A DNA stretch of 64,000 bases, taken from contig JBKCLO010000103.1 in assembly GCA_046300675.1 (NCBI GenBank), forward strand, positions 1,903 through 65,902, written 5' to 3'. A program made the position numbers and the translations under genes. Below are positions 1-64,000 of this stretch, piece by piece. This stretch comes from Ignavibacteria bacterium. Its GTDB lineage: Bacteria; Bacteroidota; Ignavibacteria; Kapaibacteriales; Kapaibacteriaceae. A model generated the notes under the pieces. That model was not told where the DNA came from. It was given only the letters and a program-made list of their open reading frames with translations, and ran no database searches. Position 1 is the stretch's first letter; every line of letters starts with the position of its first letter.

Positions 1-973
1 ATGCGTCGATCTCTTCACTATGAAGATTGAGCGGCACTAGGATGTGAAAGAACTCGTGAATAGCGATATCGCGCAGCCCCAATGGACGCTTTTGAAAGCC
101 TAGAAAGTAGAACGAGCTTTGATTGTGCTCGAGAGCGCCCATACCGAAGGGCTTTGAGACCTTCGAGCGATCACCTTTCCAGAGATAGAATAGAAAAGCA
201 TACCGATTCACAGGCATCGACGGGAGGAACTTCGCAATCGTTGTCGTGAGCTTGCTGAGCTCTTTGGCATAGGCTTGTGCAACCGTATCTGCACCTGCAT
301 GTGCGCAATGCACGAGTACGTCAACGCCCTCGATGCTGTATGTTGATGTATCGGGCAGAGAATAGAGCACAGGGGAGTCTACAAGCTCATCGTATGACTT
401 GGTCTGATAGAGATCAAGATTTGCATTGATGCGCTGAATCGGCAGTGCTGATCCGCCCCATAGGTGTGCCGGTTTATGAACGGCCACCTTGTAGTCGCGC
501 TTCTGTAAACCGTCGATGTATGGGATTGCTCCGCCATGATTAAGGACGAAGATGCTATCGGCCTCCCAACCTGTGCCGGCAGGGGCAAAGATGTCTACCT
601 TGCCTGTTGTGTCATCGAATGAGTCTTCGAGCTCATAACTGATGTAGCGAAGTGAGCGCGCATTACGGATCACAAACTGCGAATCAACGCTGCGCTCTAC
701 CTGCATGAGTTTGTTGTTGATGTCGTAGGCCCTGAAGTTCTCTACCAAGCGCCACCAGAAGTGTTCTTCATAGGTTCCCGGCACGGTAACAGGGAAGACG
801 AACGTAACGGTGTCGGTTGCAACCGATGGAGGCCAGACCATCACCTGAATGCGGTCGCCGGCAACGTGCTGCAGATCGATGTCAACACGGTACCTGTCTT
901 GTTGTGCAGAGATAATGATCGATGCCTGTGTTAGCATCGCTACGAATAGGAGAATGCGCATTGTGATGTTCAT
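1..973 (-). CDS. M61-family (glycyl aminopeptidase-like) zinc metallopeptidase, 3' end runs off the window
   Basis: Not in the ORF track; translated by hand from ATG at 973 (alternative 961): signal-peptide-like MRILLFVAMLTQASIIISAQ, then PGTYE, GALEH and HEFFHILVPLNLHSEEI (HExxH) at the window edge. Confidence 0.85.
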   Translation of the reverse strand, partial: MNITMRILLFVAMLTQASIIISAQQDRYRVDIDLQHVAGDRIQVMVWPPSVATDTVTFVFPVTVPGTYEEHFWWRLVENFRAYDINNKLMQVERSVDSQFVIRNARSLRYISYELEDSFDDTTGKVDIFAPAGTGWEADSIFVLNHGGAIPYIDGLQKRDYKVAVHKPAHLWGGSALPIQRINANLDLYQTKSYDELVDSPVLYSLPDTSTYSIEGVDVLVHCAHAGADTVAQAYAKELSKLTTTIAKFLPSMPVNRYAFLFYLWKGDRSKVSKPFGMGALEHNQSSFYFLGFQKRPLGLRDIAIHEFFHILVPLNLHSEEIDA

Positions 974-1006
974 GTGCCGTATGACAAAAGATCTATGTTG
1001 TGAGTT

Positions 1007-2173
1007 TCACGTAGTGCTAACGCGCGGCCAAAGTGCGCATTGTGCGCCCCATGCCTCGATCATCATTGTAACCTGGTCTCGCCAATGGTCGGCACGTGAC
1101 GTTCCATCACGGCGAGTGGCTCGAAGCAAAACGTTCTTTTGGGTGTGTTCAAGAGAGATGAATTCTTCAAGGTGTGCATCGTAGCCTTTCCAACGCAGGA
1201 TGTCGCGGCGCATGGTGTCTGTGAGCAAATCACCAAGTCGTTCCTTCGTTATGCCGTCATCGAGCAGCGGACGCGCCCATGTTGGTACACGGTCCTTCGC
1301 GAGCTGCTTCTGTACTTCGTGATGACAGCAGGGGGCAACGAGCATCGTGTCTGCATGGAGTGCCAGACCTAGTTCCAACGCATCATCCGTCGCGGTATCG
1401 CATGCATGCAGGGCGATAAGCATATCACAATGGGGCAGTGCAAGCCCCTTGCCAACCTCACTGATCCCACCGACGTAGAACTCGGCGCCGGTAAATCCCA
1501 TGTCCGCAGCAACCTTACGGCAGTGCCCGATAACATTGGGATTAGAGTCGATTCCGATGAGTCGGACCTTACGTCCCATGCGCTGCATCACATAAACCAG
1601 AGACAAAGAGAGGTAGGCCTTGCCGCAGCCTGCATCGACAACGACGAACTCGCTGTTCGCTGCTCGGTGCTCGCTGTTCGCTGCTCGCTGCAGCAAATGA
1701 TTAACCTGACGAAACTTATCTGCCATCGGGGCTTTGATGCGTCCGTCGGCGGTTGCCAAATCCATGATGTGCAGGAACGCTGCATCCTGTTCAGGCGTCA
1801 GCAGTCGTTGTTTGGTCCGGTCTGCTGTTACACCATCCCAGTGCATTCGGCTCGCAGAGCTCTGTTGCACGGAGACGCGCACGCCATCGCTCTTGAATGA
1901 ACGTATAACATGGTGGTCGTTCTCGGGTGTCTGCACCAGAATCTGACGGAATGACTCATGCAGAAGGTGTTCCAGAGCAATGTCGAGATCCTCCACAGGC
2001 TCCTGCCAGGGGGCTGTAAAGGCCTGTCGGTCTGTAAACGACTCAATACGCAGGCTCCAGAGTCCAGATGTACGTTGTCCACTGACGACGGCCTTGGTCC
2101 ACGGGCAGTTCTTTAGCGGACGCGAGAACGTGGCCACAAACACGTCGGCTGTAGACAGCAATTCGGTGAGCAT
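1007..2173 (-). CDS. Class I SAM-dependent methyltransferase (Methyltransf_32-like)
   Basis: VVDAGCGKAYLS motif I, ALHACDTATD, APCCH and EHTQKN motifs; contains an in-frame repeat-derived insert. Confidence 0.85.
   Translation of the reverse strand: MLTELLSTADVFVATFSRPLKNCPWTKAVVSGQRTSGLWSLRIESFTDRQAFTAPWQEPVEDLDIALEHLLHESFRQILVQTPENDHHVIRSFKSDGVRVSVQQSSASRMHWDGVTADRTKQRLLTPEQDAAFLHIMDLATADGRIKAPMADKFRQVNHLLQRAANSEHRAANSEFVVVDAGCGKAYLSLSLVYVMQRMGRKVRLIGIDSNPNVIGHCRKVAADMGFTGAEFYVGGISEVGKGLALPHCDMLIALHACDTATDDALELGLALHADTMLVAPCCHHEVQKQLAKDRVPTWARPLLDDGITKERLGDLLTDTMRRDILRWKGYDAHLEEFISLEHTQKNVLLRATRRDGTSRADHWRDQVTMMIEAWGAQCALWPRVSTT
1650..1691 (-). repeat. 6 x 7-bp tandem repeat inside the methyltransferase CDS
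   Basis: + strand units tcgctgt tcgctgc tcggtgc tcgctgt tcgctgc tcgctgc; encodes QRAANSEHRAANSE. Confidence 0.9.
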
Positions 2174-2174
2174 C

Positions 2175-2205
2175 CCACAAAACTACGCCCTTCGTACTTT
2201 TGTGG
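2175..2205. promoter_or_regulatory. Divergent promoter pair (two TAnnTTTG motifs) forming a 13-bp inverted repeat
   Basis: ccacaaaactacg-ccctt-cgtacttttgtgg; TAGTTTTG on - (2178-2185) and TACTTTTG on + (2195-2202), between the methyltransferase and alaS. Confidence 0.65.
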
Positions 2206-2230
2206 TTTCTTGTACGGCCAATTCACCTCA

Positions 2231-4756
2231 ATGACTTCACACCAGATACGACAGACATTTCTCGAGTTTTTTGCTGCTCGTGGACACCGCATTGTGCCTT
2301 CGGCTCCGGTGATACCTCACGGCGATCCAACCTTGCTGTTTACGAATGCAGGTATGAACCAGTTCAAGGACGTGTTCCTTGGTACTGGCAAGCGCGACTT
2401 TACGCGCGCTGCAGACACGCAGAAGTGTGTGCGCGTTTCGGGCAAGCATAACGACCTAGAAGAAGTTGGCTACGACACATACCATCACACCTTCTTCGAG
2501 ATGCTAGGCAATTGGAGCTTCGGGGACTACTTCAAAGAAGAAGCGATCGCATGGTCATGGGAGTTGCTCACCGACGTTTACAAGCTTCCCAAAGAGCGCC
2601 TTCATGCAACTGTGTATCGCACGGATGATGAATCCTTTGAGATCTGGAAGAAGTATCTGCCGGTAGATCACATTCATCGGTTCGATGAAAAGGACAACTT
2701 CTGGGAGATGGGTGATACTGGGCCATGCGGTCCGTGCACAGAAATCCATTTCGACCGTACGCCGGATCTGTCTGGCGGGCCCCTTGTCAATGCTGGCGTG
2801 CCCGAAGTAATGGAGATCTGGAACAACGTGTTCATTCAATACAACCGCAATGCTGATGGCAGTCTATCGCCACTGCCGGCCACGCACGTTGATACCGGCA
2901 TGGGCTTTGAGCGTCTATGTGCCGTGATGCAGGGTAGGGATTCGAATTACGATACCGATGTGTTTCAACCGATCATTGCCTATACGGAAGACCTTTGTGG
3001 TCGAAGCTATCGCACAGAACTCGACAATCCCGACGGCGTTGCCATGCGTGTGATTGCCGATCACATTCGTACCCTTTCCTTTGCCATCGCAGACGGCGCC
3101 ATTCCGGGCAATGAGGGAAGGGGCTATGTGCTGCGTCGAATTCTGCGCAGGGCGGCACGGTATGCCCGTAACCTCGGTATGACCGAGCCTGTGCTCTGGA
3201 AACACGTACACATTCTGTGTGACACGATGGGCGATGCGTTTCCCGAACTGCACGAGCGTAAGGATCTCATCGAGCGTATCATCCGTGCCGAGGAAGAGTC
3301 ATTCCTTGCCACACTTGATCGCGGTTTACAACGATTTGATAGCATCTCTACGTCAGGCAACCTTGTTACGGGCGCTGATGCATTTGAACTCTATGATACC
3401 TTCGGATTCCCGCTTGACCTTACGCAGCTGATCGCGCGCGAGCGTGGGCTTGATGTAGACGTAGACGGGTACAATACGTTATTGGACGAGCAGCGTGCTC
3501 GTTCGCGTGCTGCGCGCAAGTCTCACGCACAGGAAGCATCAACAGAAAAGATTGATGCGATGTCACGTTTTACCGGGTATGCAGACACTGATACTTCAGC
3601 AGAGGTGCTATACGTTAGTGGAAACACGATTGTGCTGGCTGAAACTCCGTTCTATGTTGAGATGGGCGGACAGGTATCCGATACTGGAATCATTACAGTA
3701 GGGGGCTCGCAGTACCGCGTAGACGACGTGCGCAAAGTTGGTGATGCAATCGTGCATGTTTGCGAGACAGACGTTGATGCAGCAGTAGGCGACATGGCCA
3801 AGGCAGCAATCGATGTCTCACGCAGGCGCGACGTTGAGCGCGAGCACTCGGTTACGCACCTGCTCCATGAAGCGCTTCGCCGAGTTCTCGGCACGCACGT
3901 ACAGCAGTCGGGCTCGCTCGTCGAACCTGAACGTCTGCGCTTTGATTTTGCACACTTCGAACGCATGCGTGATGATGAGCTTTCAGCTGTGGAGGAAATG
4001 GTGAACGAAAAGATCTTCGAGTCCATTGCTGTGCACACCGAGGAGATGACGATTGAGAAAGCACGTACGGTACCGGGCGCAAAAATGTTCTTTGGCGACA
4101 AGTACGGCGATTCGGTTAGGGTAGTGTTTATCGACGAGAAGTTCTCGGTTGAATTCTGCGGCGGTACGCACGTGCGCAACACTGCGGAGATCGGTCTGTT
4201 CAAGATTGTCAGTGAGTCGAGCGTTGCCAGTGGAGTGCGTCGAATCGAAGCCATAGCCGGACGCAGCATCCCTCAGTGGCTGAAGCAGTTGGACCGGAAT
4301 GCCGGGAACCTGCGCGACGATATGGCACGTCAGGCAGAGCGCATCAAGCAGCTCGAAAAGGAGCTGTTGTCCTACAAGGTCGATGAACTCAAAACCATCA
4401 TACCGGACATGGTTGCAACCGCTGAGCAGCTCGATGGATATCGACTGGCTGTGCGCAGGATCGATGGCGTTGAGATGGAACAGCTGAAGTCGTTAGGCGA
4501 CGAGCTCCGCTCGGGGCTTAAGTCTCAGGGAATCGGACTCCTGGCTGCGGTCATCGACGACAAGGTTCAGCTTGTTTGCGTAGCCACAGACGACATGGCA
4601 AAGCTCAAACCGGCTGGCAAAATTGTTGGTGCGGTTGCAAAGGAACTCGGCGGAGGTGGCGGTGGAAAACCTCATATGGCAACGGCAGGGGGCAAGGACA
4701 TAGAAAAGCTCGATATTGTGCTCAAGAACATTCCAACATTGATTTCAACTATCTAA
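2231..4756 (+). CDS. alaS: Alanine--tRNA ligase
   Basis: DPTLLFTNAGMNQFK, HHTFFEMLGNWSFGDYFK, HSVTH/CGGTH editing motifs, GGGGGK C-terminus; start moved to ATG 2231 (MTSHQIRQTF). Confidence 0.98.
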   Translation: MTSHQIRQTFLEFFAARGHRIVPSAPVIPHGDPTLLFTNAGMNQFKDVFLGTGKRDFTRAADTQKCVRVSGKHNDLEEVGYDTYHHTFFEMLGNWSFGDYFKEEAIAWSWELLTDVYKLPKERLHATVYRTDDESFEIWKKYLPVDHIHRFDEKDNFWEMGDTGPCGPCTEIHFDRTPDLSGGPLVNAGVPEVMEIWNNVFIQYNRNADGSLSPLPATHVDTGMGFERLCAVMQGRDSNYDTDVFQPIIAYTEDLCGRSYRTELDNPDGVAMRVIADHIRTLSFAIADGAIPGNEGRGYVLRRILRRAARYARNLGMTEPVLWKHVHILCDTMGDAFPELHERKDLIERIIRAEEESFLATLDRGLQRFDSISTSGNLVTGADAFELYDTFGFPLDLTQLIARERGLDVDVDGYNTLLDEQRARSRAARKSHAQEASTEKIDAMSRFTGYADTDTSAEVLYVSGNTIVLAETPFYVEMGGQVSDTGIITVGGSQYRVDDVRKVGDAIVHVCETDVDAAVGDMAKAAIDVSRRRDVEREHSVTHLLHEALRRVLGTHVQQSGSLVEPERLRFDFAHFERMRDDELSAVEEMVNEKIFESIAVHTEEMTIEKARTVPGAKMFFGDKYGDSVRVVFIDEKFSVEFCGGTHVRNTAEIGLFKIVSESSVASGVRRIEAIAGRSIPQWLKQLDRNAGNLRDDMARQAERIKQLEKELLSYKVDELKTIIPDMVATAEQLDGYRLAVRRIDGVEMEQLKSLGDELRSGLKSQGIGLLAAVIDDKVQLVCVATDDMAKLKPAGKIVGAVAKELGGGGGGKPHMATAGGKDIEKLDIVLKNIPTLISTI

Positions 4757-4771
4757 TCACAGGCTAACATC

Positions 4772-5146
4772 ATGGCAAACTCATACGAAGCAGTTGGCAC
4801 GCTTCATCATCTGACAGAAACGCAGCAAGTGAAGGACACCTTCCGCAAGCGTGAATTTGTGCTCGAGATCCAGGACGGTAACTATCCTCAGCACATCAAG
4901 TTTCAGGTAACACAAGACCGCTGTTCTATCATGGACAGTTACAAGGTCGGACAGCAACTCAAGGTGCTCTTCAATCTGCGTGGACGCCCCTTCCAAAACA
5001 AGGATGGTCAAACGGTGTATTACACTAACCTCGAGGCCTGGAAAATCGAAGCTGCCGGTGCCACAGCGCCAGCAACAACCGATTATTCTCAGATCACACC
5101 TGCTGGTTCGTCAGCCAAAGACGACTACGACGACGTGCCGTTTTAA
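4772..5146 (+). CDS. DUF3127 family protein (SSB-like OB fold)
   Basis: FRKREFVL, YPQHIKFQ, FNLRGR, YYTNLEAWKIE and acidic C-terminal DDVPF tail. Confidence 0.85.
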   Translation: MANSYEAVGTLHHLTETQQVKDTFRKREFVLEIQDGNYPQHIKFQVTQDRCSIMDSYKVGQQLKVLFNLRGRPFQNKDGQTVYYTNLEAWKIEAAGATAPATTDYSQITPAGSSAKDDYDDVPF

Positions 5147-5276
5147 GCAGCGAGCAGCGAGCAGCGAACAGCGAACAGCGAACAGCGAACAGCGAACAGC
5201 GAATAGCGAGCAGCGAGCAGCGAACAGCGAGCAGCGAACAGCGAATAGCGAACAGCGAACAGCGAACAGCGAGCAG
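5147..5276 (+). repeat. 18 x 7-bp tandem repeat (gcagcga/acagcga/atagcga), intergenic
   Basis: 18 full units counted from 5147 to 5272 plus partial gcag; starts directly after the TAA of the DUF3127 gene. Confidence 0.97.
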
Positions 5277-5357
5277 GGTAGCACCATACAACAGTGCGGT
5301 GTTAGGGGCAATGCCAACTGCGGTAGGTCATAGTACAGCAAAGAAGCGGAACATTAC

Positions 5358-6632
5358 ATGTCTGAACGTATTCTCTTGATTGGTTCGGGTGGACGCGAGC
5401 ATGCGCTTGCAAAGGCGCTGGTATCATCAACATCGTGCGAAAAACTTTGGGTTGCTCCAGGCAACCCGGGCATTGCACGTGAAGCCGAGCTCGTCGTATT
5501 GAACATTGCAGATCACGAGGCCGTAGCCACGTTCTGCCGCAAGAACAATGTTACACTTGTTGTTGTCGGCCCTGAGCAGCCCCTTGCAGACGGCCTCGCA
5601 GACACGCTTCGCGAAGAGGGGATAGACGTCTTTGGTCCATCGCAACAAGCTGCACGGCTCGAAACGTCAAAGGGCTTTTCAAAGGACTTCATGCAACGCC
5701 GTGGAGTACCGACAGCCCCTTATAGAAGATTCACTGCAACAGAGCATGAAGACGCCCGCGCATACGCAGCTGGGCATGCACTGCCCGTAGTTGTCAAGTA
5801 CGACGGTCTTGCAGCAGGCAAAGGGGTTGTAGTTGCAAGCACGCATCAAGAGGCCAATGAGGCCATAGATACAATGTATGCCGGAGCATTTGGTGATGAC
5901 GGCATTGTGATCGAGGGCTTTTTATCTGGTGAAGAAGCAAGTGTTTTTGCTGTCTGTGATGGCAAGGATTTCGTTACGCTTGCACCGGCACAAGACCACA
6001 AGAGAATCGGCGACGGAGATACAGGCAAGAACACGGGCGGAATGGGCGCGTATGCGCCCGCGCCGATCGTTACGCCAAGCGTGCTTGAGAGCGTGCATTC
6101 GCGAATCATACGTCCGGTGCTTGATGGCATGGCCGAAGAAGGTATGCCCTTTATTGGCTGCCTCTTCTGTGGCCTGATGATCGATGAGCATGGAGATCCA
6201 TCCGTGGTGGAGTTCAACGTGCGCTTCGGCGATCCTGAGACGCAGGCTGTGATGAGTGTACTCAGCGCAGACGTGGCGGCCCTTTTTGCGTCGGCAGCGC
6301 GCGGCACATTGGACAAAGCAGCCATTGCATCGGCCGCGATCGGCTTCGCATGCAATGTCGTTCTTGCATCGGCAGGCTACCCGGATGCATTTGAAAAGGG
6401 GCTTACCATCACTGGTATTGATGAGGCAGAGTCTGATCCGTTCGTAACCGTCTACCATGCAGGCACGAGAGATGCAGACGGACAGCTTGTTACTCATGGC
6501 GGACGAGTTCTGGGAGTAACTGCCACAGCCGATACACTCGAGCAGGCCGTTCGTCGGTCTTATCAGGCAGTAGACAAGATCAGCTTTGGCAATAAGTATT
6601 TCAGAACAGACATTGCAAAGAAGGCGCTGTGA
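5358..6632 (+). CDS. purD: Phosphoribosylamine--glycine ligase
   Basis: GSGGREHAL, DGLAAGKGV, QDHKR, NTGGMGAY, EFNVRFGDPE. Confidence 0.98.
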   Translation: MSERILLIGSGGREHALAKALVSSTSCEKLWVAPGNPGIAREAELVVLNIADHEAVATFCRKNNVTLVVVGPEQPLADGLADTLREEGIDVFGPSQQAARLETSKGFSKDFMQRRGVPTAPYRRFTATEHEDARAYAAGHALPVVVKYDGLAAGKGVVVASTHQEANEAIDTMYAGAFGDDGIVIEGFLSGEEASVFAVCDGKDFVTLAPAQDHKRIGDGDTGKNTGGMGAYAPAPIVTPSVLESVHSRIIRPVLDGMAEEGMPFIGCLFCGLMIDEHGDPSVVEFNVRFGDPETQAVMSVLSADVAALFASAARGTLDKAAIASAAIGFACNVVLASAGYPDAFEKGLTITGIDEAESDPFVTVYHAGTRDADGQLVTHGGRVLGVTATADTLEQAVRRSYQAVDKISFGNKYFRTDIAKKAL

Positions 6633-7546
6633 AGATTCTTGTAACAGGTGGTGCCGGTTTTATTGGTTCGCACGTGGCAGAAGCATATCTGCGTCGGGGC
6701 CATACCGTGGACATCGTCGATAATCTGTCGATGGGATATGTAGAGAACATTCCCGGTGGTGCAACCTTCTACAACATGGACATCACCTCTGATGCCTGTA
6801 CAGATCTTATCATGACAGGTGGCTATGATGCCATAAACCATCATGCTGCGCACATGGAACTGCGGGTGAGCGTTGAAAAACCCGTGCATGATGCCGGGAT
6901 TAACATCCTGGGGTCATTAAGGATCTTTGAAGCAGCCAGAAAGTCTGGTGTAAAACACATCGTTGCCGCCTCGACCACTGCAGTTCTGGGCGAGTTTGTA
7001 GAGCTGCCTGCCGACGAGACGCATCCTATTCGGCCAATTGCCCCGTATGGAGTATCAAAGAGGGCTATGGAGATTTATGCTGAATACGAGCGGATAGTAC
7101 ACGGATTGAGTATTACCATCCTGCGATACACCAATGTCTATGGTCCGCGCCAAAACCCCCACGGGGAATCTGGCGTGATTGCCATCTTTTTGGAGAAGTT
7201 TCTCAAGAATGAGGTTCCGACCATTCACGGAGACGGAAGTCAAGAACGGGACTATATCCATGTTGATGACGTTGCCAGCGCCAACGTAGCGGCACTTGAA
7301 CATCAACTTCAGGGCACCTTTCATGTTTGCCGTAATGGGGCGGCGAGTGTGAACGATGTGGTGGCCGCCCTGCGGAAGGCCCTCGGACGCGAGTATGCTG
7401 TCCACAATGGTCCTGCCAAGGCTGGCGATCCGGCAAAAACACGCGGTTCTCACGCCCTTTTTACCTCGTTTACCGGATGGAATCCCACGGTAGATCTGGA
7501 CGAGGGAATTTTCCAGACCACTGCCTGGTTTACGGGCCGACAGTGA
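6629..7546 (+). CDS. NAD-dependent epimerase/dehydratase (UDP-glucose 4-epimerase-like)
   Basis: TGGAGFIGSH, YGVSK (YxxxK), NVYGPRQ; GTGA overlap with purD. Confidence 0.9.
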   Translation: MKILVTGGAGFIGSHVAEAYLRRGHTVDIVDNLSMGYVENIPGGATFYNMDITSDACTDLIMTGGYDAINHHAAHMELRVSVEKPVHDAGINILGSLRIFEAARKSGVKHIVAASTTAVLGEFVELPADETHPIRPIAPYGVSKRAMEIYAEYERIVHGLSITILRYTNVYGPRQNPHGESGVIAIFLEKFLKNEVPTIHGDGSQERDYIHVDDVASANVAALEHQLQGTFHVCRNGAASVNDVVAALRKALGREYAVHNGPAKAGDPAKTRGSHALFTSFTGWNPTVDLDEGIFQTTAWFTGRQ

Positions 7547-7670
7547 TTTTTCCACAACTACGTTACCGCAAAAGATCTGCACATGAACCCTTGCACTTTT
7601 ACACAATAGTGCGGTGGTCGTATTTTAGCGCAATTATCAAGAGCTAGATCAACACGAGAGGTTCACATAC

Positions 7671-8204
7671 ATGCAGACTCTAAAGACAAGATCTCTTTTC
7701 CTGTCGTTGGCAGTTTGTTTCATAACAGTCTTGAGTGGCTGTAACGTGCAGGGGTTGTTCACCTCGTACGGCGACGATCCGGTCTGGGTTGACCCCAATG
7801 CCGCGAAAGAAGCTGCTGCAGGTACGGCCGACGCAGGTGGTCCTGGTAAAGCCGTCTACGGCAGGATCTGTGCAGCCTGCCACCTCGGCAGCGGAAAAGG
7901 TGTGCCGGGCAATAACATTCCACCTCTTGCCGGCTCTGCAATTGCTCAGGGCGATGCACGTAAACCGATCGGAATCATTCTGCATGGATTCCGCGGCCCT
8001 ATCGAGCGTAACGGCGTTCAGATCAACGGTCAGATGGCTGCTTGGAAGGAACAACTCAACGATCAGGAAATCGCTGACGTTCTAACGTATGTGCGTGCCG
8101 CCTTCGGCAACGCTGCAGCTGCTGTTACCGCTGACGAAGTAAAGGCGCTTCGCGAAGAAACAGCCTCTCGTACAACTGCATACACAGAAGCAGAGCTTCC
8201 GTAA
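7671..8204 (+). CDS. Monoheme cytochrome c, predicted lipoprotein
   Basis: Lipobox LSGC, CAACH, PPLAGS, candidate distal Met in GQMAAW; first gene of the oxidase cluster. Confidence 0.9.
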   Translation: MQTLKTRSLFLSLAVCFITVLSGCNVQGLFTSYGDDPVWVDPNAAKEAAAGTADAGGPGKAVYGRICAACHLGSGKGVPGNNIPPLAGSAIAQGDARKPIGIILHGFRGPIERNGVQINGQMAAWKEQLNDQEIADVLTYVRAAFGNAAAAVTADEVKALREETASRTTAYTEAELP

Positions 8205-8270
8205 GCCCCGTGTCGCAGTTCACCCTCACATTCGAATCATCACTTTCCAACTCCTTGGAGTAAAGCACTC

Positions 8271-9119
8271 ATGGACCGCATTCTTAGCATGTTCGATATG
8301 TTGATCTGGTTTCCAGAGAACATCTCAACATTCGGTGACGAGCTCGACAGCCTGTTTGCCATTATCTATTGGGTCAGTGTCGCGATCTTCTTCCTCACCT
8401 TCGGCGTTTTAGGATACTTCCTTGTTAAGTACCGCTACCGCCGCGATGCTCGTGGATACAACTATCACGGGAACAACATTGTAGAAGTTACCTGGACGAT
8501 TCTGCCGACGATTCTGTTTGCAGGCATCGGTCTGTATTCAGATGATATCTGGGAACGTACGAAGTACTCTTCGAGACTTCCCCAGGCCGACGTAAAGGTT
8601 CTTGTGATGGGCAAACAGTACGGATGGCAGTTCCTGTATCCAGGTTCTGACGGAAAGTTCGGCCGTAATGCCTTTACCGACCGCGACAATTGCCGTAAGC
8701 TCATGAGCTCGACAAATCCTTTCGGCATCGACTCCTCTGATGCAGCAAGCATGGATGATTACACGACCGAAAACCAGTTCAAGGTTCCGGTTAACGCTAA
8801 CATCATCTTCCACGGATCGTCACAGGATGTGCTTCACAGCTTCTTCCTCCCCCATGCGCGCGTTAAGCAAGACGTTGTGCCTGGAACATGGATGAACATC
8901 TGGTGTAATCTGTTCAAAACAGGAAAGTATGAACTCGCATGCGCAGAGCTCTGTGGTGGCGGACACTACTCGATGCGCGCCGAGTATGAAGTTCTCAGCA
9001 AGTCTGCCTACGATGAGTGGGTAGACAAGAAAGTAGCAGAGGCAATCGCTGCACGTTCGCCTCAACCAGCAGCAGCACCCGTGGCTGACACGACCAAAAT
9101 CGCCTCTCTTACGAAGTAA
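8271..9119 (+). CDS. coxB: Cytochrome c oxidase subunit II (CuA; no fused cytochrome c domain)
   Basis: EVTWTILP, DVLHSF, CAELCGGGHYSM CuA ligands; no CxxCH. Confidence 0.95.
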   Translation: MDRILSMFDMLIWFPENISTFGDELDSLFAIIYWVSVAIFFLTFGVLGYFLVKYRYRRDARGYNYHGNNIVEVTWTILPTILFAGIGLYSDDIWERTKYSSRLPQADVKVLVMGKQYGWQFLYPGSDGKFGRNAFTDRDNCRKLMSSTNPFGIDSSDAASMDDYTTENQFKVPVNANIIFHGSSQDVLHSFFLPHARVKQDVVPGTWMNIWCNLFKTGKYELACAELCGGGHYSMRAEYEVLSKSAYDEWVDKKVAEAIAARSPQPAAAPVADTTKIASLTK

Positions 9120-9138
9120 CTGGAACCAGGAGTAAACA

Positions 9139-10989
9139 ATGAGTACAGCAACGCTTGAACATGCAGTAGATACTGCACATGATCACGGACATGAGCATCA
9201 TCATGATCTGCCGTGGTACCGCAAGTATGTTTTCTCGACCGACCACAAGGTAATCGCGAAGCAGTTTATGCTTTCTTCGCTGTTCTTCCTTTTTGTAGGC
9301 GGTGCATTTGCTCTGCTGATCCGTTGGCAGCTTGCCTATCCGGGGCAACCCATCCCGATTATCGGCTCGATCTTGCCCGATACATGGGTAACGGAGGCTG
9401 GCAGCGGCATTATCACGCCAGAGTTTTACGCTCAGCTCTTGACGATGCACGGCTCGATTATGATCTTCTTCGTGATCATCCCGTTTGCAGCCGGTATGTT
9501 CGGAAACTTCTGCATTCCGCTGATGATCGGAACAGACGACATGGCTCTGCCACGACTCAATATGTGGTCGTTCTGGTTGGTGCCGCCGGCAGGTTTGATC
9601 ATGATGGCAGGTTTCTTCACGCAGACTGGTTACGCAACTGCCGGTTGGACCAGTTATCCGCCCCTTTCGGCACAGATAGGCCTTGACAAGTTTACGTTCT
9701 CTGGTCAAACGCTCTGGACGATCAGCGTCTTTCTCGTTGGTTTCTCGTCGATCATGGGCGCCGTGAACTACGTATCAACAGTGCTCAACAAGCGCGCAAA
9801 GGGTATGAAGCTGTTCGACATGCCTCTTACTGTATGGGGCTTGTTCATTACCGCCATCCTTGTAACACTCGGAACGCCGGTACTTGCAGCTGGTCTTGCC
9901 ATGTTGTTCATGGACAACTTCCTGCACACAAGCTTCTTCCTTCCAGACAATCTCGTTACATCACAGAAGTACTTCGGTGGTGGCCAACCAGTGCTCTTCC
10001 AGCACGTGTTCTGGTTCTACTCACACCCAGCTGTGTACATCATGATTCTGCCGCTGATGGGTATCGTATCAGATGTTATGGCAACGTTCTCACGCAAGCC
10101 GGTCTACGGATATAAGGCCATGGTGTTTGCCATTGCAGGTATCGCCTTCCTTGGGTTTGTCGTGTGGGGACACCACATGTTTCAGTCGGGCATGAATCCA
10201 TTGCTCGGTACAACGTTCATGCTTTCAACGATCGTTATCGCTGTTCCTTCCTCAATCAAGGTGTTCAACTGGCTTGGCACGCTCTGGAAGGGTAACATCA
10301 AGTTCTCTACTGCCATGCTCAATGCGCTGGCATTCGTATCGATGTTCATCATCGGTGGTCTTTCGGGCGTGTTCATGGCATCTGCACCGGTTGATATCTA
10401 CATCCACGATACATACTTCATCGTTGCTCACATCCACTACGTGCTCTTTGGAGGTTCGCTCTTTGGAATCTTCGCTGGTATCTATTACTGGTATCCAAAG
10501 ATGTACGGTAAGATGCTCAACGAGCGTCTTGGACGTCAGCACTTCATCCTCACGTTCATCACCTTTAACGTGACATTCTTCCCGATGCACGTTCTTGGTC
10601 TTGGTGGACACATGCGTCGTATTTATGATCCAAACGTCTATGACTTCCTCAAGGGCTTGTCAGATGTCAATGAGATCATCACGATCGGCGCTATCGCACT
10701 TGGATTCTCGCAGCTCATTCTTGTTTTCAACGTTCTTTGGTCATTGAAGTTCGGCAAGAAGGCACCAAGAAACCCATGGCGTGCCAACTCACTCGAGTGG
10801 GCGGCTCCTGAGCATCCGGGCCATGGCAACTTTGATCGCGATATCACGGTGTACCGCGGGCCATACGAGTTCAGTGTCGAAGGCCGCAAGAGCGACTATT
10901 GGCCGCAGTGGGAGCCGGGTGCATCGAAGACCGTTAACCACAAGACCATCGCGCTGGAAGATGACACAAAGACCTTTGGCGCTCACTAA
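9139..10989 (+). CDS. coxA: Cytochrome c oxidase subunit I, type A2
   Basis: STDHKVI, HG, WFYSHPAVY (YS motif of A2 oxidases), WGHHMF, VAHIHY, RR pair. Confidence 0.97.
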   Translation: MSTATLEHAVDTAHDHGHEHHHDLPWYRKYVFSTDHKVIAKQFMLSSLFFLFVGGAFALLIRWQLAYPGQPIPIIGSILPDTWVTEAGSGIITPEFYAQLLTMHGSIMIFFVIIPFAAGMFGNFCIPLMIGTDDMALPRLNMWSFWLVPPAGLIMMAGFFTQTGYATAGWTSYPPLSAQIGLDKFTFSGQTLWTISVFLVGFSSIMGAVNYVSTVLNKRAKGMKLFDMPLTVWGLFITAILVTLGTPVLAAGLAMLFMDNFLHTSFFLPDNLVTSQKYFGGGQPVLFQHVFWFYSHPAVYIMILPLMGIVSDVMATFSRKPVYGYKAMVFAIAGIAFLGFVVWGHHMFQSGMNPLLGTTFMLSTIVIAVPSSIKVFNWLGTLWKGNIKFSTAMLNALAFVSMFIIGGLSGVFMASAPVDIYIHDTYFIVAHIHYVLFGGSLFGIFAGIYYWYPKMYGKMLNERLGRQHFILTFITFNVTFFPMHVLGLGGHMRRIYDPNVYDFLKGLSDVNEIITIGAIALGFSQLILVFNVLWSLKFGKKAPRNPWRANSLEWAAPEHPGHGNFDRDITVYRGPYEFSVEGRKSDYWPQWEPGASKTVNHKTIALEDDTKTFGAH

Positions 10990-11011
10990 GTAAGCCAAGC
11001 AGTTACCATTC

Positions 11012-12184
11012 ATGCTCCAAACATCGCAAGACAACAATGCACACAAGACGATCCATCGGATCGCCCTTGTGCTTTGCGTGCTCACGTTTGCGCTGATTGT
11101 ATGGGGTGGACATGTTAACACGACGCGCAGTGGTATGGCGTTTCCAGATTGGCCTACCTCCAACCTGGCGCCTATGGTAACGTATACCCCATCTGAATGG
11201 TTGTGGGCAAAGGATAAGTTTTGGGAGCATGGTCACCGTTTGTTTGCAAGTCTTGTCGGACTTGTGACGACTGTGCTTCTCTTGCTTGCATACCGCGCCA
11301 CGCCGAAGTCAGATAGACCAAACAAGGCTCTTATGGGCGTGGTTGGTGTAGTGTTCGCTACGATCGTTACGGCGATCTTCGGCATGAATGCTATGCCGGT
11401 AGGGATCATGGAAACCTTTATGATCGGACTTGGCATTCTTATGCTCGGATTCATCATTCGGTCTGCCAAAGCCTCCCATGAGCAGCGCCTTGTATGGCTT
11501 GCCATGTCTGCGTTTGTTGCGGTATGCCTACAGGGCTCATTCGGCGGATACACGGTTCGTAATAACCTGCCGGACTGGACTTCTACCACGCATGGTGTGC
11601 TTGCGGAACTGTTCTTTATGATCGTTCTGGGCATTACGCTTCTGACTTCCAGATCATGGAATTCGAAGGGCTCAACAAGTACCTTGAGCAGATCTGCTCT
11701 TGCTATTGTGGGCACAACCTGGGGGCTAACGTTCCTTCAGTTTGTCTTTGGAGCATTGACTCGCCATACGGACTCCTGGGGAGTGAGCAACGTATTCCCG
11801 GCATGGAGCGAAGAAGGCTTCTTACCAACAGCAGATTTATGGCAGTATCCGCAAGTCGTGATACACTTTGTGCATCGCACGACAGCCTATCTCGTGGCAT
11901 GCATGATCATTGTGCAAGCTGTTGTACTCAACAAGTATCGTCAGAATGCTATCCTCTCTACGGCAACGATTCTGGGAGTACTCCTTGTAGTTGTGCAGAT
12001 AGCACTTGGTGCAGGTATTGTGTGGACAGCGCGTGGGGAGCTTGTTACAACGTTGCACGTTATGGTTGGAGTGTTGTTGCTCGTAACCAACAACATCATC
12101 ATGTTTACGGCCTTCAGGGCCCCTGTGGCGCATGCTCAGCACGAATCATCTCATGACATTCTCCATGCAGGAGGGCAGTCGTAG
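11012..12184 (+). CDS. ctaA: Heme A synthase (COX15/CtaA family)
   Basis: SGMAFPDWP, EHGHR, HFVHR, further conserved His in helices; position in the cox operon. Confidence 0.88.
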   Translation: MLQTSQDNNAHKTIHRIALVLCVLTFALIVWGGHVNTTRSGMAFPDWPTSNLAPMVTYTPSEWLWAKDKFWEHGHRLFASLVGLVTTVLLLLAYRATPKSDRPNKALMGVVGVVFATIVTAIFGMNAMPVGIMETFMIGLGILMLGFIIRSAKASHEQRLVWLAMSAFVAVCLQGSFGGYTVRNNLPDWTSTTHGVLAELFFMIVLGITLLTSRSWNSKGSTSTLSRSALAIVGTTWGLTFLQFVFGALTRHTDSWGVSNVFPAWSEEGFLPTADLWQYPQVVIHFVHRTTAYLVACMIIVQAVVLNKYRQNAILSTATILGVLLVVVQIALGAGIVWTARGELVTTLHVMVGVLLLVTNNIIMFTAFRAPVAHAQHESSHDILHAGGQS

Positions 12185-13105
12185 ATGTCAACAAATAAGC
12201 ACCAAGCAGCGATCGACGCACCAATGGAACAGGCTTCATCATTGATCGCTCAGTATTACGAGTTAACAAAACCAGGCATCAGCAAGATGGTCATGATGAC
12301 CACGTTAGCTGGATACTACCTGGCTATCCCAAGTCACGCATCGATCTTTGATCCCTCTGTAGCAACATTGCTTGCTGTGACCATTCTTGGAACGCTTCTG
12401 ATAAGCAGTGGCAGTTGTGTGGCCAATCATATCATGGAACGCGATGTTGATGCGCGCATGAAGCGCACATCTGCTCGCCCCATACCAGCAGGAACTATCA
12501 GCATAAAAAATGCAGTGGCTTTTTCTGCAGTACTTACGATTTCTGGAGCCGTCCTGCTGTCAATGGTCAATACGCTAACGCTTGTATTGGCACTGATCAC
12601 GTGGATCGTGTATGTCCTGGTCTACACACCGATGAAGACAAGGTCTTCCTTGGCTGTGATTGTTGGCGGAGTGCCGGGGGCACTGCCCTTTATGGGTGGC
12701 TGGACAGCATGTACCGGCTCGCTTGATGCAATGGCATGGGTACTGTTTGCAATTCTCTTCTTCTGGCAGCTGCCGCACTTCTATGCGTTGTCATGGATGT
12801 ATCGCACTGATTATAGGGAAGGGGGCATGGTACTGCGTGCTATCAACGACGACTCCGGAAGGATCCTTGCGCTGCAGATGATAGTGACAAGCATACTCAC
12901 ACTGTTGGCGGCAACGCTGCCTACGCTGCTCGGTAGTACCGGTTTGCTGTATCTGATCGGTGCATCAGTACTTGGACTCTACCTTACAATGCAGAGCGTG
13001 GTCTTTTACCGGAATCCCGATGCCGTATCTGCACGCAAGGTGCTACTTTCTTCGTATGCTGTCCTGATGGGCATCATCATACTCATGTTTATCGACAAAC
13101 AATGA
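12185..13105 (+). CDS. ctaB: Protoheme IX farnesyltransferase (heme O synthase)
   Basis: LTKP, ERDVDARMKRTSARP, YTPMK, FWQLPHF. Confidence 0.95.
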   Translation: MSTNKHQAAIDAPMEQASSLIAQYYELTKPGISKMVMMTTLAGYYLAIPSHASIFDPSVATLLAVTILGTLLISSGSCVANHIMERDVDARMKRTSARPIPAGTISIKNAVAFSAVLTISGAVLLSMVNTLTLVLALITWIVYVLVYTPMKTRSSLAVIVGGVPGALPFMGGWTACTGSLDAMAWVLFAILFFWQLPHFYALSWMYRTDYREGGMVLRAINDDSGRILALQMIVTSILTLLAATLPTLLGSTGLLYLIGASVLGLYLTMQSVVFYRNPDAVSARKVLLSSYAVLMGIIILMFIDKQ

Positions 13106-13124
13106 TTACTTCAAGGGTGGACAT

Positions 13125-13724
13125 ATGTCAGCAGCGCTGAACCTATCACACGAGCCAGTTACCAAGATCCCTAATGGCAAGGTTGCCATGTGGGCATTTC
13201 TTGCATCTGAGCTGATGTTCTTCTCGGGTTTCTTTGGAACATTCATCGTTCTGCGAAACACGAACTATCAAGCATTCTTTGATGCATCGCATCACTTGAA
13301 CTGGGTGTTGGCATTGGTCAATACGTTCATCCTTATTGGAAGCTCATTGACGATGGCCATGGCCATATACAAGCTTGAGCGCAAGGAGAACGGACCGTTC
13401 CAAGTATATCTTGGTCTTACGATCCTGGGTGCGTTTGGCTTTTTGATCGTGAAGTTCTTTGAATACAGTGCAAAGTGGCACGACGGGTTGTTCCCAAGTC
13501 AGGAAAACCACACACTGTTTTATTCATTCTACTTTCTGATGACGGGTTTTCACGCGCTGCACGTTATCGGAGGCATGATCCCGATGTTGTTCATGCTCTT
13601 TAAGTCGTTCACGAAGAAGGGATATCCATATCCTGTCAAGGTTGAGACACTCGGTCTGTACTGGCACTTTGTGGATCTTATGTGGATCTTCATTTTCCCA
13701 GCATTGTATCTCATCTTCCCATAA
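13125..13724 (+). CDS. coxC: Cytochrome c oxidase subunit III (short form)
   Basis: MWAFLASELMFF, TGFHALHV, GLYWHFVDLMW. Confidence 0.93.
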   Translation: MSAALNLSHEPVTKIPNGKVAMWAFLASELMFFSGFFGTFIVLRNTNYQAFFDASHHLNWVLALVNTFILIGSSLTMAMAIYKLERKENGPFQVYLGLTILGAFGFLIVKFFEYSAKWHDGLFPSQENHTLFYSFYFLMTGFHALHVIGGMIPMLFMLFKSFTKKGYPYPVKVETLGLYWHFVDLMWIFIFPALYLIFP

Positions 13725-13764
13725 TTCAGCAACCAAGCCTAACGACATTAGAAGGACACGATCT

Positions 13765-14154
13765 ATGAGTCACGATCACGGAAACATCCTGCCTTCGTAT
13801 ATGAAGGTTTTCTTTACGCTCTGTGCGATGACGCTTCTGACAGTGGCGGCTGCAAAGCTTGTTCACTTTCCGGATATGCTCTTCATTCCGGGATATGCAG
13901 TCAACATTGCAGTCGGTTTGGCAATTGCCGTCTTCAAGGTCATCTGCGTTATGTACATCTTTATGCACTTGAAGTTCGACAACCCAATGCTTCGCTTCTT
14001 CGTATACGTGCCTGTGTTCCTGTTCTTTGTGATGTCCTTCGGATTGAATCTGGAGTTCGGCAACACAGTCTCGAACAACAAGGTAACGCGCACTGTCTAT
14101 GAGCAGATGAATCCGAATGCGCACCACGGTGGAAGTCACGGAGCAGGGCACTAA
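13765..14154 (+). CDS. Cytochrome c oxidase subunit IV family protein
   Basis: YMKVF..L..TLLTV, K..vMYIFMHLKFD; start moved to ATG 13765 after aagga. Confidence 0.85.
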   Translation: MSHDHGNILPSYMKVFFTLCAMTLLTVAAAKLVHFPDMLFIPGYAVNIAVGLAIAVFKVICVMYIFMHLKFDNPMLRFFVYVPVFLFFVMSFGLNLEFGNTVSNNKVTRTVYEQMNPNAHHGGSHGAGH

Positions 14155-14165
14155 GTCTTAGCATC

Positions 14166-14744
14166 ATGCGATCTGCGCCCACACTCATACTCGTACTCGT
14201 ACTAAGCATCGCGCTGATGTCTTGCTCAACCAAGCAAGATGCCGGCAGCGCAGACGTATCGTCTATTGATACGTTGCCAAAGTTGCGAACGGTATCGGCC
14301 TTTACCGGTGTGGATCAGAACAACGACCGCTTTGATGCAGGCAAGATGTCTGGTAAGGTGTGGATCGCTTCGTTCTTCTTTAGCAGATGTGGCACCGTAT
14401 GTCCGGCTCTCAATTCCGTGTTGGCAGGATTGCAGAGAGACTTCGGCGACAGTGTTTCGTTTGTCTCACTTACGTCTGATCCTGAATACGACACACCCGA
14501 AGTGATGAAGGAATATGCGCAGCAATACAGCGCAAAGCCGGGTGTCTGGTTCTTTGTTACAATGCCGCTTGATTCCATGATCAGCGTTGCATCGCGTGAT
14601 CTGGGTCTTGTTGAACCAACTGCGCCCGATATTCACTCGACACGATTTGTGTTGATCGACAAAACCATGACCGTGCGTGGCTTCTATGACAGCGCAGACA
14701 CGGCTGATGTTTCTCAACTGCGTACCATTCTAAGGGCACTGTAA
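14166..14744 (+). CDS. SCO family copper chaperone, lipoprotein
   Basis: FFSRCGTVCP (CxxxC), DPEYDTP, HSTRFVLID; signal peptide ending in Cys. Confidence 0.92.
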   Translation: MRSAPTLILVLVLSIALMSCSTKQDAGSADVSSIDTLPKLRTVSAFTGVDQNNDRFDAGKMSGKVWIASFFFSRCGTVCPALNSVLAGLQRDFGDSVSFVSLTSDPEYDTPEVMKEYAQQYSAKPGVWFFVTMPLDSMISVASRDLGLVEPTAPDIHSTRFVLIDKTMTVRGFYDSADTADVSQLRTILRAL

Positions 14745-15190
14745 TGACGTTCGATCAGCTACCAGCCCTAAACGCAATGCTCAATGCTCTGAGCACGATT
14801 CTGCTGTTGCGTGGTTTCTCACTAATCAGGGCTAAGCAGATTGAGCAACACAGGCGATTCATGATCGCTGCATTTGTTGTTTCGATCGTCTTTCTTGCAT
14901 GCTACCTGCTGCATAAATGGCATTTGTATACCACCACTGGTGCATACAACACAACATTCTCGGGAACCGGAGTTTGGCGGGTGCTTTACTTGGTTCTTTT
15001 GTTCACGCACGTCACGCTTGCTGCGACCGTCCCAGTGCTTGCACTGATAACGATCAACAGGGGGCTTAACATGCGCGTAGAATTACACAAGAAAATCGCA
15101 AAGATCACGCTGCCTATATGGCTGTATGTATCTGTAACTGGGGTGATCGTCTACTTTATGTTGTACCAATGGTTTCCAGCAGCGGTATGA
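14744..15190 (+). CDS. DUF420 family membrane protein (CtaM-like oxidase assembly factor)
   Basis: LPALNAMLN, HRRFMIAAF, HKKIAKITLPIWLYVSVTGVIVY. Confidence 0.9.
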   Translation: MTFDQLPALNAMLNALSTILLLRGFSLIRAKQIEQHRRFMIAAFVVSIVFLACYLLHKWHLYTTTGAYNTTFSGTGVWRVLYLVLLFTHVTLAATVPVLALITINRGLNMRVELHKKIAKITLPIWLYVSVTGVIVYFMLYQWFPAAV

Positions 15191-15423
15191 AAAAGTTGAT
15201 GATCATGTTTGGTCTTTTGCTGACGCTCCTATCGGGGTCATTGACTGCCTGTCCTGCTTGTAAGGACAGCTTTGGTGCAAACGGGGCTAATGCAAGCGTA
15301 GGGGATGCGTACTCATGGTCCGTCCTGTTCATGCTGAGTGTACCACTAACGATTCTTACGGTCGCAATCGTGCTTGTAGCGCGAAAGATCAGACAGAATC
15401 CTAACAGTGCACCAACAATGTGA
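15187..15423 (+). CDS. Small membrane protein with CxxC (78 aa)
   Basis: ATGA overlap with DUF420; signal peptide, LTA-CPAC, then one TM helix. Confidence 0.7.
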   Translation: MKKLMIMFGLLLTLLSGSLTACPACKDSFGANGANASVGDAYSWSVLFMLSVPLTILTVAIVLVARKIRQNPNSAPTM

Positions 15424-15455
15424 ACAATGATGTGATGTAGGTTCGTGATGAGCGG

Positions 15456-15463
15456 TATATTTG
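15456..15463 (+). promoter_or_regulatory. TAnnTTTG promoter motif upstream of actA
   Basis: TATATTTG in the intergenic gap before actA. Confidence 0.55.
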
Positions 15464-15490
15464 CATGACATATCTAGGTGAGGGTTGCGA

Positions 15491-16240
15491 ATGTTTTCAC
15501 GCAAGTTTGACAAGGGGGTTAAGACGGGCGGGGCTATTGTAGGTGCCGTTGCAGCCGTCCTCTTCCTTGTAGGCTATTTTGGGTTCCGGAACAGTTTTGC
15601 CGACGTCGGGTATCGTCCGGAACAACCAGTACCATTCTCGCATAAGCTCCATGCAGGCGAGCTCAAGATCCACTGTCAGTATTGCCATGCAGGCGTTGAA
15701 AAGTCTGCGCACTCACCAGTGCCGACAACACAAACCTGTATGAACTGTCACACGGCGGTCAAGGCTGAATCACCGAAGCTACAGCTTGTGCGTGATTCGT
15801 ATGAGTCTGGTAAGCCGATCGAGTGGGTGCGCATACACAAGGTGCCTGACTACGCCCACTTTAACCACAGCCGTCACATTCGCGCGCAGATCGACTGTCA
15901 GTCGTGCCACGGCAACATCGAGCAGATGGGCGTCGTTTCGCAATACAAGCCCCTTTCCATGGGATGGTGTTTGGATTGCCACCGCGCTCCGGACAAGAAC
16001 ATCGTGGGTGCTCGTCCGATCTCTGGTGTCTTTACCGGTAAGATGCACAAGATGAAAAATCTGCTTGACAGCAGCTATATCTTCACTCCGATTGCTGCGC
16101 AGGTTGGTACATCAACACCGCTTACGTCTCCTCAGTTCGGTGGTTATCAATCAGAGGTTCCTAAGGTTCAGGTTGCCGGTATTCCGCATCCGAAGAAGGC
16201 TGGTATTGGACCAGAGAACTGTTCGGCATGTCACTATTGA
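15491..16240 (+). CDS. actA: Alternative complex III pentaheme cytochrome c subunit ActA
   Basis: N-terminal TM helix, PEQPVPFSHKLHAG, five CxxCH (CQYCH, CMNCH, CQSCH, CLDCH, CSACH); start ATG 15491 or TTG 15485. Confidence 0.92.
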   Translation: MFSRKFDKGVKTGGAIVGAVAAVLFLVGYFGFRNSFADVGYRPEQPVPFSHKLHAGELKIHCQYCHAGVEKSAHSPVPTTQTCMNCHTAVKAESPKLQLVRDSYESGKPIEWVRIHKVPDYAHFNHSRHIRAQIDCQSCHGNIEQMGVVSQYKPLSMGWCLDCHRAPDKNIVGARPISGVFTGKMHKMKNLLDSSYIFTPIAAQVGTSTPLTSPQFGGYQSEVPKVQVAGIPHPKKAGIGPENCSACHY

Positions 16241-16290
16241 TAGTGACGCACTTCACATTCGAAACACGATCTTCCTTTTAAGGTTCGCAT

Positions 16291-19272
16291 ATGTCTGATC
16301 GTTCACTCCACGCTTCAAACTCTACACCGTGGAAGAGCATTGATGGTCTCGCCCAAGGTACGAGCGAGTCATCCGAGTTCGCTCCTGGAACAACAACCAA
16401 TGCCATCACCGATTCTACGGTCTCGCGTCGTGGCTTCATGGCGTTGGTGTCCGCATCGATGGCTCTTACAGCCGCGGCATGCCGCAGGCCTGAGCAAAAG
16501 CTTGTGCCATCGGTGAAGTCGCTGCAAAACGCCACGCCAGGTCTTCCGATGTATTACGCTTCAGTGTATGCGCATCGCAACGTGGCCTATGGAGCGGTCA
16601 TCAAAACACGCGAAGGACGTCCGATCAAGGTCAAGGGTAACGAACAACACCCTGTGAACTGCGGCACAGCCAACGCAGAAATGCAGGCTTCGCTGCTGTC
16701 GCTGTACGACCCGGATCGTATCAGGCGCGCTAAGATCGAAGGCTCACAGGTAACCTATGATGCTGCAGTATCAAAGATCTCCACTGCAATTGGCGAGGCA
16801 CAATCTGCGGGAAAGAAGACGGTAATCTTTATCGACGAACATTGCTCGCCGTCATACACACAATTGCTCAATGACTTTGTTGCCTCGGTTCCAAGCGCCA
16901 GTGTAGTTTATCTACCGGCGATTTCGCACGACAGTTCCGCACTGGCAGCGCGTGCGGTGATCGGGGTTGATGGACAGATCGTCCCAGACCTTGGCAAGGC
17001 ATCGGTGATTGTAAGTGTCGAGAGCGATTTCTTAGGCACCGATCCGCTTGCCGTTTACCACACAGGACGTTTTGCCGCAAGGCGCACGCCATCGAAGGAA
17101 CAGCCGTCGATGTCGCACCTTACGGTGGTCGAGTCGACCTATTCAACAACAGGAATGAATGCTGACGTGCGCGTGCGCACGTCTCCGTCAGACATTGAGA
17201 CATTCATCACCGAGCTTTTGAGCGCCGTCAAGGGCGGGGCCTCATCTAACAAGCAGGCTGCTTCGGCCGCTGCTCGACTCAAAAAGGCTGGCACAAGTGG
17301 CGTTGTCCTTGCAGGACCGCATCTATCACCAAAGGCTCAAGCGCTGGCTATGCTGGTAAACCTTGAACTGGGTTGTGTTGGTGATGACAACATCCTTGAT
17401 CCAAAGAATACACTGCCGAACTCGGGAGAAAAGGCAACAGCACTCAATGCTGCAATGGCAGAGATTGAAGCGGGCAACGTACATGTTGCGCTCTTTATGG
17501 ACGTCAATCCAGAGTACAGTGCATCGCGTGCCATCAAGTCTGCATTGGTAAAGAAGGTTAAGGTACGCGCTGCAGTTAATCTGTACGAAGACGAGACTGC
17601 GGCCATCTGTGATGTTAGCATCCCAGCTGCACATTGGCTTGAGTCATGGGGCACAGCAGTTGCCTTCGACGGTACGTTCAGCGTGCAGCAGCCAATGATT
17701 GCACCGATGTGTGATGGAATCCCGTCGATGCAGGACACATTGATCGCTGTTGGCAAGAAGCTCAATGCTGCGTTCTTAGGCGAGACGGCAACATATAGTG
17801 ACTATGTCAAGAGTATGGTTGCGGCTGTTTATCCGACGGCCACATGGAATCAGGTTTTGCAGGACGGAATCATTGCAGCAGGATCCCGCACAAGCCTCAT
17901 CCTGGGTGTCGACCTCGATGCCCCCGGCAAGCTTGCAGGTGCGCAAACATCTGACCTCTACATGCTGACGCTTCCATCGTCAGCACTCTACGATGGCAAG
18001 TATGCCAACAACGGTTGGTTGCAGGAGCTTCCTGACCCGGTAACAAAGGTTACGTGGGATAACGTAGCCCTGATCAGTCCGAAGAAGGCAGAAGAGCTTG
18101 GACTGACCACAGATCGTAACGATCCTGGCGCGCTGGTCAAAGCCAATGAGCGCGTGATCACAATCACAACACAGAACGGCAGCATCGAATTGCCTGTTCT
18201 TGTGCAGCCTGGTTTGGCCGACAACGTGATCGTAACACAACTTGGGTATGGTCGTGCAAGTGCCGGAACGATTGGCAACAACGTTGGTGCAAATGCATTT
18301 ACGCTCGGTACGCCGGGATACATCGCGTTGCGCAGTGGTTCGGTTACTGTAACCGATGAACGCCGTAAGGTTGCGACCACACAGAATCATCACTCGCTCT
18401 CTGAGAAGCCCGGTGATGAAGAGAATGCGCGTAACGTTGCGCGTTCGCTCAAATTGAGCGATATAAGCAAGGGCAATTTTGAGGGTGTAGACAACGAATA
18501 CATCAGCGAAGGCAAGGACGGACGCTACAACAAGCCCCTTTCAATCGTAAACGAATATGAATACAAGGGACATCGTTGGGGAATGGTCATTGACATGAGC
18601 GCCTGCACAGGATGCTCGTCGTGTATCGTTGCCTGCCAGAGCGAGAACAACATCCCTGTTGTTGGTAAGCAGCAGGTGGCTCTTGGGCGCGAGATGCATT
18701 GGATTCGTCTCGATCGTTACTATACGGGGTCTGTAGACGAGCCAACGGGCGCCATACTTGAGCCGATGCTGTGCCAGCACTGCGAAAACGCTCCATGCGA
18801 GAATGTTTGTCCGGTTGCTGCCACAACGCACTCACCTGAAGGTTTGAACGAGATGACGTACAACCGCTGTGTTGGTACGCGCTACTGCTTGAACAACTGT
18901 CCGTACAAGGTGCGCCGTTTCAACTTCTTGAACTACAAGGACGAGCGTCAGCCTCTTGATCTGGTCTTCAACCCTGAAGTATCTGGTCGTATGCGCGGTA
19001 TCATGGAAAAGTGCACCTTCTGCGTTCAGCGTCTGCACGAAGCCAAGTGGCATGCGCGCGATAACGGACGTTCGCGCATCCTTGATGGTGAAGCAGTTAC
19101 AGCATGCCAAGAGGCATGTCCTGCAAGTGCGATCATCTTTGGTGATATGAATGATGCAAAGAGTCGGGTTGCAGTTGCTCGCCAGAACGAGCGTGGCTTC
19201 CACGTTCTTGCAGAGATCAACACACGTCCATCGGTAACGTATTTGGCCAAGGTCGTAAACGACGTTGCCTGA
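16291..19272 (+). CDS. actB: Alternative complex III subunit ActB (Tat-exported molybdopterin-oxidoreductase-like domain + Fe-S domain)
   Basis: SRRGFM Tat motif with AAAC lipobox, REGRPIKV, NNGWLQELPDP, C-terminal CTGCSSC / CQHCENAPC / CVGTRYC / CTFC clusters. Confidence 0.94.
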   Translation: MSDRSLHASNSTPWKSIDGLAQGTSESSEFAPGTTTNAITDSTVSRRGFMALVSASMALTAAACRRPEQKLVPSVKSLQNATPGLPMYYASVYAHRNVAYGAVIKTREGRPIKVKGNEQHPVNCGTANAEMQASLLSLYDPDRIRRAKIEGSQVTYDAAVSKISTAIGEAQSAGKKTVIFIDEHCSPSYTQLLNDFVASVPSASVVYLPAISHDSSALAARAVIGVDGQIVPDLGKASVIVSVESDFLGTDPLAVYHTGRFAARRTPSKEQPSMSHLTVVESTYSTTGMNADVRVRTSPSDIETFITELLSAVKGGASSNKQAASAAARLKKAGTSGVVLAGPHLSPKAQALAMLVNLELGCVGDDNILDPKNTLPNSGEKATALNAAMAEIEAGNVHVALFMDVNPEYSASRAIKSALVKKVKVRAAVNLYEDETAAICDVSIPAAHWLESWGTAVAFDGTFSVQQPMIAPMCDGIPSMQDTLIAVGKKLNAAFLGETATYSDYVKSMVAAVYPTATWNQVLQDGIIAAGSRTSLILGVDLDAPGKLAGAQTSDLYMLTLPSSALYDGKYANNGWLQELPDPVTKVTWDNVALISPKKAEELGLTTDRNDPGALVKANERVITITTQNGSIELPVLVQPGLADNVIVTQLGYGRASAGTIGNNVGANAFTLGTPGYIALRSGSVTVTDERRKVATTQNHHSLSEKPGDEENARNVARSLKLSDISKGNFEGVDNEYISEGKDGRYNKPLSIVNEYEYKGHRWGMVIDMSACTGCSSCIVACQSENNIPVVGKQQVALGREMHWIRLDRYYTGSVDEPTGAILEPMLCQHCENAPCENVCPVAATTHSPEGLNEMTYNRCVGTRYCLNNCPYKVRRFNFLNYKDERQPLDLVFNPEVSGRMRGIMEKCTFCVQRLHEAKWHARDNGRSRILDGEAVTACQEACPASAIIFGDMNDAKSRVAVARQNERGFHVLAEINTRPSVTYLAKVVNDVA

Positions 19273-19327
19273 TACACTCACGAAGAAATTTTTAGTACAT
19301 CGAACGAAACACTGACGGGAACCAAAC

Positions 19328-20749
19328 ATGACGGTGGTCCAAGAACATGACAGATTGCAGGCGAGCGCGCTAGGTGAAGAACCGATACGCGAAGAGCTCG
19401 TTCTCGGCAATCCATCGATGCGAGATGTCACTGCACGTATCGCAAGCATCGTAGAGTCAAAGATCACGATGAAGTACCTTGCAACGCTGAGCGTCACAGG
19501 CGCTATGGCGGCATGGGGACTCTTCGCGCTCTACTACACGATCACAACCGGTATCGGTGTATGGGGCTTGAATAACCCCATCGGTTGGGGATGGGACATC
19601 ACGAACTTCGTTTTCTGGATCGGTATCGGCCATGCCGGTACACTGATCTCGGCCATCTTGTTCCTGTTCCGTCAGAAATGGCGCACAGCGATCAACCGTT
19701 CGGCAGAGGCCATGACGATTTTCGCTGTTGTTTGCGCTCTGACCATGGTGCTCAGTCACACGGGACGTCCGTGGCTGTTCTACTGGCTGCTGCCGTACCC
19801 AAATCAGATGAACATGTGGGTAAACTTCCGCTCGCCACTGATGTGGGACGTGTTTGCCGTTAATACATACTTCACGGTTTCGGCGCTGTTTTGGTTTGTT
19901 GGATTGATTCCAGACTTGGCCACGCTGCGTAACTACGTCAAGAGCGACATTGCAAAGAAGGTCTACGGGGCCCTCTCACTTGGGTGGACAGGCTCGACTC
20001 GTTCATGGCATCATTACGAGATCGCCTACATGATCCTTGCTGGTATCTCAACACCTCTTGTGTTGTCGGTACACTCAGTGGTTTCGTTTGACTTTACCGT
20101 TGGCATTCTGCCAGGATGGCACACAACGATCTTCCCGCCATACTTCGTTGCCGGTGCTATCGTCTCTGGTTTTGCGATGGTTCTTACGCTTCTTGTGATC
20201 ACACGTGAAGTGCTCGACCTGAAGCAGTTCATTACGCTGAAGCATTTTGAGAACATGAATAAGATCATGCTCGCTACGGGTATGATGGTTGGTTATGCCT
20301 ATATCCTCGAGTTCTTCATTGCTTGGTATTCGGGCAGTGATTGGGAACGCTGGATCTTTGTGAACCGTGCATTCGGTGACTATGCATGGGCCTACTGGAC
20401 GATGTTCACGTGTAACGTGGTCTCTCCTCAGGTGTTCTGGTTTAAGAAGGCTCGCCGCAACATTCCACTGATGTTCGTGATCTCGATCTTCGTCAACATT
20501 GGTATGTGGTTTGAGCGCTTCACGATCATTGCAACAACACTTCACCACGACTTCCTTCCTGCGTCATGGGGCTACTATTCTCCAACATGGGTTGAGATCT
20601 CGATCTTCATCGGAACGTTTGGAATCTTCCTAACGCTGTTCCTTCTCTTCGCAAAGTTTGTCCCTGTTATCGCTATCGCCGAGATCAAGAGTATCATGCC
20701 GGGTGCGCAACCATCGCACCACCACCATGATGCACACGAATCGCATTGA
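19328..20749 (+). CDS. actC: Alternative complex III quinol-oxidising subunit ActC (NrfD family)
   Basis: FVFWIGIGHAGTLISAIL, RSAEAMT, HTGRPW, SPLMWDV, PLVLSVHS. Confidence 0.95.
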   Translation: MTVVQEHDRLQASALGEEPIREELVLGNPSMRDVTARIASIVESKITMKYLATLSVTGAMAAWGLFALYYTITTGIGVWGLNNPIGWGWDITNFVFWIGIGHAGTLISAILFLFRQKWRTAINRSAEAMTIFAVVCALTMVLSHTGRPWLFYWLLPYPNQMNMWVNFRSPLMWDVFAVNTYFTVSALFWFVGLIPDLATLRNYVKSDIAKKVYGALSLGWTGSTRSWHHYEIAYMILAGISTPLVLSVHSVVSFDFTVGILPGWHTTIFPPYFVAGAIVSGFAMVLTLLVITREVLDLKQFITLKHFENMNKIMLATGMMVGYAYILEFFIAWYSGSDWERWIFVNRAFGDYAWAYWTMFTCNVVSPQVFWFKKARRNIPLMFVISIFVNIGMWFERFTIIATTLHHDFLPASWGYYSPTWVEISIFIGTFGIFLTLFLLFAKFVPVIAIAEIKSIMPGAQPSHHHHDAHESH

Positions 20750-20791
20750 TAGAAGCAAACAGTTAGAACCGACATCAAGGACTACGATATT

Positions 20792-21334
20792 ATGAGCACA
20801 ACACCAACAGGCGTAATCGGCGAATTCACCGATGTAAACGTCGTCGTAACGGTTGCTGAAAAGCTGCGTGACGCAGGCTTCCGTAATTGGGACATCTACA
20901 CTCCGTATCCCGTGCACGGATTGGACAAGGCCATGGGCATCAAGAGGTCGATCTTGACCTACATCTCGTTCGTTGGCCTGTGCGGTGGACTTTCCACTGC
21001 GCTTGGGCTTCAGTTCTGGACAGGTGCCGTGGACTATAAGCTCAATATCGGCGGTAAGGGATTCTTTGATTGGCAGTTCTCTATGCCGATTGATTTTGAG
21101 TTGTCTATCCTTGGAACAGCACTGTTTACAGTATTCGGTTTGTTCCATTTGTGCCGCATCCCAACGTGGTATAATCGCTATCAAGACGATGCATCGTTCC
21201 AGAAGGCAACAGACGACACATTTGTTGTTACGATCGATGCCGATGATGACAGATTCTCTGCAACTGAAACACCTGCACTGCTGACCGGACTTGGCGCACA
21301 AAACGTGCACCTCGTGCATTCGACGGTCGAATAA
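20792..21334 (+). CDS. actD: Alternative complex III subunit ActD (DUF3341)
   Basis: YTPYPVHGLDKAMG, NIGGK, FELSIL; position after actC. Confidence 0.9.
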   Translation: MSTTPTGVIGEFTDVNVVVTVAEKLRDAGFRNWDIYTPYPVHGLDKAMGIKRSILTYISFVGLCGGLSTALGLQFWTGAVDYKLNIGGKGFFDWQFSMPIDFELSILGTALFTVFGLFHLCRIPTWYNRYQDDASFQKATDDTFVVTIDADDDRFSATETPALLTGLGAQNVHLVHSTVE

Positions 21335-21359
21335 TGTTGAACATCACTAGCGTACTTGC

Positions 21360-21989
21360 ATGAAACTTCGAACATCTCAGATCATCCTGGTAGCAGCGGG
21401 CTTAGGCCTGGCCGTTCTTCTTGTCATGGTGTTCACTGGACAAAAGACGTGGTTCTCAACGAACCCGCCAATTGAGATCCAGCCGAACCTAGACCACCAA
21501 TTCAAGGCCATTCCGCAGTCGCCGAACTCGTTCTTCGCCGATGGTAAGAGCCTGCGGGAACCAGTCGAGGGCGCTGTTCCTCGTAATACGCAGTATTACA
21601 CACTGGGTCCCGGAGATATTGATGCAGCAGAAACTGCCAATGTAGAACCAGCAGACCTGCCGAAGAACTCAGAGTTCGTCTTGGCAAGAGGTCAGAACCG
21701 TTTTAACACGTTCTGCTCGCCATGTCACTACTTCAACGGCGAAAGCGAAAAGTCTGCTGTATCACAAAAGGGTTGGGCTGGGATACCGAATCTTACGAGA
21801 CCAGAGACCGCGGCACTTTCGAACGCACGCATCTTTCATATCATCAGTGCTGGCCAGAACCTTATGCCAAGCTACGCTGACAAGATTGATGCGATCGATC
21901 GTTGGGCCATCATCCGCTATCTGCGCACTCTGCAAGGGGTAGAGGGAATTGCGAGCAATCCTACGGCAGCACCAGCTGCTCAGAACTAA
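21360..21989 (+). CDS. actE: Alternative complex III monoheme cytochrome ActE
   Basis: FFADG..R.PVEG.VPR, CSPCH, MPSYA, RWAII.Y.R.LQ. Confidence 0.88.
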   Translation: MKLRTSQIILVAAGLGLAVLLVMVFTGQKTWFSTNPPIEIQPNLDHQFKAIPQSPNSFFADGKSLREPVEGAVPRNTQYYTLGPGDIDAAETANVEPADLPKNSEFVLARGQNRFNTFCSPCHYFNGESEKSAVSQKGWAGIPNLTRPETAALSNARIFHIISAGQNLMPSYADKIDAIDRWAIIRYLRTLQGVEGIASNPTAAPAAQN

Positions 21990-22010
21990 GAACGAGGGGA
22001 GTCTACTGAA

Positions 22011-23219
22011 ATGTCACATGTGAATCTTGGTTCAAGTCCAGTTGTAGCAAAGATCAACAAGCTTGGTCTTGGGCTGGCGGCGGTTGGCGCACTTGGTCTG
22101 GCTGCCACGTATCTAACGGCAGGCGCTGAGCGCTTCTTTGCAGACTACTTGATCGGCTTTTGGTACTTCGCAGGTATCAGTGTTACGATGATGTTCTTCT
22201 CCGCTTTGCAATACCTTGCACGTGCAGGATGGAGCGCATCAGTGCGTCGTATCGCAGAACTCTATGCCGGTATGGTGCCGATGCTTGGGATCTTGGTCCT
22301 TCCGATCCTGGCAAACGTATTCATGCACCATGGCTCAATCTATGAGTGGACGCATGAGTCTGCTGCAACGGATCCGATTCTGATAAAGAAAGCCCCTTAC
22401 CTCAACACGACATTCTTTGCGATTCGCATCGGCTTTTACGTGCTTGCCTGGTTCATGATGCACCGATTTATCATTGGTAACTCAATCAAGCAAGATTCTT
22501 CCGGCAGCGATATCACGCCAACGCGTAAGAACTGGAAGCGTGCCGCACCATTCGTGTTGCTCTATGCCATCACGATCACATTTGCAGCGTTTGACTTACT
22601 CATGTCACTCGAACCACACTGGTTCTCGACGATTTGGGGTGTATACAGCTTCGCGGGGCATTTTGTTTCGGCATTGTCGATCGTAGCGATCACTGTTGTT
22701 GTGCTCTACAACAACGGTCACCTGCGCGAGTACATCACAGCAGAACATTTTCATGACCTCGGTAAGTTGATGTTTGCGTTTTCGGTGTTCTGGGCATACA
22801 TCGCATTCTCGCAATACTTCATTATCTGGTATGCAAACCTTCCTGAAGAAACCATCTACTTTACACATCGCATGGCTCATGGATGGGAGTATTTTGGTTA
22901 TGCTTTGATTGCCACGCACTTCCTTCTGCCATTCATGGTGCTGTTGCGTCAGGATGTTAAGCGTAAGACGCGAATTCTTGTTGTTGCCGGCATCATCATT
23001 CTTGTGTCGCACTTCATTGATATCGTTTGGATCATCATGCCGGCGGTTGGACACCACATCCTGAAGATCGAAGGCGTGGTCTTTGGCTGGCAGGAGCTTA
23101 CAGGCTGGCTGTTCTTTGCCGGTATCTTCTTGGTGCTCGCTATGAAGAATTACCAAAAGCATAGTGCCGTTGCCGTGAACGATCCGCTTCTGAAGGAGTC
23201 GACCTCGTATCATAGCTAG
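22011..23219 (+). CDS. actF: Alternative complex III membrane subunit ActF
   Basis: AGWS..VRR, YLN..FF.IR, MSLEPHWFST, HDLGKLMF, QYFIIWYANLPEE. Confidence 0.92.
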   Translation: MSHVNLGSSPVVAKINKLGLGLAAVGALGLAATYLTAGAERFFADYLIGFWYFAGISVTMMFFSALQYLARAGWSASVRRIAELYAGMVPMLGILVLPILANVFMHHGSIYEWTHESAATDPILIKKAPYLNTTFFAIRIGFYVLAWFMMHRFIIGNSIKQDSSGSDITPTRKNWKRAAPFVLLYAITITFAAFDLLMSLEPHWFSTIWGVYSFAGHFVSALSIVAITVVVLYNNGHLREYITAEHFHDLGKLMFAFSVFWAYIAFSQYFIIWYANLPEETIYFTHRMAHGWEYFGYALIATHFLLPFMVLLRQDVKRKTRILVVAGIIILVSHFIDIVWIIMPAVGHHILKIEGVVFGWQELTGWLFFAGIFLVLAMKNYQKHSAVAVNDPLLKESTSYHS

Positions 23220-23238
23220 GTCGTACGAACGAGTTTTC

Positions 23239-23274
23239 AACGGCCCTCTGCGTACACGCATGAGGGCCGTTTTT
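23239..23274 (+). terminator. Intrinsic terminator after actF
   Basis: aacggccctc-tgcgtacacgcat-gagggccgtt followed by a T run. Confidence 0.8.
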
Positions 23275-23358
23275 CGTTATAGTCAACGTTGCGAAACTCC
23301 GTAACTTTGCACCGCATTGAGCACATGTTTTTGATTATCCACCTCACATTTGACCTCC

Positions 23359-24762
23359 ATGAATCAGCACACATTTGACCTCGTAGTTATTGGCTCCGGC
23401 CCTGGCGGGTATGTAGCCGCAATTCGCGCCTCGCAACTCGGACTCAAAGTTGCCTGCGTTGAACGAGACAGGGTAGGGGGCGTCTGCCTTAACTGGGGAT
23501 GTATCCCTTCGAAGTCGCTTCTGAAGAACGCCGAATACATGAACTTCCTCAAGCATGCCGATGACTATGGGTTTGGCATCAAGAACATCGATGTCGATTT
23601 CCCAAAGGTTATCGCTCGTTCACGCGGCGTTGCTGATAAGATGAGTGGTGGTGTGACGTTCTTGTTCAAGAAGTACAAGGTCACACAAGTCAAGGGATGG
23701 GGCTCGATAAAGAACGCAACAACTGTAGAAGTAAAGGATGAAAACGGTGCTGTAACCGATTCGATCACGTGCAAGACAATCATGATCGCAACGGGTGCGC
23801 GTCCTCGTATGATCCCAGGTATCGAAGTTGATCGTGAGTATATCTTGACGTCAACAGAAGCCATGCTTCAGCAAAAGACGCCGAAGTCAATGATCATCAT
23901 GGGCGCCGGAGCAATTGGTATCGAATTCGCCTACTTCTATCAGTCATTCGGTACGGCTGTTACGGTGATTGAGATGCAGGACCGCATTCTTCCTGTGGAG
24001 GATGATGACGTCTGCAAGGAACTGCGCAAGTCACTCGAGCGCGATGGAATGAAGATCCTGACAGAGACGAAGGTGCAGTCGGCAAAGAAGAAGGGCAAGG
24101 GCGTCGAGATCATCGTCGAAAAGAAGGACGGAACTGTCGAGACACTTACGGCAGATCTTGCGCTGAACGCTATTGGCGTGCAGGGCAATATTGAGAATAT
24201 CGGACTCGAGAATGTCGGCATCGTGCCTGAGCGCGGATGGCTGAAGGTTGACAAGTATATGCGCACAAACGTGCCGAACATCTATGCTATTGGTGACGTA
24301 GCGGGAGCCCCTTGGCTTGCTCACAAGGCCTCCTCAGAGGGTATTGTAGCTGCTGAGCACATTGCTGGACATCACACAGATGGGGTTGACTACAACAACA
24401 TCCCTGGTTGCACATACTGTCAGCCGCAGGTAGCCAGCATCGGACTTACTGAGAAGAAGGCCAAGGAAGCTGGTTATGAAGTCAAGGTTGGCAAATTCCC
24501 GTTTACAGCCAACGGTAAAGCACACGGTATTGGCAAGACACAAGGCTTTGTGAAGTTGGTCTTTGATGCCAAGTACGGCGAGATACTCGGCGCGCACATG
24601 ATCGGTCCAGACGTAACAGAGATGATCGGAGAGATGGGCGTTGCCCGCACTCACGGTGCAACAGGGCACTCACTGCTCAAGACCATGCACGCCCACCCTA
24701 CACTTAGCGAAGCGATCATGGAATCTGCAGCACTTGCCTACGATGAGTGTGTGAACTTCTAA
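23359..24762 (+). CDS. lpdA: Dihydrolipoyl dehydrogenase (E3)
   Basis: GSGPGGYVAAIRA, GGVCLNWGCIPSK, HAHPTLSE; TAACTTTG motif at 23302-23309. Confidence 0.97.
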   Translation: MNQHTFDLVVIGSGPGGYVAAIRASQLGLKVACVERDRVGGVCLNWGCIPSKSLLKNAEYMNFLKHADDYGFGIKNIDVDFPKVIARSRGVADKMSGGVTFLFKKYKVTQVKGWGSIKNATTVEVKDENGAVTDSITCKTIMIATGARPRMIPGIEVDREYILTSTEAMLQQKTPKSMIIMGAGAIGIEFAYFYQSFGTAVTVIEMQDRILPVEDDDVCKELRKSLERDGMKILTETKVQSAKKKGKGVEIIVEKKDGTVETLTADLALNAIGVQGNIENIGLENVGIVPERGWLKVDKYMRTNVPNIYAIGDVAGAPWLAHKASSEGIVAAEHIAGHHTDGVDYNNIPGCTYCQPQVASIGLTEKKAKEAGYEVKVGKFPFTANGKAHGIGKTQGFVKLVFDAKYGEILGAHMIGPDVTEMIGEMGVARTHGATGHSLLKTMHAHPTLSEAIMESAALAYDECVNF

Positions 24763-24767
24763 GTCCC

Positions 24768-25412
24768 ATGAACGTTGAAGATTGGGGATTGATAGACTTT
24801 AACGATGCGTGGCGTCGGCAACGTGAGTTGTCCGACGCCATTTTGCATCAGGACCATCCAGATACGTTGGTTTTTTGTCAGCACCCGCCTGTGATTACTC
24901 TTGGCCGCAACACACAGCAGGGCAGCGTGTTGGCAAGCACAGAGTTCCTCGGTTCGATGGGAGTGGATGTTATTGAGATCAATCGAGGCGGCGAAGCAAC
25001 CATCCACAATCCAGGACAACTTGTCGGGTATCCGATCTTTAATCTTCAACGTACGAAACCTGATCTTCACTGGTTTTTGCGCACCATTGAGCAGTGTATC
25101 ATCGATGCACTGGCGGAGCTTGATCTTGCCTCTGGGCGCGTTGAAACACTAACGGGAGTGTGGGTTGAAGAGCAGCGTAAGATCTGCGCAATTGGCATAC
25201 ACTGTAGTCGCTGGATTACTTCACATGGTTTTGCATTGAACGTTAATAACGACCTCGGACTGTTCTCTGCTATCGTGCCGTGCGGTATTACAGAGCGGGG
25301 AGTTACCTCTATTGCCGCCGAGAAGAATCAACCGACATCGCTCGAAACGGTTCAAGACGTTGTTTTACGCCAGTTTTTGGCCAAGTTTAGCAAAAACGCC
25401 TCAAGTGGTTGA
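24768..25412 (+). CDS. lipB: Lipoyl(octanoyl) transferase
   Basis: HPPVITLGR, RGGEATIHNPGQLVGYP, KICAIG, HGFALN, PCG. Confidence 0.95.
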   Translation: MNVEDWGLIDFNDAWRRQRELSDAILHQDHPDTLVFCQHPPVITLGRNTQQGSVLASTEFLGSMGVDVIEINRGGEATIHNPGQLVGYPIFNLQRTKPDLHWFLRTIEQCIIDALAELDLASGRVETLTGVWVEEQRKICAIGIHCSRWITSHGFALNVNNDLGLFSAIVPCGITERGVTSIAAEKNQPTSLETVQDVVLRQFLAKFSKNASSG

Positions 25413-25546
25413 AATACATAGGGTTGCGCCTTCAGCGGCAACTTCGTGTTGTCACTTCGGGGGACCTCTAAGCCTGTGGATAACTATTTTTCGTCTGCTA
25501 ACTCGTCGTCAAGTCAAGGGTTTAGGATTGGAGGGAAAAAATGGGT

Positions 25547-25577
25547 TTGACATGTATACCTCCTTCGTGTAGTTTTG
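25547..25577 (+). promoter_or_regulatory. tRNA promoter
   Basis: TTGACA (25547-25552), 17-bp spacer, TAGTTTTG (25570-25577), 13 nt before the tRNA. Confidence 0.75.
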
Positions 25578-25590
25578 CAGTGTTCTAGTT

Positions 25591-25664
<74 letters not shown>

Positions 25665-25698
25665 GACGACGCAAGTCGTCACTTCCTCTTTATGCTGC

Positions 25699-25743
25699 AT
25701 GCCTTGCCATCTCATTCCCCCCTGATGGCGAGGCATTTTTTTT
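25699..25743 (+). terminator. Intrinsic terminator after tRNA-Gly
   Basis: atgccttgccatc ... gatggcgaggcat followed by a T run. Confidence 0.8.
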
Positions 25744-25851
25744 GCAGTAAATTCCTTGCAGTACTGCACACTACATCGGCAACGTCATGCGTCAATCACA
25801 ATGGCGCGTTGATTCCTACAACCAATCCGAAACACACGAAGTACTTCGTTC

Positions 25852-28800
25852 ATGACAACACTCTTCGTCTTTTGTTGTGCATTGATTGCTACAACCTCAT
25901 TTGCCGGAGTGCATCAGGGTTTTCATCTGCGCGCAAGCTCGGCGCAGCGCATCAACGTAAGGTACGTGAGTGATACAACGATGTTGGTTGGTCCGGCGAT
26001 GCGGGAGCATCAGTCGGCTGATGGTCTGCATCGGCAGATCATAGCCAGCGCAGATATCATCGTTCCGAGTGAAAGCGGATTTGTCGTTGAATCGCAAGCA
26101 TCTACAGTTTGGCAGGGGGCACTTCAGATGCCGCCTCTGGTGCACCAGCAGCTGCGTGAGCAGCGTTTCCCAGCAATTCAGAACAGTGCGATAGAAGTCA
26201 AGTATCTCGGCGTCAGCGCAGATCGTCACATTGCCCGCTTGTCCGTGGTGGTCGCTGAACAGCGTGGTGCAAGCCCCATGATCATGTATAAGCAGCATGA
26301 GGTTTCTATCGGACTCAAGGGGCAGGCAGTTGGTGGACGTCCAACACCAATGATGTTATCGGTACTCAATCCGGGTGCACCATATTGGATACCGCGCTCT
26401 GAGCAGAGAGCTGCCAAGGTCTCAGAAGATGCGCAGGCCGACGAACAACTCACAAATGTCTTTGCCATGCGCATTGTTGAGGAAGGCATCTACCGCCTTA
26501 CGCGCGAGCAACTGCGCGCGGCAGGTATCCCGACTGACGCAGATGCAGCACGAACGATTAAGGTCTTTGGTCGTGGTGGGATGGAGCTGCCGGAAGCTGT
26601 CGATTCAGCAAAGGCAAACACACTTCGCCAGCAGCCCGTAATCATGCGCACAGAGGCCGACGGCAGTGTGCGCGAAATCCTGTTTTACGCTTGTGGTCTT
26701 GCCGGGTGGGTACAAACACCAAAGGGGATCGCACACACGATCCATCACTTTTCGACCAAGGCCAACTACTATCTGTCGTATGGTGGTGCTGACGGAATGC
26801 GGACATCACTGCGAAAGGCCGCTGCGGCTGAACCAACGGTGAGGCCGACAACCACAACAGGCCGGGTGTTTCAGGAAGAGGAACTTGTTCATCCCTACAA
26901 CAGTGGTTCTGGCAGACGCTGGTATGGCAGGTCGGTCGAAAACAAGGGGTCGTTGACGCTTACAACGATGCTGCCGGGTTTTGTGCCAAGTGGTGATGTG
27001 CTCTACAAGTATGTTGTTGGTCATCGCGGCAACGTGCAGGGCTATTTCACGATCTCGGAGAACAACACACTCGTTGCGCAAAAGTCGATCGATGCAGTTC
27101 CCGATTACATGGATGCATTTACGGTCTCCGGTAGTGGTACCATACCATCATCGAGGATCGCATCTGATGGACGCAGTGTCTTAAAGTTCAGCTACAACAG
27201 TTCTGACAACAGCTCAACCGGTATCATCGACTGGTACGAGATTCACTATCCTCGAAATCTTAACGCTATCGAGAACACCTTTGAGTTTTGGTCTGCCTCC
27301 AGCGATGGTGTGCATGAATACTCGATCAACGGATTCAGTGGAGAGCTCTTCGGATTTGATGTTACAGATCGCTCACGTCCGGTAGAGATAGAGAATACGT
27401 CAGTAACGGGCGGACTCTTTGTTGTAAAGGAAGAACAAAGAGCAGGTGCTCCGCGCAGGTATTTCCTTTCGTCTACTGTGCGCAGCACGGAGCTGTCACG
27501 GATCTCATTTCCAAACTTGCGCTCCAAACCCCGTGCAGCCGATGTTATCGTTATCACACACCCCGCGCTGATGGAGTCTGCAGAGGCCTTTGCCGCCTAC
27601 AGGTCTGGTAAGGGGCAACTCTCGACCAGTATCGTGACCACCGATGAGATCTTCGCCGAGTTCTCATATGGCATGCTTGATCCTACAGCCATTCGTGATT
27701 TTCTGGCTATGGCCTTCCTCACATGGACACCGCGTCCGCAGTTTGCGGTACTCTGGGGCGACGGCCACTTTGACTACAAGAACATTTCAAGTTCTGCGCC
27801 CAATTACGTGATCCCATACGAGAGTTTCGATCCCGATAACGAGGCCTACGGACTTACAACCTATACAACAGACGACTACTACGCCCGTATCATCAGAAAC
27901 GATACACAGGTTGATCTTGCAATCGGCCGTGTACCAGTCTCGACAAACGCTCAGGGCAAGGCCTACGTATCCAAGGTGCGTGCGTACGAAGAAAGCTCTT
28001 CGACCGACGACTGGCGCACGCGCATAACCTTGATCGCAGATGACAGCCAAGCAGCGGAAAAGAACGATGGAGCGCTGCACCTTAACCAAAGCGAAGACCT
28101 AGCCAACAAGTTCGTGCCGCGCGAGTTTCAGGCAAAGAAGATCTACCTAATCGAGTATCCGACAGAGAGTGTCTCTCGTGGACGTCGCAAGCCAGCAGTA
28201 ACGCAGGAGCTGCTTTCAACGGTAAACACCACCGGGTCGGTCCTGCTCAACTGGATCGGACATGGCAACCCGCGCGTATGGGCGCACGAAGAGATCTTCA
28301 GACGTGAGACCACTCCGAGCGACATGCAGAATGCACAAAAAGCATTTTTCCTTACTGCTGCAACATGTGACTTTGCCCGATATGATATGACGGAGACGCA
28401 GTCCGGTGCCGAGGAGCTTCTTCTGAAGCCCGAAGGTGGGGCCATTGGGATTTTTTCTGCAGCCCGCGTTGTGTATTCTACCGCGAATGCGGCACTGAAC
28501 GAAGAGTTCTATACACACCTCTTTGAGCGCGAACCAAATGGTCAGTTCCCATCAGTTGGTGTAGCAATGTACCGCGTTAAGCAGCGATTTAATGGCAACA
28601 ACGACGAGAAGTTCCATCTCCTGGGCGATCCGACGCTGCAGATTCTTGTGCCGGATAACCGTGTTCGGTTTTCATCGATCAACGGCAGAGACATCGCAAG
28701 CGACACATCACGGGTTACCGTTCCGGCCTTGGGAACTGTAGTTGTAGAGGGCCAGATCATTGGATCGCGTGATTCGAGCATTCTTGATGCATTTAATGGC

Positions 28801-29739
28801 AATGTTACTGTATCGCTGCTGGATGCTCGGCGCTCGATTACACTGCAGGATAACGATGTCAACAAGACAATCGTAAACTTTACAAAGCCCGGGCCAGCTC
28901 TCTATAGGGGTTCGTTTGTGGTAAAGGACGGAAGGTTTACTGCAACGTTTGTTGTGCCTAAAGACATTTCATTCTCGGCATCACCTGCAGGCCTGTATGC
29001 CTATGCGGCGAGCACGACGCAGCAGTTTGCCATGGGTATGACTGACAGGATCATCGTAGATGGTGTGACAAGCATCAGCGACCCGGAAATCGACGGACCA
29101 GACATGCAGGTCTTTATGGATTCCCGCAAGTTCCTCCCTGGCGGTATCGTGCGCATGAATCCGGTGCTGATTGTTGATCTTGAAGATCAGACAGGTATCA
29201 ACACCACAGGTATCGGCATTGGACATGATATTACTGCATCGTTCAACGACGATCCAGAGCAGATCATTCTTACGCCTACATTTACGACATCGCTTGCCAA
29301 CAGCAAGGCAGGAACTGCGCAGAAGCAGATCTTCGGACTCGGCGCCGGTCTTCATACTGTGAAGGTTCGTGCTTGGGACGTGCTGAATAACGTCTCCGAA
29401 ATGACAACCACATTCCGCATTCAAGAGCAAACCGAAGGAATCATTGCTGAGGGACTGTTCAATTTTCCAAATCCGTTCTCCTCAAGCACGACAATCCGCT
29501 ATACGCACGCCAGCCAGCGTCCGTTTACCGCAACACTCATGATCTTTGACCTTACAGGACGAATGCTCGTTGAGCGGGAAATGAATGTTACCGATATGCA
29601 GACTGCTGATATTGTATGGGATGGCCGAGACAGCAATCAAGATGCTGCGATGTCCGGTATCTACCAGGTTGTTGTCCGGTTGACCGATCAGAATGGGGCC
29701 ACGTCATATGTCAATGGTAAACTTACCCTCATTCGCTAA
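25852..29739 (+). CDS. porU: Type IX secretion system sortase PorU (peptidase C25) with C-terminal sorting domain
   Basis: EEGIYRLT, DPTAIRDFL, LAIGRVP, WIGHG (His) and TAATCDF (Cys), LLGDP, GINTTGIGIGH, AWDVLNN, NFPNPF; adjacent to porV. Confidence 0.92.
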   Translation: MTTLFVFCCALIATTSFAGVHQGFHLRASSAQRINVRYVSDTTMLVGPAMREHQSADGLHRQIIASADIIVPSESGFVVESQASTVWQGALQMPPLVHQQLREQRFPAIQNSAIEVKYLGVSADRHIARLSVVVAEQRGASPMIMYKQHEVSIGLKGQAVGGRPTPMMLSVLNPGAPYWIPRSEQRAAKVSEDAQADEQLTNVFAMRIVEEGIYRLTREQLRAAGIPTDADAARTIKVFGRGGMELPEAVDSAKANTLRQQPVIMRTEADGSVREILFYACGLAGWVQTPKGIAHTIHHFSTKANYYLSYGGADGMRTSLRKAAAAEPTVRPTTTTGRVFQEEELVHPYNSGSGRRWYGRSVENKGSLTLTTMLPGFVPSGDVLYKYVVGHRGNVQGYFTISENNTLVAQKSIDAVPDYMDAFTVSGSGTIPSSRIASDGRSVLKFSYNSSDNSSTGIIDWYEIHYPRNLNAIENTFEFWSASSDGVHEYSINGFSGELFGFDVTDRSRPVEIENTSVTGGLFVVKEEQRAGAPRRYFLSSTVRSTELSRISFPNLRSKPRAADVIVITHPALMESAEAFAAYRSGKGQLSTSIVTTDEIFAEFSYGMLDPTAIRDFLAMAFLTWTPRPQFAVLWGDGHFDYKNISSSAPNYVIPYESFDPDNEAYGLTTYTTDDYYARIIRNDTQVDLAIGRVPVSTNAQGKAYVSKVRAYEESSSTDDWRTRITLIADDSQAAEKNDGALHLNQSEDLANKFVPREFQAKKIYLIEYPTESVSRGRRKPAVTQELLSTVNTTGSVLLNWIGHGNPRVWAHEEIFRRETTPSDMQNAQKAFFLTAATCDFARYDMTETQSGAEELLLKPEGGAIGIFSAARVVYSTANAALNEEFYTHLFEREPNGQFPSVGVAMYRVKQRFNGNNDEKFHLLGDPTLQILVPDNRVRFSSINGRDIASDTSRVTVPALGTVVVEGQIIGSRDSSILDAFNGNVTVSLLDARRSITLQDNDVNKTIVNFTKPGPALYRGSFVVKDGRFTATFVVPKDISFSASPAGLYAYAASTTQQFAMGMTDRIIVDGVTSISDPEIDGPDMQVFMDSRKFLPGGIVRMNPVLIVDLEDQTGINTTGIGIGHDITASFNDDPEQIILTPTFTTSLANSKAGTAQKQIFGLGAGLHTVKVRAWDVLNNVSEMTTTFRIQEQTEGIIAEGLFNFPNPFSSSTTIRYTHASQRPFTATLMIFDLTGRMLVEREMNVTDMQTADIVWDGRDSNQDAAMSGIYQVVVRLTDQNGATSYVNGKLTLIR

Positions 29740-29769
29740 CTTTGCTTGTTAACGCTTACAGGAGATGAC

Positions 29770-30837
29770 ATGTTTATCCGCACCTGCGGGATCGTTGTAG
29801 CAGTATGTATGATGGCGGCAACTGCCGCGTTCGCCCAACCAGGCGGTGCAGCCGTGCCGTTCTTGCTGATCACACCTGATGCGCGCGCAAGCGCCATGGG
29901 GGATGTTGGTACAGCCACAACAGATGACATCAATTCTGTGTTTTGGAATCCAGGGGGCTTGGCATTTAACCAAGCCGATAATCAGGTGGCATTGAGCTAC
30001 TCGAAATGGCTGCCGCAGTTCAACGCCGACCTCTTTTACTCCTATGGTACCTATGGGCAGTATGTGGAAGATCTTGGTGGCACACTCGCTGCAACGTTCA
30101 TCTTCATGAATCTCGGAGAGTTCACCAAGACCAACGAGGCTGGACAGGCCCTAGGTAAGTTCCGCTCGAACGAATTCTGTCTTGGGGTTTCTTACGGTAC
30201 GGAAATCTCCGACGAGGTTGGCCTGGGTGTTCAGGTAAAGTACATTCAGTCGAATCTTGCACCTGCTAGCGTAGGCGCTTCTGGAGCTGGTATCGGCATT
30301 TCAGGGGCCTTCGACCTTGGTGTGATGTGGCGTCCACGCGATGAGTCCATTAAGGGGCTTAGTGTCGGTGCCAACCTGCAGAATGTTGGTCCGAAGATGA
30401 CCTATGACAAAGAATCAGACCCGCTGCCGACTAACCTGCGGCTTGGTGTTGCTTACAATGCCTACGAAGACGAGTTCCTGCGCTGGACAGTAACGGCCGA
30501 GGCAATGAAGCTGTTGGTTCGTCGTGACGGTAAGAATTCAGATCCTATTCCGATCTCACTCATCACCGCATGGGGCAAGGGCGGTATCGAAACTGGACTT
30601 GGTACAGAGCTTCTCATCGATAAAGTTTTTGCCACCCGACTGGGTTTCTTCACCGAGCCGTCAGCGGCCGGCGGCAGACAGTATTTCACAGCAGGTGCTG
30701 GTGTGAAGTACGACATTTTCCGCGCAGATTTCAGCTACTACATCACTGTTGAGCGTAACCACCCATTGGGCAACACACTTCGCTTCTCGCTTATCGTAGA
30801 TTGGGGCGAAGGCACAATGGACAGCGCAGACGGTTGA
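29770..30837 (+). CDS. porV: Type IX secretion system outer-membrane shuttle PorV
   Basis: AVPFLLITPDARASAMGD, WNP, SYSKWL, PLPTNLRLG, PLGNTLRFSL; start ATG 29770 after aggag. Confidence 0.92.
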   Translation: MFIRTCGIVVAVCMMAATAAFAQPGGAAVPFLLITPDARASAMGDVGTATTDDINSVFWNPGGLAFNQADNQVALSYSKWLPQFNADLFYSYGTYGQYVEDLGGTLAATFIFMNLGEFTKTNEAGQALGKFRSNEFCLGVSYGTEISDEVGLGVQVKYIQSNLAPASVGASGAGIGISGAFDLGVMWRPRDESIKGLSVGANLQNVGPKMTYDKESDPLPTNLRLGVAYNAYEDEFLRWTVTAEAMKLLVRRDGKNSDPIPISLITAWGKGGIETGLGTELLIDKVFATRLGFFTEPSAAGGRQYFTAGAGVKYDIFRADFSYYITVERNHPLGNTLRFSLIVDWGEGTMDSADG

Positions 30838-30864
30838 TGCAAGTGCAGCTACAGCGATTACGTA

Positions 30865-31479
30865 TCAAGCGGCGGACCCTTTGGTTCGCCGTTGTCGTTT
30901 TCGGATGATGATAATGCCAATTGCAACGATGATTAGCCCCGTGATGATCCATCCGTATGTGGCGATGTACGAGTCGATCTCCCGCCAGCGAGAACCGAAG
31001 TGGGTGCCAATCGTAAGCAGCATGTAATTCCATGCCAGCGAACTCAGTGTTGCATAGATCATCGTTCGTGGAAAGGGTAGCTTTACGATCCCTGCCGTAA
31101 ACGAGATCACGGCACGTGTTCCAGCCAGAAATCGATTCGACATGATAATCCAACCATGATAACGATCGAACCAACGCTTTACCTTGACGATCAATGGTGG
31201 TGTGATAAATGGCACCCACGGAGACTGCGCAATAGCTTCTCCATACTTCCGTCCGAGTCCATATGCCGAGGCAAAACCAGCAAAGGAACCAAGCGTAGCA
31301 GCAATCAGTGCCGACCATAGTCCCAAAATCTGCATGCCAACCAGAGTGCCGATAAAGACAAGCAGAACATCGCCAGGCCACGGTGGAATGAGATTCTCGA
31401 CATAGACCAAGGTGAACGTTGCAATCAGCAATGCCCATACCGGCCAGTCAGAAACAAGCGAAACAACGAATTCCAGCAT
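30865..31479 (-). CDS. DedA family membrane protein
   Basis: ENLIPPWPGD, RFLAGTR, AG... Confidence 0.9.
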   Translation of the reverse strand: MLEFVVSLVSDWPVWALLIATFTLVYVENLIPPWPGDVLLVFIGTLVGMQILGLWSALIAATLGSFAGFASAYGLGRKYGEAIAQSPWVPFITPPLIVKVKRWFDRYHGWIIMSNRFLAGTRAVISFTAGIVKLPFPRTMIYATLSSLAWNYMLLTIGTHFGSRWREIDSYIATYGWIITGLIIVAIGIIIIRKRQRRTKGSAA

Positions 31480-31555
31480 AGGACCTCAAGAACAATGCCA
31501 CCAACCTACAACAACGTGACGTAATTTTGCAGCCAATCATGTTTATGAGGATTCA

Positions 31556-33109
31556 ATGAAGCAGTTTGCAAACGAGACATTCCAGGATTTTTCAAAGCCA
31601 GCTGTGGCGGCCAAACAACGCGCAGCTCTTGATGCTGTGCACAAAGCCTTTGGGAAAGAGTATCCCAATATCATCAACGGCAAGAAGGTCGTAACCAAGC
31701 ATAAGACAACAAGTCACAATCCGGCAGATCCATCTGAGATCATCGGCGTGTTTCAAAAGTCTGGTAAGGACGATGCAGAAAAGGCAATGAATGCCGCACT
31801 CAAGGCGTTTGAGTCTTGGAAGCAGACGCCAGCAAAGAAGCGCGCAGATGTGCTCTTCAAGGCAGCGTCGATCATCCGCAAGCGTCGCAATGAGATCAAT
31901 GCATGGATGATCTCTGAGGTGGGCAAGAATTTTCTCGAGGCAGATGCTGATACATGCGAAGCGATTGACTTCCTGGAATTCTACGGACGCGAAATGCTGC
32001 GCCTTTCGGGACCGCAGCCTATCGTTGCGCAGCCAGGCGAGAAGAACGAGCTTCTCTATATCCCACTTGGCGTGGGGGTTGTTATTCCACCATGGAATTT
32101 CCCATTTGCAATCTTAGTCGGTATGTCATCAGCTGCGATTGTTGCAGGCAACACTGTTGTCCTGAAACCATCCAGTGATTCTCCGATGATGGGATGGTTG
32201 TTCGTTGAAATCATGAAGGAAGCTGGGCTTCCAGCCGGCGTGCTGAACTATCTCGTTGCATCAGGCGCAGAGGCAGGTGATTATCTCGTGGGGCATCCGA
32301 AGACACGCTTTGTGTCGTTTACTGGCTCGATGCAGGTTGGTCTTCATGTGAATGAACTTGCAGCCAAGACGCAGCCCGGGCAGATCTGGATCAAGCGCGT
32401 TGTTGCAGAGATGGGTGGTAAGGATGCGATCGTCGTCGACAGCGAAACGGATGTCGACACAGCTGTTGCCGGAGTCGTAGCAGCAGCCTTTGGCTTCCAA
32501 GGACAGAAGTGTTCGGCATGTTCGCGCGCCATCGTTGATGCGAAGATTTATGACGAGTTCGTGGCCAAGCTCAAGATCGAGGTAGATAAGCTTACCATCG
32601 GCCAGCCCAAGGATGATGGGCGCATCGGCCCCGTGGTATCTCCTCGTGCTGAGAAGACGATCCTCGAATACATTGAGATCGGTAAGAAGGAAGGCAAGCT
32701 CATCTGCGGTGGTAAGAAGGTTGCTGGTCTGCCAGGATACTTCATCGAACCTACGGTTATCGTTAACGTGAAGCCAACTTCGCGCATCATGCAGGAAGAG
32801 ATCTTTGGCCCGGTCCTAGCTGTGTGCAAGGCTAAAGACTTTGATGATGCTCTCAAGATCGCAAACAACACCATCTACGGTCTCACAGGTGCTGTCTACA
32901 CGCGCAATGCAAAGAAGCTCGCACGTGCACGTGAGGAATTCCATTGCGGCAACTTGTACCTGAATCGCAAGTGTACAGGTGCAATGGTCGGCGGACATCC
33001 GTTCGGTGGGTTCAACATGAGTGGTACAGACAGCAAAGCTGGTGGACACGACTACTTGCTGCTCTTCCTCCAAGCAAAGTCAGTTGCGACAAAGGTTAAG
33101 GGGCTATGA
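31556..33109 (+). CDS. pruA: L-glutamate gamma-semialdehyde (P5C) dehydrogenase
   Basis: EAIDFLEFY, PPWNFP, FTGS, EMGGK, FQGQKCSACSR, EEIFGP, GNLYLNRKCTGA; TAATTTTG at 31522-31529. Confidence 0.95.
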   Translation: MKQFANETFQDFSKPAVAAKQRAALDAVHKAFGKEYPNIINGKKVVTKHKTTSHNPADPSEIIGVFQKSGKDDAEKAMNAALKAFESWKQTPAKKRADVLFKAASIIRKRRNEINAWMISEVGKNFLEADADTCEAIDFLEFYGREMLRLSGPQPIVAQPGEKNELLYIPLGVGVVIPPWNFPFAILVGMSSAAIVAGNTVVLKPSSDSPMMGWLFVEIMKEAGLPAGVLNYLVASGAEAGDYLVGHPKTRFVSFTGSMQVGLHVNELAAKTQPGQIWIKRVVAEMGGKDAIVVDSETDVDTAVAGVVAAAFGFQGQKCSACSRAIVDAKIYDEFVAKLKIEVDKLTIGQPKDDGRIGPVVSPRAEKTILEYIEIGKKEGKLICGGKKVAGLPGYFIEPTVIVNVKPTSRIMQEEIFGPVLAVCKAKDFDDALKIANNTIYGLTGAVYTRNAKKLARAREEFHCGNLYLNRKCTGAMVGGHPFGGFNMSGTDSKAGGHDYLLLFLQAKSVATKVKGL

Positions 33110-33825
33110 GGTTCATAGCCCTTCTTGCGGCTCTATGCTCTGTATGTTCTGCTCAGGAGTACTCTGAGTTTCATGGCACCTTCATCCACTCGAAGTTTGT
33201 GGAGGTGTTGAATGAAACACGCTCGCTGCAGCGTGCACTAGCAGCTCGCCCCCTGACAGAGCCAGTCTACATGGTTATCGATTCTGCCAAGCCCAATGGA
33301 GAGGTCACTACAGCCTACACACTTGGCAGTGAGCAGCAGTTGCTGTGTCGCAAGTCATCGTTTGCGCATGCAGGAATCAAATGGGGAATCGGCAACGAGC
33401 AGGGTCCGTATTGGGTCTTGTCGCGCGATGAAAAGGCCGGATCGTACATTGCCTTAACACCCGCAGACAGCCTCGAAAAGCAGCCCATAGTGCTTGGAAA
33501 GCTGCCCTCAAAGAATTCCGATCCGATGTTTATCATCCGGCGTATGATAAACGCATCGATGCTCGCAGGGACCTGGGAGCTGGATCCAAAGAAGACCATC
33601 GAATTCACGAACAATCAATTCATGGTCATCAACGGCAAACCATTGCCGTATACCTTACAGTTCTCTCCCGATGGGGCTCGCATTACGCTTATCACAACGA
33701 GCGGACGTCCGCTCAAATGGGATGTTCAGCGCGATGGACCGAACCTGACAATGCGATCACTTCAGCAGCATAAGGGAACAGTATTGCCACGAGCAACTGC
33801 GAGGCTGAGGTTTCTTCGAAAATGA
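33106..33825 (+). CDS. Hypothetical exported protein
   Basis: ATGA overlap with pruA, short signal peptide (MRFIALLAALCSVCSA-Q); no family recognised. Confidence 0.65.
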   Translation: MRFIALLAALCSVCSAQEYSEFHGTFIHSKFVEVLNETRSLQRALAARPLTEPVYMVIDSAKPNGEVTTAYTLGSEQQLLCRKSSFAHAGIKWGIGNEQGPYWVLSRDEKAGSYIALTPADSLEKQPIVLGKLPSKNSDPMFIIRRMINASMLAGTWELDPKKTIEFTNNQFMVINGKPLPYTLQFSPDGARITLITTSGRPLKWDVQRDGPNLTMRSLQQHKGTVLPRATARLRFLRK

Positions 33826-33936
33826 TTGGGCGATAGCTAAGTGCCAGTCTTAACAGGTACTTGCTTTATGTTCAAGGTTTTTCCTATATTTGCGGCCCTT
33901 CAACACATCGACATTTCAATTTATCTCGAGATCGAC

Positions 33937-34320
33937 ATGCATCCTAAAGTCAAAGCCATTGAAACGATGGCAACGGCAGAAGCCTTTGAGCAGCGCCAGG
34001 CCAAGGCTGGCGAAGCTTCTCCAATCATCCCATCGTTCCGCCCGGGCGACACAGTGAAGATCGCTGTTCGCGTTGTGGAAGGTGAGAAAGAGCGTATTCA
34101 AAACTTCCAAGGCGTTGTTATCGCACGCCGTGGCAGTGGAATGAACGAAACATTCCGCGTTCGCAAGATCTCGAACGGTGTTGGTGTTGAGCGTATCTTC
34201 CCAATCCATTCGCCAATCATTCAGTCGATGCAGGTTGTCAAAGAAGGCACTGTGCGTCGTGCGAAGTTGTATTACCTGCGCGGAATGAGCGAGAAGAAGA
34301 TCCGTCAGAAGCTGTCATAA
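33937..34320 (+). CDS. rplS: 50S ribosomal protein L19
   Basis: [45 protein letters not shown]; start moved to ATG 33937, downstream of the TATATTTG motif at 33885-33892. Confidence 0.97.
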
Positions 34321-34350
34321 GCAACATTCTGCATACAAGAATCGTTATAC

Positions 34351-34383
34351 CATGGCCCCGGATAATCGGGGCCATGTTTGTTT
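34351..34383 (+). terminator. Hairpin/terminator after rplS
   Basis: catggccccg-gataat-cggggccatg followed by tttgttt. Confidence 0.75.
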
Positions 34384-34398
34384 CGTAAGGCACCAGAG

Positions 34399-35640
34399 AT
34401 GAACGTAGGACTCATCACGATCGGCGATGAAGTGCTCATTGGGCAGATCGTAAACCGCAATGCTGCTTGGATAGCAGAGAACGTGACCATGATTGGCGGC
34501 CGCGTTATAGAGCACTGTATTGTTGCCGATGATTCGGTGCAGCTTACATCTACGATCGAACGCCTGCGCACTTCGTGCAGTGTGCTGCTTCTTACCGGTG
34601 GGCTGGGACCAACACACGATGATATCACAAAGCCAGTTCTGGCAGGGTACTTCAACGACACGCTTGAAGTGTCGCAAGAATGGATGGATCATCTGCACGA
34701 GTGGATGCGTCAGCGAGGTAGAACAGTTACTGAACGTAATGCTGGTCAGGCGCTAAAACCAACCACAGCGCATCTCCTAACGAACCCGATAGGAACGGCA
34801 CCTGGATTACTGTTTGACAGAGATGGTATAGTCATCATTGCCATGCCGGGCGTTCCTAAAGAAATGCAGGGCATCATGCTAGACCATGTCCTACCGCTCA
34901 TGCGCCAGAGAATTGATGCTGCAGCGGAAGAGACAACAGAATACCTCACGCTTCTAACAACGGGAATTGCAGAAAGCAATCTCGCAGACGTTATCGGTGA
35001 TCCAACAGATTTCTTGGGTTCGTCTACGCTTGCCTTTCTGCCAAACTATCATGGTGTGCGCATGCGTATCGGTTCGCGAGGCAAAAGTTCTGATGAGCGA
35101 CGAGACGAGCTTTTCCGCGTGCGGGATGTCTTGATGTCGAAGGCAGGTAAATATGTTTATGGAGAAGGCGACGTAACCCTGGCGAGCGTTGTGGGCACTA
35201 TACTCAAAGAACAAGGCCACACGCTAGCGACTGCCGAATCATGTACCGGAGGCCTGCTCGGGTCCATGCTAACCGACGTTAACGGCTCGAGTAGTTGGTT
35301 CGTTGGCGGCTACATACCTTATGCCAACGAAGCTAAGGTGCGTGATCTAGGTCTACGGGAGTCTACCCTCGAGCAGTTCGGTGCCGTAAGTGAACAGACT
35401 GCAACCGAACTCAGTGAAGCGGCGCGGGCAAGGACAGGTGCAACCTATGCGATAAGCATTACGGGCATTGCCGGTCCCGGAGGTGGTAGTGTTGAAAAGC
35501 CGGTGGGTACGGTATGGATTTCCGTTGCTACACCAGCAAGAACGGTGACATTGTGCTACCATTTCGGCACCGACCGCAGAATCAACCGAGAACGTAGTGC
35601 TGGGGCTGCCCTGGGCATGCTGTGGAGATTGATCAAGTGA
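34399..35640 (+). CDS. cinA: Competence/damage-inducible protein CinA (MoCF domain + NMN deamidase PncC)
   Basis: IGDEVLIG, TGGLGPTHDDIT, GTAPG, PGVP.EM, AESCTGG, GAVS, TGIAGP.GG. Confidence 0.95.
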   Translation: MNVGLITIGDEVLIGQIVNRNAAWIAENVTMIGGRVIEHCIVADDSVQLTSTIERLRTSCSVLLLTGGLGPTHDDITKPVLAGYFNDTLEVSQEWMDHLHEWMRQRGRTVTERNAGQALKPTTAHLLTNPIGTAPGLLFDRDGIVIIAMPGVPKEMQGIMLDHVLPLMRQRIDAAAEETTEYLTLLTTGIAESNLADVIGDPTDFLGSSTLAFLPNYHGVRMRIGSRGKSSDERRDELFRVRDVLMSKAGKYVYGEGDVTLASVVGTILKEQGHTLATAESCTGGLLGSMLTDVNGSSSWFVGGYIPYANEAKVRDLGLRESTLEQFGAVSEQTATELSEAARARTGATYAISITGIAGPGGGSVEKPVGTVWISVATPARTVTLCYHFGTDRRINRERSAGAALGMLWRLIK

Positions 35641-36641
35641 TAGTACTCGGTATTGAAACTTCTTGTGATGATACGTCGGCTGCCATCGTCGAGAATGGTG
35701 TCGTGCGTTCGAACATCATCTCATCACAGACGATTCACAATACCTACGGAGGCATCGTTCCAGAGCTTGCATCTCGTGAGCACGTCAAAGGAATTGGTCC
35801 CATCGTGCAGGCAGCATTAGCAGAAGCAGGCCACGGCATTGGTGCAATCGATGCGATAGCTGTAACATACGGACCAGGATTAGCAGGATCGCTCCTGGTA
35901 GGAACGCACTTTGCAAAGGGGCTCGCACTTGCGCATGGTAAGCCCCTTTACCCAATTCATCATATCGAAGCACATCTATATTCCGGCTATCTCGAGCAGG
36001 CAGATCTTGTGTTTCCAAGCATTAGTCTTGTGGTAAGTGGCGGACACACCAGCATTTTCTTTATCGAAGACGTGGTCTCGTACAAGGTGCTCGGGTCAAC
36101 TTGCGACGATGCAGCAGGAGAGGCCTTTGATAAGGTTTCGAAGATGTTGGGACTGGGATACCCTGGCGGACCCGAGATAGATGCTCGTGCGTTGCATGGC
36201 AATGCAGCTGCATTTGATTTCCCTCGCGGATTGATGCATGACGGCACGTACGACTTCTCGTTCAGTGGACTGAAGACCTCGGTTCGCAGGGCACTCGACT
36301 TGCTCAAGAGCACAGGAGCAGAGGTGCCGGTAGATGACATCTGCGCATCCGTCCAGGAGGCCATTGTTGATGTGTTAGTCGAGAAAACATTGAGAGCGGC
36401 AAAGCAATACAGCGTCTCTGCTATCACGATATCGGGCGGTGTTAGTGCCAATTCGCGTCTCAGAGCTCGGATGCGCGAGCGAGCAGTTGCTCAGGATATC
36501 GCGGTTGTTGCGCCCCGCATCGGTTACTGCGTAGATAATGCAGCTATGATCGCACACATCGCTGAGTTGCGAATCAAGCATGGCGTTGAACCAGCATCGG
36601 CAGATTTTACGATCTCTCCAAAAGCACTACGAACGGTGTAA
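35637..36641 (+). CDS. tsaD: tRNA N6-threonylcarbamoyladenosine synthesis protein TsaD
   Basis: LGIETSCDDT, GGIVPELASREH, HHIEAH, SGGHT, DDAAGEAFDK, FSFSGLK, DNAAMI; GTGA overlap with cinA. Confidence 0.97.
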   Translation: MIVLGIETSCDDTSAAIVENGVVRSNIISSQTIHNTYGGIVPELASREHVKGIGPIVQAALAEAGHGIGAIDAIAVTYGPGLAGSLLVGTHFAKGLALAHGKPLYPIHHIEAHLYSGYLEQADLVFPSISLVVSGGHTSIFFIEDVVSYKVLGSTCDDAAGEAFDKVSKMLGLGYPGGPEIDARALHGNAAAFDFPRGLMHDGTYDFSFSGLKTSVRRALDLLKSTGAEVPVDDICASVQEAIVDVLVEKTLRAAKQYSVSAITISGGVSANSRLRARMRERAVAQDIAVVAPRIGYCVDNAAMIAHIAELRIKHGVEPASADFTISPKALRTV

Positions 36642-36647
36642 CGAACG

Positions 36648-36677
36648 ATGTCCGACAGAGCATACTCTGCCGGACAT
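36648..36677. terminator. Hairpin between convergent tsaD and OmpA-family genes
   Basis: atgtccgacagag-cata-ctctgccggacat (one mismatch); no clear T tract. Confidence 0.5.
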
Positions 36678-36712
36678 GTTCGCATGTTGCATATCTGTAG
36701 TTCCGAGACGAA

Positions 36713-38734
36713 TCACGGCACCACGTCAATAACAACCGATCTGTTGTACATGCGGCCTTCAGGAAGATTGTTCGTAAACGAAGGCTCGTCTTCACCAAGT
36801 GCGCTGGCTGAGAAACGCACACCCGTTAGACCGCGTGCATTGAGCTGGTCTTTGATGATTCCCATCACCTGGTCTGCACGGTTCATTGCAAGGTCGAGAT
36901 TACCTTTCCCTCCCACGGCATCTGTATGACCATAGATGTAAACCTTGGAGTTGTTGCGGATCTGTGGAACGACGTTGTTGACAAGGAATGTGCGAGACCG
37001 TGTCACAGGATCATCTTCGTTGTATTCAAAGATCAGACGATGGCTTGTCGATGTACCCTCGCGGTCGGTACGCACCAGCGTTATGGGCTCTGATTGTGTT
37101 CGCATGGTCCCATCACGAAGTTTAGCATTTACAGTGAGTGTATACTTCTGAGCGCGCATTTCTGTACCTATCAGGCCGGTCGGATCGAGATAGGCGCTGC
37201 TTCCGCGGAACGGCCCAAATGATCTGCTCGCCCCATTGCCTGAAATCACAGCACTCCATTCCTGTACGTTCCGCATCGACGTCATATCGACGTACACCTC
37301 GTGGTCTGCCTCTGCAGTGCGCACTGATGATACTGGCACTCGTGCACCTAACTGGTCGGGTCTCATGTTGCGGAACTGCACGCGTCGGTTCTCGTCCGAG
37401 ACGGCAGTAAGATCTGTATTGGGTGTTCGGGCGGTTCCCGACTTCGGATCTGCCTCTCCTACTGCAATCGTAAGCTGGTTAGGATTAACATTCCAAACCT
37501 CAACAAGGTACTTCTTCACGCTCTCGGCATAAGCCCGAGCATCCTTGTTGTTCGGGTCGGACGCGTAAAGTTCAACACTCGATCCGGGGATGCTCGATAG
37601 TCTATAGCCCATAACATTCAGGATGTTATAGTAGATGTCCCGCTGAATGATTGGCCGCACATCAACATTGGCAATATCATCTGCTGTCAGTCCCGACGAT
37701 GTTGCAAACAGACGCGTCTGAGCTCGTGAAATCTTGTTGTATCTGGTTGGGATCTCGGTGGACTCTTTATCAAAGAACACGTATGGCCGTAGCGGAAACT
37801 CAGCGCGTTCGATACGCTTGGAGTAAACTCCATCAACGGGATCAACAACTTCAAACAGCTTGCTCGGCACGGTAGGTGCTGGCGCTGAAGGTGTGGTTGG
37901 CTCTGGCATGGCTGTGGTCTCCAAGATCTCGGCAAGACCAAAGGCCAGAGACAAGCCAGCGCGAACTGAAACAGTGCTCAACGCATCGTTGATAGAGTTC
38001 TGGTTGGTGAAGTTTACGCCTCGCTGACTGATCATGTACGACGTCTCAACAAATGGTGTAAGAATCCATTGGTTGCGGCTTGTCGGATCGGAGAGAAAGA
38101 AATCATAGCCTACGCCGGCAAAGCCGGAGCCTGTGATCTTGTGCTTCACAGAATCTGCCTGTGCGATATCGAGATCGCTCTGTTTTGCTCCTGCCTCTGG
38201 TGCATAGTCGAATGTGCTGTTCAGAGCAAGACCAAGACCAACGCCCAGGGTCAGATGGAACTTCGACCCAAGGTAGTATTTGAGAAATGGCTCTAAGGTC
38301 AGATAGTCCGTGTGGAACGTATACTCGTCGTTGAAGTACTGTCCCGTGCCTGTGGTGAGAATAGTGCCAGGCTTTGGAAACGACTTGTCATCATTGGCCA
38401 CAAAGCTGCGGTTGTCATAGGAGATTCTCGTACCAACATGAAGTGCATCTGTGATAGATCCCTGAAGCATCAGGCCAGTGTAGAGACCGCCTCCCTGACC
38501 GTCGTTGTAGACGAGCTCAGAGAATTGCGGTCCATTTCGATTGGGGTCCTTTGCCCAATTCCCGTAGCCCACGCCGGCCATATTATAGTTGCCGCCTGCG
38601 TGCAGTCCCCAGCGTGGCGAAGTTGACGGCACAACTTGCGCAATCGCAAAGGTGCCAGCGAAACAAAGAACGATCGTGCGGAGAATGAAGCGTGTAACAG
38701 CACTCATGATGGTGACTCCAGCTTTATGAAACAT
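36713..38734 (-). CDS. Outer-membrane beta-barrel protein with OmpA-like C-terminal domain(s)
   Basis: Signal peptide, amphipathic beta strands, Pro/Thr linker, then GHTD...NLDLAMNRA...NRSV OmpA_C motif; start may be 38707. Confidence 0.85.
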   Translation of the reverse strand: MFHKAGVTIMSAVTRFILRTIVLCFAGTFAIAQVVPSTSPRWGLHAGGNYNMAGVGYGNWAKDPNRNGPQFSELVYNDGQGGGLYTGLMLQGSITDALHVGTRISYDNRSFVANDDKSFPKPGTILTTGTGQYFNDEYTFHTDYLTLEPFLKYYLGSKFHLTLGVGLGLALNSTFDYAPEAGAKQSDLDIAQADSVKHKITGSGFAGVGYDFFLSDPTSRNQWILTPFVETSYMISQRGVNFTNQNSINDALSTVSVRAGLSLAFGLAEILETTAMPEPTTPSAPAPTVPSKLFEVVDPVDGVYSKRIERAEFPLRPYVFFDKESTEIPTRYNKISRAQTRLFATSSGLTADDIANVDVRPIIQRDIYYNILNVMGYRLSSIPGSSVELYASDPNNKDARAYAESVKKYLVEVWNVNPNQLTIAVGEADPKSGTARTPNTDLTAVSDENRRVQFRNMRPDQLGARVPVSSVRTAEADHEVYVDMTSMRNVQEWSAVISGNGASRSFGPFRGSSAYLDPTGLIGTEMRAQKYTLTVNAKLRDGTMRTQSEPITLVRTDREGTSTSHRLIFEYNEDDPVTRSRTFLVNNVVPQIRNNSKVYIYGHTDAVGGKGNLDLAMNRADQVMGIIKDQLNARGLTGVRFSASALGEDEPSFTNNLPEGRMYNRSVVIDVVP

Positions 38735-38853
38735 GGTGATGAGTGTCCGTGTAGGAACATCATCCTTGGTGCAATGCTAGAGATCTTCAGAGTGAGTTAC
38801 TGCAGAGGGTAGAGCGTTACCGTAGCGAGTTCTGGACGCATTCAACAGCACAC

Positions 38854-38898
38854 AAAAACGAAGAATCCCCTTGATCCATCGAAGGAAGAAGGGGATTC
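38854..38898 (-). terminator. Intrinsic terminator after glyA
   Basis: gaatcccctt...aaggggattc stem with an A run on the + strand (T run on -). Confidence 0.65.
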
Positions 38899-38931
38899 GG
38901 GGTATGAATTCTGCTGTTGTGTCGTACGCGA

Positions 38932-40236
38932 TTACACCGATGTAAGCGAAGGATAAAGAGGGAACTGACGGCAGAACGTTTGCACATCGTGCTTGACGTT
39001 CTTGTAGTTGTCTTCGCTGCCAAAGTTGCTGATGACACGGTCGATGAAGTGTGCGATCTGACGCATGTCTTCTTCCTTCATGCCGCGACTCGTCATCGCT
39101 GCAGCGCCAAGCCTGATGCCACTTGTTACAAGCGGTGGCTGTGTGTCATACGGAACGGCGTTCTTGTTGCAGGTTATCCCGCTGGCATCAAGAGCATTCT
39201 CGGCCTGCTTCCCGGTTACATTCTTATTGCGCAGGTCGATCAGCATCAGGTGATTTTCTGTTCCACCTGAGACGATGTTATAGTCCATCTTCATCAACTC
39301 ATCAGCCATAGCAGCAGCGTTGCGCACAACCTGCTTTGTGTACTCATCAAACTCGTCGGTAAGACACTCTCCAAAGGCAACAGCCTTGGCTGCAATCACG
39401 TGCATGAGCGGACCACCCTGAATGCCGGGCATCACCATGGAGTCAATCAGTTCGCCCATTAGCTTCTTACGTCCGCTCTTAGGAGCAACCTTGCCGAATG
39501 GGTTCTCGTAGTTCTTGCCCATGACGATCAGACCACCACGCGGACCGCGCAGTGTCTTATGCGTTGTTGATGTGACGATGTCGCAATACGGTACGGGGCT
39601 CATAAGGCGCCCCTTGGCAATCAAACCGGCCGGGTGGGCGATGTCTGCCAGGAGGAATGCTCCTACCTTGTCTGCGATCTCACGGAATGCCGAAAAATCG
39701 ATCTCTCGTGAGTAGGCGCTTGCACCTACGGTGATCATTTTCGGCTTGTGCTGCTTGGCAAGGTCCTCAACAACGTTATAATCGATACGACCAGTTTCTT
39801 GATTGAGGCCATAACCAATGAAGTTGTAGAACATACCGGAGAAGTTCACCGGCGAACCATGCGTAAGGTGTCCACCATGGGATAGATCCATCCCAAGCAC
39901 CGTATCTCCTGGCTTAAGGTACGTGAAGTACACAGCCATGTTCGCTCCCGAACCCGAGTGTGGCTGCACGTTTGCGTACTCAGCACCAAACAGCTGCTTG
40001 AGGCGCTCGATGGCAATGTTCTCTGCAACATCAACCCATTCGCAACCGCCATAATAGCGCTTGCCTGGATAGCCTTCTGCGTACTTGTTTGTAAGGATGC
40101 TACCTTGAGCTTCCATTACGCTGAGTGATGTAAAGTTCTCGCTTGCGATCAACTCAATCTTATCACGTTGTCTGTCGTACTCGCCCTGAACGGCATGGAA
40201 GACTTCGGGATCTGCTGACTGTAGATGCTTGTACAT
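38932..40236 (-). CDS. glyA: Serine hydroxymethyltransferase
   Basis: [46 protein letters not shown]. Confidence 0.98.
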
Positions 40237-40282
40237 AGAATGCGTTGTTGGGTCGGAATTGAAAGTGGTGAAGTGTTCTTGT

Positions 40283-41257
40283 TTAGCGCAACACCGACAT
40301 CGGTATGGCTATGCTTGCTCCTGGTCGCTGTAAATGCAATGTATACATGCCGGAGGGCAGCCCTGAAAGATTCAGCGGAAGTGCGATGCCGTCAAGGCGA
40401 ATCATATCGCCCATTGGATAGACGCGGCCCGTCATGTCAATCGCTGCAATCGATACGTTGGTGCCGTTCCATGATGAAGGCACAGTAAGAGCGGCTTGAT
40501 CGTTTGCTGGATTCGGAGCAACAGCAAATCCCTGTGAGAGCGCCTCATCAGCAATGCCGGTAACATCCGAAGAATCAAAGCAGAATGTTTCACCGGTTGT
40601 GATGTTGTGGATACATGTAAGGCCTGGATCTGGTCCATTGCCGTTGGTATCTGTTTGCACGGAATCAACAAAAGCACTCCATGTGAGCAGCCAGAACACA
40701 TTACCATCACCAAGGCCAACTCCGCCTGTGCCACCTTCGGAGACAGATAGAATTGCGAGTGAGGCATTGCTGTCTGGGTAGGCAGTGCGGAAGCGCGAGA
40801 ACTTTGCGTCCTTGTTCAGGGCCGTGATCAGTCCGGCGCCCTGTGTGAAGTCTGTCGGTAATGGGCTCTGCGGCGCATCTGCCGGATCAAACGCATCTGC
40901 TGGAATCGGAATTGGCGGCGGGTTACAGCTTCCAAGCAGGCGAATAAGAGGAACGAATGCAACTGTGTCCTTCTCTGCACTCCGGACAAGGTATACCCAC
41001 ATAGTGGCCTTGCCATCCTTGGCACTCATCCCGATGTTGACGGGTGTTGCGCCGAGAGGTACATCGACACCGACGGCAACTATGCCAACAACCTTCGTGT
41101 CAGTTGCACCGGTGATAGCCTTTTGAGCCGCACCCATGCAGTCCTTTGGGGCATATGTCGGGAAGCTGAACTGGGCAGACGTGGACACGGCACCCAGGAT
41201 GACTGCAGCAAGCAGCCCTGCGATAAACGAATAACGGTTCACGTTGGTTACCTTCAT
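40283..41257 (-). CDS. T9SS type A sorting-domain protein with unrecognised N-terminal domain
   Basis: Signal peptide ending STSA-Q; C-terminal APNPA...IDMTGR...LPSGMY sorting-domain pattern. Confidence 0.8.
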
Positions 41258-41279
41258 GCGTGGTACGAAAAATGTCCTG

Positions 41280-41305
41280 CAAATCTACCACTCGGCGTAC
41301 TTTTG
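41280..41305. promoter_or_regulatory. Divergent TAnnTTTG promoter pair
   Basis: TAGATTTG on - (41280-41287) and TACTTTTG on + (41298-41305). Confidence 0.6.
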
Positions 41306-41339
41306 CAACCTATACCAACTGACAAATACAGCGCTTCCT

Positions 41340-43388
41340 ATGACCAAAAGTGAATGGTTCGAAACTGCCCGCACTGTGATCGCCTCTCGGCTTATCGATC
41401 AGATCGAAGAGACAGAGCTTGCTCCATCAGGAAAGGTAACCTATCAATTCTCTGCTAAGGGGCATGAGCTTGCTCAGGCCATACTGGGCCAATGTCTGCG
41501 CCAAGGTAACGATGCTGCAACGGTCTACTACCGCTCGCGTCCGCTTGTCCTTGCTGCCGGCATGACGTATGAAGAGGCGTTTGCAGGCCCCCTAGCCCTT
41601 TCTGGAAGCAGAAATGGCGGACGCGACATCGGCGTGGTGCACCACTTGAATAACCGAAAGGGAGTAACAGTTCTTCCTGCATCAGGTGACGTCGGTGCGC
41701 AGTATACACCATGCGTGGGTTGGGCTCAGGCCATACGCTATCACGCATCGGTGCTGGGTGATGAGGCATGGCAAGGGGCGGTAGCTGTGGCACTCGGTGG
41801 TGATGGTTCGACGGCAACAAATGGTTTTTGGGCTGCGCTGAATATTGCAACCACGCTCAAGCTGCCGATGATCTTCTTTATCGAAGACAACCAATTCGGT
41901 ATCAGTGTTCCGGGAACAATGCAGACACCAGGTGGAAACATCGCTTCGAATTTGGGGTCATTTAACGCCCTGCGCATTGTCGAGATCGATGGAACTAATC
42001 CTGAAGAATCTGATCGCATGATCACGAAGACCATTGAGCACGTTCGCGAGAAACAATCGCCGGCTCTTCTTCGTGTTCGTGTGCCACGGATATGTGGTCA
42101 CAGCGGTGCCGACAACCAGTCCTACAAGACCCCAGAGCAGAAGGAAGAAGAACTGCAGAGGGACCCAATTGAAAAGCTCAAAGCAATGTTCATCCGCAAG
42201 AACTATGCTACCGAAGATAGTTGGGCCGAGTTCGTGTCCGAGATCGAAGCACAGGTCCGTGCAGCCTGTGAGGCAGCTCTTGCCCAGGCGCAGCCGCTTC
42301 CGGAAGATGCCTTAACAAAACTCTTCGATGACGGGTCTGTGCCCAAGCACGGTGGACTTGTTGGTGCCGGCATTGCACCCATTTCTGCCACCGGCGAAAA
42401 GCACGAAGATGGTCCGCGCATTAACCTCATCGAAGCTGTCAAGCGCACCCTTGACTACGAACTGAACCACAATGATCGCCTGCTCGTTTTCGGGGAAGAT
42501 GTTGGTGTGAAAGGGGGCGTGCATGGCGCAACTGTTGATCTGCAAACCAAGCATGGTGCTGAACGAGTGTTTGACACCTCTTTGAGTGAGGAAGGCATTA
42601 TCGGTCGTGCCGTAGGAATGGCAATGGCAGGATTGGTTCCTGTGCCCGAGATTCAGTTCCGTAAATACCTCGATCCAGCAACCGAGCAGATCAATGATTG
42701 CGGCACGATACGCTGGCGTACAAACGGCGACTTTACAGCGCCTATGGTTGTGCGCATTCCCGTTGGATTTTCAAAGCGCACGGGCGATCCATGGCATAGC
42801 GTTAGCGGCGAGGCCGTGTTTGCTCACACACTGGGCTGGCGTGTTGCCATGCCATCAAATGCACAGGATGCAGTAGGTCTGTTGAGAACAGCATTGCGTG
42901 GGAATGACCCAACGTTTTTCCTCGAGCATCGCGCGATCCAGGACACAGCACCTGGACGTGGAGTTTATCCTGGCGATAACTTCACAGTTCCGTTTGGTGT
43001 TGCATCGATAGTTCGTCCCGGAACTCAGGTTACGATTGTAGCATGGGGCGAAATGGTGCACAGAGCTAAATCTGCCGTTGAACTCTCAGGACTCGATGCC
43101 GAGATCATCGATCTACGCACGATCGTGCCATGGGACAAACAGGCAGTTCTTGCATCCGTTCGTAAGACCAATCGGTGCATGGTGCTCCACGAGGACACAA
43201 TAACAGCAGGCTTCGGCGCAGAGATCGCCTCGGTGATTATGCAGGAATGCTTCTCGTATCTCGATGCTCCGGTTTGCCGCCTAGCCAGCGCAGATGTCCC
43301 AATTCCCTACAACAAGGGCATGATGGATGCTGTTATTCCGACAATCGATACGGTCGCATCAGAATTGCGTGCATTGATCGAATGGTGA
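41340..43388 (+). CDS. 2-oxoacid (probably branched-chain) dehydrogenase E1, fused alpha+beta
   Basis: GHE, YYR, GDGS...N TPP motif, GHS, GEDVG..GGV, DTSLSEEGIIG, EIQF, IDLRT.PWD; start moved to ATG 41340. Confidence 0.9.
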   Translation: MTKSEWFETARTVIASRLIDQIEETELAPSGKVTYQFSAKGHELAQAILGQCLRQGNDAATVYYRSRPLVLAAGMTYEEAFAGPLALSGSRNGGRDIGVVHHLNNRKGVTVLPASGDVGAQYTPCVGWAQAIRYHASVLGDEAWQGAVAVALGGDGSTATNGFWAALNIATTLKLPMIFFIEDNQFGISVPGTMQTPGGNIASNLGSFNALRIVEIDGTNPEESDRMITKTIEHVREKQSPALLRVRVPRICGHSGADNQSYKTPEQKEEELQRDPIEKLKAMFIRKNYATEDSWAEFVSEIEAQVRAACEAALAQAQPLPEDALTKLFDDGSVPKHGGLVGAGIAPISATGEKHEDGPRINLIEAVKRTLDYELNHNDRLLVFGEDVGVKGGVHGATVDLQTKHGAERVFDTSLSEEGIIGRAVGMAMAGLVPVPEIQFRKYLDPATEQINDCGTIRWRTNGDFTAPMVVRIPVGFSKRTGDPWHSVSGEAVFAHTLGWRVAMPSNAQDAVGLLRTALRGNDPTFFLEHRAIQDTAPGRGVYPGDNFTVPFGVASIVRPGTQVTIVAWGEMVHRAKSAVELSGLDAEIIDLRTIVPWDKQAVLASVRKTNRCMVLHEDTITAGFGAEIASVIMQECFSYLDAPVCRLASADVPIPYNKGMMDAVIPTIDTVASELRALIEW

Positions 43389-43431
43389 TTGTATGCGGCA
43401 TGCACGTGAGACGTGACACGTAAATTGCCGC

Positions 43432-45456
43432 ATGAAAAAGATCGTGCTTCGTCCGGCAAGTGTAGCGCCTAATGGTGCATCATATCGCATTGACTATGCC
43501 TCGGTCCTAAATCCGCAGCAGTATCAAGCGGTGATGCACAACAATGGTCCTGCGTTGGTGTTGGCAGGTGCTGGCACAGGTAAGACCCGAACGCTTACCT
43601 ATCGGGTTGCAAGACTGGTTGAAGATGGAGTTGACCCTTCATCGATCTTGCTGCTCACGTTCACGCGCAAGGCAGCTTCGGAGATGCTTCGTAGGGCCTC
43701 GCACCTTCTCGATGGACGTTGTGAGCACGTCTCAGGAGGAACGTTTCATGCTTTCGCATTCAGAGTGCTTAAAACGTACGGGATGCCAGGGGGCGTGCAG
43801 CAAGCAGCAAGCAACGAGCAGCGAGCAGTGTATTCGATCATCGATCAGTCGGACGCTGAGGACATTATGAATCTTGTGCGTAGCAAGTTTGATCTTGCTG
43901 CCAGGCGCAAGAGGTTCCCGAACAAGGGCACATTGCACGACATGTACAGTAAGTCTGTGAATATGTCAAAGCCCCTTGACGAGCTCATTGCAGAACAGTA
44001 TCCGCAGTTTGTCGACGATACCGAGACAATCCGCCACATGGTGCATGCATATACTGACTACAAACACAAGAACTCGTTGTTTGACTACGACGACCTGCTA
44101 CTGTATCTGCTGGCAATGACCCGTCACGAGACAATTGGCACTGCGTTGCGATCGCAATTCCGACACATCATGGTAGATGAATACCAGGACACAAACAACC
44201 TCCAACACCAGATTGTCTTAGGATTAGCCGGTACAAGCGGTAATGTGATGGTTGTTGGCGATGATGCACAAAGCATCTACTCGTTTCGTGGCGCCAATGT
44301 TCGAAACATTCATACCGTGCCGTCTTCGTTTGATTCCTGCGCAATCATCCGCCTAGAGGAGAACTACCGCAGCACGCAGCCGATTCTTGATGTTTGCAAT
44401 GCAGTGCTGGAAGATGCTCCGTTTATGTTTGAGAAGAAGCTGCGAGCGCATCGACAAGGGGGCGATCAGCCAATGCTGATCACTGCCAGAAGCGAGCGTC
44501 AGCAATCGCAGTTTATTGCTCAGCATGTGCTCGAATTGCGCGAACAAGGGGTACCTCTTACCGAGATCGCTGTGCTTGTGCGCAGTGGCTTTCTTTCGTT
44601 TGATCTTGAGATCGAACTTCAGCGCGCCAATGTCCCGTTCCGAAAGTTCGGCGGACTCAAGTTTGCAGAAGCTGCGCACGTGAAAGACATACTGGCACGC
44701 CTGCGCATAACCGAGAATGTCCGCGATGTTGTCTCGTGGTTCCGTGTGCTACAACAGCTCGAGGGCGTCGGACAGAAAACAGCGCAGATCATCATTGATC
44801 ACCTTCTTGAGCATCCAGATCCGCTCACCGAACCAGAACGCACGTATGGCAGCACTGGTAAGGCGGCCCACGCGCTGAACAACCTTCTACATGAGCTAGG
44901 CAAGGCACGGCTTGTGCGACATCCTCTAGACAGACTCCAATACATTGCCGAGCACTATAAGCCTACGCTGGAGCGAGTTCACGATGATGCCCCCAAGAGA
45001 TGGAAGGACATCGAGACCATCGTTGGTATAGGTGGCAGGTACGGGTCATGTCAGGAGTTCCTCGATGATATTGCACTTGAGCCCCCTACAGATGGACTAG
45101 ACACGATAGACCCCGACGACAGAGAAACAGAATTCATGACTATTTCTACTATTCATTCGGCTAAGGGGCTGGAATGGAAGGTCGTATTCGTGCTGTCGGT
45201 AAACGAGGGCCGCATTCCATCGGCAAAGAGTGCCGAATCCGAAGAATCAATCGAAGAGGAACGCAGACTTCTCTATGTTGCATGCACTCGGGCGAAGGAT
45301 ACACTTATCATGACCTATCCTGATGTGATGGCAGAGTGGCAGCACTCGGACGTACTCTCACGTCCAAGCCGATTCTTGGACAATGTTGCTAATGAGCTTT
45401 GTCCTCGATACTTCCTAGCCGAAGAACAACCTGACTCGCAGGAGTTGCTCTCATGA
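43432..45456 (+). CDS. UvrD/PcrA-family ATP-dependent DNA helicase
   Basis: AGAGTGKT, LTFT, TFH, VDEYQD, GDDAQSIYSFRGA, NYRS, TIHSAKGLEW, EEERRLLYVA.TRA. Confidence 0.95.
   Translation: MKKIVLRPASVAPNGASYRIDYASVLNPQQYQAVMHNNGPALVLAGAGTGKTRTLTYRVARLVEDGVDPSSILLLTFTRKAASEMLRRASHLLDGRCEHVSGGTFHAFAFRVLKTYGMPGGVQQAASNEQRAVYSIIDQSDAEDIMNLVRSKFDLAARRKRFPNKGTLHDMYSKSVNMSKPLDELIAEQYPQFVDDTETIRHMVHAYTDYKHKNSLFDYDDLLLYLLAMTRHETIGTALRSQFRHIMVDEYQDTNNLQHQIVLGLAGTSGNVMVVGDDAQSIYSFRGANVRNIHTVPSSFDSCAIIRLEENYRSTQPILDVCNAVLEDAPFMFEKKLRAHRQGGDQPMLITARSERQQSQFIAQHVLELREQGVPLTEIAVLVRSGFLSFDLEIELQRANVPFRKFGGLKFAEAAHVKDILARLRITENVRDVVSWFRVLQQLEGVGQKTAQIIIDHLLEHPDPLTEPERTYGSTGKAAHALNNLLHELGKARLVRHPLDRLQYIAEHYKPTLERVHDDAPKRWKDIETIVGIGGRYGSCQEFLDDIALEPPTDGLDTIDPDDRETEFMTISTIHSAKGLEWKVVFVLSVNEGRIPSAKSAESEESIEEERRLLYVACTRAKDTLIMTYPDVMAEWQHSDVLSRPSRFLDNVANELCPRYFLAEEQPDSQELLS
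43797..43830 (+). repeat. About 4-5 degenerate 7-bp units inside the helicase CDS
   Basis: gcagcaa gcagcaa gcaacga gcagcga gcagtg; encodes QQAASNEQRAV. Confidence 0.7.
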
Positions 45457-45974
45457 ATAAAGCTCTCTTTCTCGACCGAGATGGTGTTATCAACGTACGC
45501 CTTGTAGGAGCCTATGTACGCACGCCCTCAGAGTTCACGCTCATCGACGAGATACTGCCGCTCCTTCGTGAAGCCCGTACACGTGGTTACAAGCTTATCG
45601 TGATATCCAATCAGCAGGGAGTAGGCAAGGGGCTTATGACGCACGACGATCTTGATGCCGTGCATACGCACATGCAGAAGATGTTACGCGCATCGGGATC
45701 GCCGACCATTGATGCTATCTATTCGTGCACAGATTTGGACAATGCGCAGAGCACCCACCGTAAGCCAGCACCTGGCATGTTGTTCGACGCTATGCGAGAG
45801 CATGATGTTGATCCCTCGATGTCATGGTTCGTTGGCGATTCGCGCACTGATGCGCAGGCCGGCGCGGCCGCCGGTGTCCACACAGCGTTGATAGGCACGT
45901 TTGAACCCTCGGATGCAGAAATAATCGTGCAGACACACGCTGCATTGTTTGACCAGCTTGTGCCGCGCTTGTGA
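45453..45974 (+). CDS. gmhB: HAD-IIIA hydrolase, D-glycero-D-manno-heptose 1,7-bisphosphate phosphatase-like
   Basis: FLDRDGVIN, SNQQG, RKPAPGML, VGDS..D. Confidence 0.8.
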   Translation: MNKALFLDRDGVINVRLVGAYVRTPSEFTLIDEILPLLREARTRGYKLIVISNQQGVGKGLMTHDDLDAVHTHMQKMLRASGSPTIDAIYSCTDLDNAQSTHRKPAPGMLFDAMREHDVDPSMSWFVGDSRTDAQAGAAAGVHTALIGTFEPSDAEIIVQTHAALFDQLVPRL

Positions 45975-46219
45975 GTCGTTCAGGCGGTCGATACATCGCT
46001 GGCGTTTGCGTCCTGATCGCATTCCAGGCAGCACCACTAACAATCCCGTTTGTATGGATGAGTCAGATGTCAACGCAGGCTAAGTCCGTCCTATCGGGTC
46101 TGCTTGCGCTTGGCATCCCCGAACTGGGAGTGGTACTTGCAATTGCGATTATCGGACGTAAAGAGGTGCGCCGCCTCTGGCGCGTCACAAAAGTTATTGC
46201 TAAACGCTGTTACAGATAA
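45971..46219 (+). CDS. Small two-helix membrane protein (resembles 'transporter suffix domain' proteins)
   Basis: GTGA overlap with gmhB; G.PE...AIAIIGR hydrophobic pattern; 10-bp convergent overlap with ftsK. Confidence 0.55.
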   Translation: MSRSGGRYIAGVCVLIAFQAAPLTIPFVWMSQMSTQAKSVLSGLLALGIPELGVVLAIAIIGRKEVRRLWRVTKVIAKRCYR

Positions 46220-49059
46220 GCCTCAAGCTCTGATTCACTTTGCAGCAGCACTGGACGTCCACGCGAGCCATCTGGCGGCCCAACGATTCCCGCCATTTCA
46301 AGCTCATCAACGATACGTGCAGCACGTGCATAGCCAACTTTGAGTCTGCGCTGTAGTGTTGACGTACTGGCTTGCTGAAGTTGTACGAAGATGCGTGCTG
46401 CATCTTCAAAGAGTGCGTCCCGATCGTCGCTGCCGCCTGCTGAGCCCCCTGCACGCTTGTTGATCGATGGGAGCATATATGGCGTTGAATATCCCTTTTG
46501 CGCGCCGATCCAGTCGCATAAGGCTTCAACCTCCTCCGTCGAGATGAAGGCGTTCTGCATACGAATAGGCATCGGTGTATTGCCTGGGGCAAAGAGCATG
46601 TCGCCATTGCCGATAAGGTGCTCTGCTCCCGTGCCATCAAGGATCGTGCGCGAATCGATGCGGGAAGACACTTGATAGGCGATGCGGGCAGGGAAGTTTG
46701 CTTTGATAAGACCTGTAACAACATCAACGCTCGGACGCTGCGTAGCCACAATACAGTGAATACCAACGGCGCGCGCAAGCTGCGCCAGGCGGCAGATAGG
46801 TTCTTCGACTTCCTTCGAAGCCGTCATCATGAGGTCTGCAAGCTCATCGATGATCACAACGATATAGGGCATCGGACGGTGCATGAAGCCACCCTTGTCC
46901 TTGATCTTGCCGTCATTGACCTTCTGGTTGTAATCTGTAATGTTTCGCTGTCCGGCAGCGGCAAGAATGCTGAAGCGCTGCTGCATTTCTTCAACAAGCG
47001 CCTTAAGCACAACCACGGCGTTCTGAGGCGACGTGACGATTGATTCATTGATATCTGGCGAGATGGCCAGGTAATGATCCTTAAGCGAGGCATACAGATT
47101 CATCTCTACACGCTTAGGATCAACAATCACGAACTTGAGGTCCTTCGGATGAATGCGGTACAACAGTGATGCGATGATCGTGTTGATACCAACAGACTTG
47201 CCCTTACCGGTTGCTCCAGCGATGAGAAGGTGCGGCATCTTCGTTAGATCCGCGCAGAAAACCTCGCCAACGACGGTCTTACCCATGGCAAGGGGCAGAC
47301 GTATGTCTTTGTCGTGATACTTCGGACTCTTGATGATCGAACTAAAGCGCACGATCGATGGATGTTGATTTGGGATCTCAATGCCGACTGTACCTTTGCC
47401 CGGAATCGGCGCTATGATGCGCACGCCCTGTGCCTTGAGTGCGAGCGCGATGTCGTCGGCAAGGTTCTCGATCTGAGAGACCTTGATTCCCGATGCCGGA
47501 ACAAACTCGTATTGCGTAACAACCGGACCCGGTGTGACGGTAAGATTCTCGATGCGGACCTTGAACGTTTCGAGTTTTTCCTGCAGCGTAATGGCCTTTG
47601 CCTGCAGCTCGGCGTCGTCTACTGCACCCTCGTCTTTGACTTCGACTAGCAGCTTTGACGGAGGGGGCTTGTAGGCGATCTCCTCGTCGTACATCGTAAC
47701 GTTCGAGAGCTTGATCTCTGGTTCGACAGGGAAAAGTGTGTCCTGAACCGTTAGCGTCAGCGGACGCTGCACAGTAACTGCCGAGCGCTTTGGAGAGGGA
47801 GCTTCAGGTTCACCTTCCTCCTCTTCCTCTTCGTGCTCGTCTTCAAGTTCGGCATCCTCCTCGTACTCGACGTCATCTTCCTCTTCATCATCTGCTTCAG
47901 ATTGACGAAGTGCGATGTCTTTCTTTGGATGCAGGCGCTGAAGCCTACGTTGCACTTCATCAAGGTCTACCGACCCTGGCACTTCGGTATCTTCCTCGAC
48001 GCTCTGAACAGGTGGCGGCTCTGCAGGTGCCAGCTGGCTCGGACGCAGAATGCGCACCGAGCCTGAGAGCTGTCCGGCGAATGGTGAGTCTTGGTCACGA
48101 TCCTGAGAGGCACGCCGAATCTGCACTGCAGGTTCTTCATCATCTACATCATCAGAGCGCATCGTTGTGCGCTTCTTGGAACCAAACAATGTTGGCCCCT
48201 TCCAAGATGATCGTTGCGACGGAGGTGTATCTAATGGATCTGGCTCGACCAGTTCGTCATCATCTTCATCGCTCTCATCGAGTTCGTCATCATCGGTTTG
48301 TTCCTGACTCTGCGCCTGTTGACCTCGCTGAAAGGAGAAGCCGGAAGTAAGGCGGGCAAGCGCATCCTTAAGCGGCTGCACCGAGGAATTCAGATTTCGA
48401 AGATCAATCTCGAATCCAAGAATAATCACAGCCGATGACAACAGCAGCCATAGAACGGAACTGCCAAATCGACCAATAAGCTGCGTTACAACACCAGCAA
48501 GAAACTGTCCAATCGAGCCGCATGCTTCGGGAGGAATAAACGAAAGGGGCTCTACAAGCTGCAACGTGGCCACAAAGGCTGCCACCGATATTGCAGCCAT
48601 TGTCGACACAATAGAATAGCGTGTAACCCTTGGTGTGAGCTTCTGCAGGCGGTAGACGTCGCGTGCCCATACAAGAAGCATTGCAGGAAACACAAGCGAC
48701 CACACACCAACGGTGCTGAGCAGCATCCAGTGAGCTACAACAGCGCCAAGAAGTCCGATCCAGTTATATGTCTGATCGAATTGCTGCCGAATTGCATCGT
48801 CGCCTCGAACAACACCCATAAGCTCGCGCATCGTCAGTTGCGCGTTAGCCGAATCGGCGCGGGAGTAGGAGATGATAGATACAAGCATCAGCAGACCAAG
48901 CAGCGCCATCAGGACAGCGAAGATCTTTGTGCGACGCTGCCGCTCTACCTCGTATCCAAGGGTCATCTGCTGCGGACGGCTCACATCATCAGCATCCACA
49001 GTTGGATCTGATGCTGCCGCTCTTCTTCGCAGGGGGGTATGTTCGGGGCGCTGTGCCAT
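46210..49059 (-). CDS. ftsK: DNA translocase FtsK
   Basis: 4-TM N-domain, acidic linker, PHLLIAGATGKGKS, DPK, IDELADLM, ATQRPS, gamma domain LQRRLKVGYARAARIVD. Confidence 0.97.
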   Translation of the reverse strand: MAQRPEHTPLRRRAAASDPTVDADDVSRPQQMTLGYEVERQRRTKIFAVLMALLGLLMLVSIISYSRADSANAQLTMRELMGVVRGDDAIRQQFDQTYNWIGLLGAVVAHWMLLSTVGVWSLVFPAMLLVWARDVYRLQKLTPRVTRYSIVSTMAAISVAAFVATLQLVEPLSFIPPEACGSIGQFLAGVVTQLIGRFGSSVLWLLLSSAVIILGFEIDLRNLNSSVQPLKDALARLTSGFSFQRGQQAQSQEQTDDDELDESDEDDDELVEPDPLDTPPSQRSSWKGPTLFGSKKRTTMRSDDVDDEEPAVQIRRASQDRDQDSPFAGQLSGSVRILRPSQLAPAEPPPVQSVEEDTEVPGSVDLDEVQRRLQRLHPKKDIALRQSEADDEEEDDVEYEEDAELEDEHEEEEEEGEPEAPSPKRSAVTVQRPLTLTVQDTLFPVEPEIKLSNVTMYDEEIAYKPPPSKLLVEVKDEGAVDDAELQAKAITLQEKLETFKVRIENLTVTPGPVVTQYEFVPASGIKVSQIENLADDIALALKAQGVRIIAPIPGKGTVGIEIPNQHPSIVRFSSIIKSPKYHDKDIRLPLAMGKTVVGEVFCADLTKMPHLLIAGATGKGKSVGINTIIASLLYRIHPKDLKFVIVDPKRVEMNLYASLKDHYLAISPDINESIVTSPQNAVVVLKALVEEMQQRFSILAAAGQRNITDYNQKVNDGKIKDKGGFMHRPMPYIVVIIDELADLMMTASKEVEEPICRLAQLARAVGIHCIVATQRPSVDVVTGLIKANFPARIAYQVSSRIDSRTILDGTGAEHLIGNGDMLFAPGNTPMPIRMQNAFISTEEVEALCDWIGAQKGYSTPYMLPSINKRAGGSAGGSDDRDALFEDAARIFVQLQQASTSTLQRRLKVGYARAARIVDELEMAGIVGPPDGSRGRPVLLQSESELEAYL

Positions 49060-49105
49060 ACGCTCTATGCTGGAAGGTCAATTTAATGGTATTTTGCCGC
49101 ATACT

Positions 49106-49885
49106 ATGCATCCGAATGTGAAAAGACCAATCATCATTGCTGGTCCGTGTCTTGTGGAGTCACGAGACGTGATCATGCGCGTTGCCGAGACATTGGCAAC
49201 TATCACACGCGACATGCCGGTTGACCTGTATCTCAAGGGGTCGTACCGAAAGGCTAACCGCACCAGTGCAGGTTCGTTTCAGGGCATCGGAGACCAGTCG
49301 GCTCTTGAGCTTCTGCACGAGGCAGGTGCCATGATCGGAAGGCCAACTCTCACAGATATTCATGCTGATGCCGAGGCCGCCATGGCCGCCCCCTACGTTG
49401 ATGTACTGCAGATTCCTGCGTTCTTAAGTCGGCAAACGTCGTTGCTCGAAGCAGCTGCTGCCACTGGACGTATCGTGAATATTAAGAAGGCGCAGTTCAT
49501 GGCGCCGGACGATATGGCAAAGGCCGCCGAGAAAGTTGTGCAGGCAGGGGGCTCGCATGTTTGGCTCACAGAACGTGGTACAACATTCGGGTACCATGAT
49601 CTTGTTGTAGACTTTCGGTCACTCGTCGTGATGAGGCAAAGCGGCTACCCCGTGATCTTTGATGCAACACACAGCGTGCAGCAGCCCTCAATTGGCACTC
49701 AGTCCGGCGGCAAACGGGAATTCATCCCAGCACTTGCCCGTGCAGCCGCTGCGGTGGGTATAGACGGGATCTTCTTCGAGACACACCCCGATCCTTCGCA
49801 GGCAAAGAGTGATGCCGCGACGCAGCTCCCTCTGTCTGAAGCAGAAGGGTTTCTTCGGATGATACTTGACTACTGGCACGGCTGA
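49106..49885 (+). CDS. kdsA: 3-deoxy-8-phosphooctulonate (KDO8P) synthase
   Basis: IAGPC, KANRTS, QIPAFL.RQT, KK.QF, ERG, DATHSVQ, ETHPDP..A.SD; start moved to ATG 49106. Confidence 0.95.
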   Translation: MHPNVKRPIIIAGPCLVESRDVIMRVAETLATITRDMPVDLYLKGSYRKANRTSAGSFQGIGDQSALELLHEAGAMIGRPTLTDIHADAEAAMAAPYVDVLQIPAFLSRQTSLLEAAAATGRIVNIKKAQFMAPDDMAKAAEKVVQAGGSHVWLTERGTTFGYHDLVVDFRSLVVMRQSGYPVIFDATHSVQQPSIGTQSGGKREFIPALARAAAAVGIDGIFFETHPDPSQAKSDAATQLPLSEAEGFLRMILDYWHG

Positions 49886-50421
49886 TGCGTTCTCTTGGAG
49901 TGGCCATAGGTTTTCTGCTATTGCTATCATCCTGCAGCGAGCGGCCTTCGATTCAGCGCAGCGCTGATGACCCGTTTCTAACGGTGCCATCGCACGTTGC
50001 ATACAACGTTAAGATCGCTATTACAGACAGCACAAGGTCCAAGGCTACGCTGTATGCACGCCAAGGCAACATTGATGAACGCAACCAGCGCACAACAATG
50101 GTCGGCAATGTCATCGTTGATTTTTATGAGAAGTCAGGAGTAGCGGTCCAGGCGCGGTTAACGGCAGACTCTGTGGTTGTCAATGACATAACAAAGGACA
50201 TGACAGCCCACGGCAACGTTCGGGTTGAATCTCGTACGCGGCAGATTACACTGACGACCACGTTGCTGACGTGGGTCAATGCTACGCGCCGCGTTCAAAC
50301 GGAGAAGCCCGTACACATTGAAACGGGAAGCGAATCAATCGACGGTGTTGGATTTGAGTCCAATCAGGACCTATCATCTTATAGACTGTTTCACGTTCGT
50401 GGAGTGCGTCGCAAGTCATGA
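49885..50421 (+). CDS. lptC: LPS export periplasmic protein LptC (lipoprotein-type)
   Basis: Signal ending in Cys, LTADS, GNV, L.T..L.W, GVGFES pattern; follows kdsA. Confidence 0.8.
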   Translation: MRSLGVAIGFLLLLSSCSERPSIQRSADDPFLTVPSHVAYNVKIAITDSTRSKATLYARQGNIDERNQRTTMVGNVIVDFYEKSGVAVQARLTADSVVVNDITKDMTAHGNVRVESRTRQITLTTTLLTWVNATRRVQTEKPVHIETGSESIDGVGFESNQDLSSYRLFHVRGVRRKS

Positions 50422-51173
50422 GCATCTATGTTGTCGGCAACTGGAAAATGAACCTTCTGCGCGCGCAAGCAAACGAGCTCGCAGCAAACCTCATGCTGCA
50501 TGGTGCAGTATCGGATGTAAGCGTGCAGGTAGTGATATGTCCGCCCACGACAGCGCTTGAAACCGTTATTGCACGTTGCGCAGATCGCATAGCAGTTGGT
50601 GCGCAGAACTGTCATCATACTGCCAATGGCGCCTTTACGGGCGAGGTTAGCGCAGAAATGCTTTCCGATGTGGGCTGTGCCCATGTTATTCTCGGTCATA
50701 GCGAGCGCAGGCGTGATCAGCACGAAACCGACGCAGACATCGGACGCAAAGTCCGCCATGCACACGAGGTAGGATTGCGTCCAATTGTTTGCATCGGAGA
50801 GACATTAGATCAACGTCAGCGCGGAATCACCTTCGACGTGCTCAAAGAGCAGATCAATGGCATCATATCCACGGCTGGTCTTGATGCCGTTGCGGCCTCG
50901 CTCGTTGCCTACGAACCGGTGTGGGCCATCGGCACAGGTCTTGCAGCCACCACCGAGCAGGCACAAAAGGTGCATGCGTTTCTGCGAGATCATCTCGCCT
51001 TGCAAGGTGTTCAAACGCACGTACCGCTTCTCTATGGCGGCAGTGTGACGCCTAGCAATGCAGCCGAACTCTTTGCTTGCCGCGACATCGATGGTGCGCT
51101 GGTAGGCGGTGCTTCGCTCAAGGCCATCGAGTTTGCCCAAATCGTGCAACATGCGCGGAACGTTGGTGCATGA
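50418..51173 (+). CDS. tpiA: Triosephosphate isomerase
   Basis: GNWKMN, GAFTGE, GHSERR, AYEPVWAIGTG, YGGSV, LVGGASL. Confidence 0.98.
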   Translation: MSIYVVGNWKMNLLRAQANELAANLMLHGAVSDVSVQVVICPPTTALETVIARCADRIAVGAQNCHHTANGAFTGEVSAEMLSDVGCAHVILGHSERRRDQHETDADIGRKVRHAHEVGLRPIVCIGETLDQRQRGITFDVLKEQINGIISTAGLDAVAASLVAYEPVWAIGTGLAATTEQAQKVHAFLRDHLALQGVQTHVPLLYGGSVTPSNAAELFACRDIDGALVGGASLKAIEFAQIVQHARNVGA

Positions 51174-51760
51174 AGTTTACGTACGCCAATATCGTAACGC
51201 TAAGTCGGTTCTTCATGGCACCAATCTTTTTGGTCTTCATGTTGTCGGATTCGCCAAACGGAACACTTACTGCGCTCTTGATATTCGTGGTTGCGGCTCT
51301 CACTGATTGGCTTGATGGATTCCTGGCTCGCAGATATGGAGAGGTTACCGACCATGGAGTGTTCCTTGATCCGCTGGCAGATAAGGTCCTCACTACTTCG
51401 GCATTTGTTGCGCTGTATATGCTGGGCATGATGCCGATCTGGATGTTGGTTATCATTGTCCTGCGTGACTTCGGCACAACGGCTATGCGCTCCATCGCAG
51501 ATGATAAGGGGCTCACAATGACGACAAGCTATGTAGCAAAGGTCAAGACGTTTCTTCAGATGGTTGTGATCATCGTTGCTATACTTTGTCTTGCTCTGCA
51601 TCAAACCACACCAGATTCAGAGCTTGGTGCTTACGCGGCAAGATTTATGATGTCTGGTGGTGTAACGGCCGGACTCTACATCATTACACTCCTCTCGATT
51701 TACAGTTTAGTTCAATACGTCATCGTCAACAAAAGGCTCTTTCATCGTGGCAGCTCATAA
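51170..51760 (+). CDS. pgsA: CDP-diacylglycerol--glycerol-3-phosphate 3-phosphatidyltransferase
   Basis: N.VT.SR, TDWLDGFLAR...G.FLDPLADK, K.KT..Q; ATGA overlap with tpiA. Confidence 0.92.
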   Translation: MKFTYANIVTLSRFFMAPIFLVFMLSDSPNGTLTALLIFVVAALTDWLDGFLARRYGEVTDHGVFLDPLADKVLTTSAFVALYMLGMMPIWMLVIIVLRDFGTTAMRSIADDKGLTMTTSYVAKVKTFLQMVVIIVAILCLALHQTTPDSELGAYAARFMMSGGVTAGLYIITLLSIYSLVQYVIVNKRLFHRGSS

Positions 51761-52274
51761 GATCGCACCCCCGAAACTCACGTCCATTCACGACTACGTT
51801 GCAACATTTGGTGGTGTGGGTCTGCTGCCGATCATGCCGGGTTCATACTGCAGTCTGCTTGTTGCATTGCCTGCGGCATATGGTTCGCTCTATGCCATGT
51901 GGCCAACAGCAACAATGCAGCTATGGTATGGAATTGGTTTCGTTGTTTTTACGCTGCTCGGCACCTTGTCGGTAAAGCATGTGCAGAAGAATTGGGGACA
52001 CGACCCAAGTGTTGTGGTTATCGACGAAGCCGCTGGTATGTGCCTTACGTTGATGTTCCCGATGGCCTACAACGGACTGGCATTATGGGCAACTGCAGTT
52101 CTGCTCTTCCGTGTGTTTGATGTGATGAAACCATGGCCGATGAACATCATCAACGACCGCACCGAAGCATGGGCTGTGATGGGGGATGACCTTGCAGCAG
52201 GCCTTGTGGCGGGGTTTTCAACGCAGCTTGTAGGTGCTGCACTCTTGGCTTTGGGTATCAGTTTGGCCATGTAA
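51747..52274 (+). CDS. pgpA: Phosphatidylglycerophosphatase A
   Basis: PGS..S, HDPSVVVIDE..G, LFRVFD..KPWP, DDL.AG. Confidence 0.92.
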   Translation: MAAHKIAPPKLTSIHDYVATFGGVGLLPIMPGSYCSLLVALPAAYGSLYAMWPTATMQLWYGIGFVVFTLLGTLSVKHVQKNWGHDPSVVVIDEAAGMCLTLMFPMAYNGLALWATAVLLFRVFDVMKPWPMNIINDRTEAWAVMGDDLAAGLVAGFSTQLVGAALLALGISLAM

Positions 52275-52447
52275 CAAAGCCGTAATGCGGCCTGGAAGCC
52301 CCATTCCATAGGAGTTCTGGCCTAAAAAACGGCTGGAGACCCTGTAAATAGGTTCATGTGGAGAATTCATGCTTGAAATGCCCTGCAAACAGGGACTATT
52401 ATTGCACCCATAACTGGTTTTATCCAATCGTTTACATGGGGGTTCCT

Positions 52448-52798
52448 ATGAACAAAGCAGAGCTAGTAGAAGCTATTGCTAACGCCGCTGGACTCAGCAA
52501 GTCACAAGCTGACACTGCGCTGAATGCAGCAATCGGTGCCATCAAGTCAGAACTTGGCAAGGGTGGCAGTGTTTCTCTCATCGGTTTCGGTTCATTCAGT
52601 GTTGGTAAGCGCGGTGCTCGCACAGGTCGCAACCCAGCAACGGGTGCAACGATCAAGATCGCAGCTCGCAAGGTTGCAAAGTTCTCAGCTGGTGCAGACC
52701 TTAAGGCAGTTGTGAACGGCGAGAAGAAGTCTGGTGCTAAGAAGGCAGCTCCAAAGAAGGCAGCTCCGAAGAAGGCAGCAGCGAAGAAGAAAAAGTAA
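52448..52798 (+). CDS. hup: HU family DNA-binding protein with Lys/Ala/Pro-rich C-terminal tail
   Basis: MNKAELV, IGFGSF, RTGRNP.TG; start moved to ATG 52448. Confidence 0.95.
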   Translation: MNKAELVEAIANAAGLSKSQADTALNAAIGAIKSELGKGGSVSLIGFGSFSVGKRGARTGRNPATGATIKIAARKVAKFSAGADLKAVVNGEKKSGAKKAAPKKAAPKKAAAKKKK

Positions 52799-52813
52799 TT
52801 CAAGAAATTGCAG

Positions 52814-52840
52814 AGCCCGCCAATCGGCGGGCTTTTTTTT
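52814..52840 (+). terminator. Intrinsic terminator after HU
   Basis: agcccgcc-aatc-ggcgggct followed by a T run. Confidence 0.9.
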
Positions 52841-52864
52841 GCCCTATTTTTGCAATCGATGTCG

Positions 52865-53773
52865 ATGCGCCACCTTCTGTCGAGTCAGCAGTTATCAGTC
52901 GAGAGTATTACCGAAATCCTCGACGTGGCATCGGCGTTTCTGACGCCTACGGGGCTTGTTCAGCGTGCGCAACCAATACTTGCTGACAAGAGATTCGTCC
53001 TAGCCTTCTTTGAGCCGTCAACTCGGACGCGACTATCTTTCGAGACGGCTGTTCAGCGCTTAGGGGCCTCATCAGTGCATTTCTCCTCGTCTGGCAGCAG
53101 CGTCGAAAAGGGCGAAACACTCCAGGAGACGATTCACACCATTCAAGCCATGGGGTTCGATGGCGTCATCATACGTCATGCGCACAACGGAACACACGAA
53201 CGTGTTGCATCCTACACCACGATGTCGGTGATCAATGCAGGCGAGGGCTCTGTGGCCCATCCAACTCAGGCATTGCTTGACGCCTCGACGATTCGCGAGC
53301 GATTCGGAAGTGTTCGAGGTGTAAAAGTTGCCATCGTTGGAGATCTGCAACATTCAAGGGTTGCGCGCTCCACATCAGATGTGCTGCTTCGCATGGGAGC
53401 AGAGGTAGCATACTGCGCGCCGGACTCTCTGCGTCCTAACGACGAGCAGTTTGAGAGGTTGCAGAGGTTTGAATCTATTGATGATGCCTCACACTGGGCA
53501 GACGTTGTGTACCTGTTGCGCATTCAACGGGAGCGCATCACAAACGATATTGTCCCAAGCGTGGAAGAGTACCGCAAGTTCTATGCGATGACGAGTCAGC
53601 GAGCATTGACGAATCCCAATCTTGTAATCATGCATCCCGGACCAGTCAATGTTGGCGTAGAATTGGACGAAGAGCTTCTGTCGTTGCCGCAGTGCTTGAT
53701 TCACAGACAGGTAACGCATGGCGTAGCTGTGCGGATGTCTGTACTAAACATGATTTTTTCAGATAATCGATAA
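52865..53773 (+). CDS. pyrB: Aspartate carbamoyltransferase catalytic subunit
   Basis: FFEPSTRTRLSFE, KGET, INAG, HPTQALLD, GD..HSRV, RIQRER, HPGP; start ATG 52859 or 52865. Confidence 0.97.
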   Translation: MRHLLSSQQLSVESITEILDVASAFLTPTGLVQRAQPILADKRFVLAFFEPSTRTRLSFETAVQRLGASSVHFSSSGSSVEKGETLQETIHTIQAMGFDGVIIRHAHNGTHERVASYTTMSVINAGEGSVAHPTQALLDASTIRERFGSVRGVKVAIVGDLQHSRVARSTSDVLLRMGAEVAYCAPDSLRPNDEQFERLQRFESIDDASHWADVVYLLRIQRERITNDIVPSVEEYRKFYAMTSQRALTNPNLVIMHPGPVNVGVELDEELLSLPQCLIHRQVTHGVAVRMSVLNMIFSDNR

Positions 53774-53785
53774 CTGCACACACCC

Positions 53786-56700
53786 ATGCCAAAGCGTACC
53801 GACATACAAACCATTCTCGTGATCGGATCAGGCCCGATCGTCATCGGTCAAGCATGCGAGTTTGATTACTCAGGAACGCAGGCCTGTAAAGTGCTGCGCG
53901 AAGAAGGATACCGCGTTGTGCTGATCAATTCGAATCCGGCAACGATCATGACGGATCCGAACATTGCAGATGCCACGTATGTAGAACCAATCACGCCCTA
54001 TTACATCGAAGAGGTTATCAAGAAAGAGAAGCCTGACGCTATTCTTCCAACCATGGGAGGTCAAGTAGCTCTGAATGCAGCTGTATCGCTGCACGAAGCA
54101 GGCATTCTTGAGAAGTATGGAATAGAGCTTATCGGTTCAAAGATCGAGTCGATCCACAAGGCCGAAGACCGCGAGCTGTTCCTGAATGCCATGCTTAAGA
54201 TCGGCATGGAAATGACGCGAGGCGGATTTGTGCATGCCTTTGAAGAGGGTATGGCCATGATTGATGATGTTGGATTTCCAGCCATTATCCGTCCGTCGTT
54301 TACCTTAGGTGGAACCGGTGGGGGAATTGCCTACAACATCGAAGAGTATCGCGAGATCCTTCGCAATGGTCTGGTGGCAAGTCCCATTGGCCGAGTACTG
54401 GTTGAGGAAAGCATCATCGGCTGGAAGGAATACGAGCTCGAGGTAATGCGCGACACAAAGGACAATGTCGTGATCATCTGCTCGATTGAAAATGTTGACC
54501 CGATGGGTGTGCACACTGGCGATTCGATCACTGTTGCACCGGCGCAAACGCTCACAGATCGTGAATACCAGCGCATGCGTGATGCTTCGCTCAAAATCAT
54601 TCGCGAGATCGGTGTCGAGACAGGGGGCTCCAACATCCAGTTTGCCGTGAACCCGGCAGACGGACGCATGGTGGTGATCGAAATGAATCCACGTGTCTCG
54701 CGCAGCTCAGCGCTTGCCTCGAAGGCAACTGGATTTCCGATCGCAAAGATTGCCGCAAAACTCGCGGTTGGATATACGCTCGACGAGATCATCAACGACA
54801 TCACAAAGAAGACACCGGCCTGTTTTGAGCCGTCAATAGATTATGTCGTTGTTAAGGTGCCACGTTGGGATTTTGAAAAATTCCACGAAGCAGACAATTC
54901 CCTTGGCATCCAGATGAAGTCCGTTGGAGAGGCCATGGCCTTCGGCCGCACCTTTAAAGAGGCATTGCAGAAGTGCCTTCGGTCACTCGAACAAAAACGC
55001 TACGGATTTGGGTTCGACCGTGAGCGCTATCTCGAGGATGTGCCGCAAGAGGATGGAATGCTGGCCCCCTTGCATGTGCGGCTCGGACAACGGACATCAC
55101 GATCCATGGACGACCTCTGTGATGCGCTGCGGTATGGAATGTCTGTAGAAGAGATTCATGCAATATCGAAGTACGATCCATGGTTTATCGTTCAGTGTAA
55201 GCAGATCGTAGACGAGGCGCAATCGCTGCTGCATGATGTGCATGCTGGCATGGAATCGATTGCCCACATCTCACGCGTGCGTCTGCACAAGCTCAAGCGC
55301 TATGGTTTTAGCGACATGCAGATCGGCCTGCTCATGGGTGTTGCCGAAGACGATGTGCGCAAGCGCCGCAAGGATATTGGTGTGCTGCCTGTGTTTAAGA
55401 CGGTAGACACGTGTGCCGCAGAATTCGAATCGCAGACGCCATATCATTACTCCTGCTACGATACAGAGAACGAAGCTATACCAAGTGCGAACAAGAAGGT
55501 GATCATTCTCGGCAGCGGACCCAACCGTATTGGGCAGGGTATCGAGTTTGACTATTGCTGCGTTCAGGGACTGTTCGCTCTCAAGGAGATGGGCTACGAA
55601 GCCATCATGATCAATTGTAATCCTGAAACAGTCTCCACAGATTACGACACAACAAGTAGGCTGTATTTCGAGCCCCTTACGTTCGAAGATGTGATGAATG
55701 TGGTCGACATCGAACGTCCGGACGGGGTTGTGATCACATTTGGCGGACAAACCCCTTTGAAGCTGGCACAGCGCCTTGCCAAGGCGGGAGTATCGCTCAT
55801 CGGTACATCGCCCGAAGGTATCGACCTTGCAGAAGACCGCCAGCGGTTCGGTGATCTGCTTACACGACTCCACATTCCATGTCCACCCTGGGGAACCAGC
55901 ACCGACGAGGAACATGCCGTAGAGATTGCCGAGCGTGTAGGCTATCCTGTTCTTGTGCGTCCGTCCTACGTGCTTGGTGGGCGTGCAATGCAGATCTGCT
56001 ACCGGGAGGATTCGTTGCGGGCATATATGCGTAAGGCTATCGCAGAAGACCCGACACGCCCTGTGTTGATTGACCACTTTCTCGAGAATGCAACAGAGTT
56101 TGACGTAGACGCGATCAGCGATGGCAAGACAACGGTGATCGGTGGAATGATGCAGCACATAGAAGAGGCCGGTATACACTCAGGAGACTCGTCATGTGTG
56201 CTGCCACCATATAGTGTGGGTCAAGACGTATTGGACACGATGCGACAATACGCCGTCAAGATTGCCAAGGAGCTTAACGTTATTGGCCTGCTCAACATGC
56301 AGTTTGCCGTGCAGAACGGCAACGTCTATTTGCTTGAAGTAAATCCTCGTGCATCGCGCACAGTGCCCTTTGTTTCAAAGGCCACTGGCGTCAAGCTAGC
56401 TCAGCTTGCGACGCGCGTCATGGTCGGTCATGAACTTGCCTCGTTGAACGTTCCTGAATTCGACCCTGGCATGAAGCGCACAGCGATCAAGGAGTCTGTA
56501 TTTCCATTTGCGAAGTTTCCGCACGCAAGCGTGTTCCTTGGTCCAGAAATGCGGTCGACGGGCGAAGTCATGGGCATGGATGCATCCTTCGGTATTGCGC
56601 TGGTAAAGGCGCACATTTCTGCCGGACAAACGTTGTCTAAAGAAGGAAGCGTGTTTGTATCACTTAGCTCACACGACAAGACGCAGCGTGCCATTGAAAT

Positions 56701-57052
56701 GGTACGGGGCTATGCAGAACTTGGATTCAAGATCCTTGCAACAAGAGGTACGGCGGGCTTCCTTCAGGAGCACGGCGTGCAGGCAACAACGGTGCTCAAG
56801 CATTACGAGGGACGTCCAAGCATCATAGACCAGATCGCTAACGGCGAAGTATCCATTGTGATCAACACGCCGCTTGGAGAGAACGCACGCTATGATGAGG
56901 CAGTGATGGGCCGAACTGCAATGAAGTATAAGGTACCGTTTTTTACAACCCTGGCTGCAGCCGAAGCCTCGCTCCACGGTGTAAAGGCCCTGCGCGAAGA
57001 ACAGTTCACGTCTACCTCACTTCAGGATTATTATGTCGCCGACGCGTCCTGA
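53786..57052 (+). CDS. carB: Carbamoyl-phosphate synthase large subunit
   Basis: MPKRTDI...[17 protein letters not shown], duplicated ATP-grasp domains, MGS-like C-terminus. Confidence 0.98.
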
Positions 57053-57920
57053 GCTGCCGCAGGTCTGGACCGTACGCGACATCATTCAGTGGGGACGTGA
57101 GTTCTTCACAAATCGGGGCATCGACGAGGCACGCAGAACAATTGAACTCATGGTATGTGCCGTTCTCGGTACCAAGCGTATCGAGCTCTACACAGATCAT
57201 GAACGCCCACTTAGCAAAGACGAACTTGCCCAGCTCAAGGCCATGATCCAGCGGCGGGTGGCTCGCGAGCCCCTTCAATACATTCTTGGCAAAGCAGACT
57301 TCTACGGTAGTGTCTTCGTGGTAACGCCCGCAGTACTGATACCGCGTCCGGAGACAGAGCTTATTGCCGAGCGGGTATCGCGCTATTGTGCAGCCAAGAG
57401 CGAGCAGCAGTTTGTCTGTCTCGATATCGGTACTGGATCGGGATGCATACCTATCGCCATCATCAAGCACACAACAAATACCACATGGACAGGTATCGAC
57501 GTATCTACCGAGGCACTTTCGGTGGCATCGACTAATGCGGAGATGCTTGGTGCCAGTGGACGGTTCCAATCGCAGGAATTGGATGTTCTGACATCGGTGC
57601 CGCTTGGTGGACCGTTCGATATCATCACGATGAACCCGCCATATATCGGTTCGGCAGACCTCGAAGAATGCGAAGTCGAAGTAAAAGACCACGAACCAAC
57701 AACAGCTCTTACCGATCATGCTGACGGACGAACATTCTACCATCGGCTTGCAGAAATCATGATGCAGATCATACGTCCGGGAGGGCTTGTTTTTCTCGAG
57801 ATCGGGGCCGGACAAGATCGCGATGTGGAAAACATCTTTCAGTCTCGCGGCCACCTGACGACCACGATCCCAGATCTGGCGGGCATTCCAAGGCTTATCA
57901 TTGTCGAGCCAGGTACATAA
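57033..57920 (+). CDS. prmC: Release factor glutamine methyltransferase
   Basis: [35 protein letters not shown]. Confidence 0.95.
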
Positions 57921-58031
57921 CTATCTGATAATGTGCCCAGCTCAAAGGCCTGTGAGAAGAATCATTTTTCGTAGATTCGACGATCTGAAAACGGAATTAA
58001 CAACATTATCTATCTCAGCAAGGGTTGATGT

Positions 58032-58811
58032 ATGAAGAACTTGACGAACCTGATCTTCATCGGTGGATGTTTGGTCGCGGCGTATGTCCTGTACTATTTG
58101 GTTCTCGGTAATCCCGGAAACTTTAACGACGTCGAAAAGCTCGATCCCAAGAACTCACTTGGCACGATCTACACGGGTGGATTCCTTGTAGGTCTGCTCA
58201 TCGCCTGCATCCTGGTTTCGATCACCTACACGATCGAGCGCGTGCTTACCATCGGCAAGGCTGGTGGTTCAGGTGACATGAAGACATTCGGAAGTGCGGT
58301 TGTAGAGAATGTACAGAAGGGTAACTACAGCGCCGCCATCGCAGCATGTGATGACCAGCGTGGTTCACTTGCCAACGTTCTTCGTGCGGCTGTTTCGCGC
58401 TTTCAGGCCATTGAAAAGGATCCTGAGTTGAACGGCGACCAGAAGATCGCTGAAACGCAGCGTGTTATCGACGAGAACATGAACCTTGAGACACCACTCC
58501 TTGAGAAGAACCTGCCGATTCTGTCGACAGTTGCATCGGTATCAACGATGATCGGTCTTCTTGGCACGACGCTCGGTATGATCCGTTCGTTCCAGGCACT
58601 CGGTGCATCGGGAACGGTATCAGCCCAAGCTCTTTCGATCGGTATCTCGGAAGCTCTCTACAACACAGCTGGTGGACTGATCGCAGCCATCCTTTCGATC
58701 GTAGCGTACAACTACTTTACATCGAAGGTGGATGATTTCACATATCGTATGGACGAGACGCTGCTGGATCTTATGCAGTCTCTCGCTGTGAAGACAGGCA
58801 CAAAGGCCTAA
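58032..58811 (+). CDS. exbB: MotA/TolQ/ExbB proton channel protein
   Basis: IER, LEKNL, GLLGT..GMI.SF, GISEAL.NTA.G. Confidence 0.92.
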   Translation: MKNLTNLIFIGGCLVAAYVLYYLVLGNPGNFNDVEKLDPKNSLGTIYTGGFLVGLLIACILVSITYTIERVLTIGKAGGSGDMKTFGSAVVENVQKGNYSAAIAACDDQRGSLANVLRAAVSRFQAIEKDPELNGDQKIAETQRVIDENMNLETPLLEKNLPILSTVASVSTMIGLLGTTLGMIRSFQALGASGTVSAQALSIGISEALYNTAGGLIAAILSIVAYNYFTSKVDDFTYRMDETLLDLMQSLAVKTGTKA

Positions 58812-58840
58812 CGTAGCTCCACTCCGGTAAGGAAGATCAA

Positions 58841-59359
58841 ATGTCGAAAATCAAGAAGAAGCGCCTTGGTTTTGTGCTGGACATGACGCCGTTGGTGGAC
58901 ATCACGTTCCTCCTTCTAACGTTCTTCATGTTCACGGCCAAGTTCAAGAGCGATTCGGAAAACCAACAAAAAGTCGAGATCAAGCGTCCGCGTACAACCG
59001 TGGATACGGCAAAGCTGGCCGACAAGGACCTTGTTATCATCAAGGTGGGTGTAGACTCTGTTCTCAAGGACACAGCCTACTACGTCTCGATGCTCAATGA
59101 GCAGGATGTGGTAAACCTGCGTCGTGCCATGGCAACGTTAAAGTTCCCTGGTATGGACGAGAAGACCGTCTCGTTCAAGGTCATGGACACGGTTTGGCTT
59201 GGTCAGATCATCGAACAGGCGCGGTTTGTCAATCCACGCGCTTCGTTTGCTATCGACGCAGACAAACGTCTGCGTTATCAGTGGATTGAAACGGCGATCA
59301 ACGAGATGAGGAAGAAGAAGGCAACAACCTTCAACTTCGTCACCGAAAAGAAAATGTAA
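58841..59359 (+). CDS. exbD: Biopolymer transporter ExbD
   Basis: DMTPLVDITFLLLTFFM, I.ADK. Confidence 0.92.
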   Translation: MSKIKKKRLGFVLDMTPLVDITFLLLTFFMFTAKFKSDSENQQKVEIKRPRTTVDTAKLADKDLVIIKVGVDSVLKDTAYYVSMLNEQDVVNLRRAMATLKFPGMDEKTVSFKVMDTVWLGQIIEQARFVNPRASFAIDADKRLRYQWIETAINEMRKKKATTFNFVTEKKM

Positions 59360-59374
59360 ACAACGAGGTAACTC

Positions 59375-59926
59375 ATGGCAGGCGGTGGTGAATTAGGCGG
59401 AGGTAAATCCGAACGGCGGGGGAAGAAAGGCAAGCGCAAAGCGAAAAAGCGTCTTGGCTTTCGTCTCGACATGACGCCGCTTGTGGATATTACATTCCTG
59501 CTGCTGACGTTCTTCATGCTGACCACATCGATGATCACTCCACAAACAATGGAGATGAATGTTCCGCCCGAGATCGATGAACCAGTTGAAGTGAAGGAGT
59601 CGGAACTGCTCACGATTCGTATTCGTGAAGACGGAGTACTCTTTGCTAACATGGCAAAGGACACTCCGGAGAAGTACACAGTAAAGACGCTCCAGAAGTA
59701 CGTAACAGACCAGAATGTAGCGCTCAAGAACCGCTGTATCGTTGTTCTTAAGGCTTCTCCTAACGCCCCGTACGGGTTGGTCGTCTCGGTGCTTGACATT
59801 CTGAATGCAGCTGAGCCGGAGATCCTACAGGGACTCAAGTCTGCCGGTATCAACGAGCGCAAGCGCAAGTTTACAGTCTCTCCTTTCGACAAGACAGAAG
59901 ACGAAGAAAGGATCACGGGACTATGA
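59375..59926 (+). CDS. exbD: Biopolymer transporter ExbD (second copy)
   Basis: DMTPLVDITFLLLTFFMLTT, A.Y..VV.VLD. Confidence 0.92.
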   Translation: MAGGGELGGGKSERRGKKGKRKAKKRLGFRLDMTPLVDITFLLLTFFMLTTSMITPQTMEMNVPPEIDEPVEVKESELLTIRIREDGVLFANMAKDTPEKYTVKTLQKYVTDQNVALKNRCIVVLKASPNAPYGLVVSVLDILNAAEPEILQGLKSAGINERKRKFTVSPFDKTEDEERITGL

Positions 59927-60723
59927 GTACCGCAGCATCAGTAACCGACGCACTTGATGGTGTAAAGTACGGCGCAGCCGAGATCAAGCGTCTGATTCAA
60001 GCGAACACAGAGCGTGCGTTCAAGATCACGATGGCGCTGCTGCTTTTGCTTGCGTTGTACACGTTTGTTGGACCAATCATTTCCGAGTGGTTGTTTCCTT
60101 CACCAAAAGTTGTCAAGGTCAAGCTCTCTCGTCTTTAGCTCGAGGCATTGCCACCACCGCAGTCGCACACAGAAGAGGCTCCACCGCCTCCTCCGCCGTC
60201 AAATCTTCCGCCAGCACCAGCAGCGCGTGCAGGAACGCCTGTTGCTGTTCCGGATGCAGAGATCACGGCAGACATGCAGGACTTTGCGAATATCGACCAG
60301 ATCAACCGTTCGTCTTCGCAAGGAGGCAGTGGTGATGACAGCGGCGTCCTGAGCTTTGACCCAGGTGCGGGTGGTCCGCCACGTGAAGAAGAAGAAGAGA
60401 TCATGGATGCCTTTGAATTCGAAGACGGCTTCCTGCCGGTTACAGACGAAGGCGACCTTGTCAAGAAACTACGCGACCTTTACACGACAACACAATCGTT
60501 CCGTATGGGATTCGAAGGTACGGTGCTTGTGAGCTTTGTTGTTGGTAAGGATGGCCGAATCTCTGAAGTCAAGGTAGATCCAGAAGGTTCAAGCGGCTAT
60601 AAGGACCTCGACGAGGCAGCCATTAAGGCGATTCGCATGTCTGTGTACACACCTGCGAAAAACGCAAACGGACAGCCCACAGCTTGCCGTCTGCAGCGTC
60701 CAGTTACCTTCCGCCAACGTTAA
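59923..60723 (+). pseudogene. tonB: Energy transducer TonB interrupted by one in-frame TAG (60136-60138)
   Basis: ORFs 59923-60138 and 60148-60723 are in the same frame: YGA.E.KR + TM helix, then KLSRL*LEALPPP, Pro-rich linker, TonB_C (EGTV.VSFVV.KDG...LDEAA); could also be a sequence error or readthrough. Confidence 0.75.
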
Positions 60724-60733
60724 CACGAAATAC

Positions 60734-60767
60734 AAAGCCCCGTGTCACCACTGACACGGGGCTTTTT
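60734..60767 (+). terminator. Intrinsic terminator after tonB
   Basis: aaagccccgtgtca-ccac-tgacacggggcttt plus T run. Confidence 0.88.
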
Positions 60768-60801
60768 CTATTTTGTCCCGACCTTATCACTCGAGTTGCC
60801 C

Positions 60802-60996
60802 ATGTATGTCATCAATATCCTAGCCCGTGTCCTGGTTGCCTTGGTCGGACTGCTCATTGCCATCGGTGAAATCACCGTTGGCAACCTTGGCTCGCCGTTC
60901 CAAGAAACGTTCGGCATCGTCGTCTTCTTGTTCGGTGCCTTTCGCGTTGCACAGTTTATCTCAAGGAGCAGAGATGAGAGTTCTGATGATGCATGA
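60802..60996 (+). CDS. Small two-helix membrane protein (64 aa)
   Basis: MYVINILARVLVALVGLLIAIG...FGIVVFLFGAFR; overlaps the start of the next gene. Confidence 0.65.
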   Translation: MYVINILARVLVALVGLLIAIGEITVGNLGSPFQETFGIVVFLFGAFRVAQFISRSRDESSDDA

Positions 60997-61981
60997 GCGG
61001 GCAACTCGCTGTTCGCTACTCGCTGCTTGCTGTTCGCTGCTCGCTGTTCGCTGTTCGCTACTCGCTGCTTGCTGTTCGCTGCTCGCTGTTCTATTTGCCG
61101 CCTGCACAGAGCAGCCAGATCCGTCAAAGGCTGGCTATGAGTCTGCCATTCAGGGGGCTGTTACGGTGCTCATCGATCCTGAGTATCGCGAGCTTATGGA
61201 TACGATACAGACCCTGTATGCAAAGGAACACCCCAAGGCCACTATTACATTCAAGGAAGCGGTGGCAGGGGATGCGATGATGTCGATGTTGAACCGCACC
61301 GAGCGTATTGCAATCGTAGCCCGCAACTACACCCCTGCCGAGGAAGAGGTCCGCCTGGCGGCCGGTGCTGATTCATTGCCGCGTGCCTTGCTCTCAGTAG
61401 ACGCACTCGTTGTGCTTGTTCCGAAGTCATTCCCCTACGACACAATGAATGCGGAGCACATACGGGGCTGGCTCAAAGGGGATGCCTCGGTAACAAAGAA
61501 CTATCCCAAGCTTGCAAAGTCACCACAGTTTGTGGTGCCCGGTGGGGCAGATGCCTCTATCTACGGCAATGTGGTCAACGTGGTCTTAGGTGGAAAACAG
61601 CCGGCCAAGGGCACAGTTGCAGCTGTTGGGACTCGTGATAGTCTCAAGCAGGTCATCGCTTCACGTCCGGGCAGTTATATAGGTTTTGGGCTACTTTCTC
61701 AGTACGTGCGCGATTCGTCCGTAAAGATGCTTCGTCTAAGCTACATGGATTCGACAGGAGCACATGTATGGCCGAAACCAGTTCATTCATCGTACCTGAT
61801 GATGCGCAAATACCCGTTCCCTGTGCCGGTTTATGTCTATCTCAAGCGGGTACCGAGTCAGCGAGATCTTGCCAGCGGATACATGCAATTCGTAACCCGT
61901 AGCGGCAAGGTCCAAAAGCTGCTCTTCGACTGGGGAATAGAGCCTGCATATGCTAAGGTTACGCTCTATGACGAGGAGTAA
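60974..61981 (+). CDS. PstS-like (PBP2) substrate-binding lipoprotein
   Basis: ATG 60974 after aaggag (alternatives 60986/60989), lipobox-like FAAC, D....P/Y...P.A.I, DALVVLV, YPF...VYVY, F..S..Q pattern. Confidence 0.8.
   Translation: MRVLMMHERATRCSLLAACCSLLAVRCSLLAACCSLLAVLFAACTEQPDPSKAGYESAIQGAVTVLIDPEYRELMDTIQTLYAKEHPKATITFKEAVAGDAMMSMLNRTERIAIVARNYTPAEEEVRLAAGADSLPRALLSVDALVVLVPKSFPYDTMNAEHIRGWLKGDASVTKNYPKLAKSPQFVVPGGADASIYGNVVNVVLGGKQPAKGTVAAVGTRDSLKQVIASRPGSYIGFGLLSQYVRDSSVKMLRLSYMDSTGAHVWPKPVHSSYLMMRKYPFPVPVYVYLKRVPSQRDLASGYMQFVTRSGKVQKLLFDWGIEPAYAKVTLYDEE
61006..61089 (+). repeat. 12 x 7-bp tandem repeat (2 x exact 42 bp) encoding the signal-peptide core
   Basis: (tcgctgt tcgctac tcgctgc ttgctgt tcgctgc tcgctgt) x2; encodes RCSLLAACCSLLAV twice. 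Confidence 0.95.
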
Positions 61982-62079
61982 TGGGCTAGCCTGTAACGCA
62001 AAGGCAATACCGTTTCTGAGCAAGAACTCTGATAAAAATCGGTAAATTCGCGCCGCCTTCAACCAAACCTATAGACATC

Positions 62080-63804
62080 ATGAAAAACCTTATCTCAAGA
62101 ACATTGATCGCTGTCATCCTGGCAGCACTTGCGATGCCATTGTATGCAGTTGCCGATGAGTATGGCGACGCGCAGCGCGCCGTTGAGCAGAAAGACTACG
62201 TTCGTGCCCTTGAGCTTATCCGAACGGCAATTGCCAAGGATCCACAAGACATCGACCGTTTGCGTCTGGGCGCTAAGGTCTACTTGGAAATGAACATCCT
62301 TGATACAGCCCTAGCGTATGCAAAGCGTGTGCACAAGGATGACGATGACATCAAAGAACACGTTCTTCTCTATGCAAGTGCACTGATTGCTACCAATAAT
62401 GCTGCCGAGGCATGTGTTGCTATCAAGAAGTTCCGAAAGGGGGCTGATGATGTGGAAATGGCGCTTGCGCACGTAGACGCTTTGGTTGCAGCAGATAGCC
62501 TGGTGTCTGCAGAACTTGTTGCCACAACAGCCCGCTCGAAGTTCTCCAAGAGTGCGCTTGCATACTTAGCGCTTGGCAATCTGTACTTTAACTGGAAGCC
62601 CCGTCCAATCCTTGAAAATGCTGCTGATAACTACCGTGCAGCTATTGATCTTGAAAACAACCTGGTCGATGCACACTTCAATCTTGCGATATGCTATTGG
62701 AAGATGCGTAACCGTGAAAGTGACGATGCCCTGGCCACTGAGTATCTCACGAAGTGCCTTGACGAGTGGACCATCGTATCACAGCTCGACCCGAAGAATG
62801 CTCGCGCATGGTTCGAGCAGGGCAAGATTTTTTACTACGCAAAGAAGTACTCCAAGGCGGTTAGCGCCCTCAAGGAGTATCGTACCCTGCGTCCGGTTGG
62901 CTCCGGAGAGGCCATGGCCTCCTGGTTCCTTGGTGAGTCGCTCTACAAACTGGCCAAATGCGACGAAGCACAGCAGCACCTCGAAGATGCCGCGCGTCAG
63001 GTAGACTCTCTTAAGTCCAAGGTTGCACTTATGCTTGCCCGCTGCAACTTCGACGCAAAGAAATGGGCAGAATGTGCCAAGAAGTACGACGAGGCAGTGG
63101 TGTTCGAGACATCATGGGAGCCCACAGACTTCTGGAACCATGGTACGGCGCTGATCCTGGCCGGTGATACCACAAAGGCCATCAATGTGATGCTTGTAGC
63201 ATCCGAAAAGGCACCGAAGCAGTGTGCATCAATGTTCCGCCTGGGCTTCCTGCTGCAGGTGCGGAAACAGTACAAGACCTCGACCAAGGTGTTTCAAGGG
63301 CGCCTGGCCAACTGCTCAGATAGCAACGATACTCGCGTGAACATCCTGATCGGCAATAACTTCTTTGCCGACAGCCTGGTCGACAGTGCGATTTCCTATT
63401 ATCAAAAGGCTTTAACCATTAACTCGAAGAGCATGTGGGCTATGCAGTTAATGGGAGAGTCGTATCTGCTAAGTGGTAATGAGGTTCTCGGAGATTCGCT
63501 CTTGAACGTGGTGATTACCAACGCCCAAACCACGACGTCTAACGACGAAAAGCGCTACGGAATTGCCGCCATTAATGCGGCTAATAACTACGACATCAAG
63601 AAGCGGGACTATCAGAGTATCGTGAACCGTTGTAAGATCGGAACCCAGATCAACCCTCAGTCGGCGATCGTGTGGCTCTACCTTGGCATCGGCTATCAGG
63701 GTACGAAGGACCTTGATAATGCCAAAAATGCTTATCAAGAAGTGCTCAAGATCGACCCAAACAACCAGATGGCGAAGAAGAATCTACAAACCCTCGGGAA
63801 GTAG
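62080..63804 (+). CDS. Exported tetratricopeptide-repeat protein
   Basis: Signal peptide (AMPLYA), many TPR-like repeats (AYLALGNLY, AHFNLAICY, AWFEQGKIF, VWLYLGIGY...A...Y..VL.IDP.N). Confidence 0.88.
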   Translation: MKNLISRTLIAVILAALAMPLYAVADEYGDAQRAVEQKDYVRALELIRTAIAKDPQDIDRLRLGAKVYLEMNILDTALAYAKRVHKDDDDIKEHVLLYASALIATNNAAEACVAIKKFRKGADDVEMALAHVDALVAADSLVSAELVATTARSKFSKSALAYLALGNLYFNWKPRPILENAADNYRAAIDLENNLVDAHFNLAICYWKMRNRESDDALATEYLTKCLDEWTIVSQLDPKNARAWFEQGKIFYYAKKYSKAVSALKEYRTLRPVGSGEAMASWFLGESLYKLAKCDEAQQHLEDAARQVDSLKSKVALMLARCNFDAKKWAECAKKYDEAVVFETSWEPTDFWNHGTALILAGDTTKAINVMLVASEKAPKQCASMFRLGFLLQVRKQYKTSTKVFQGRLANCSDSNDTRVNILIGNNFFADSLVDSAISYYQKALTINSKSMWAMQLMGESYLLSGNEVLGDSLLNVVITNAQTTTSNDEKRYGIAAINAANNYDIKKRDYQSIVNRCKIGTQINPQSAIVWLYLGIGYQGTKDLDNAKNAYQEVLKIDPNNQMAKKNLQTLGK

Positions 63805-63884
63805 TATCTCGCTAAATAGTTGGGAAATTTGCTTCCAGACCGTATTTTTGTGGTCTTGTCATCACACGATTCTGCCTCACTGCC

Positions 63885-64000
63885 ATGATTTCAATCGACA
63901 TCGTGGGTCTTCGAGAGGGGAATCACCCCTTCAACATCCAATCGACGGCTCAAGATATTCCACATATCCCTGGGGAATTCACAGGGCTGATCACTGTTGA
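63885..64000 (+). CDS. DUF177/YceD-like protein, 5' part only
   Basis: Hand translation MISIDIVGLREGNHPFNI...; TATTTTTG motif at 63843-63850; only 38 codons visible. Confidence 0.55.
   Translation, partial: MISIDIVGLREGNHPFNIQSTAQDIPHIPGEFTGLITV

Follow-up and report, generated by a model that had tools for sequence, protein, structure and literature searches.

Cyanobacteria have been known for decades to carry heptamer satellites, which were later also described in Beggiatoaceae and some Bacteroidetes and which lack an accepted origin or role. Among the units of the present genome, ATTGGTC (TTGGTCA rotated) we take to be STRR2. Rickettsia palindromic elements are palindromic, roughly 100-150 bp long, and lie in frame at tolerant surface sites of proteins. 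In Neisseria, CTCTT repeats in the opa leader peptide switch genes on and off by slippage, and Haemophilus hmw promoters carry 7-bp repeats.

TAACTGA heptamer direct repeats occur in Beggiatoaceae, Cyanobacteria and a few Bacteroidetes, and the available text of their description states that copies within open reading frames (ORFs) are limited as to their orientation and confined to the periphery of the protein (MacGregor 2015, PMC4679880). The same text relates that heptanucleotides are the most abundant of the longer SSRs in cyanobacterial LSSR, for which slippage was proposed (Mrazek 2007, via PMC4679880). Borg tandem repeats, in the portion of the account available, create disordered regions in proteins (PMC9879509), and the 23S rRNA IVS is described, in the part of its source at hand, as a PF05635 gene enclosed by inverted repeats (PMC10053308). 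Here we compare these systems with heptamer arrays found in a window of 64,000 nucleotides (the whole stretch of DNA that was analysed) and in the genome to which it belongs (G000).

Heptamer arrays of the window

The window contains four period-7 arrays, which were located by Tandem Repeats Finder and whose letters were then read directly. A preliminary description of this DNA had claimed four RCAGCGA arrays, and all four are found where it placed them. The arrays, together with the genes that hold or precede them, are as follows.

1007-2173, minus strand: Methyltransf_32 gene, host of an array (Pfam PF13679, E 4.4e-32)
1649-1691, minus strand: RCAGCGA array, 6.1 copies, unit CTCGCTG (Tandem Repeats Finder)
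4772-5146, plus strand: DUF3127 gene, TAA stop at 5144-5146 (Pfam family assignment)
5148-5276, plus strand: RCAGCGA array, 18.4 copies, unit CAGCGAA, intergenic (Tandem Repeats Finder)
43432-45456, plus strand: UvrD helicase gene, host of the degenerate array (Pfam family assignment)
43797-43828, plus strand: degenerate RCAGCGA array, 4.6 copies (Tandem Repeats Finder)
60974-61981, plus strand: PBP_like_2 (PstS-like) lipoprotein gene (Pfam family assignment)
61005-61091, minus strand: RCAGCGA array, 12 copies, an exact 42-bp block present twice (Tandem Repeats Finder)

Three of the four arrays are translated in frame within genes, as had been proposed; the exception is the largest, at 5148-5276, which is intergenic. 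All six frames of RCAGCGA are free of stop codons, and an array inside a gene is therefore translatable as a 7-residue repeat. Direct reading of the sequences revealed no palindrome inside the tandem 7-nt units of the window.

The intergenic 18-unit array starts 1 nt 3' of the DUF3127 TAA and stops 81 nt short of purD (5358-6632). Its mRNA-sense strand reads CAGCGAA, and the plus strand beside it showed neither a terminator-like nor a promoter-like site. The spacer 5' of purD carries arrays of differing units in 10 related MAGs.

The purD gene also bears on the identity of the host, for which a cyanobacterial setting had been implied. Its best relatives are instead MAGs labelled Kapaibacterium, Ignavibacteria and Melioribacter (identity up to 87%), with Kapaibacterium/Ignavibacteria MAGs the closest, and the window encodes the type IX secretion proteins PorV and a C25 peptidase. 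The host is described as a freshwater bacterium, a Kapaibacterium/Ignavibacteria-type MAG. Transposase, reverse transcriptase and nuclease families are absent from 54/55 called genes scanned in the window, in agreement with the earlier remark that it holds no mobilising gene. In the whole genome RVT_1 gives zero matches and Y1_Tnp a single weak one, which lies on contig C193 and scores 24.6 bits against a cut-off of 23. A search for XisH was blank, as it also was in every control genome, and carries no weight.

Genome-wide distribution and orientation

Seven is the commonest tandem-repeat period in the genome, accounting for 196 Tandem Repeats Finder rows and 8,689 bp. These rows merge into 134 arrays, comprising 54 of RCAGCGA, 50 of AATTACN, 18 of ACTCTCC, 6 of GGCACTC and 6 others; the genome carries at least four heptamer unit families. 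A 4-unit RCAGCGA pattern matches the genome 198 times, against 0 for the reversed pattern, and thus lies far above chance. The family is dispersed, as first suggested, in that RCAGCGA arrays occur at these 54 places and in 10 of 29 genus genomes. Because the assembly consists of 193 contigs, with 26 of the 134 arrays no more than 350 nt away from the end of one, the whole census and the copy numbers of long arrays are lower bounds.

The preliminary description had noted array lengths in multiples of six units (42 bp). This holds inside the window and fails genome-wide, where 50 RCAGCGA arrays range from 3 to 41 units and their counts modulo 3 divide 18/14/18, following neither a mod-3 nor a mod-6 rule. 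All 21 arrays of at least 8 units mix the variants ACAGCGA (216) and GCAGCGA (175).

A home-made codon-usage caller assigns 93.6% of the genome to genes, yet only 23 of the 134 arrays are wholly contained in a called gene, against 85 in intergenic DNA and 26 that touch the end of a gene. Entry into genes, initially taken as the main feature, thus gives way to a largely intergenic habit (111/134 arrays intergenic or merely touching a gene end). Between co-directional genes, RCAGCGA arrays are found 15 times in sense and once in antisense, and a likewise uneven pattern is seen in G034 (8 versus 1). A count independent of the gene caller, which takes arrays within -4 to +11 nt of a stop that ends an open frame 100 or more codons long, finds 19 of 50 RCAGCGA arrays abutting a stop in CAGCGA sense versus 4 of 50 in TCGCTG sense. 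The stop-abutting rule was not recovered for other units in other relatives, where 3 of 22 arrays follow it in a small sample (321 kb) read with the G000 codon model.

AATTACN arrays form inverted pairs, [AATTACN]n-[NGTAATT]n, nine of them with gaps of 5-101 bp and two more with gaps of 274 and 444 bp; a pair in the opposite order occurs once (gap 363 bp). The spacer that precedes a deacetylase-like gene was compared in 17 genomes, 14 of which have it empty. In the remaining three it contains (TTACTGA)11 (G018), (CTAGGGA)8 plus (GTACCTA)5 (G006) and a PF05635 gene surrounded by RCAGCGA arrays (G000). Sister species hold different unit families in one and the same spacer, and array length shifts by whole units or by multi-unit blocks.

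Arrays within genes

The 6-unit array at 1649-1691 reads LQRAANSEHRAANSE on the minus strand within the Methyltransf_32 protein. An alignment of 20 orthologs places it in a variable linker upstream of the SAM motif VVDAGCG; the repeat is carried by four of them, and the other 16, outside the subclade, are without it. In an AlphaFold2 model the repeat is predicted to form a helix end and the coil preceding strand β1, where pLDDT falls to 67.

In the UvrD helicase, the array at 43797-43828 gives VQQAASNEQR in a variable loop. Of the 28 rows compared, six relatives have 1 to 5 SEQRxAS repeats at this loop, 20 have a non-repeat loop and one further row is truncated. The number of heptapeptides is 1, 2, 3 or 5 across 7 genomes, and G034 has a clean 15-unit array at the same loop.

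The lipoprotein gene lies 3' of ExbB-ExbD-ExbD-TonB, with AAGGAG 6 nt upstream of its ATG. Here the array, in TCGCTG sense on the plus strand, encodes TRCSLLAACCSLLAVRCSLLAACCSLLAV, which constitutes the hydrophobic core of the signal peptide and is followed by the lipobox LFAAC. Units at this one site number 12 in G000, 6 in G013, about 4 degenerate ones in G018 and 0 in G006; the G013 lipoprotein is a 98% identical protein, yet has 6 units. In total, three G000 arrays lie in regions that code for lipoprotein signal peptides.

Because RCAGCGA is stop-free in both orientations, both readings are found in proteins. Polar readings are located in loops, linkers and tails and hydrophobic ones in four N-terminal export or membrane segments, a small tally that includes orthologous pairs. 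The opposite peptide chemistries attributed to the two orientations are therefore present, each in a matching context. The ortholog alignments of the methyltransferase, UvrD and the lipoprotein likewise show peptides that are lineage-specific and not ancient, the coding copies being replacements of variable loops or, in the lipoprotein, of the signal peptide. Since the unit is 7 nt long, only unit triplets preserve the frame; the between-genome differences in coding arrays are all in frame, in steps of 21 or 42 bp.

PF05635 genes between inverted arrays

All three PF05635 four-helix-bundle genes in G000 lie between inverted heptamer arrays, as do three other called genes of about 2,027. By a strict definition, 14 of 28 PF05635 loci in the genus and 5 of 28 in the phylum are bracketed in this way, and 17 of the 28 phylum loci are flanked by a period-7 array on one or both sides. 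The bracketing unit sequences vary from locus to locus within the genus. Four PF05635-negative genus genomes contain 3 marginal arrays in 400 kb and three PF05635-positive ones 17 in 380 kb; as the negative genomes belong mostly to one clade, they represent one or two events. At phylum level the densities (2 arrays per 300 kb versus 17 per 400 kb) differ in the expected direction, a trend that GC content and AT-rich low-complexity repeats confound. There is no rRNA match at locus L137 on contig C77, and the neighbours of the cassette are protein genes. The RNA-duplex energy of PF05635 flanks, sense versus antisense, was dropped as a measure, random control positions being as strong as many loci.

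Origin and maintenance of the arrays

We interpret RCAGCGA as a heptamer satellite, mainly intergenic, whose coding copies are tolerated by-products kept by a filter of frame and site, and we assign this reading a probability of about 0.7. The usual home of an array is non-coding DNA, where it typically starts about 10 nt or less past a stop codon, reads CAGCGAA in the sense of the mRNA, and is often part of an inverted pair or a composite with other unit families. Arrays would grow by replication slippage. Rather than developing from single seeds, they may be seeded or overwritten through template switching or gene conversion, with other arrays of their genome as the source, and a dedicated mobilising gene would not be needed. 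Selection would keep coding copies whose net length is divisible by 3, and hence steps of 21 bp, retaining the polar reading Q-R-A-A-N/S-S-E in surface loops and linkers and the hydrophobic reading R-C-S-L-L-A-V/A in export signals. The orientation and stop-abutting rule is unpredicted by neutral slippage with a frame filter, and hints at some constraint or function that acts on the RNA or is tied to transcription.

The same rule also suggests a second explanation, possible but clearly less probable, which overlaps with the satellite interpretation so that the two are not mutually exclusive. The arrays may be functional RNA or DNA elements like REP/BIME, acting as 3' stem-loops, terminators, mRNA stabilisers or RNase III sites, with the coding copies incidental. 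Fixed orientation, abutment to stop codons, the inverted pairing of AATTACN arrays and the small genes bracketed by inverted arrays would all follow from such a role. However, most RCAGCGA arrays are solo, so that a stem is impossible, and the 18-unit array of the window has neither a partner nor a terminator-like site on its own strand. The complete turnover of units between sister species at one site also argues against it.

The bracketed genes raise a further idea, which we consider doubtful, that heptamer arrays and PF05635 (Avd-like) genes are one system, with solo arrays and gene-less hairpins as cassette footprints or landing pads. A small gene inside two inverted arrays, IVS-like, would then come and go at post-stop spacers outside rRNA, and the PF05635 cassette is indeed present in G000 alone at a spacer where two sister species hold other arrays. 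Against a single system, searches of G037 and G040, both of which have RCAGCGA arrays, gave no PF05635 match; by eye, two PF05635 proteins flanked by different units resemble each other more than do two that share a unit; and G000 has 3 PF05635 genes versus 134 arrays. If true, a testable gene partner would be gained for the heptamer satellites of cyanobacteria and Bacteroidota, which have long gone unexplained.

It is improbable that the coding arrays are contingency loci, in which genes would be toggled whenever the tract slips by 7 or 14 bp, one or two units. The 7-nt unit is not divisible by 3, the three G000 arrays in signal-peptide regions of lipoproteins are at sites that would suit such a switch, copy number is unequal among close relatives, and heptanucleotide phase variation in Haemophilus, as given in the available text, is a precedent (PMC8262952). 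Yet the differences between genomes all keep the frame, two of the hosts (UvrD and the methyltransferase) are housekeeping genes in which on/off switching is unlikely to be useful, and contigs from two independent runs span the UvrD array gap-free and identically. No out-of-frame alleles were seen, in data unable to show them in long arrays.

That the peptides are ancient and conserved, or the arrays assembly artefacts, is largely refuted and highly improbable: public-run (Logan) contigs X1 and X4 do break within the 84-bp signal-peptide array, and exact copy numbers of long arrays are uncertain because contigs break in them or end nearby, but contigs of two independent runs enter that array from both sides, independent assemblies of relatives have arrays at the same sites, and the repeats are missing outside the subclade (16/20 methyltransferases, 20/28 UvrD proteins and the G006 signal peptide). 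The window stretch is present in 20 runs from 14 studies; the raw-read runs X22 and X23 are without the organism.

The genus offers a compact comparative system, having genomes of ~2.5 Mb, sister species with and without arrays, and shared spacers with different families. It presents testable regularities in the start at stop codons, the fixed orientation relative to transcription and the bracketing of PF05635 genes by inverted arrays. The coding copies show cleanly, in a natural setting, how a non-triplet satellite produces new peptide segments, the surviving reading being set by the landing place, hydrophobic in export signals and polar in loops. In practice, the arrays fragment short-read assemblies of this lineage, as seen from those near contig ends and from the contigs broken in the 84-bp array.

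Comparison with known systems

The arrays are tandem with at least three copies, dispersed, mainly intergenic and variable by whole units between relatives, which together place them with the heptanucleotide LSSR or STRR-type satellites. As in cyanobacterial STRR/LSSR, there are several unit families per genome and heptanucleotides dominate; the host differs, not being a cyanobacterium. STRR in the strict sense, with a filamentous cyanobacterial host, does not apply here, given the purD relatives and the type IX secretion proteins. We know of no report of a stop-codon orientation rule or of PF05635 bracketing for cyanobacterial STRRs. Like Rickettsia palindromic elements, the repeat DNA lies in frame within protein genes; the inserts are tandem 7-nt units free of internal palindromes and do not belong to that class. 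REP/BIME elements mobilised by a RAYT would combine palindromic units after stop codons with an associated Y1 transposase; inverted pairs and stop-abutting positions exist here, and the sole Y1_Tnp match is the weak one mentioned above.

The 23S rRNA IVS resembles the bracketed loci in having a PF05635 gene between inverted repeats, as found at 3/3 such genes in G000. In contrast, tandem heptamer arrays serve as the inverted repeats here, and the cassette has protein genes for neighbours, with no rRNA match at the C77 locus. Borg tandem repeats, in the text available, are likewise fast-evolving, arise independently and add tolerated peptide repeats; those in genes are frame-constrained and belong to an archaeal extrachromosomal element, whereas RCAGCGA is a 7-nt unit in a bacterial chromosome (PMC9879509).

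The TAACTGA repeats, as far as the accessible portion of their description goes, share with RCAGCGA the tandem arrangement of 7-nt units, a large number of sites that are for the most part intergenic, and the mixture with further heptamer families, as well as indels in 7-nt steps between strains, arrays that end contigs and long arrays in some Bacteroidetes (PMC4679880). They too have occasional copies in ORFs at protein peripheries, restricted to whichever orientation is stop-free (PMC4679880); in contrast, the RCAGCGA unit is stop-free both ways. A Kapaibacterium-type lineage is not among the hosts named for TAACTGA-type repeats in that portion (PMC4679880), and our literature search found no paper tying heptamer repeats to Kapabacteria or Ignavibacteria. 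Heptamer satellites and their copies in ORFs have already been described, and RCAGCGA is not new in principle. TAACTGA and RCAGCGA repeats differ in their relation to genes: the Maribeggiatoa repeats of the available text are found just 5' of start codons (PMC4679880), whereas RCAGCGA arrays are found at stop codons.

Heptamer arrays in the window and their host

The preliminary description reported four arrays of the heptamer RCAGCGA (TCGCTG in the reverse-complement sense), and all four were recovered by Tandem Repeats Finder and by direct reading of their sequences. Three of them lie within long open frames and are translated there, as had been claimed; the largest is non-coding.

Period-7 arrays in the window (Tandem Repeats Finder) and their genes
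1649-1691, 6.1 copies: in a Methyltransf_32 gene (1007-2173, minus strand), translated as LQRAANSEHRAANSE
5148-5276, 18.4 copies: non-coding, 1 nt past the TAA of a DUF3127 gene (4772-5146), its 3' end 81 nt ahead of purD
43797-43828, 4.6 degenerate copies: in a UvrD helicase gene (43432-45456), translated as VQQAASNEQR
61005-61091, 12 copies, an exact 42-bp block twice: in a PBP_like_2 lipoprotein gene (60974-61981), translated as TRCSLLAACCSLLAVRCSLLAACCSLLAV, followed by the lipobox LFAAC

The two orientations do yield opposite chemistries, with a polar peptide in the methyltransferase and UvrD and a hydrophobic one in the lipoprotein signal peptide. An Rfam search found no overlap between the window arrays and any known RNA family. 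A tRNA gene (25591-25663) is the sole Rfam family at gathering score within the window.

The genome containing the window (G000) totals 2,528,162 bases over 193 contigs and has a G+C content of 51.9%. Its nearest relatives by purD, at 87% identity or less, are MAGs that bear the label Kapaibacterium, Ignavibacteria or Melioribacter. Core functions encoded in the window are AlaRS, a caa3-type oxidase, alternative complex III, type IX secretion (PorV and a C25 peptidase), FtsK, CarB and ExbBD-TonB. On these relatives and this gene content, the host is not a cyanobacterium. Transposase, reverse transcriptase and nuclease families had no match among the 54 of 55 called window genes that were scanned, so the window does lack a mobilising gene.

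Positions 54000-63900 are contained in 20 public sequencing runs from 14 studies (0.81-0.93 of sampled words), all freshwater, estuary or plankton metagenomes. Gapless contigs cross the UvrD array in two runs from different studies. At the 84-bp lipoprotein array, contigs of these two runs end inside, at 61035 and 61049, and resume at 61062, and the word depth of that bin reaches 315-380, compared with ~12 elsewhere, an excess expected of a collapsed dispersed repeat. The contig spans and breaks, together with depth in two runs, establish that the arrays are real. The organism was absent from two runs of raw reads.

A different repeat lies in the gene for an HU-type DNA-binding protein (52436-52795), where 3.4 copies of the 15-bp in-frame unit AAGAAGGCAGCTCCG, at 52739-52789, encode a Lys/Ala-rich tail. 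A contig of one run (X1) has a 'goes back 36' joint there, which suggests that copy number varies between populations.

Genome-wide census

In G000, tandem repeats of period 7 outnumber those of any other period (196 TRF rows, 8,689 bp); period 9 comes next (173 rows, 4,517 bp). Merging rows with at least three copies gave 134 period-7 arrays.

Period-7 arrays in G000 by unit
RCAGCGA: 54 arrays, 3,488 bp in total
AATTACN: 50 arrays, 3,050 bp
ACTCTCC: 18 arrays, 623 bp
GGCACTC: 6 arrays, 313 bp
Other units: 6 arrays, 180 bp

The count of 134 is a lower bound, because arrays are in excess near contig ends (26 of 134 within 350 nt, against 5.3% expected). A stricter in-phase census of RCAGCGA yielded 50 arrays of 3 to 41 units, with unit numbers modulo 3 split 18/14/18; the 'multiples of 6' remarked on in the window are therefore coincidental. 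A four-unit RCAGCGA pattern has 198 matches in G000, against none for the pattern reversed, and is found in 10 of 29 genus genomes.

Position and orientation of arrays relative to stop codons

Genes were predicted in G000 from codon usage, with a simple caller that had learned from long open frames; it called 2,030, which cover 93.6% of the genome. By this annotation, 85 of the arrays fall between genes, 26 extend over a gene end, mostly by no more than 20 nt, and 23 are contained in genes. Between co-directional genes, RCAGCGA arrays are in sense orientation 15 times and antisense once. Among non-coding RCAGCGA arrays starting within 10 nt past a stop, 19 carry CAGCGAA on the sense strand of the gene and three the opposite, a rule that the 18-unit window array also obeys. 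The corresponding split for AATTACN is 21 to 3, and the ACTCTCC and GGCACTC families have a preferred orientation too. Independently of the caller, an array was scored when it lay -4 to +11 nt from a stop that ends an open frame 100 codons or more in length; 19 of 50 RCAGCGA arrays were post-stop in the CAGCGA sense, against 4 of 50 in the TCGCTG sense. The relative G034 gave eight sense and one antisense, most arrays lying 0-7 nt past the stop, in 20 regions (138 kb) picked for the pattern, a sample biased for presence and unbiased for orientation.

Arrays also keep to certain arrangements. (AATTACN)n is followed by (NGTAATT)n across gaps of 5-101 bp in nine cases and of 274 and 444 bp in two more; the reverse order occurs once, with a gap of 363 bp. 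An RCAGCGA array precedes an NGTAATT array in seven cases, and the remaining families have inverted pairs as well.

Inverted arrays bracket PF05635 genes

All three PF05635 genes in G000 lie between inverted heptamer arrays. PF05635 is the 23S rRNA IVS protein family of Avd-like four-helix bundles; the C77 cassette lies outside any rRNA gene.

PF05635 genes in G000
Contig C77, 5295-6003: RCAGCGA arrays on both sides
Contig C112, 461-1344: RCAGCGA arrays on both sides
Contig C144, 8539-9149: AATTACN arrays on both sides

Strict bracketing was defined as period-7 arrays within 300 bp on both sides, with mutually reverse-complementary units. This holds for 5 of the 2,030 called genes in G000, two of them PF05635. 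Among PF05635 loci fetched from the genus (28 of 30 with both flanks), arrays were found on both sides in 14, one side in 1 and neither in 13; a phylum sample (28 of 30) gave 5, 12 and 11. The loci of the two sets are L121-L150 and L171-L200. Flanking units vary by locus (AGGTTTG/AACCTCA, GGGACTA/TAGTCCC, GGTTCCG/AACCTGG), and four more genus loci have 14-mer arrays instead of heptamers. Four PF05635-negative genus genomes have 3 marginal arrays in 400 kb, against 17 in 380 kb for three positive ones. This contrast calls for caution, since the negative genomes are mostly of one clade and G037 and G040 have RCAGCGA arrays and no PF05635 match. Array density in a sample of the phylum showed the same direction, but confounded by base composition. 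Literature searches found no description of this association.

Other small array-bracketed genes encode an NYN domain, a Zeta_toxin-like kinase and a SnoaL_2 protein. On the small contig C45 (1968-4279), arrays alternate with accessory genes, those of an NYN-domain protein and of a Zeta_toxin-like P-loop kinase together with a possible partner ORF, in what looks like a string of cassettes with heptamer arrays between them.

Spread and turnover

In each of the 21 RCAGCGA arrays with at least eight units, ACAGCGA (216 of 452 units) and GCAGCGA (175) are interleaved; the counts in G034 are 87 and 98, respectively. Slippage from single seeds should leave every array pure in one variant, so copying apparently proceeds in blocks of several units.

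In 14 of 17 genomes, the spacer before a deacetylase-like gene is compact and free of repeats. The same spacer contains (TTACTGA)11 in G018, (CTAGGGA)8 and (GTACCTA)5 in G006, and RCAGCGA arrays flanking a PF05635 gene in G000, with the adjoining protein 92-93% identical among the three. Three sister species thus carry three unrelated heptamer families at one site (L306, L307, L305), a natural series for dating the birth and replacement of arrays. The spacer 5' of purD likewise has period-7 arrays of differing units at 10 related MAG loci. Together, the two spacers indicate that some sites are occupied repeatedly, by whichever family is common in that genome.

Coding copies

Alignment of orthologs shows that all three coding arrays in the window, and the peptides they encode, are lineage-specific. 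In 4 of 20 methyltransferase orthologs (G000, G013, G018 and G006), the repeat, with differing copy numbers, occupies the variable linker that joins KFRQVNHL to the SAM motif VVDAGCGKAYLS; in the other 16 this linker is short and non-repetitive. In an AlphaFold2 model (mean pLDDT 84.6), the repeat lies at a helix end and in the coil ahead of strand beta-1, where the 10-residue block pLDDT falls to 67. The G013 ortholog (L087) has a second in-frame repeat, three copies of RHSRDLF, beside SEQRAAS in the same linker, and its open frame has 435 aa, where that of G000 has 391.

In seven genomes, the UvrD loop from FHAFAFRVL to DQSDAED consists of consecutive SEQRxAS heptapeptides: one copy in G037, two in G000, G013 and G018, three in G006 and G040, and five in G034, where the DNA is a clean 15-unit array. 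Twenty orthologs have a non-repeat loop, and one further alignment row is incomplete. The lipoprotein has an ordinary signal peptide with a terminal Cys lipobox in 20 of 20 orthologs, as judged by eye. Its array has 12 units in G000, six (one 42-bp block fewer) in the 98% identical G013 protein, ~4 degenerate units in G018 and none in G006.

Two further signal-peptide regions of G000 carry the hydrophobic sense (C107:19478 and a minus-strand gene at C161:6265). The polar repeat linker of a membrane-anchored protein is divided between contigs C119 (16337-16435, 14 units) and C92 (18-302, 41 units), which appear to be halves of one gene broken within the array; its G034 ortholog has 4.5 units and a separate repeat, three copies of ARPDNIAV. 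In G034, one hydrophobic reading follows an N-terminal membrane segment, and polar readings lie right after a lipobox Cys in one case and in internal loops in the others. In a tally of few cases that counts orthologous pairs, every confident hydrophobic reading (four) lies in an N-terminal export or membrane segment, and no confident polar one (eight) forms a signal-peptide core.

The observation in the preliminary description stands, and its interpretation, a spreading repeat filtered for frame and orientation, is supported in part only. Most likely, the arrays make up an intergenic satellite that is prone to slippage and copies itself; its rare copies in coding sequence would be tolerated by-products that pass a filter for frame and chemistry. 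We infer that it spreads by slippage and by putative copying between arrays. This account leaves the orientation rule and the PF05635 bracketing unexplained, and these are the most interesting leads.

Comparison with known heptamer repeats

Some units, in G000 arrays such as C45:2029-2059 and C167:24443-24518 and in G010 (L262-L265 region), equal or nearly equal rotations of cyanobacterial STRR units: ATTGGTC is a rotation of TTGGTCA, presumably such a unit, and CCCAGTA, with 19 copies in G010, comes close to a rotation of CCCCAGT, presumably another. Literature searches found neither translation of both orientations, each sorted to a fitting protein context, nor stop abutment in a fixed orientation, the latter possibly overlapping the supplementary tables of PMC4679880.

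The RCAGCGA heptamers are a known kind of repeat in a lineage without an earlier report. MacGregor (PMC4679880) describes TAACTGA heptamers in Beggiatoaceae, 15 cyanobacteria and five Bacteroidetes, intermingled with further heptamer families, with 7-nt indels between strains and contigs ending in arrays; copies within ORFs occur only in the stop-free orientation and at protein peripheries. Mrazek, as summarised there, found that heptanucleotides outnumber every other class among the longer simple repeats. The tandem repeats of Borgs, which generate disordered protein regions (PMC9879509), are a further precedent.

Follow-up and report, generated by a model that had tools for sequence, protein, structure and literature searches.

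A dispersed heptanucleotide repeat as the probable source of a lipoprotein export signal in an Ignavibacteria bacterium

Can a repeat that is dispersed through a genome, mostly between genes, come to serve as the export signal of a protein? The question is raised by the 5' end of one gene in the window, by which we mean the whole stretch of 64,000 nucleotides that was analyzed (positions 1903-65902 of contig C103 in the source genome G000, which comprises 2.53 Mb in 193 contigs and has a G+C content of 51.9%). In this gene an array of heptanucleotides separates the start codon from the cysteine at which the protein is predicted to be lipidated. An earlier note on this DNA had proposed that the repeat was recruited as an export signal, that changes of 21 or 42 bp would tune the signal or shift the site of lipidation, and that slips of 7 bp would switch the gene off.

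The gene, its start codon and the anatomy of the array

The features of the locus are collected in Table 1. The gene is part of a cluster with the order TonB gene, small ORF, lipoprotein gene, TPR protein gene, and orthologues of its product, P0001, are found in 40 of 41 related genomes. Residues 59-308 of P0001 match the Pfam model PF12849 with 33.2 bits (the curated cut-off is 27), and the model of the PstS subfamily, TIGR02136, yields 40 bits, well below the NCBIfam curated cut-off of 206.6; judged by these scores P0001 would be a distant relative of the PstS phosphate-binding subfamily, and a putative substrate-binding protein. The small ORF that precedes the gene is kept as a hydrophobic protein of 61-64 amino acids in 6 loci, where it overlaps the downstream ATG by 14-23 nt. 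In the window the overlap is 23 nt: the TGA stop codon of the small ORF occupies 60994-60996, and the array begins 9 nt later. This ORF has no Pfam match; situated between tonB and the lipoprotein gene, it could be a member of the TonB cluster that annotation has missed.

The block that runs from AAGGAGC to the ATG is invariant across the 5 orthologous loci that were aligned, and the codons 3' of the ATG diverge freely. As both the Shine-Dalgarno-like AAGGAG and the ATG are conserved in these 5 loci, the comparison of sequences identifies ATG 60974 as a secure start. No in-frame ATG, GTG or TTG was found in or just past the array, and the next methionine is residue 74.

Translation of 60974-61981 reproduces exactly the N-terminal peptide given in the earlier note and places Cys44 at 61103-61105. 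The same note had described the array as an exact duplication of 42 bp; in agreement with this, Tandem Repeats Finder reports 2.0 copies of a 42-bp period at 61006-61091, with 100% matches and a score of 172, a degree of identity that cannot be chance. At period 7 the program finds 12.0 copies with 79% matches (61005-61088), and at period 21 it finds 88% matches over the array. The 12 units are imperfect versions of YTCGCTG (TCGCTGT and TCGCTGC four times each, TCGCTAC and TTGCTGT twice each), and these four variants are interleaved; the period-7 identity of the tract is 0.80, its longest perfect period-7 run is 19 bp, and its sole perfect repeat is the in-frame 42-mer. In any of the three frames of this strand the repeat encodes the same hydrophobic pattern of seven residues, C-S-L-L/F-A-A/V-R/C.

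Table 1. Positions of the features discussed in the text (coordinates of the window unless a contig of G000 is named).
Feature	Position	Strand	Basis
TonB-family gene	60148..60723	+	Pfam TonB_C, 56.5 bits
Terminator-like hairpin, 3' of the TonB-family gene	60734-60765		Hairpin search
Small ORF, 64 aa, hydrophobic, with two apparent membrane segments	60802..60996	+	No Pfam family
Shine-Dalgarno-like AAGGAG, 5 nt upstream of the ATG	60963..60968	+	Read directly
Lipoprotein gene (P0001), 335 aa, PBP_like_2 / PstS-family substrate-binding (putative)	60974..61981	+	Pfam PF12849
Signal peptide, 43 residues (predicted)	60974..61102	+	Translation
First 42-bp copy, 6 heptamers; absent from 6-unit alleles	61006..61047	+	Tandem Repeats Finder, X1 contig, G013 locus L002
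Second 42-bp copy, 6 heptamers, same sequence as the first copy; codes for the h-region adjoining the lipobox	61048..61089	+	Tandem Repeats Finder, 100% matches
Lipobox L-F-A-A-C; Cys44 (61103-61105) is the predicted lipidated +1 residue	61091..61105	+	Rule match, ortholog alignment
TPR-repeat protein with its own signal peptide, same gene cluster, downstream	62080..63804	+	ORF and Pfam
Metallophos lipoprotein with array-coded signal	G000 C161:5400-6353	-	Pfam
Phosphodiest-family enzyme (type I phosphodiesterase) with array-coded signal	G000 C107:17941-19582	-	Pfam

The claim that the signal peptide consists almost entirely of the repeat stands: residues 11-40 are encoded by the array, and of the residues ahead of Cys44 only 10 at the N-terminal and 3 at the C-terminal side lie outside it. 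The peptide is laid out as an n-region (residues 1-12), a hydrophobic block coded by the repeat (13-25), Arg26, a second block coded by the repeat (27-39), and L-F-A-A. Ahead of the hydrophobic run stand the positive charges of R2, R9 and R12 (and of R26), with one K/R among the first 7 residues. The h-region proper is formed by the 17 residues without D, E, R or K that follow R26 directly before the lipobox, with a mean Kyte-Doolittle hydropathy of 2.41.

Export was examined with a PROSITE-type lipoprotein rule, combined with hydropathy, on a set of 25 alleles and orthologues. The rule matches the aligned cysteine in 25/25 of these sequences, and it matches no other cysteine. Likewise, among the 65 relatives found in databases, all those with a complete N-terminus have a hydrophobic run that ends in a cysteine aligned with Cys44 and is followed by conserved mature sequence. 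The comparison of orthologous N-termini that had been suggested as a check thus finds the lipobox cysteine in every full-length orthologue, and we infer that P0001 is exported and lipidated at Cys44. Two further LAAC strings, which end at Cys19 and Cys33 (FAAC ends at Cys44), had been counted as extra lipobox matches created by the duplication. Both strings are present, but the duplication adds only one of them, as the LAAC at Cys19 is already found in the 6-unit allele; as lipoboxes, moreover, neither holds, because an arginine lies inside the stretch that the rule requires to be uncharged.

A role of the array as a hairpin was also considered. A search of 60600-61400 gave no inverted partner for the array, and when the RNA of positions 60950-61130 was folded, 199 of 200 shuffled versions were at least as stable (z = +2.61), so that the natural segment is the less structured one; on these two results the idea was rejected.

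The dispersed heptamer family and its translated members

A period-7 scan of G000 returned 97 heptamer arrays belonging to several families, among which at least four can be distinguished (CAGCGAR, AATTACN/AATGACN, GAGAGTG and GGCACTC). The CAGCGAR/YTCGCTG family, to which the array in the signal peptide belongs, accounts for 45 arrays with a total of 3340 bp and has the consensus AACAGCG/AGCAGCG in canonical rotation; multiple matches to it were also obtained in the relatives G023, G018, G006, G019, G009 and G005. The quality of ORFs was assessed with a codon-score heuristic of our own, not with a gene caller, and the counts of intergenic, stop-codon and N-terminal arrays all depend on it. 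With this measure the 45 arrays are mostly found outside well-scoring ORFs, and for 18 of them a well-scoring ORF terminates no more than 12 nt away. When arrays were placed at random on the same contigs, this number was 0.78 on average and never exceeded 5 in 500 trials. This result suggests that the 3' ends of genes are a preferred site of insertion or nucleation for CAGCGAR arrays.

Heptamer arrays occur at four places in the window (1649-1691, 5148-5276, 43797-43828 and 61005-61091), and the one at 5146-5276 (G000:C103:7048-7178) is among the 18 that abut a stop codon. Many contigs of G000 begin or end in an array, and arrays of different families often stand side by side; heptamer repeats are probably the cause of the fragmentation of this genome into 193 contigs.

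Among the 97 arrays, only 3 are located in the N-terminal portion of a well-scoring ORF and 3' of an in-frame ATG, and all three are read in the hydrophobic orientation. The genome search for further signal peptides of this kind, which had been proposed as a check, therefore gave two additional exported enzymes, a Metallophos lipoprotein and a Phosphodiest enzyme (Table 1). In G000 the signal of the former exceeds its G013 counterpart by 14 residues (42 bp); heptamers code for this signal in G006 as well, but not in two relatives at about 45% identity. The repeat at the signal-to-mature junction of the phosphodiesterase varies among genomes: G006 and G018 have the CAGCGAR family, G013 has a different heptamer family, and G023 has a 21-bp repeat. 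In the last of these genomes (locus L057) the 21-bp repeat occurs seven times after the signal peptide and encodes G-S-P-L-P-A-A. In G018 (locus L056, about 1440-1640) a CAGCGAR array 5' of the ATG and a YTCGCTG array in the signal peptide make up an inverted pair around the start codon, which could possibly form a hairpin over the ribosome-binding region. All three proteins with array-coded signals belong to phosphate-related families (PstS-like binding protein, metallophosphoesterase and type I phosphodiesterase), a link that, with n = 3, may be a coincidence.

In the opposite orientation the YTCGCTG/CAGCGAR family is translated as a hydrophilic heptad, in a membrane-anchored protein and in a UvrD-type helicase. 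The former, which has no Pfam family, is split in G000 between C119:15975-16499 and C92:1-1029 and has an orthologue in G018 (L049, 450-1199); its array of more than 280 bp, read in the hydrophilic sense as S-S-E-Q-R-A-A heptads, lies between a hydrophobic segment and a coiled-coil-like part, and breaks the assembly. The helicase ORF of the window (43417-45456, + strand) carries a decayed array at 43797-43828, and at the same position the helicase of G023 (L045, 935-1027) has an intact array of about 13 units that places hydrophilic heptads inside the N-terminal helicase domain. A further array of the window, with 6 units at 1650-1691, is read as hydrophilic heptads of the Q-R-A-A-N-S-E type in the middle of a Methyltransf_32 protein (ORF 1007-2182, - strand), just before the glycine-rich motif for SAM binding.

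Taken with the conservation of the start codon and of the lipobox cysteine, the membership of the array in a dispersed and mostly intergenic family upholds the central proposal of the earlier note, that the repeat in its hydrophobic orientation supplies the whole h-region of a lipoprotein signal.

Natural length alleles and competing explanations

The length of the array varies in nature. In the 90%-identity protein cluster that contains P0001 (n = 13), 9 proteins have 321 amino acids (6 units), 2 have 328 (9 units, degenerate in one case) and 2 have 335 (12 units). Across the 292 residues of the mature part P0068, P0070 and P0072 (6 units) and P0069 (12 units) show 0 differences from P0001, such that five different signal peptides are found on an identical mature protein; P0076 (9 units) shows 1 difference. 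In the nearest genome, G013 (98% identity), locus L002 has a single 42-bp copy, corresponding to 6 units. A 23-base pattern of the flank gave 0 records in metagenome contigs and 3 in genome contigs, including loci of the G019 and G013 types, and a search of metagenome contigs for related loci gave 7 that are more distant. Every length allele has the same arginine, the same 17 uncharged residues and the same lipobox adjoining the cysteine; the extra units therefore lengthen the side of the n-region and leave the lipobox where it is. Of the effects that had been predicted for changes of 21 or 42 bp, in-frame length variation thus has natural counterparts, but the shift of the lipidation site does not, since the conserved cysteine is the only one that matches the rule. 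We infer that all the length alleles are functional.

This last point can be disputed. The 12-unit allele might be tolerated and yet impaired, with the extra block and Arg26 disturbing targeting or topology, in which case the duplication would represent mildly deleterious drift and not tuning. Consistent with this, a form with an arginine between two hydrophobic blocks could export less well, 12 units are the minority form (2/13), and the rule that the cysteine should lie within residues 15-35 includes Cys30 of the 6-unit allele and excludes Cys37 of the 9-unit and Cys44 of the 12-unit alleles. On the other hand, the 6-unit allele has exactly the same segment next to the cysteine (arginine, 17 uncharged residues and lipobox), and the 12-unit allele is found on 6 contigs. 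On balance we consider impairment doubtful.

A different explanation is that the array is a contingency (phase-variable) locus, retained because frequent 7-bp slippage would turn expression of the lipoprotein on and off. Units of a length not divisible by three, a position in the 5' coding region and an array length that is clearly unstable in nature would all suit a switch. However, the numbers of units are multiples of three in 13/13 members of the cluster, in G000, in G013 and in a public contig from run X1, a regularity that has to be read with the knowledge that protein clustering misses OFF alleles. In addition the tract is impure, with the period-7 identity and the short perfect run given above in place of a long perfect tract, and what perfect repetition it has keeps the reading frame. 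Among the arrays of at least 54 bp (n = 23) the three in signal peptides rank second to fourth lowest in purity (exact one-sided p = 7/1771, post hoc). Finally, the organism lives free in fresh water, and the TonB cluster that holds the gene is conserved. A switch is, in our opinion, improbable.

Known precedents also count in favour of a switch. In Neisseria opa (PMC3960869), CTCTT pentamers are coding repeats in the region of the leader peptide; as in the present case, a non-triplet tandem repeat of variable copy number in the 5' coding region is translated within the signal peptide. The opa repeats are perfect and gene-specific and produce frameshift switching at about 1e-3 per generation (PMC3960869), whereas the array studied here has imperfect units, belongs to a genome-wide and mostly intergenic family, shows only in-frame changes of three units, and is found in a free-living freshwater host. 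The AAGACTC heptanucleotide repeat in the 5' coding region of E. coli K1 neuO is a proven phase switch, with minorities of 20 and 22 units within a culture (PMC13001214). There too heptamers are translated only at counts divisible by 3, every 3 units add 7 N-terminal residues, and strains differ widely in copy number (PMC13001214). By contrast, that tract extends a cytoplasmic enzyme at its N-terminus with hydrophilic residues, and it is out of frame (OFF) in 42 of 64 complete genomes (PMC13001214); here the repeat encodes a hydrophobic export signal, and there are 0 OFF alleles, in a comparison that is biased inasmuch as a protein-based sample misses them.

We regard it as very improbable that the 12-unit form is an artefact of assembly and that the real gene has 6 units. 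All the length alleles come from short-read assemblies, which may collapse or expand tandem repeats, and 6 units is the count in most alleles (9/13). The stretch occurs in 20 runs from 12 studies. Public contigs of runs X1 and X10 were compared with the window over 60800-61300: the X1 contig (1853 nt, depth 25) skips exactly 61006-61047, joining 61005 to 61048, with 0 other differences, and the contigs of X10 break at the array; the raw-read runs X22 and X23 yielded 0 reads on the stretch. Nevertheless, 6 contigs, which come from three sources, encode precisely this 335-aa protein, and for this reason an artefact is unlikely; in addition, the second 12-unit sequence, P0069, comes from another record and differs from P0001 at residue 12, the 9-unit intermediate P0076 exists, and the array, at 84 bp, is shorter than a 150-base read.

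Least credible of all is that the true start lies 3' of the array or that the protein is not exported, the repeat being merely 5' untranslated sequence: many arrays of the family do sit just 5' of start codons, but the Shine-Dalgarno sequence and the ATG are conserved, no in-frame start codon is available ahead of residue 74, and a start at that residue would delete the conserved cysteine together with the segment C-T/S-E-Q-P-D..K-A-G-Y-E-S-A that is common to the orthologues.

The reading that we prefer, with a probability of about 0.8 for the explanation as a whole, is that an array of a stop-adjacent family is translated as the h-region of a lipoprotein signal, varies in length in steps of 3 units, and ends in a lipidation site at Cys44. 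The array is a member of the genome-wide YTCGCTG/CAGCGAR family, whose usual place is just past stop codons, and here it lies 9 nt beyond the TGA of the conserved small ORF, which runs into the lipoprotein gene. Being at the usual stop-codon address of its family and at the same time inside the 5' coding region of the next gene, it is translated; this is the simplest account of how its translation came about. Its hydrophobic pattern would then form the entire h-region of a signal of the Sec/signal-peptidase-II type, ending at L-F-A-A-C, and unequal pairing of repeat copies would change its length by multiples of three units (21 or 42 bp), thereby generating the forms with 6, 9 and 12 units.

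Relatives give some indication of the history of the array at this locus. In the lineage of P0006 (75% identity) six units, now decayed, occupy the corresponding position and reading frame, with 2 full matches to the unit pattern and the same L-A-A-C-C-S codons. The G019 orthologue (L003, about 1477-1535) has three copies of a 15-bp repeat in the n-region instead of heptamers, and the lineages of G023 and G006 have plain signals at this gene. In a maximum-likelihood tree of 22 mature parts (chosen per signal type, with six outgroups, and rooted at the midpoint) the two lineages that bear heptamers are not sisters, with support values of 86-87. The tree and the signal types are compatible with either of two possible histories, a single early capture followed by replacement or capture on two occasions. 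The 12-unit form itself is a recent exact duplication of the 6-unit form.

Repeat-derived export signals in a wider context

Several families of 7-bp tandem arrays that are dispersed in one genome, mostly between genes, are known in cyanobacteria as short tandemly repeated repetitive (STRR) sequences. The family described here resembles them in being made of dispersed heptamer arrays, and differs from them in phylum and in the sequence of the units. We know of no report of STRR arrays that encode signal peptides, and our search of a library of papers found no description of repeat-derived signal peptides of this type or of Kapabacteria repeats.

It is known that a signal peptide can be built from nearly any hydrophobic sequence. 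Few published examples show clearly, and in nature, a family of non-coding repeats that has become a whole h-region, and the present locus shows a simple route of capture, in which arrays at stop codons become translated when the next gene overlaps. The strongest asset of the finding is its clean natural allelic series: with the mature protein identical and 6, 9 or 12 units ahead of it, the series constitutes a natural experiment on the effects of signal length and of an internal arginine in lipoprotein export. For annotation, it should be considered that heptamer repeats break assemblies and can mislead the calling of start codons.

At the level of the genus we would tentatively go one step further, and propose as a possibility that dispersed heptamer arrays may be a standing reservoir from which export signals and N-terminal linkers arise anew and are quickly remodelled. 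Seeded at the ends of genes, such arrays would be translated where genes overlap or abut, the hydrophobic strand giving rise to h-regions and the opposite strand to hydrophilic linkers, and in-frame changes of 21 or 42 bp would tune the efficiency with which certain exported proteins are delivered to the envelope.
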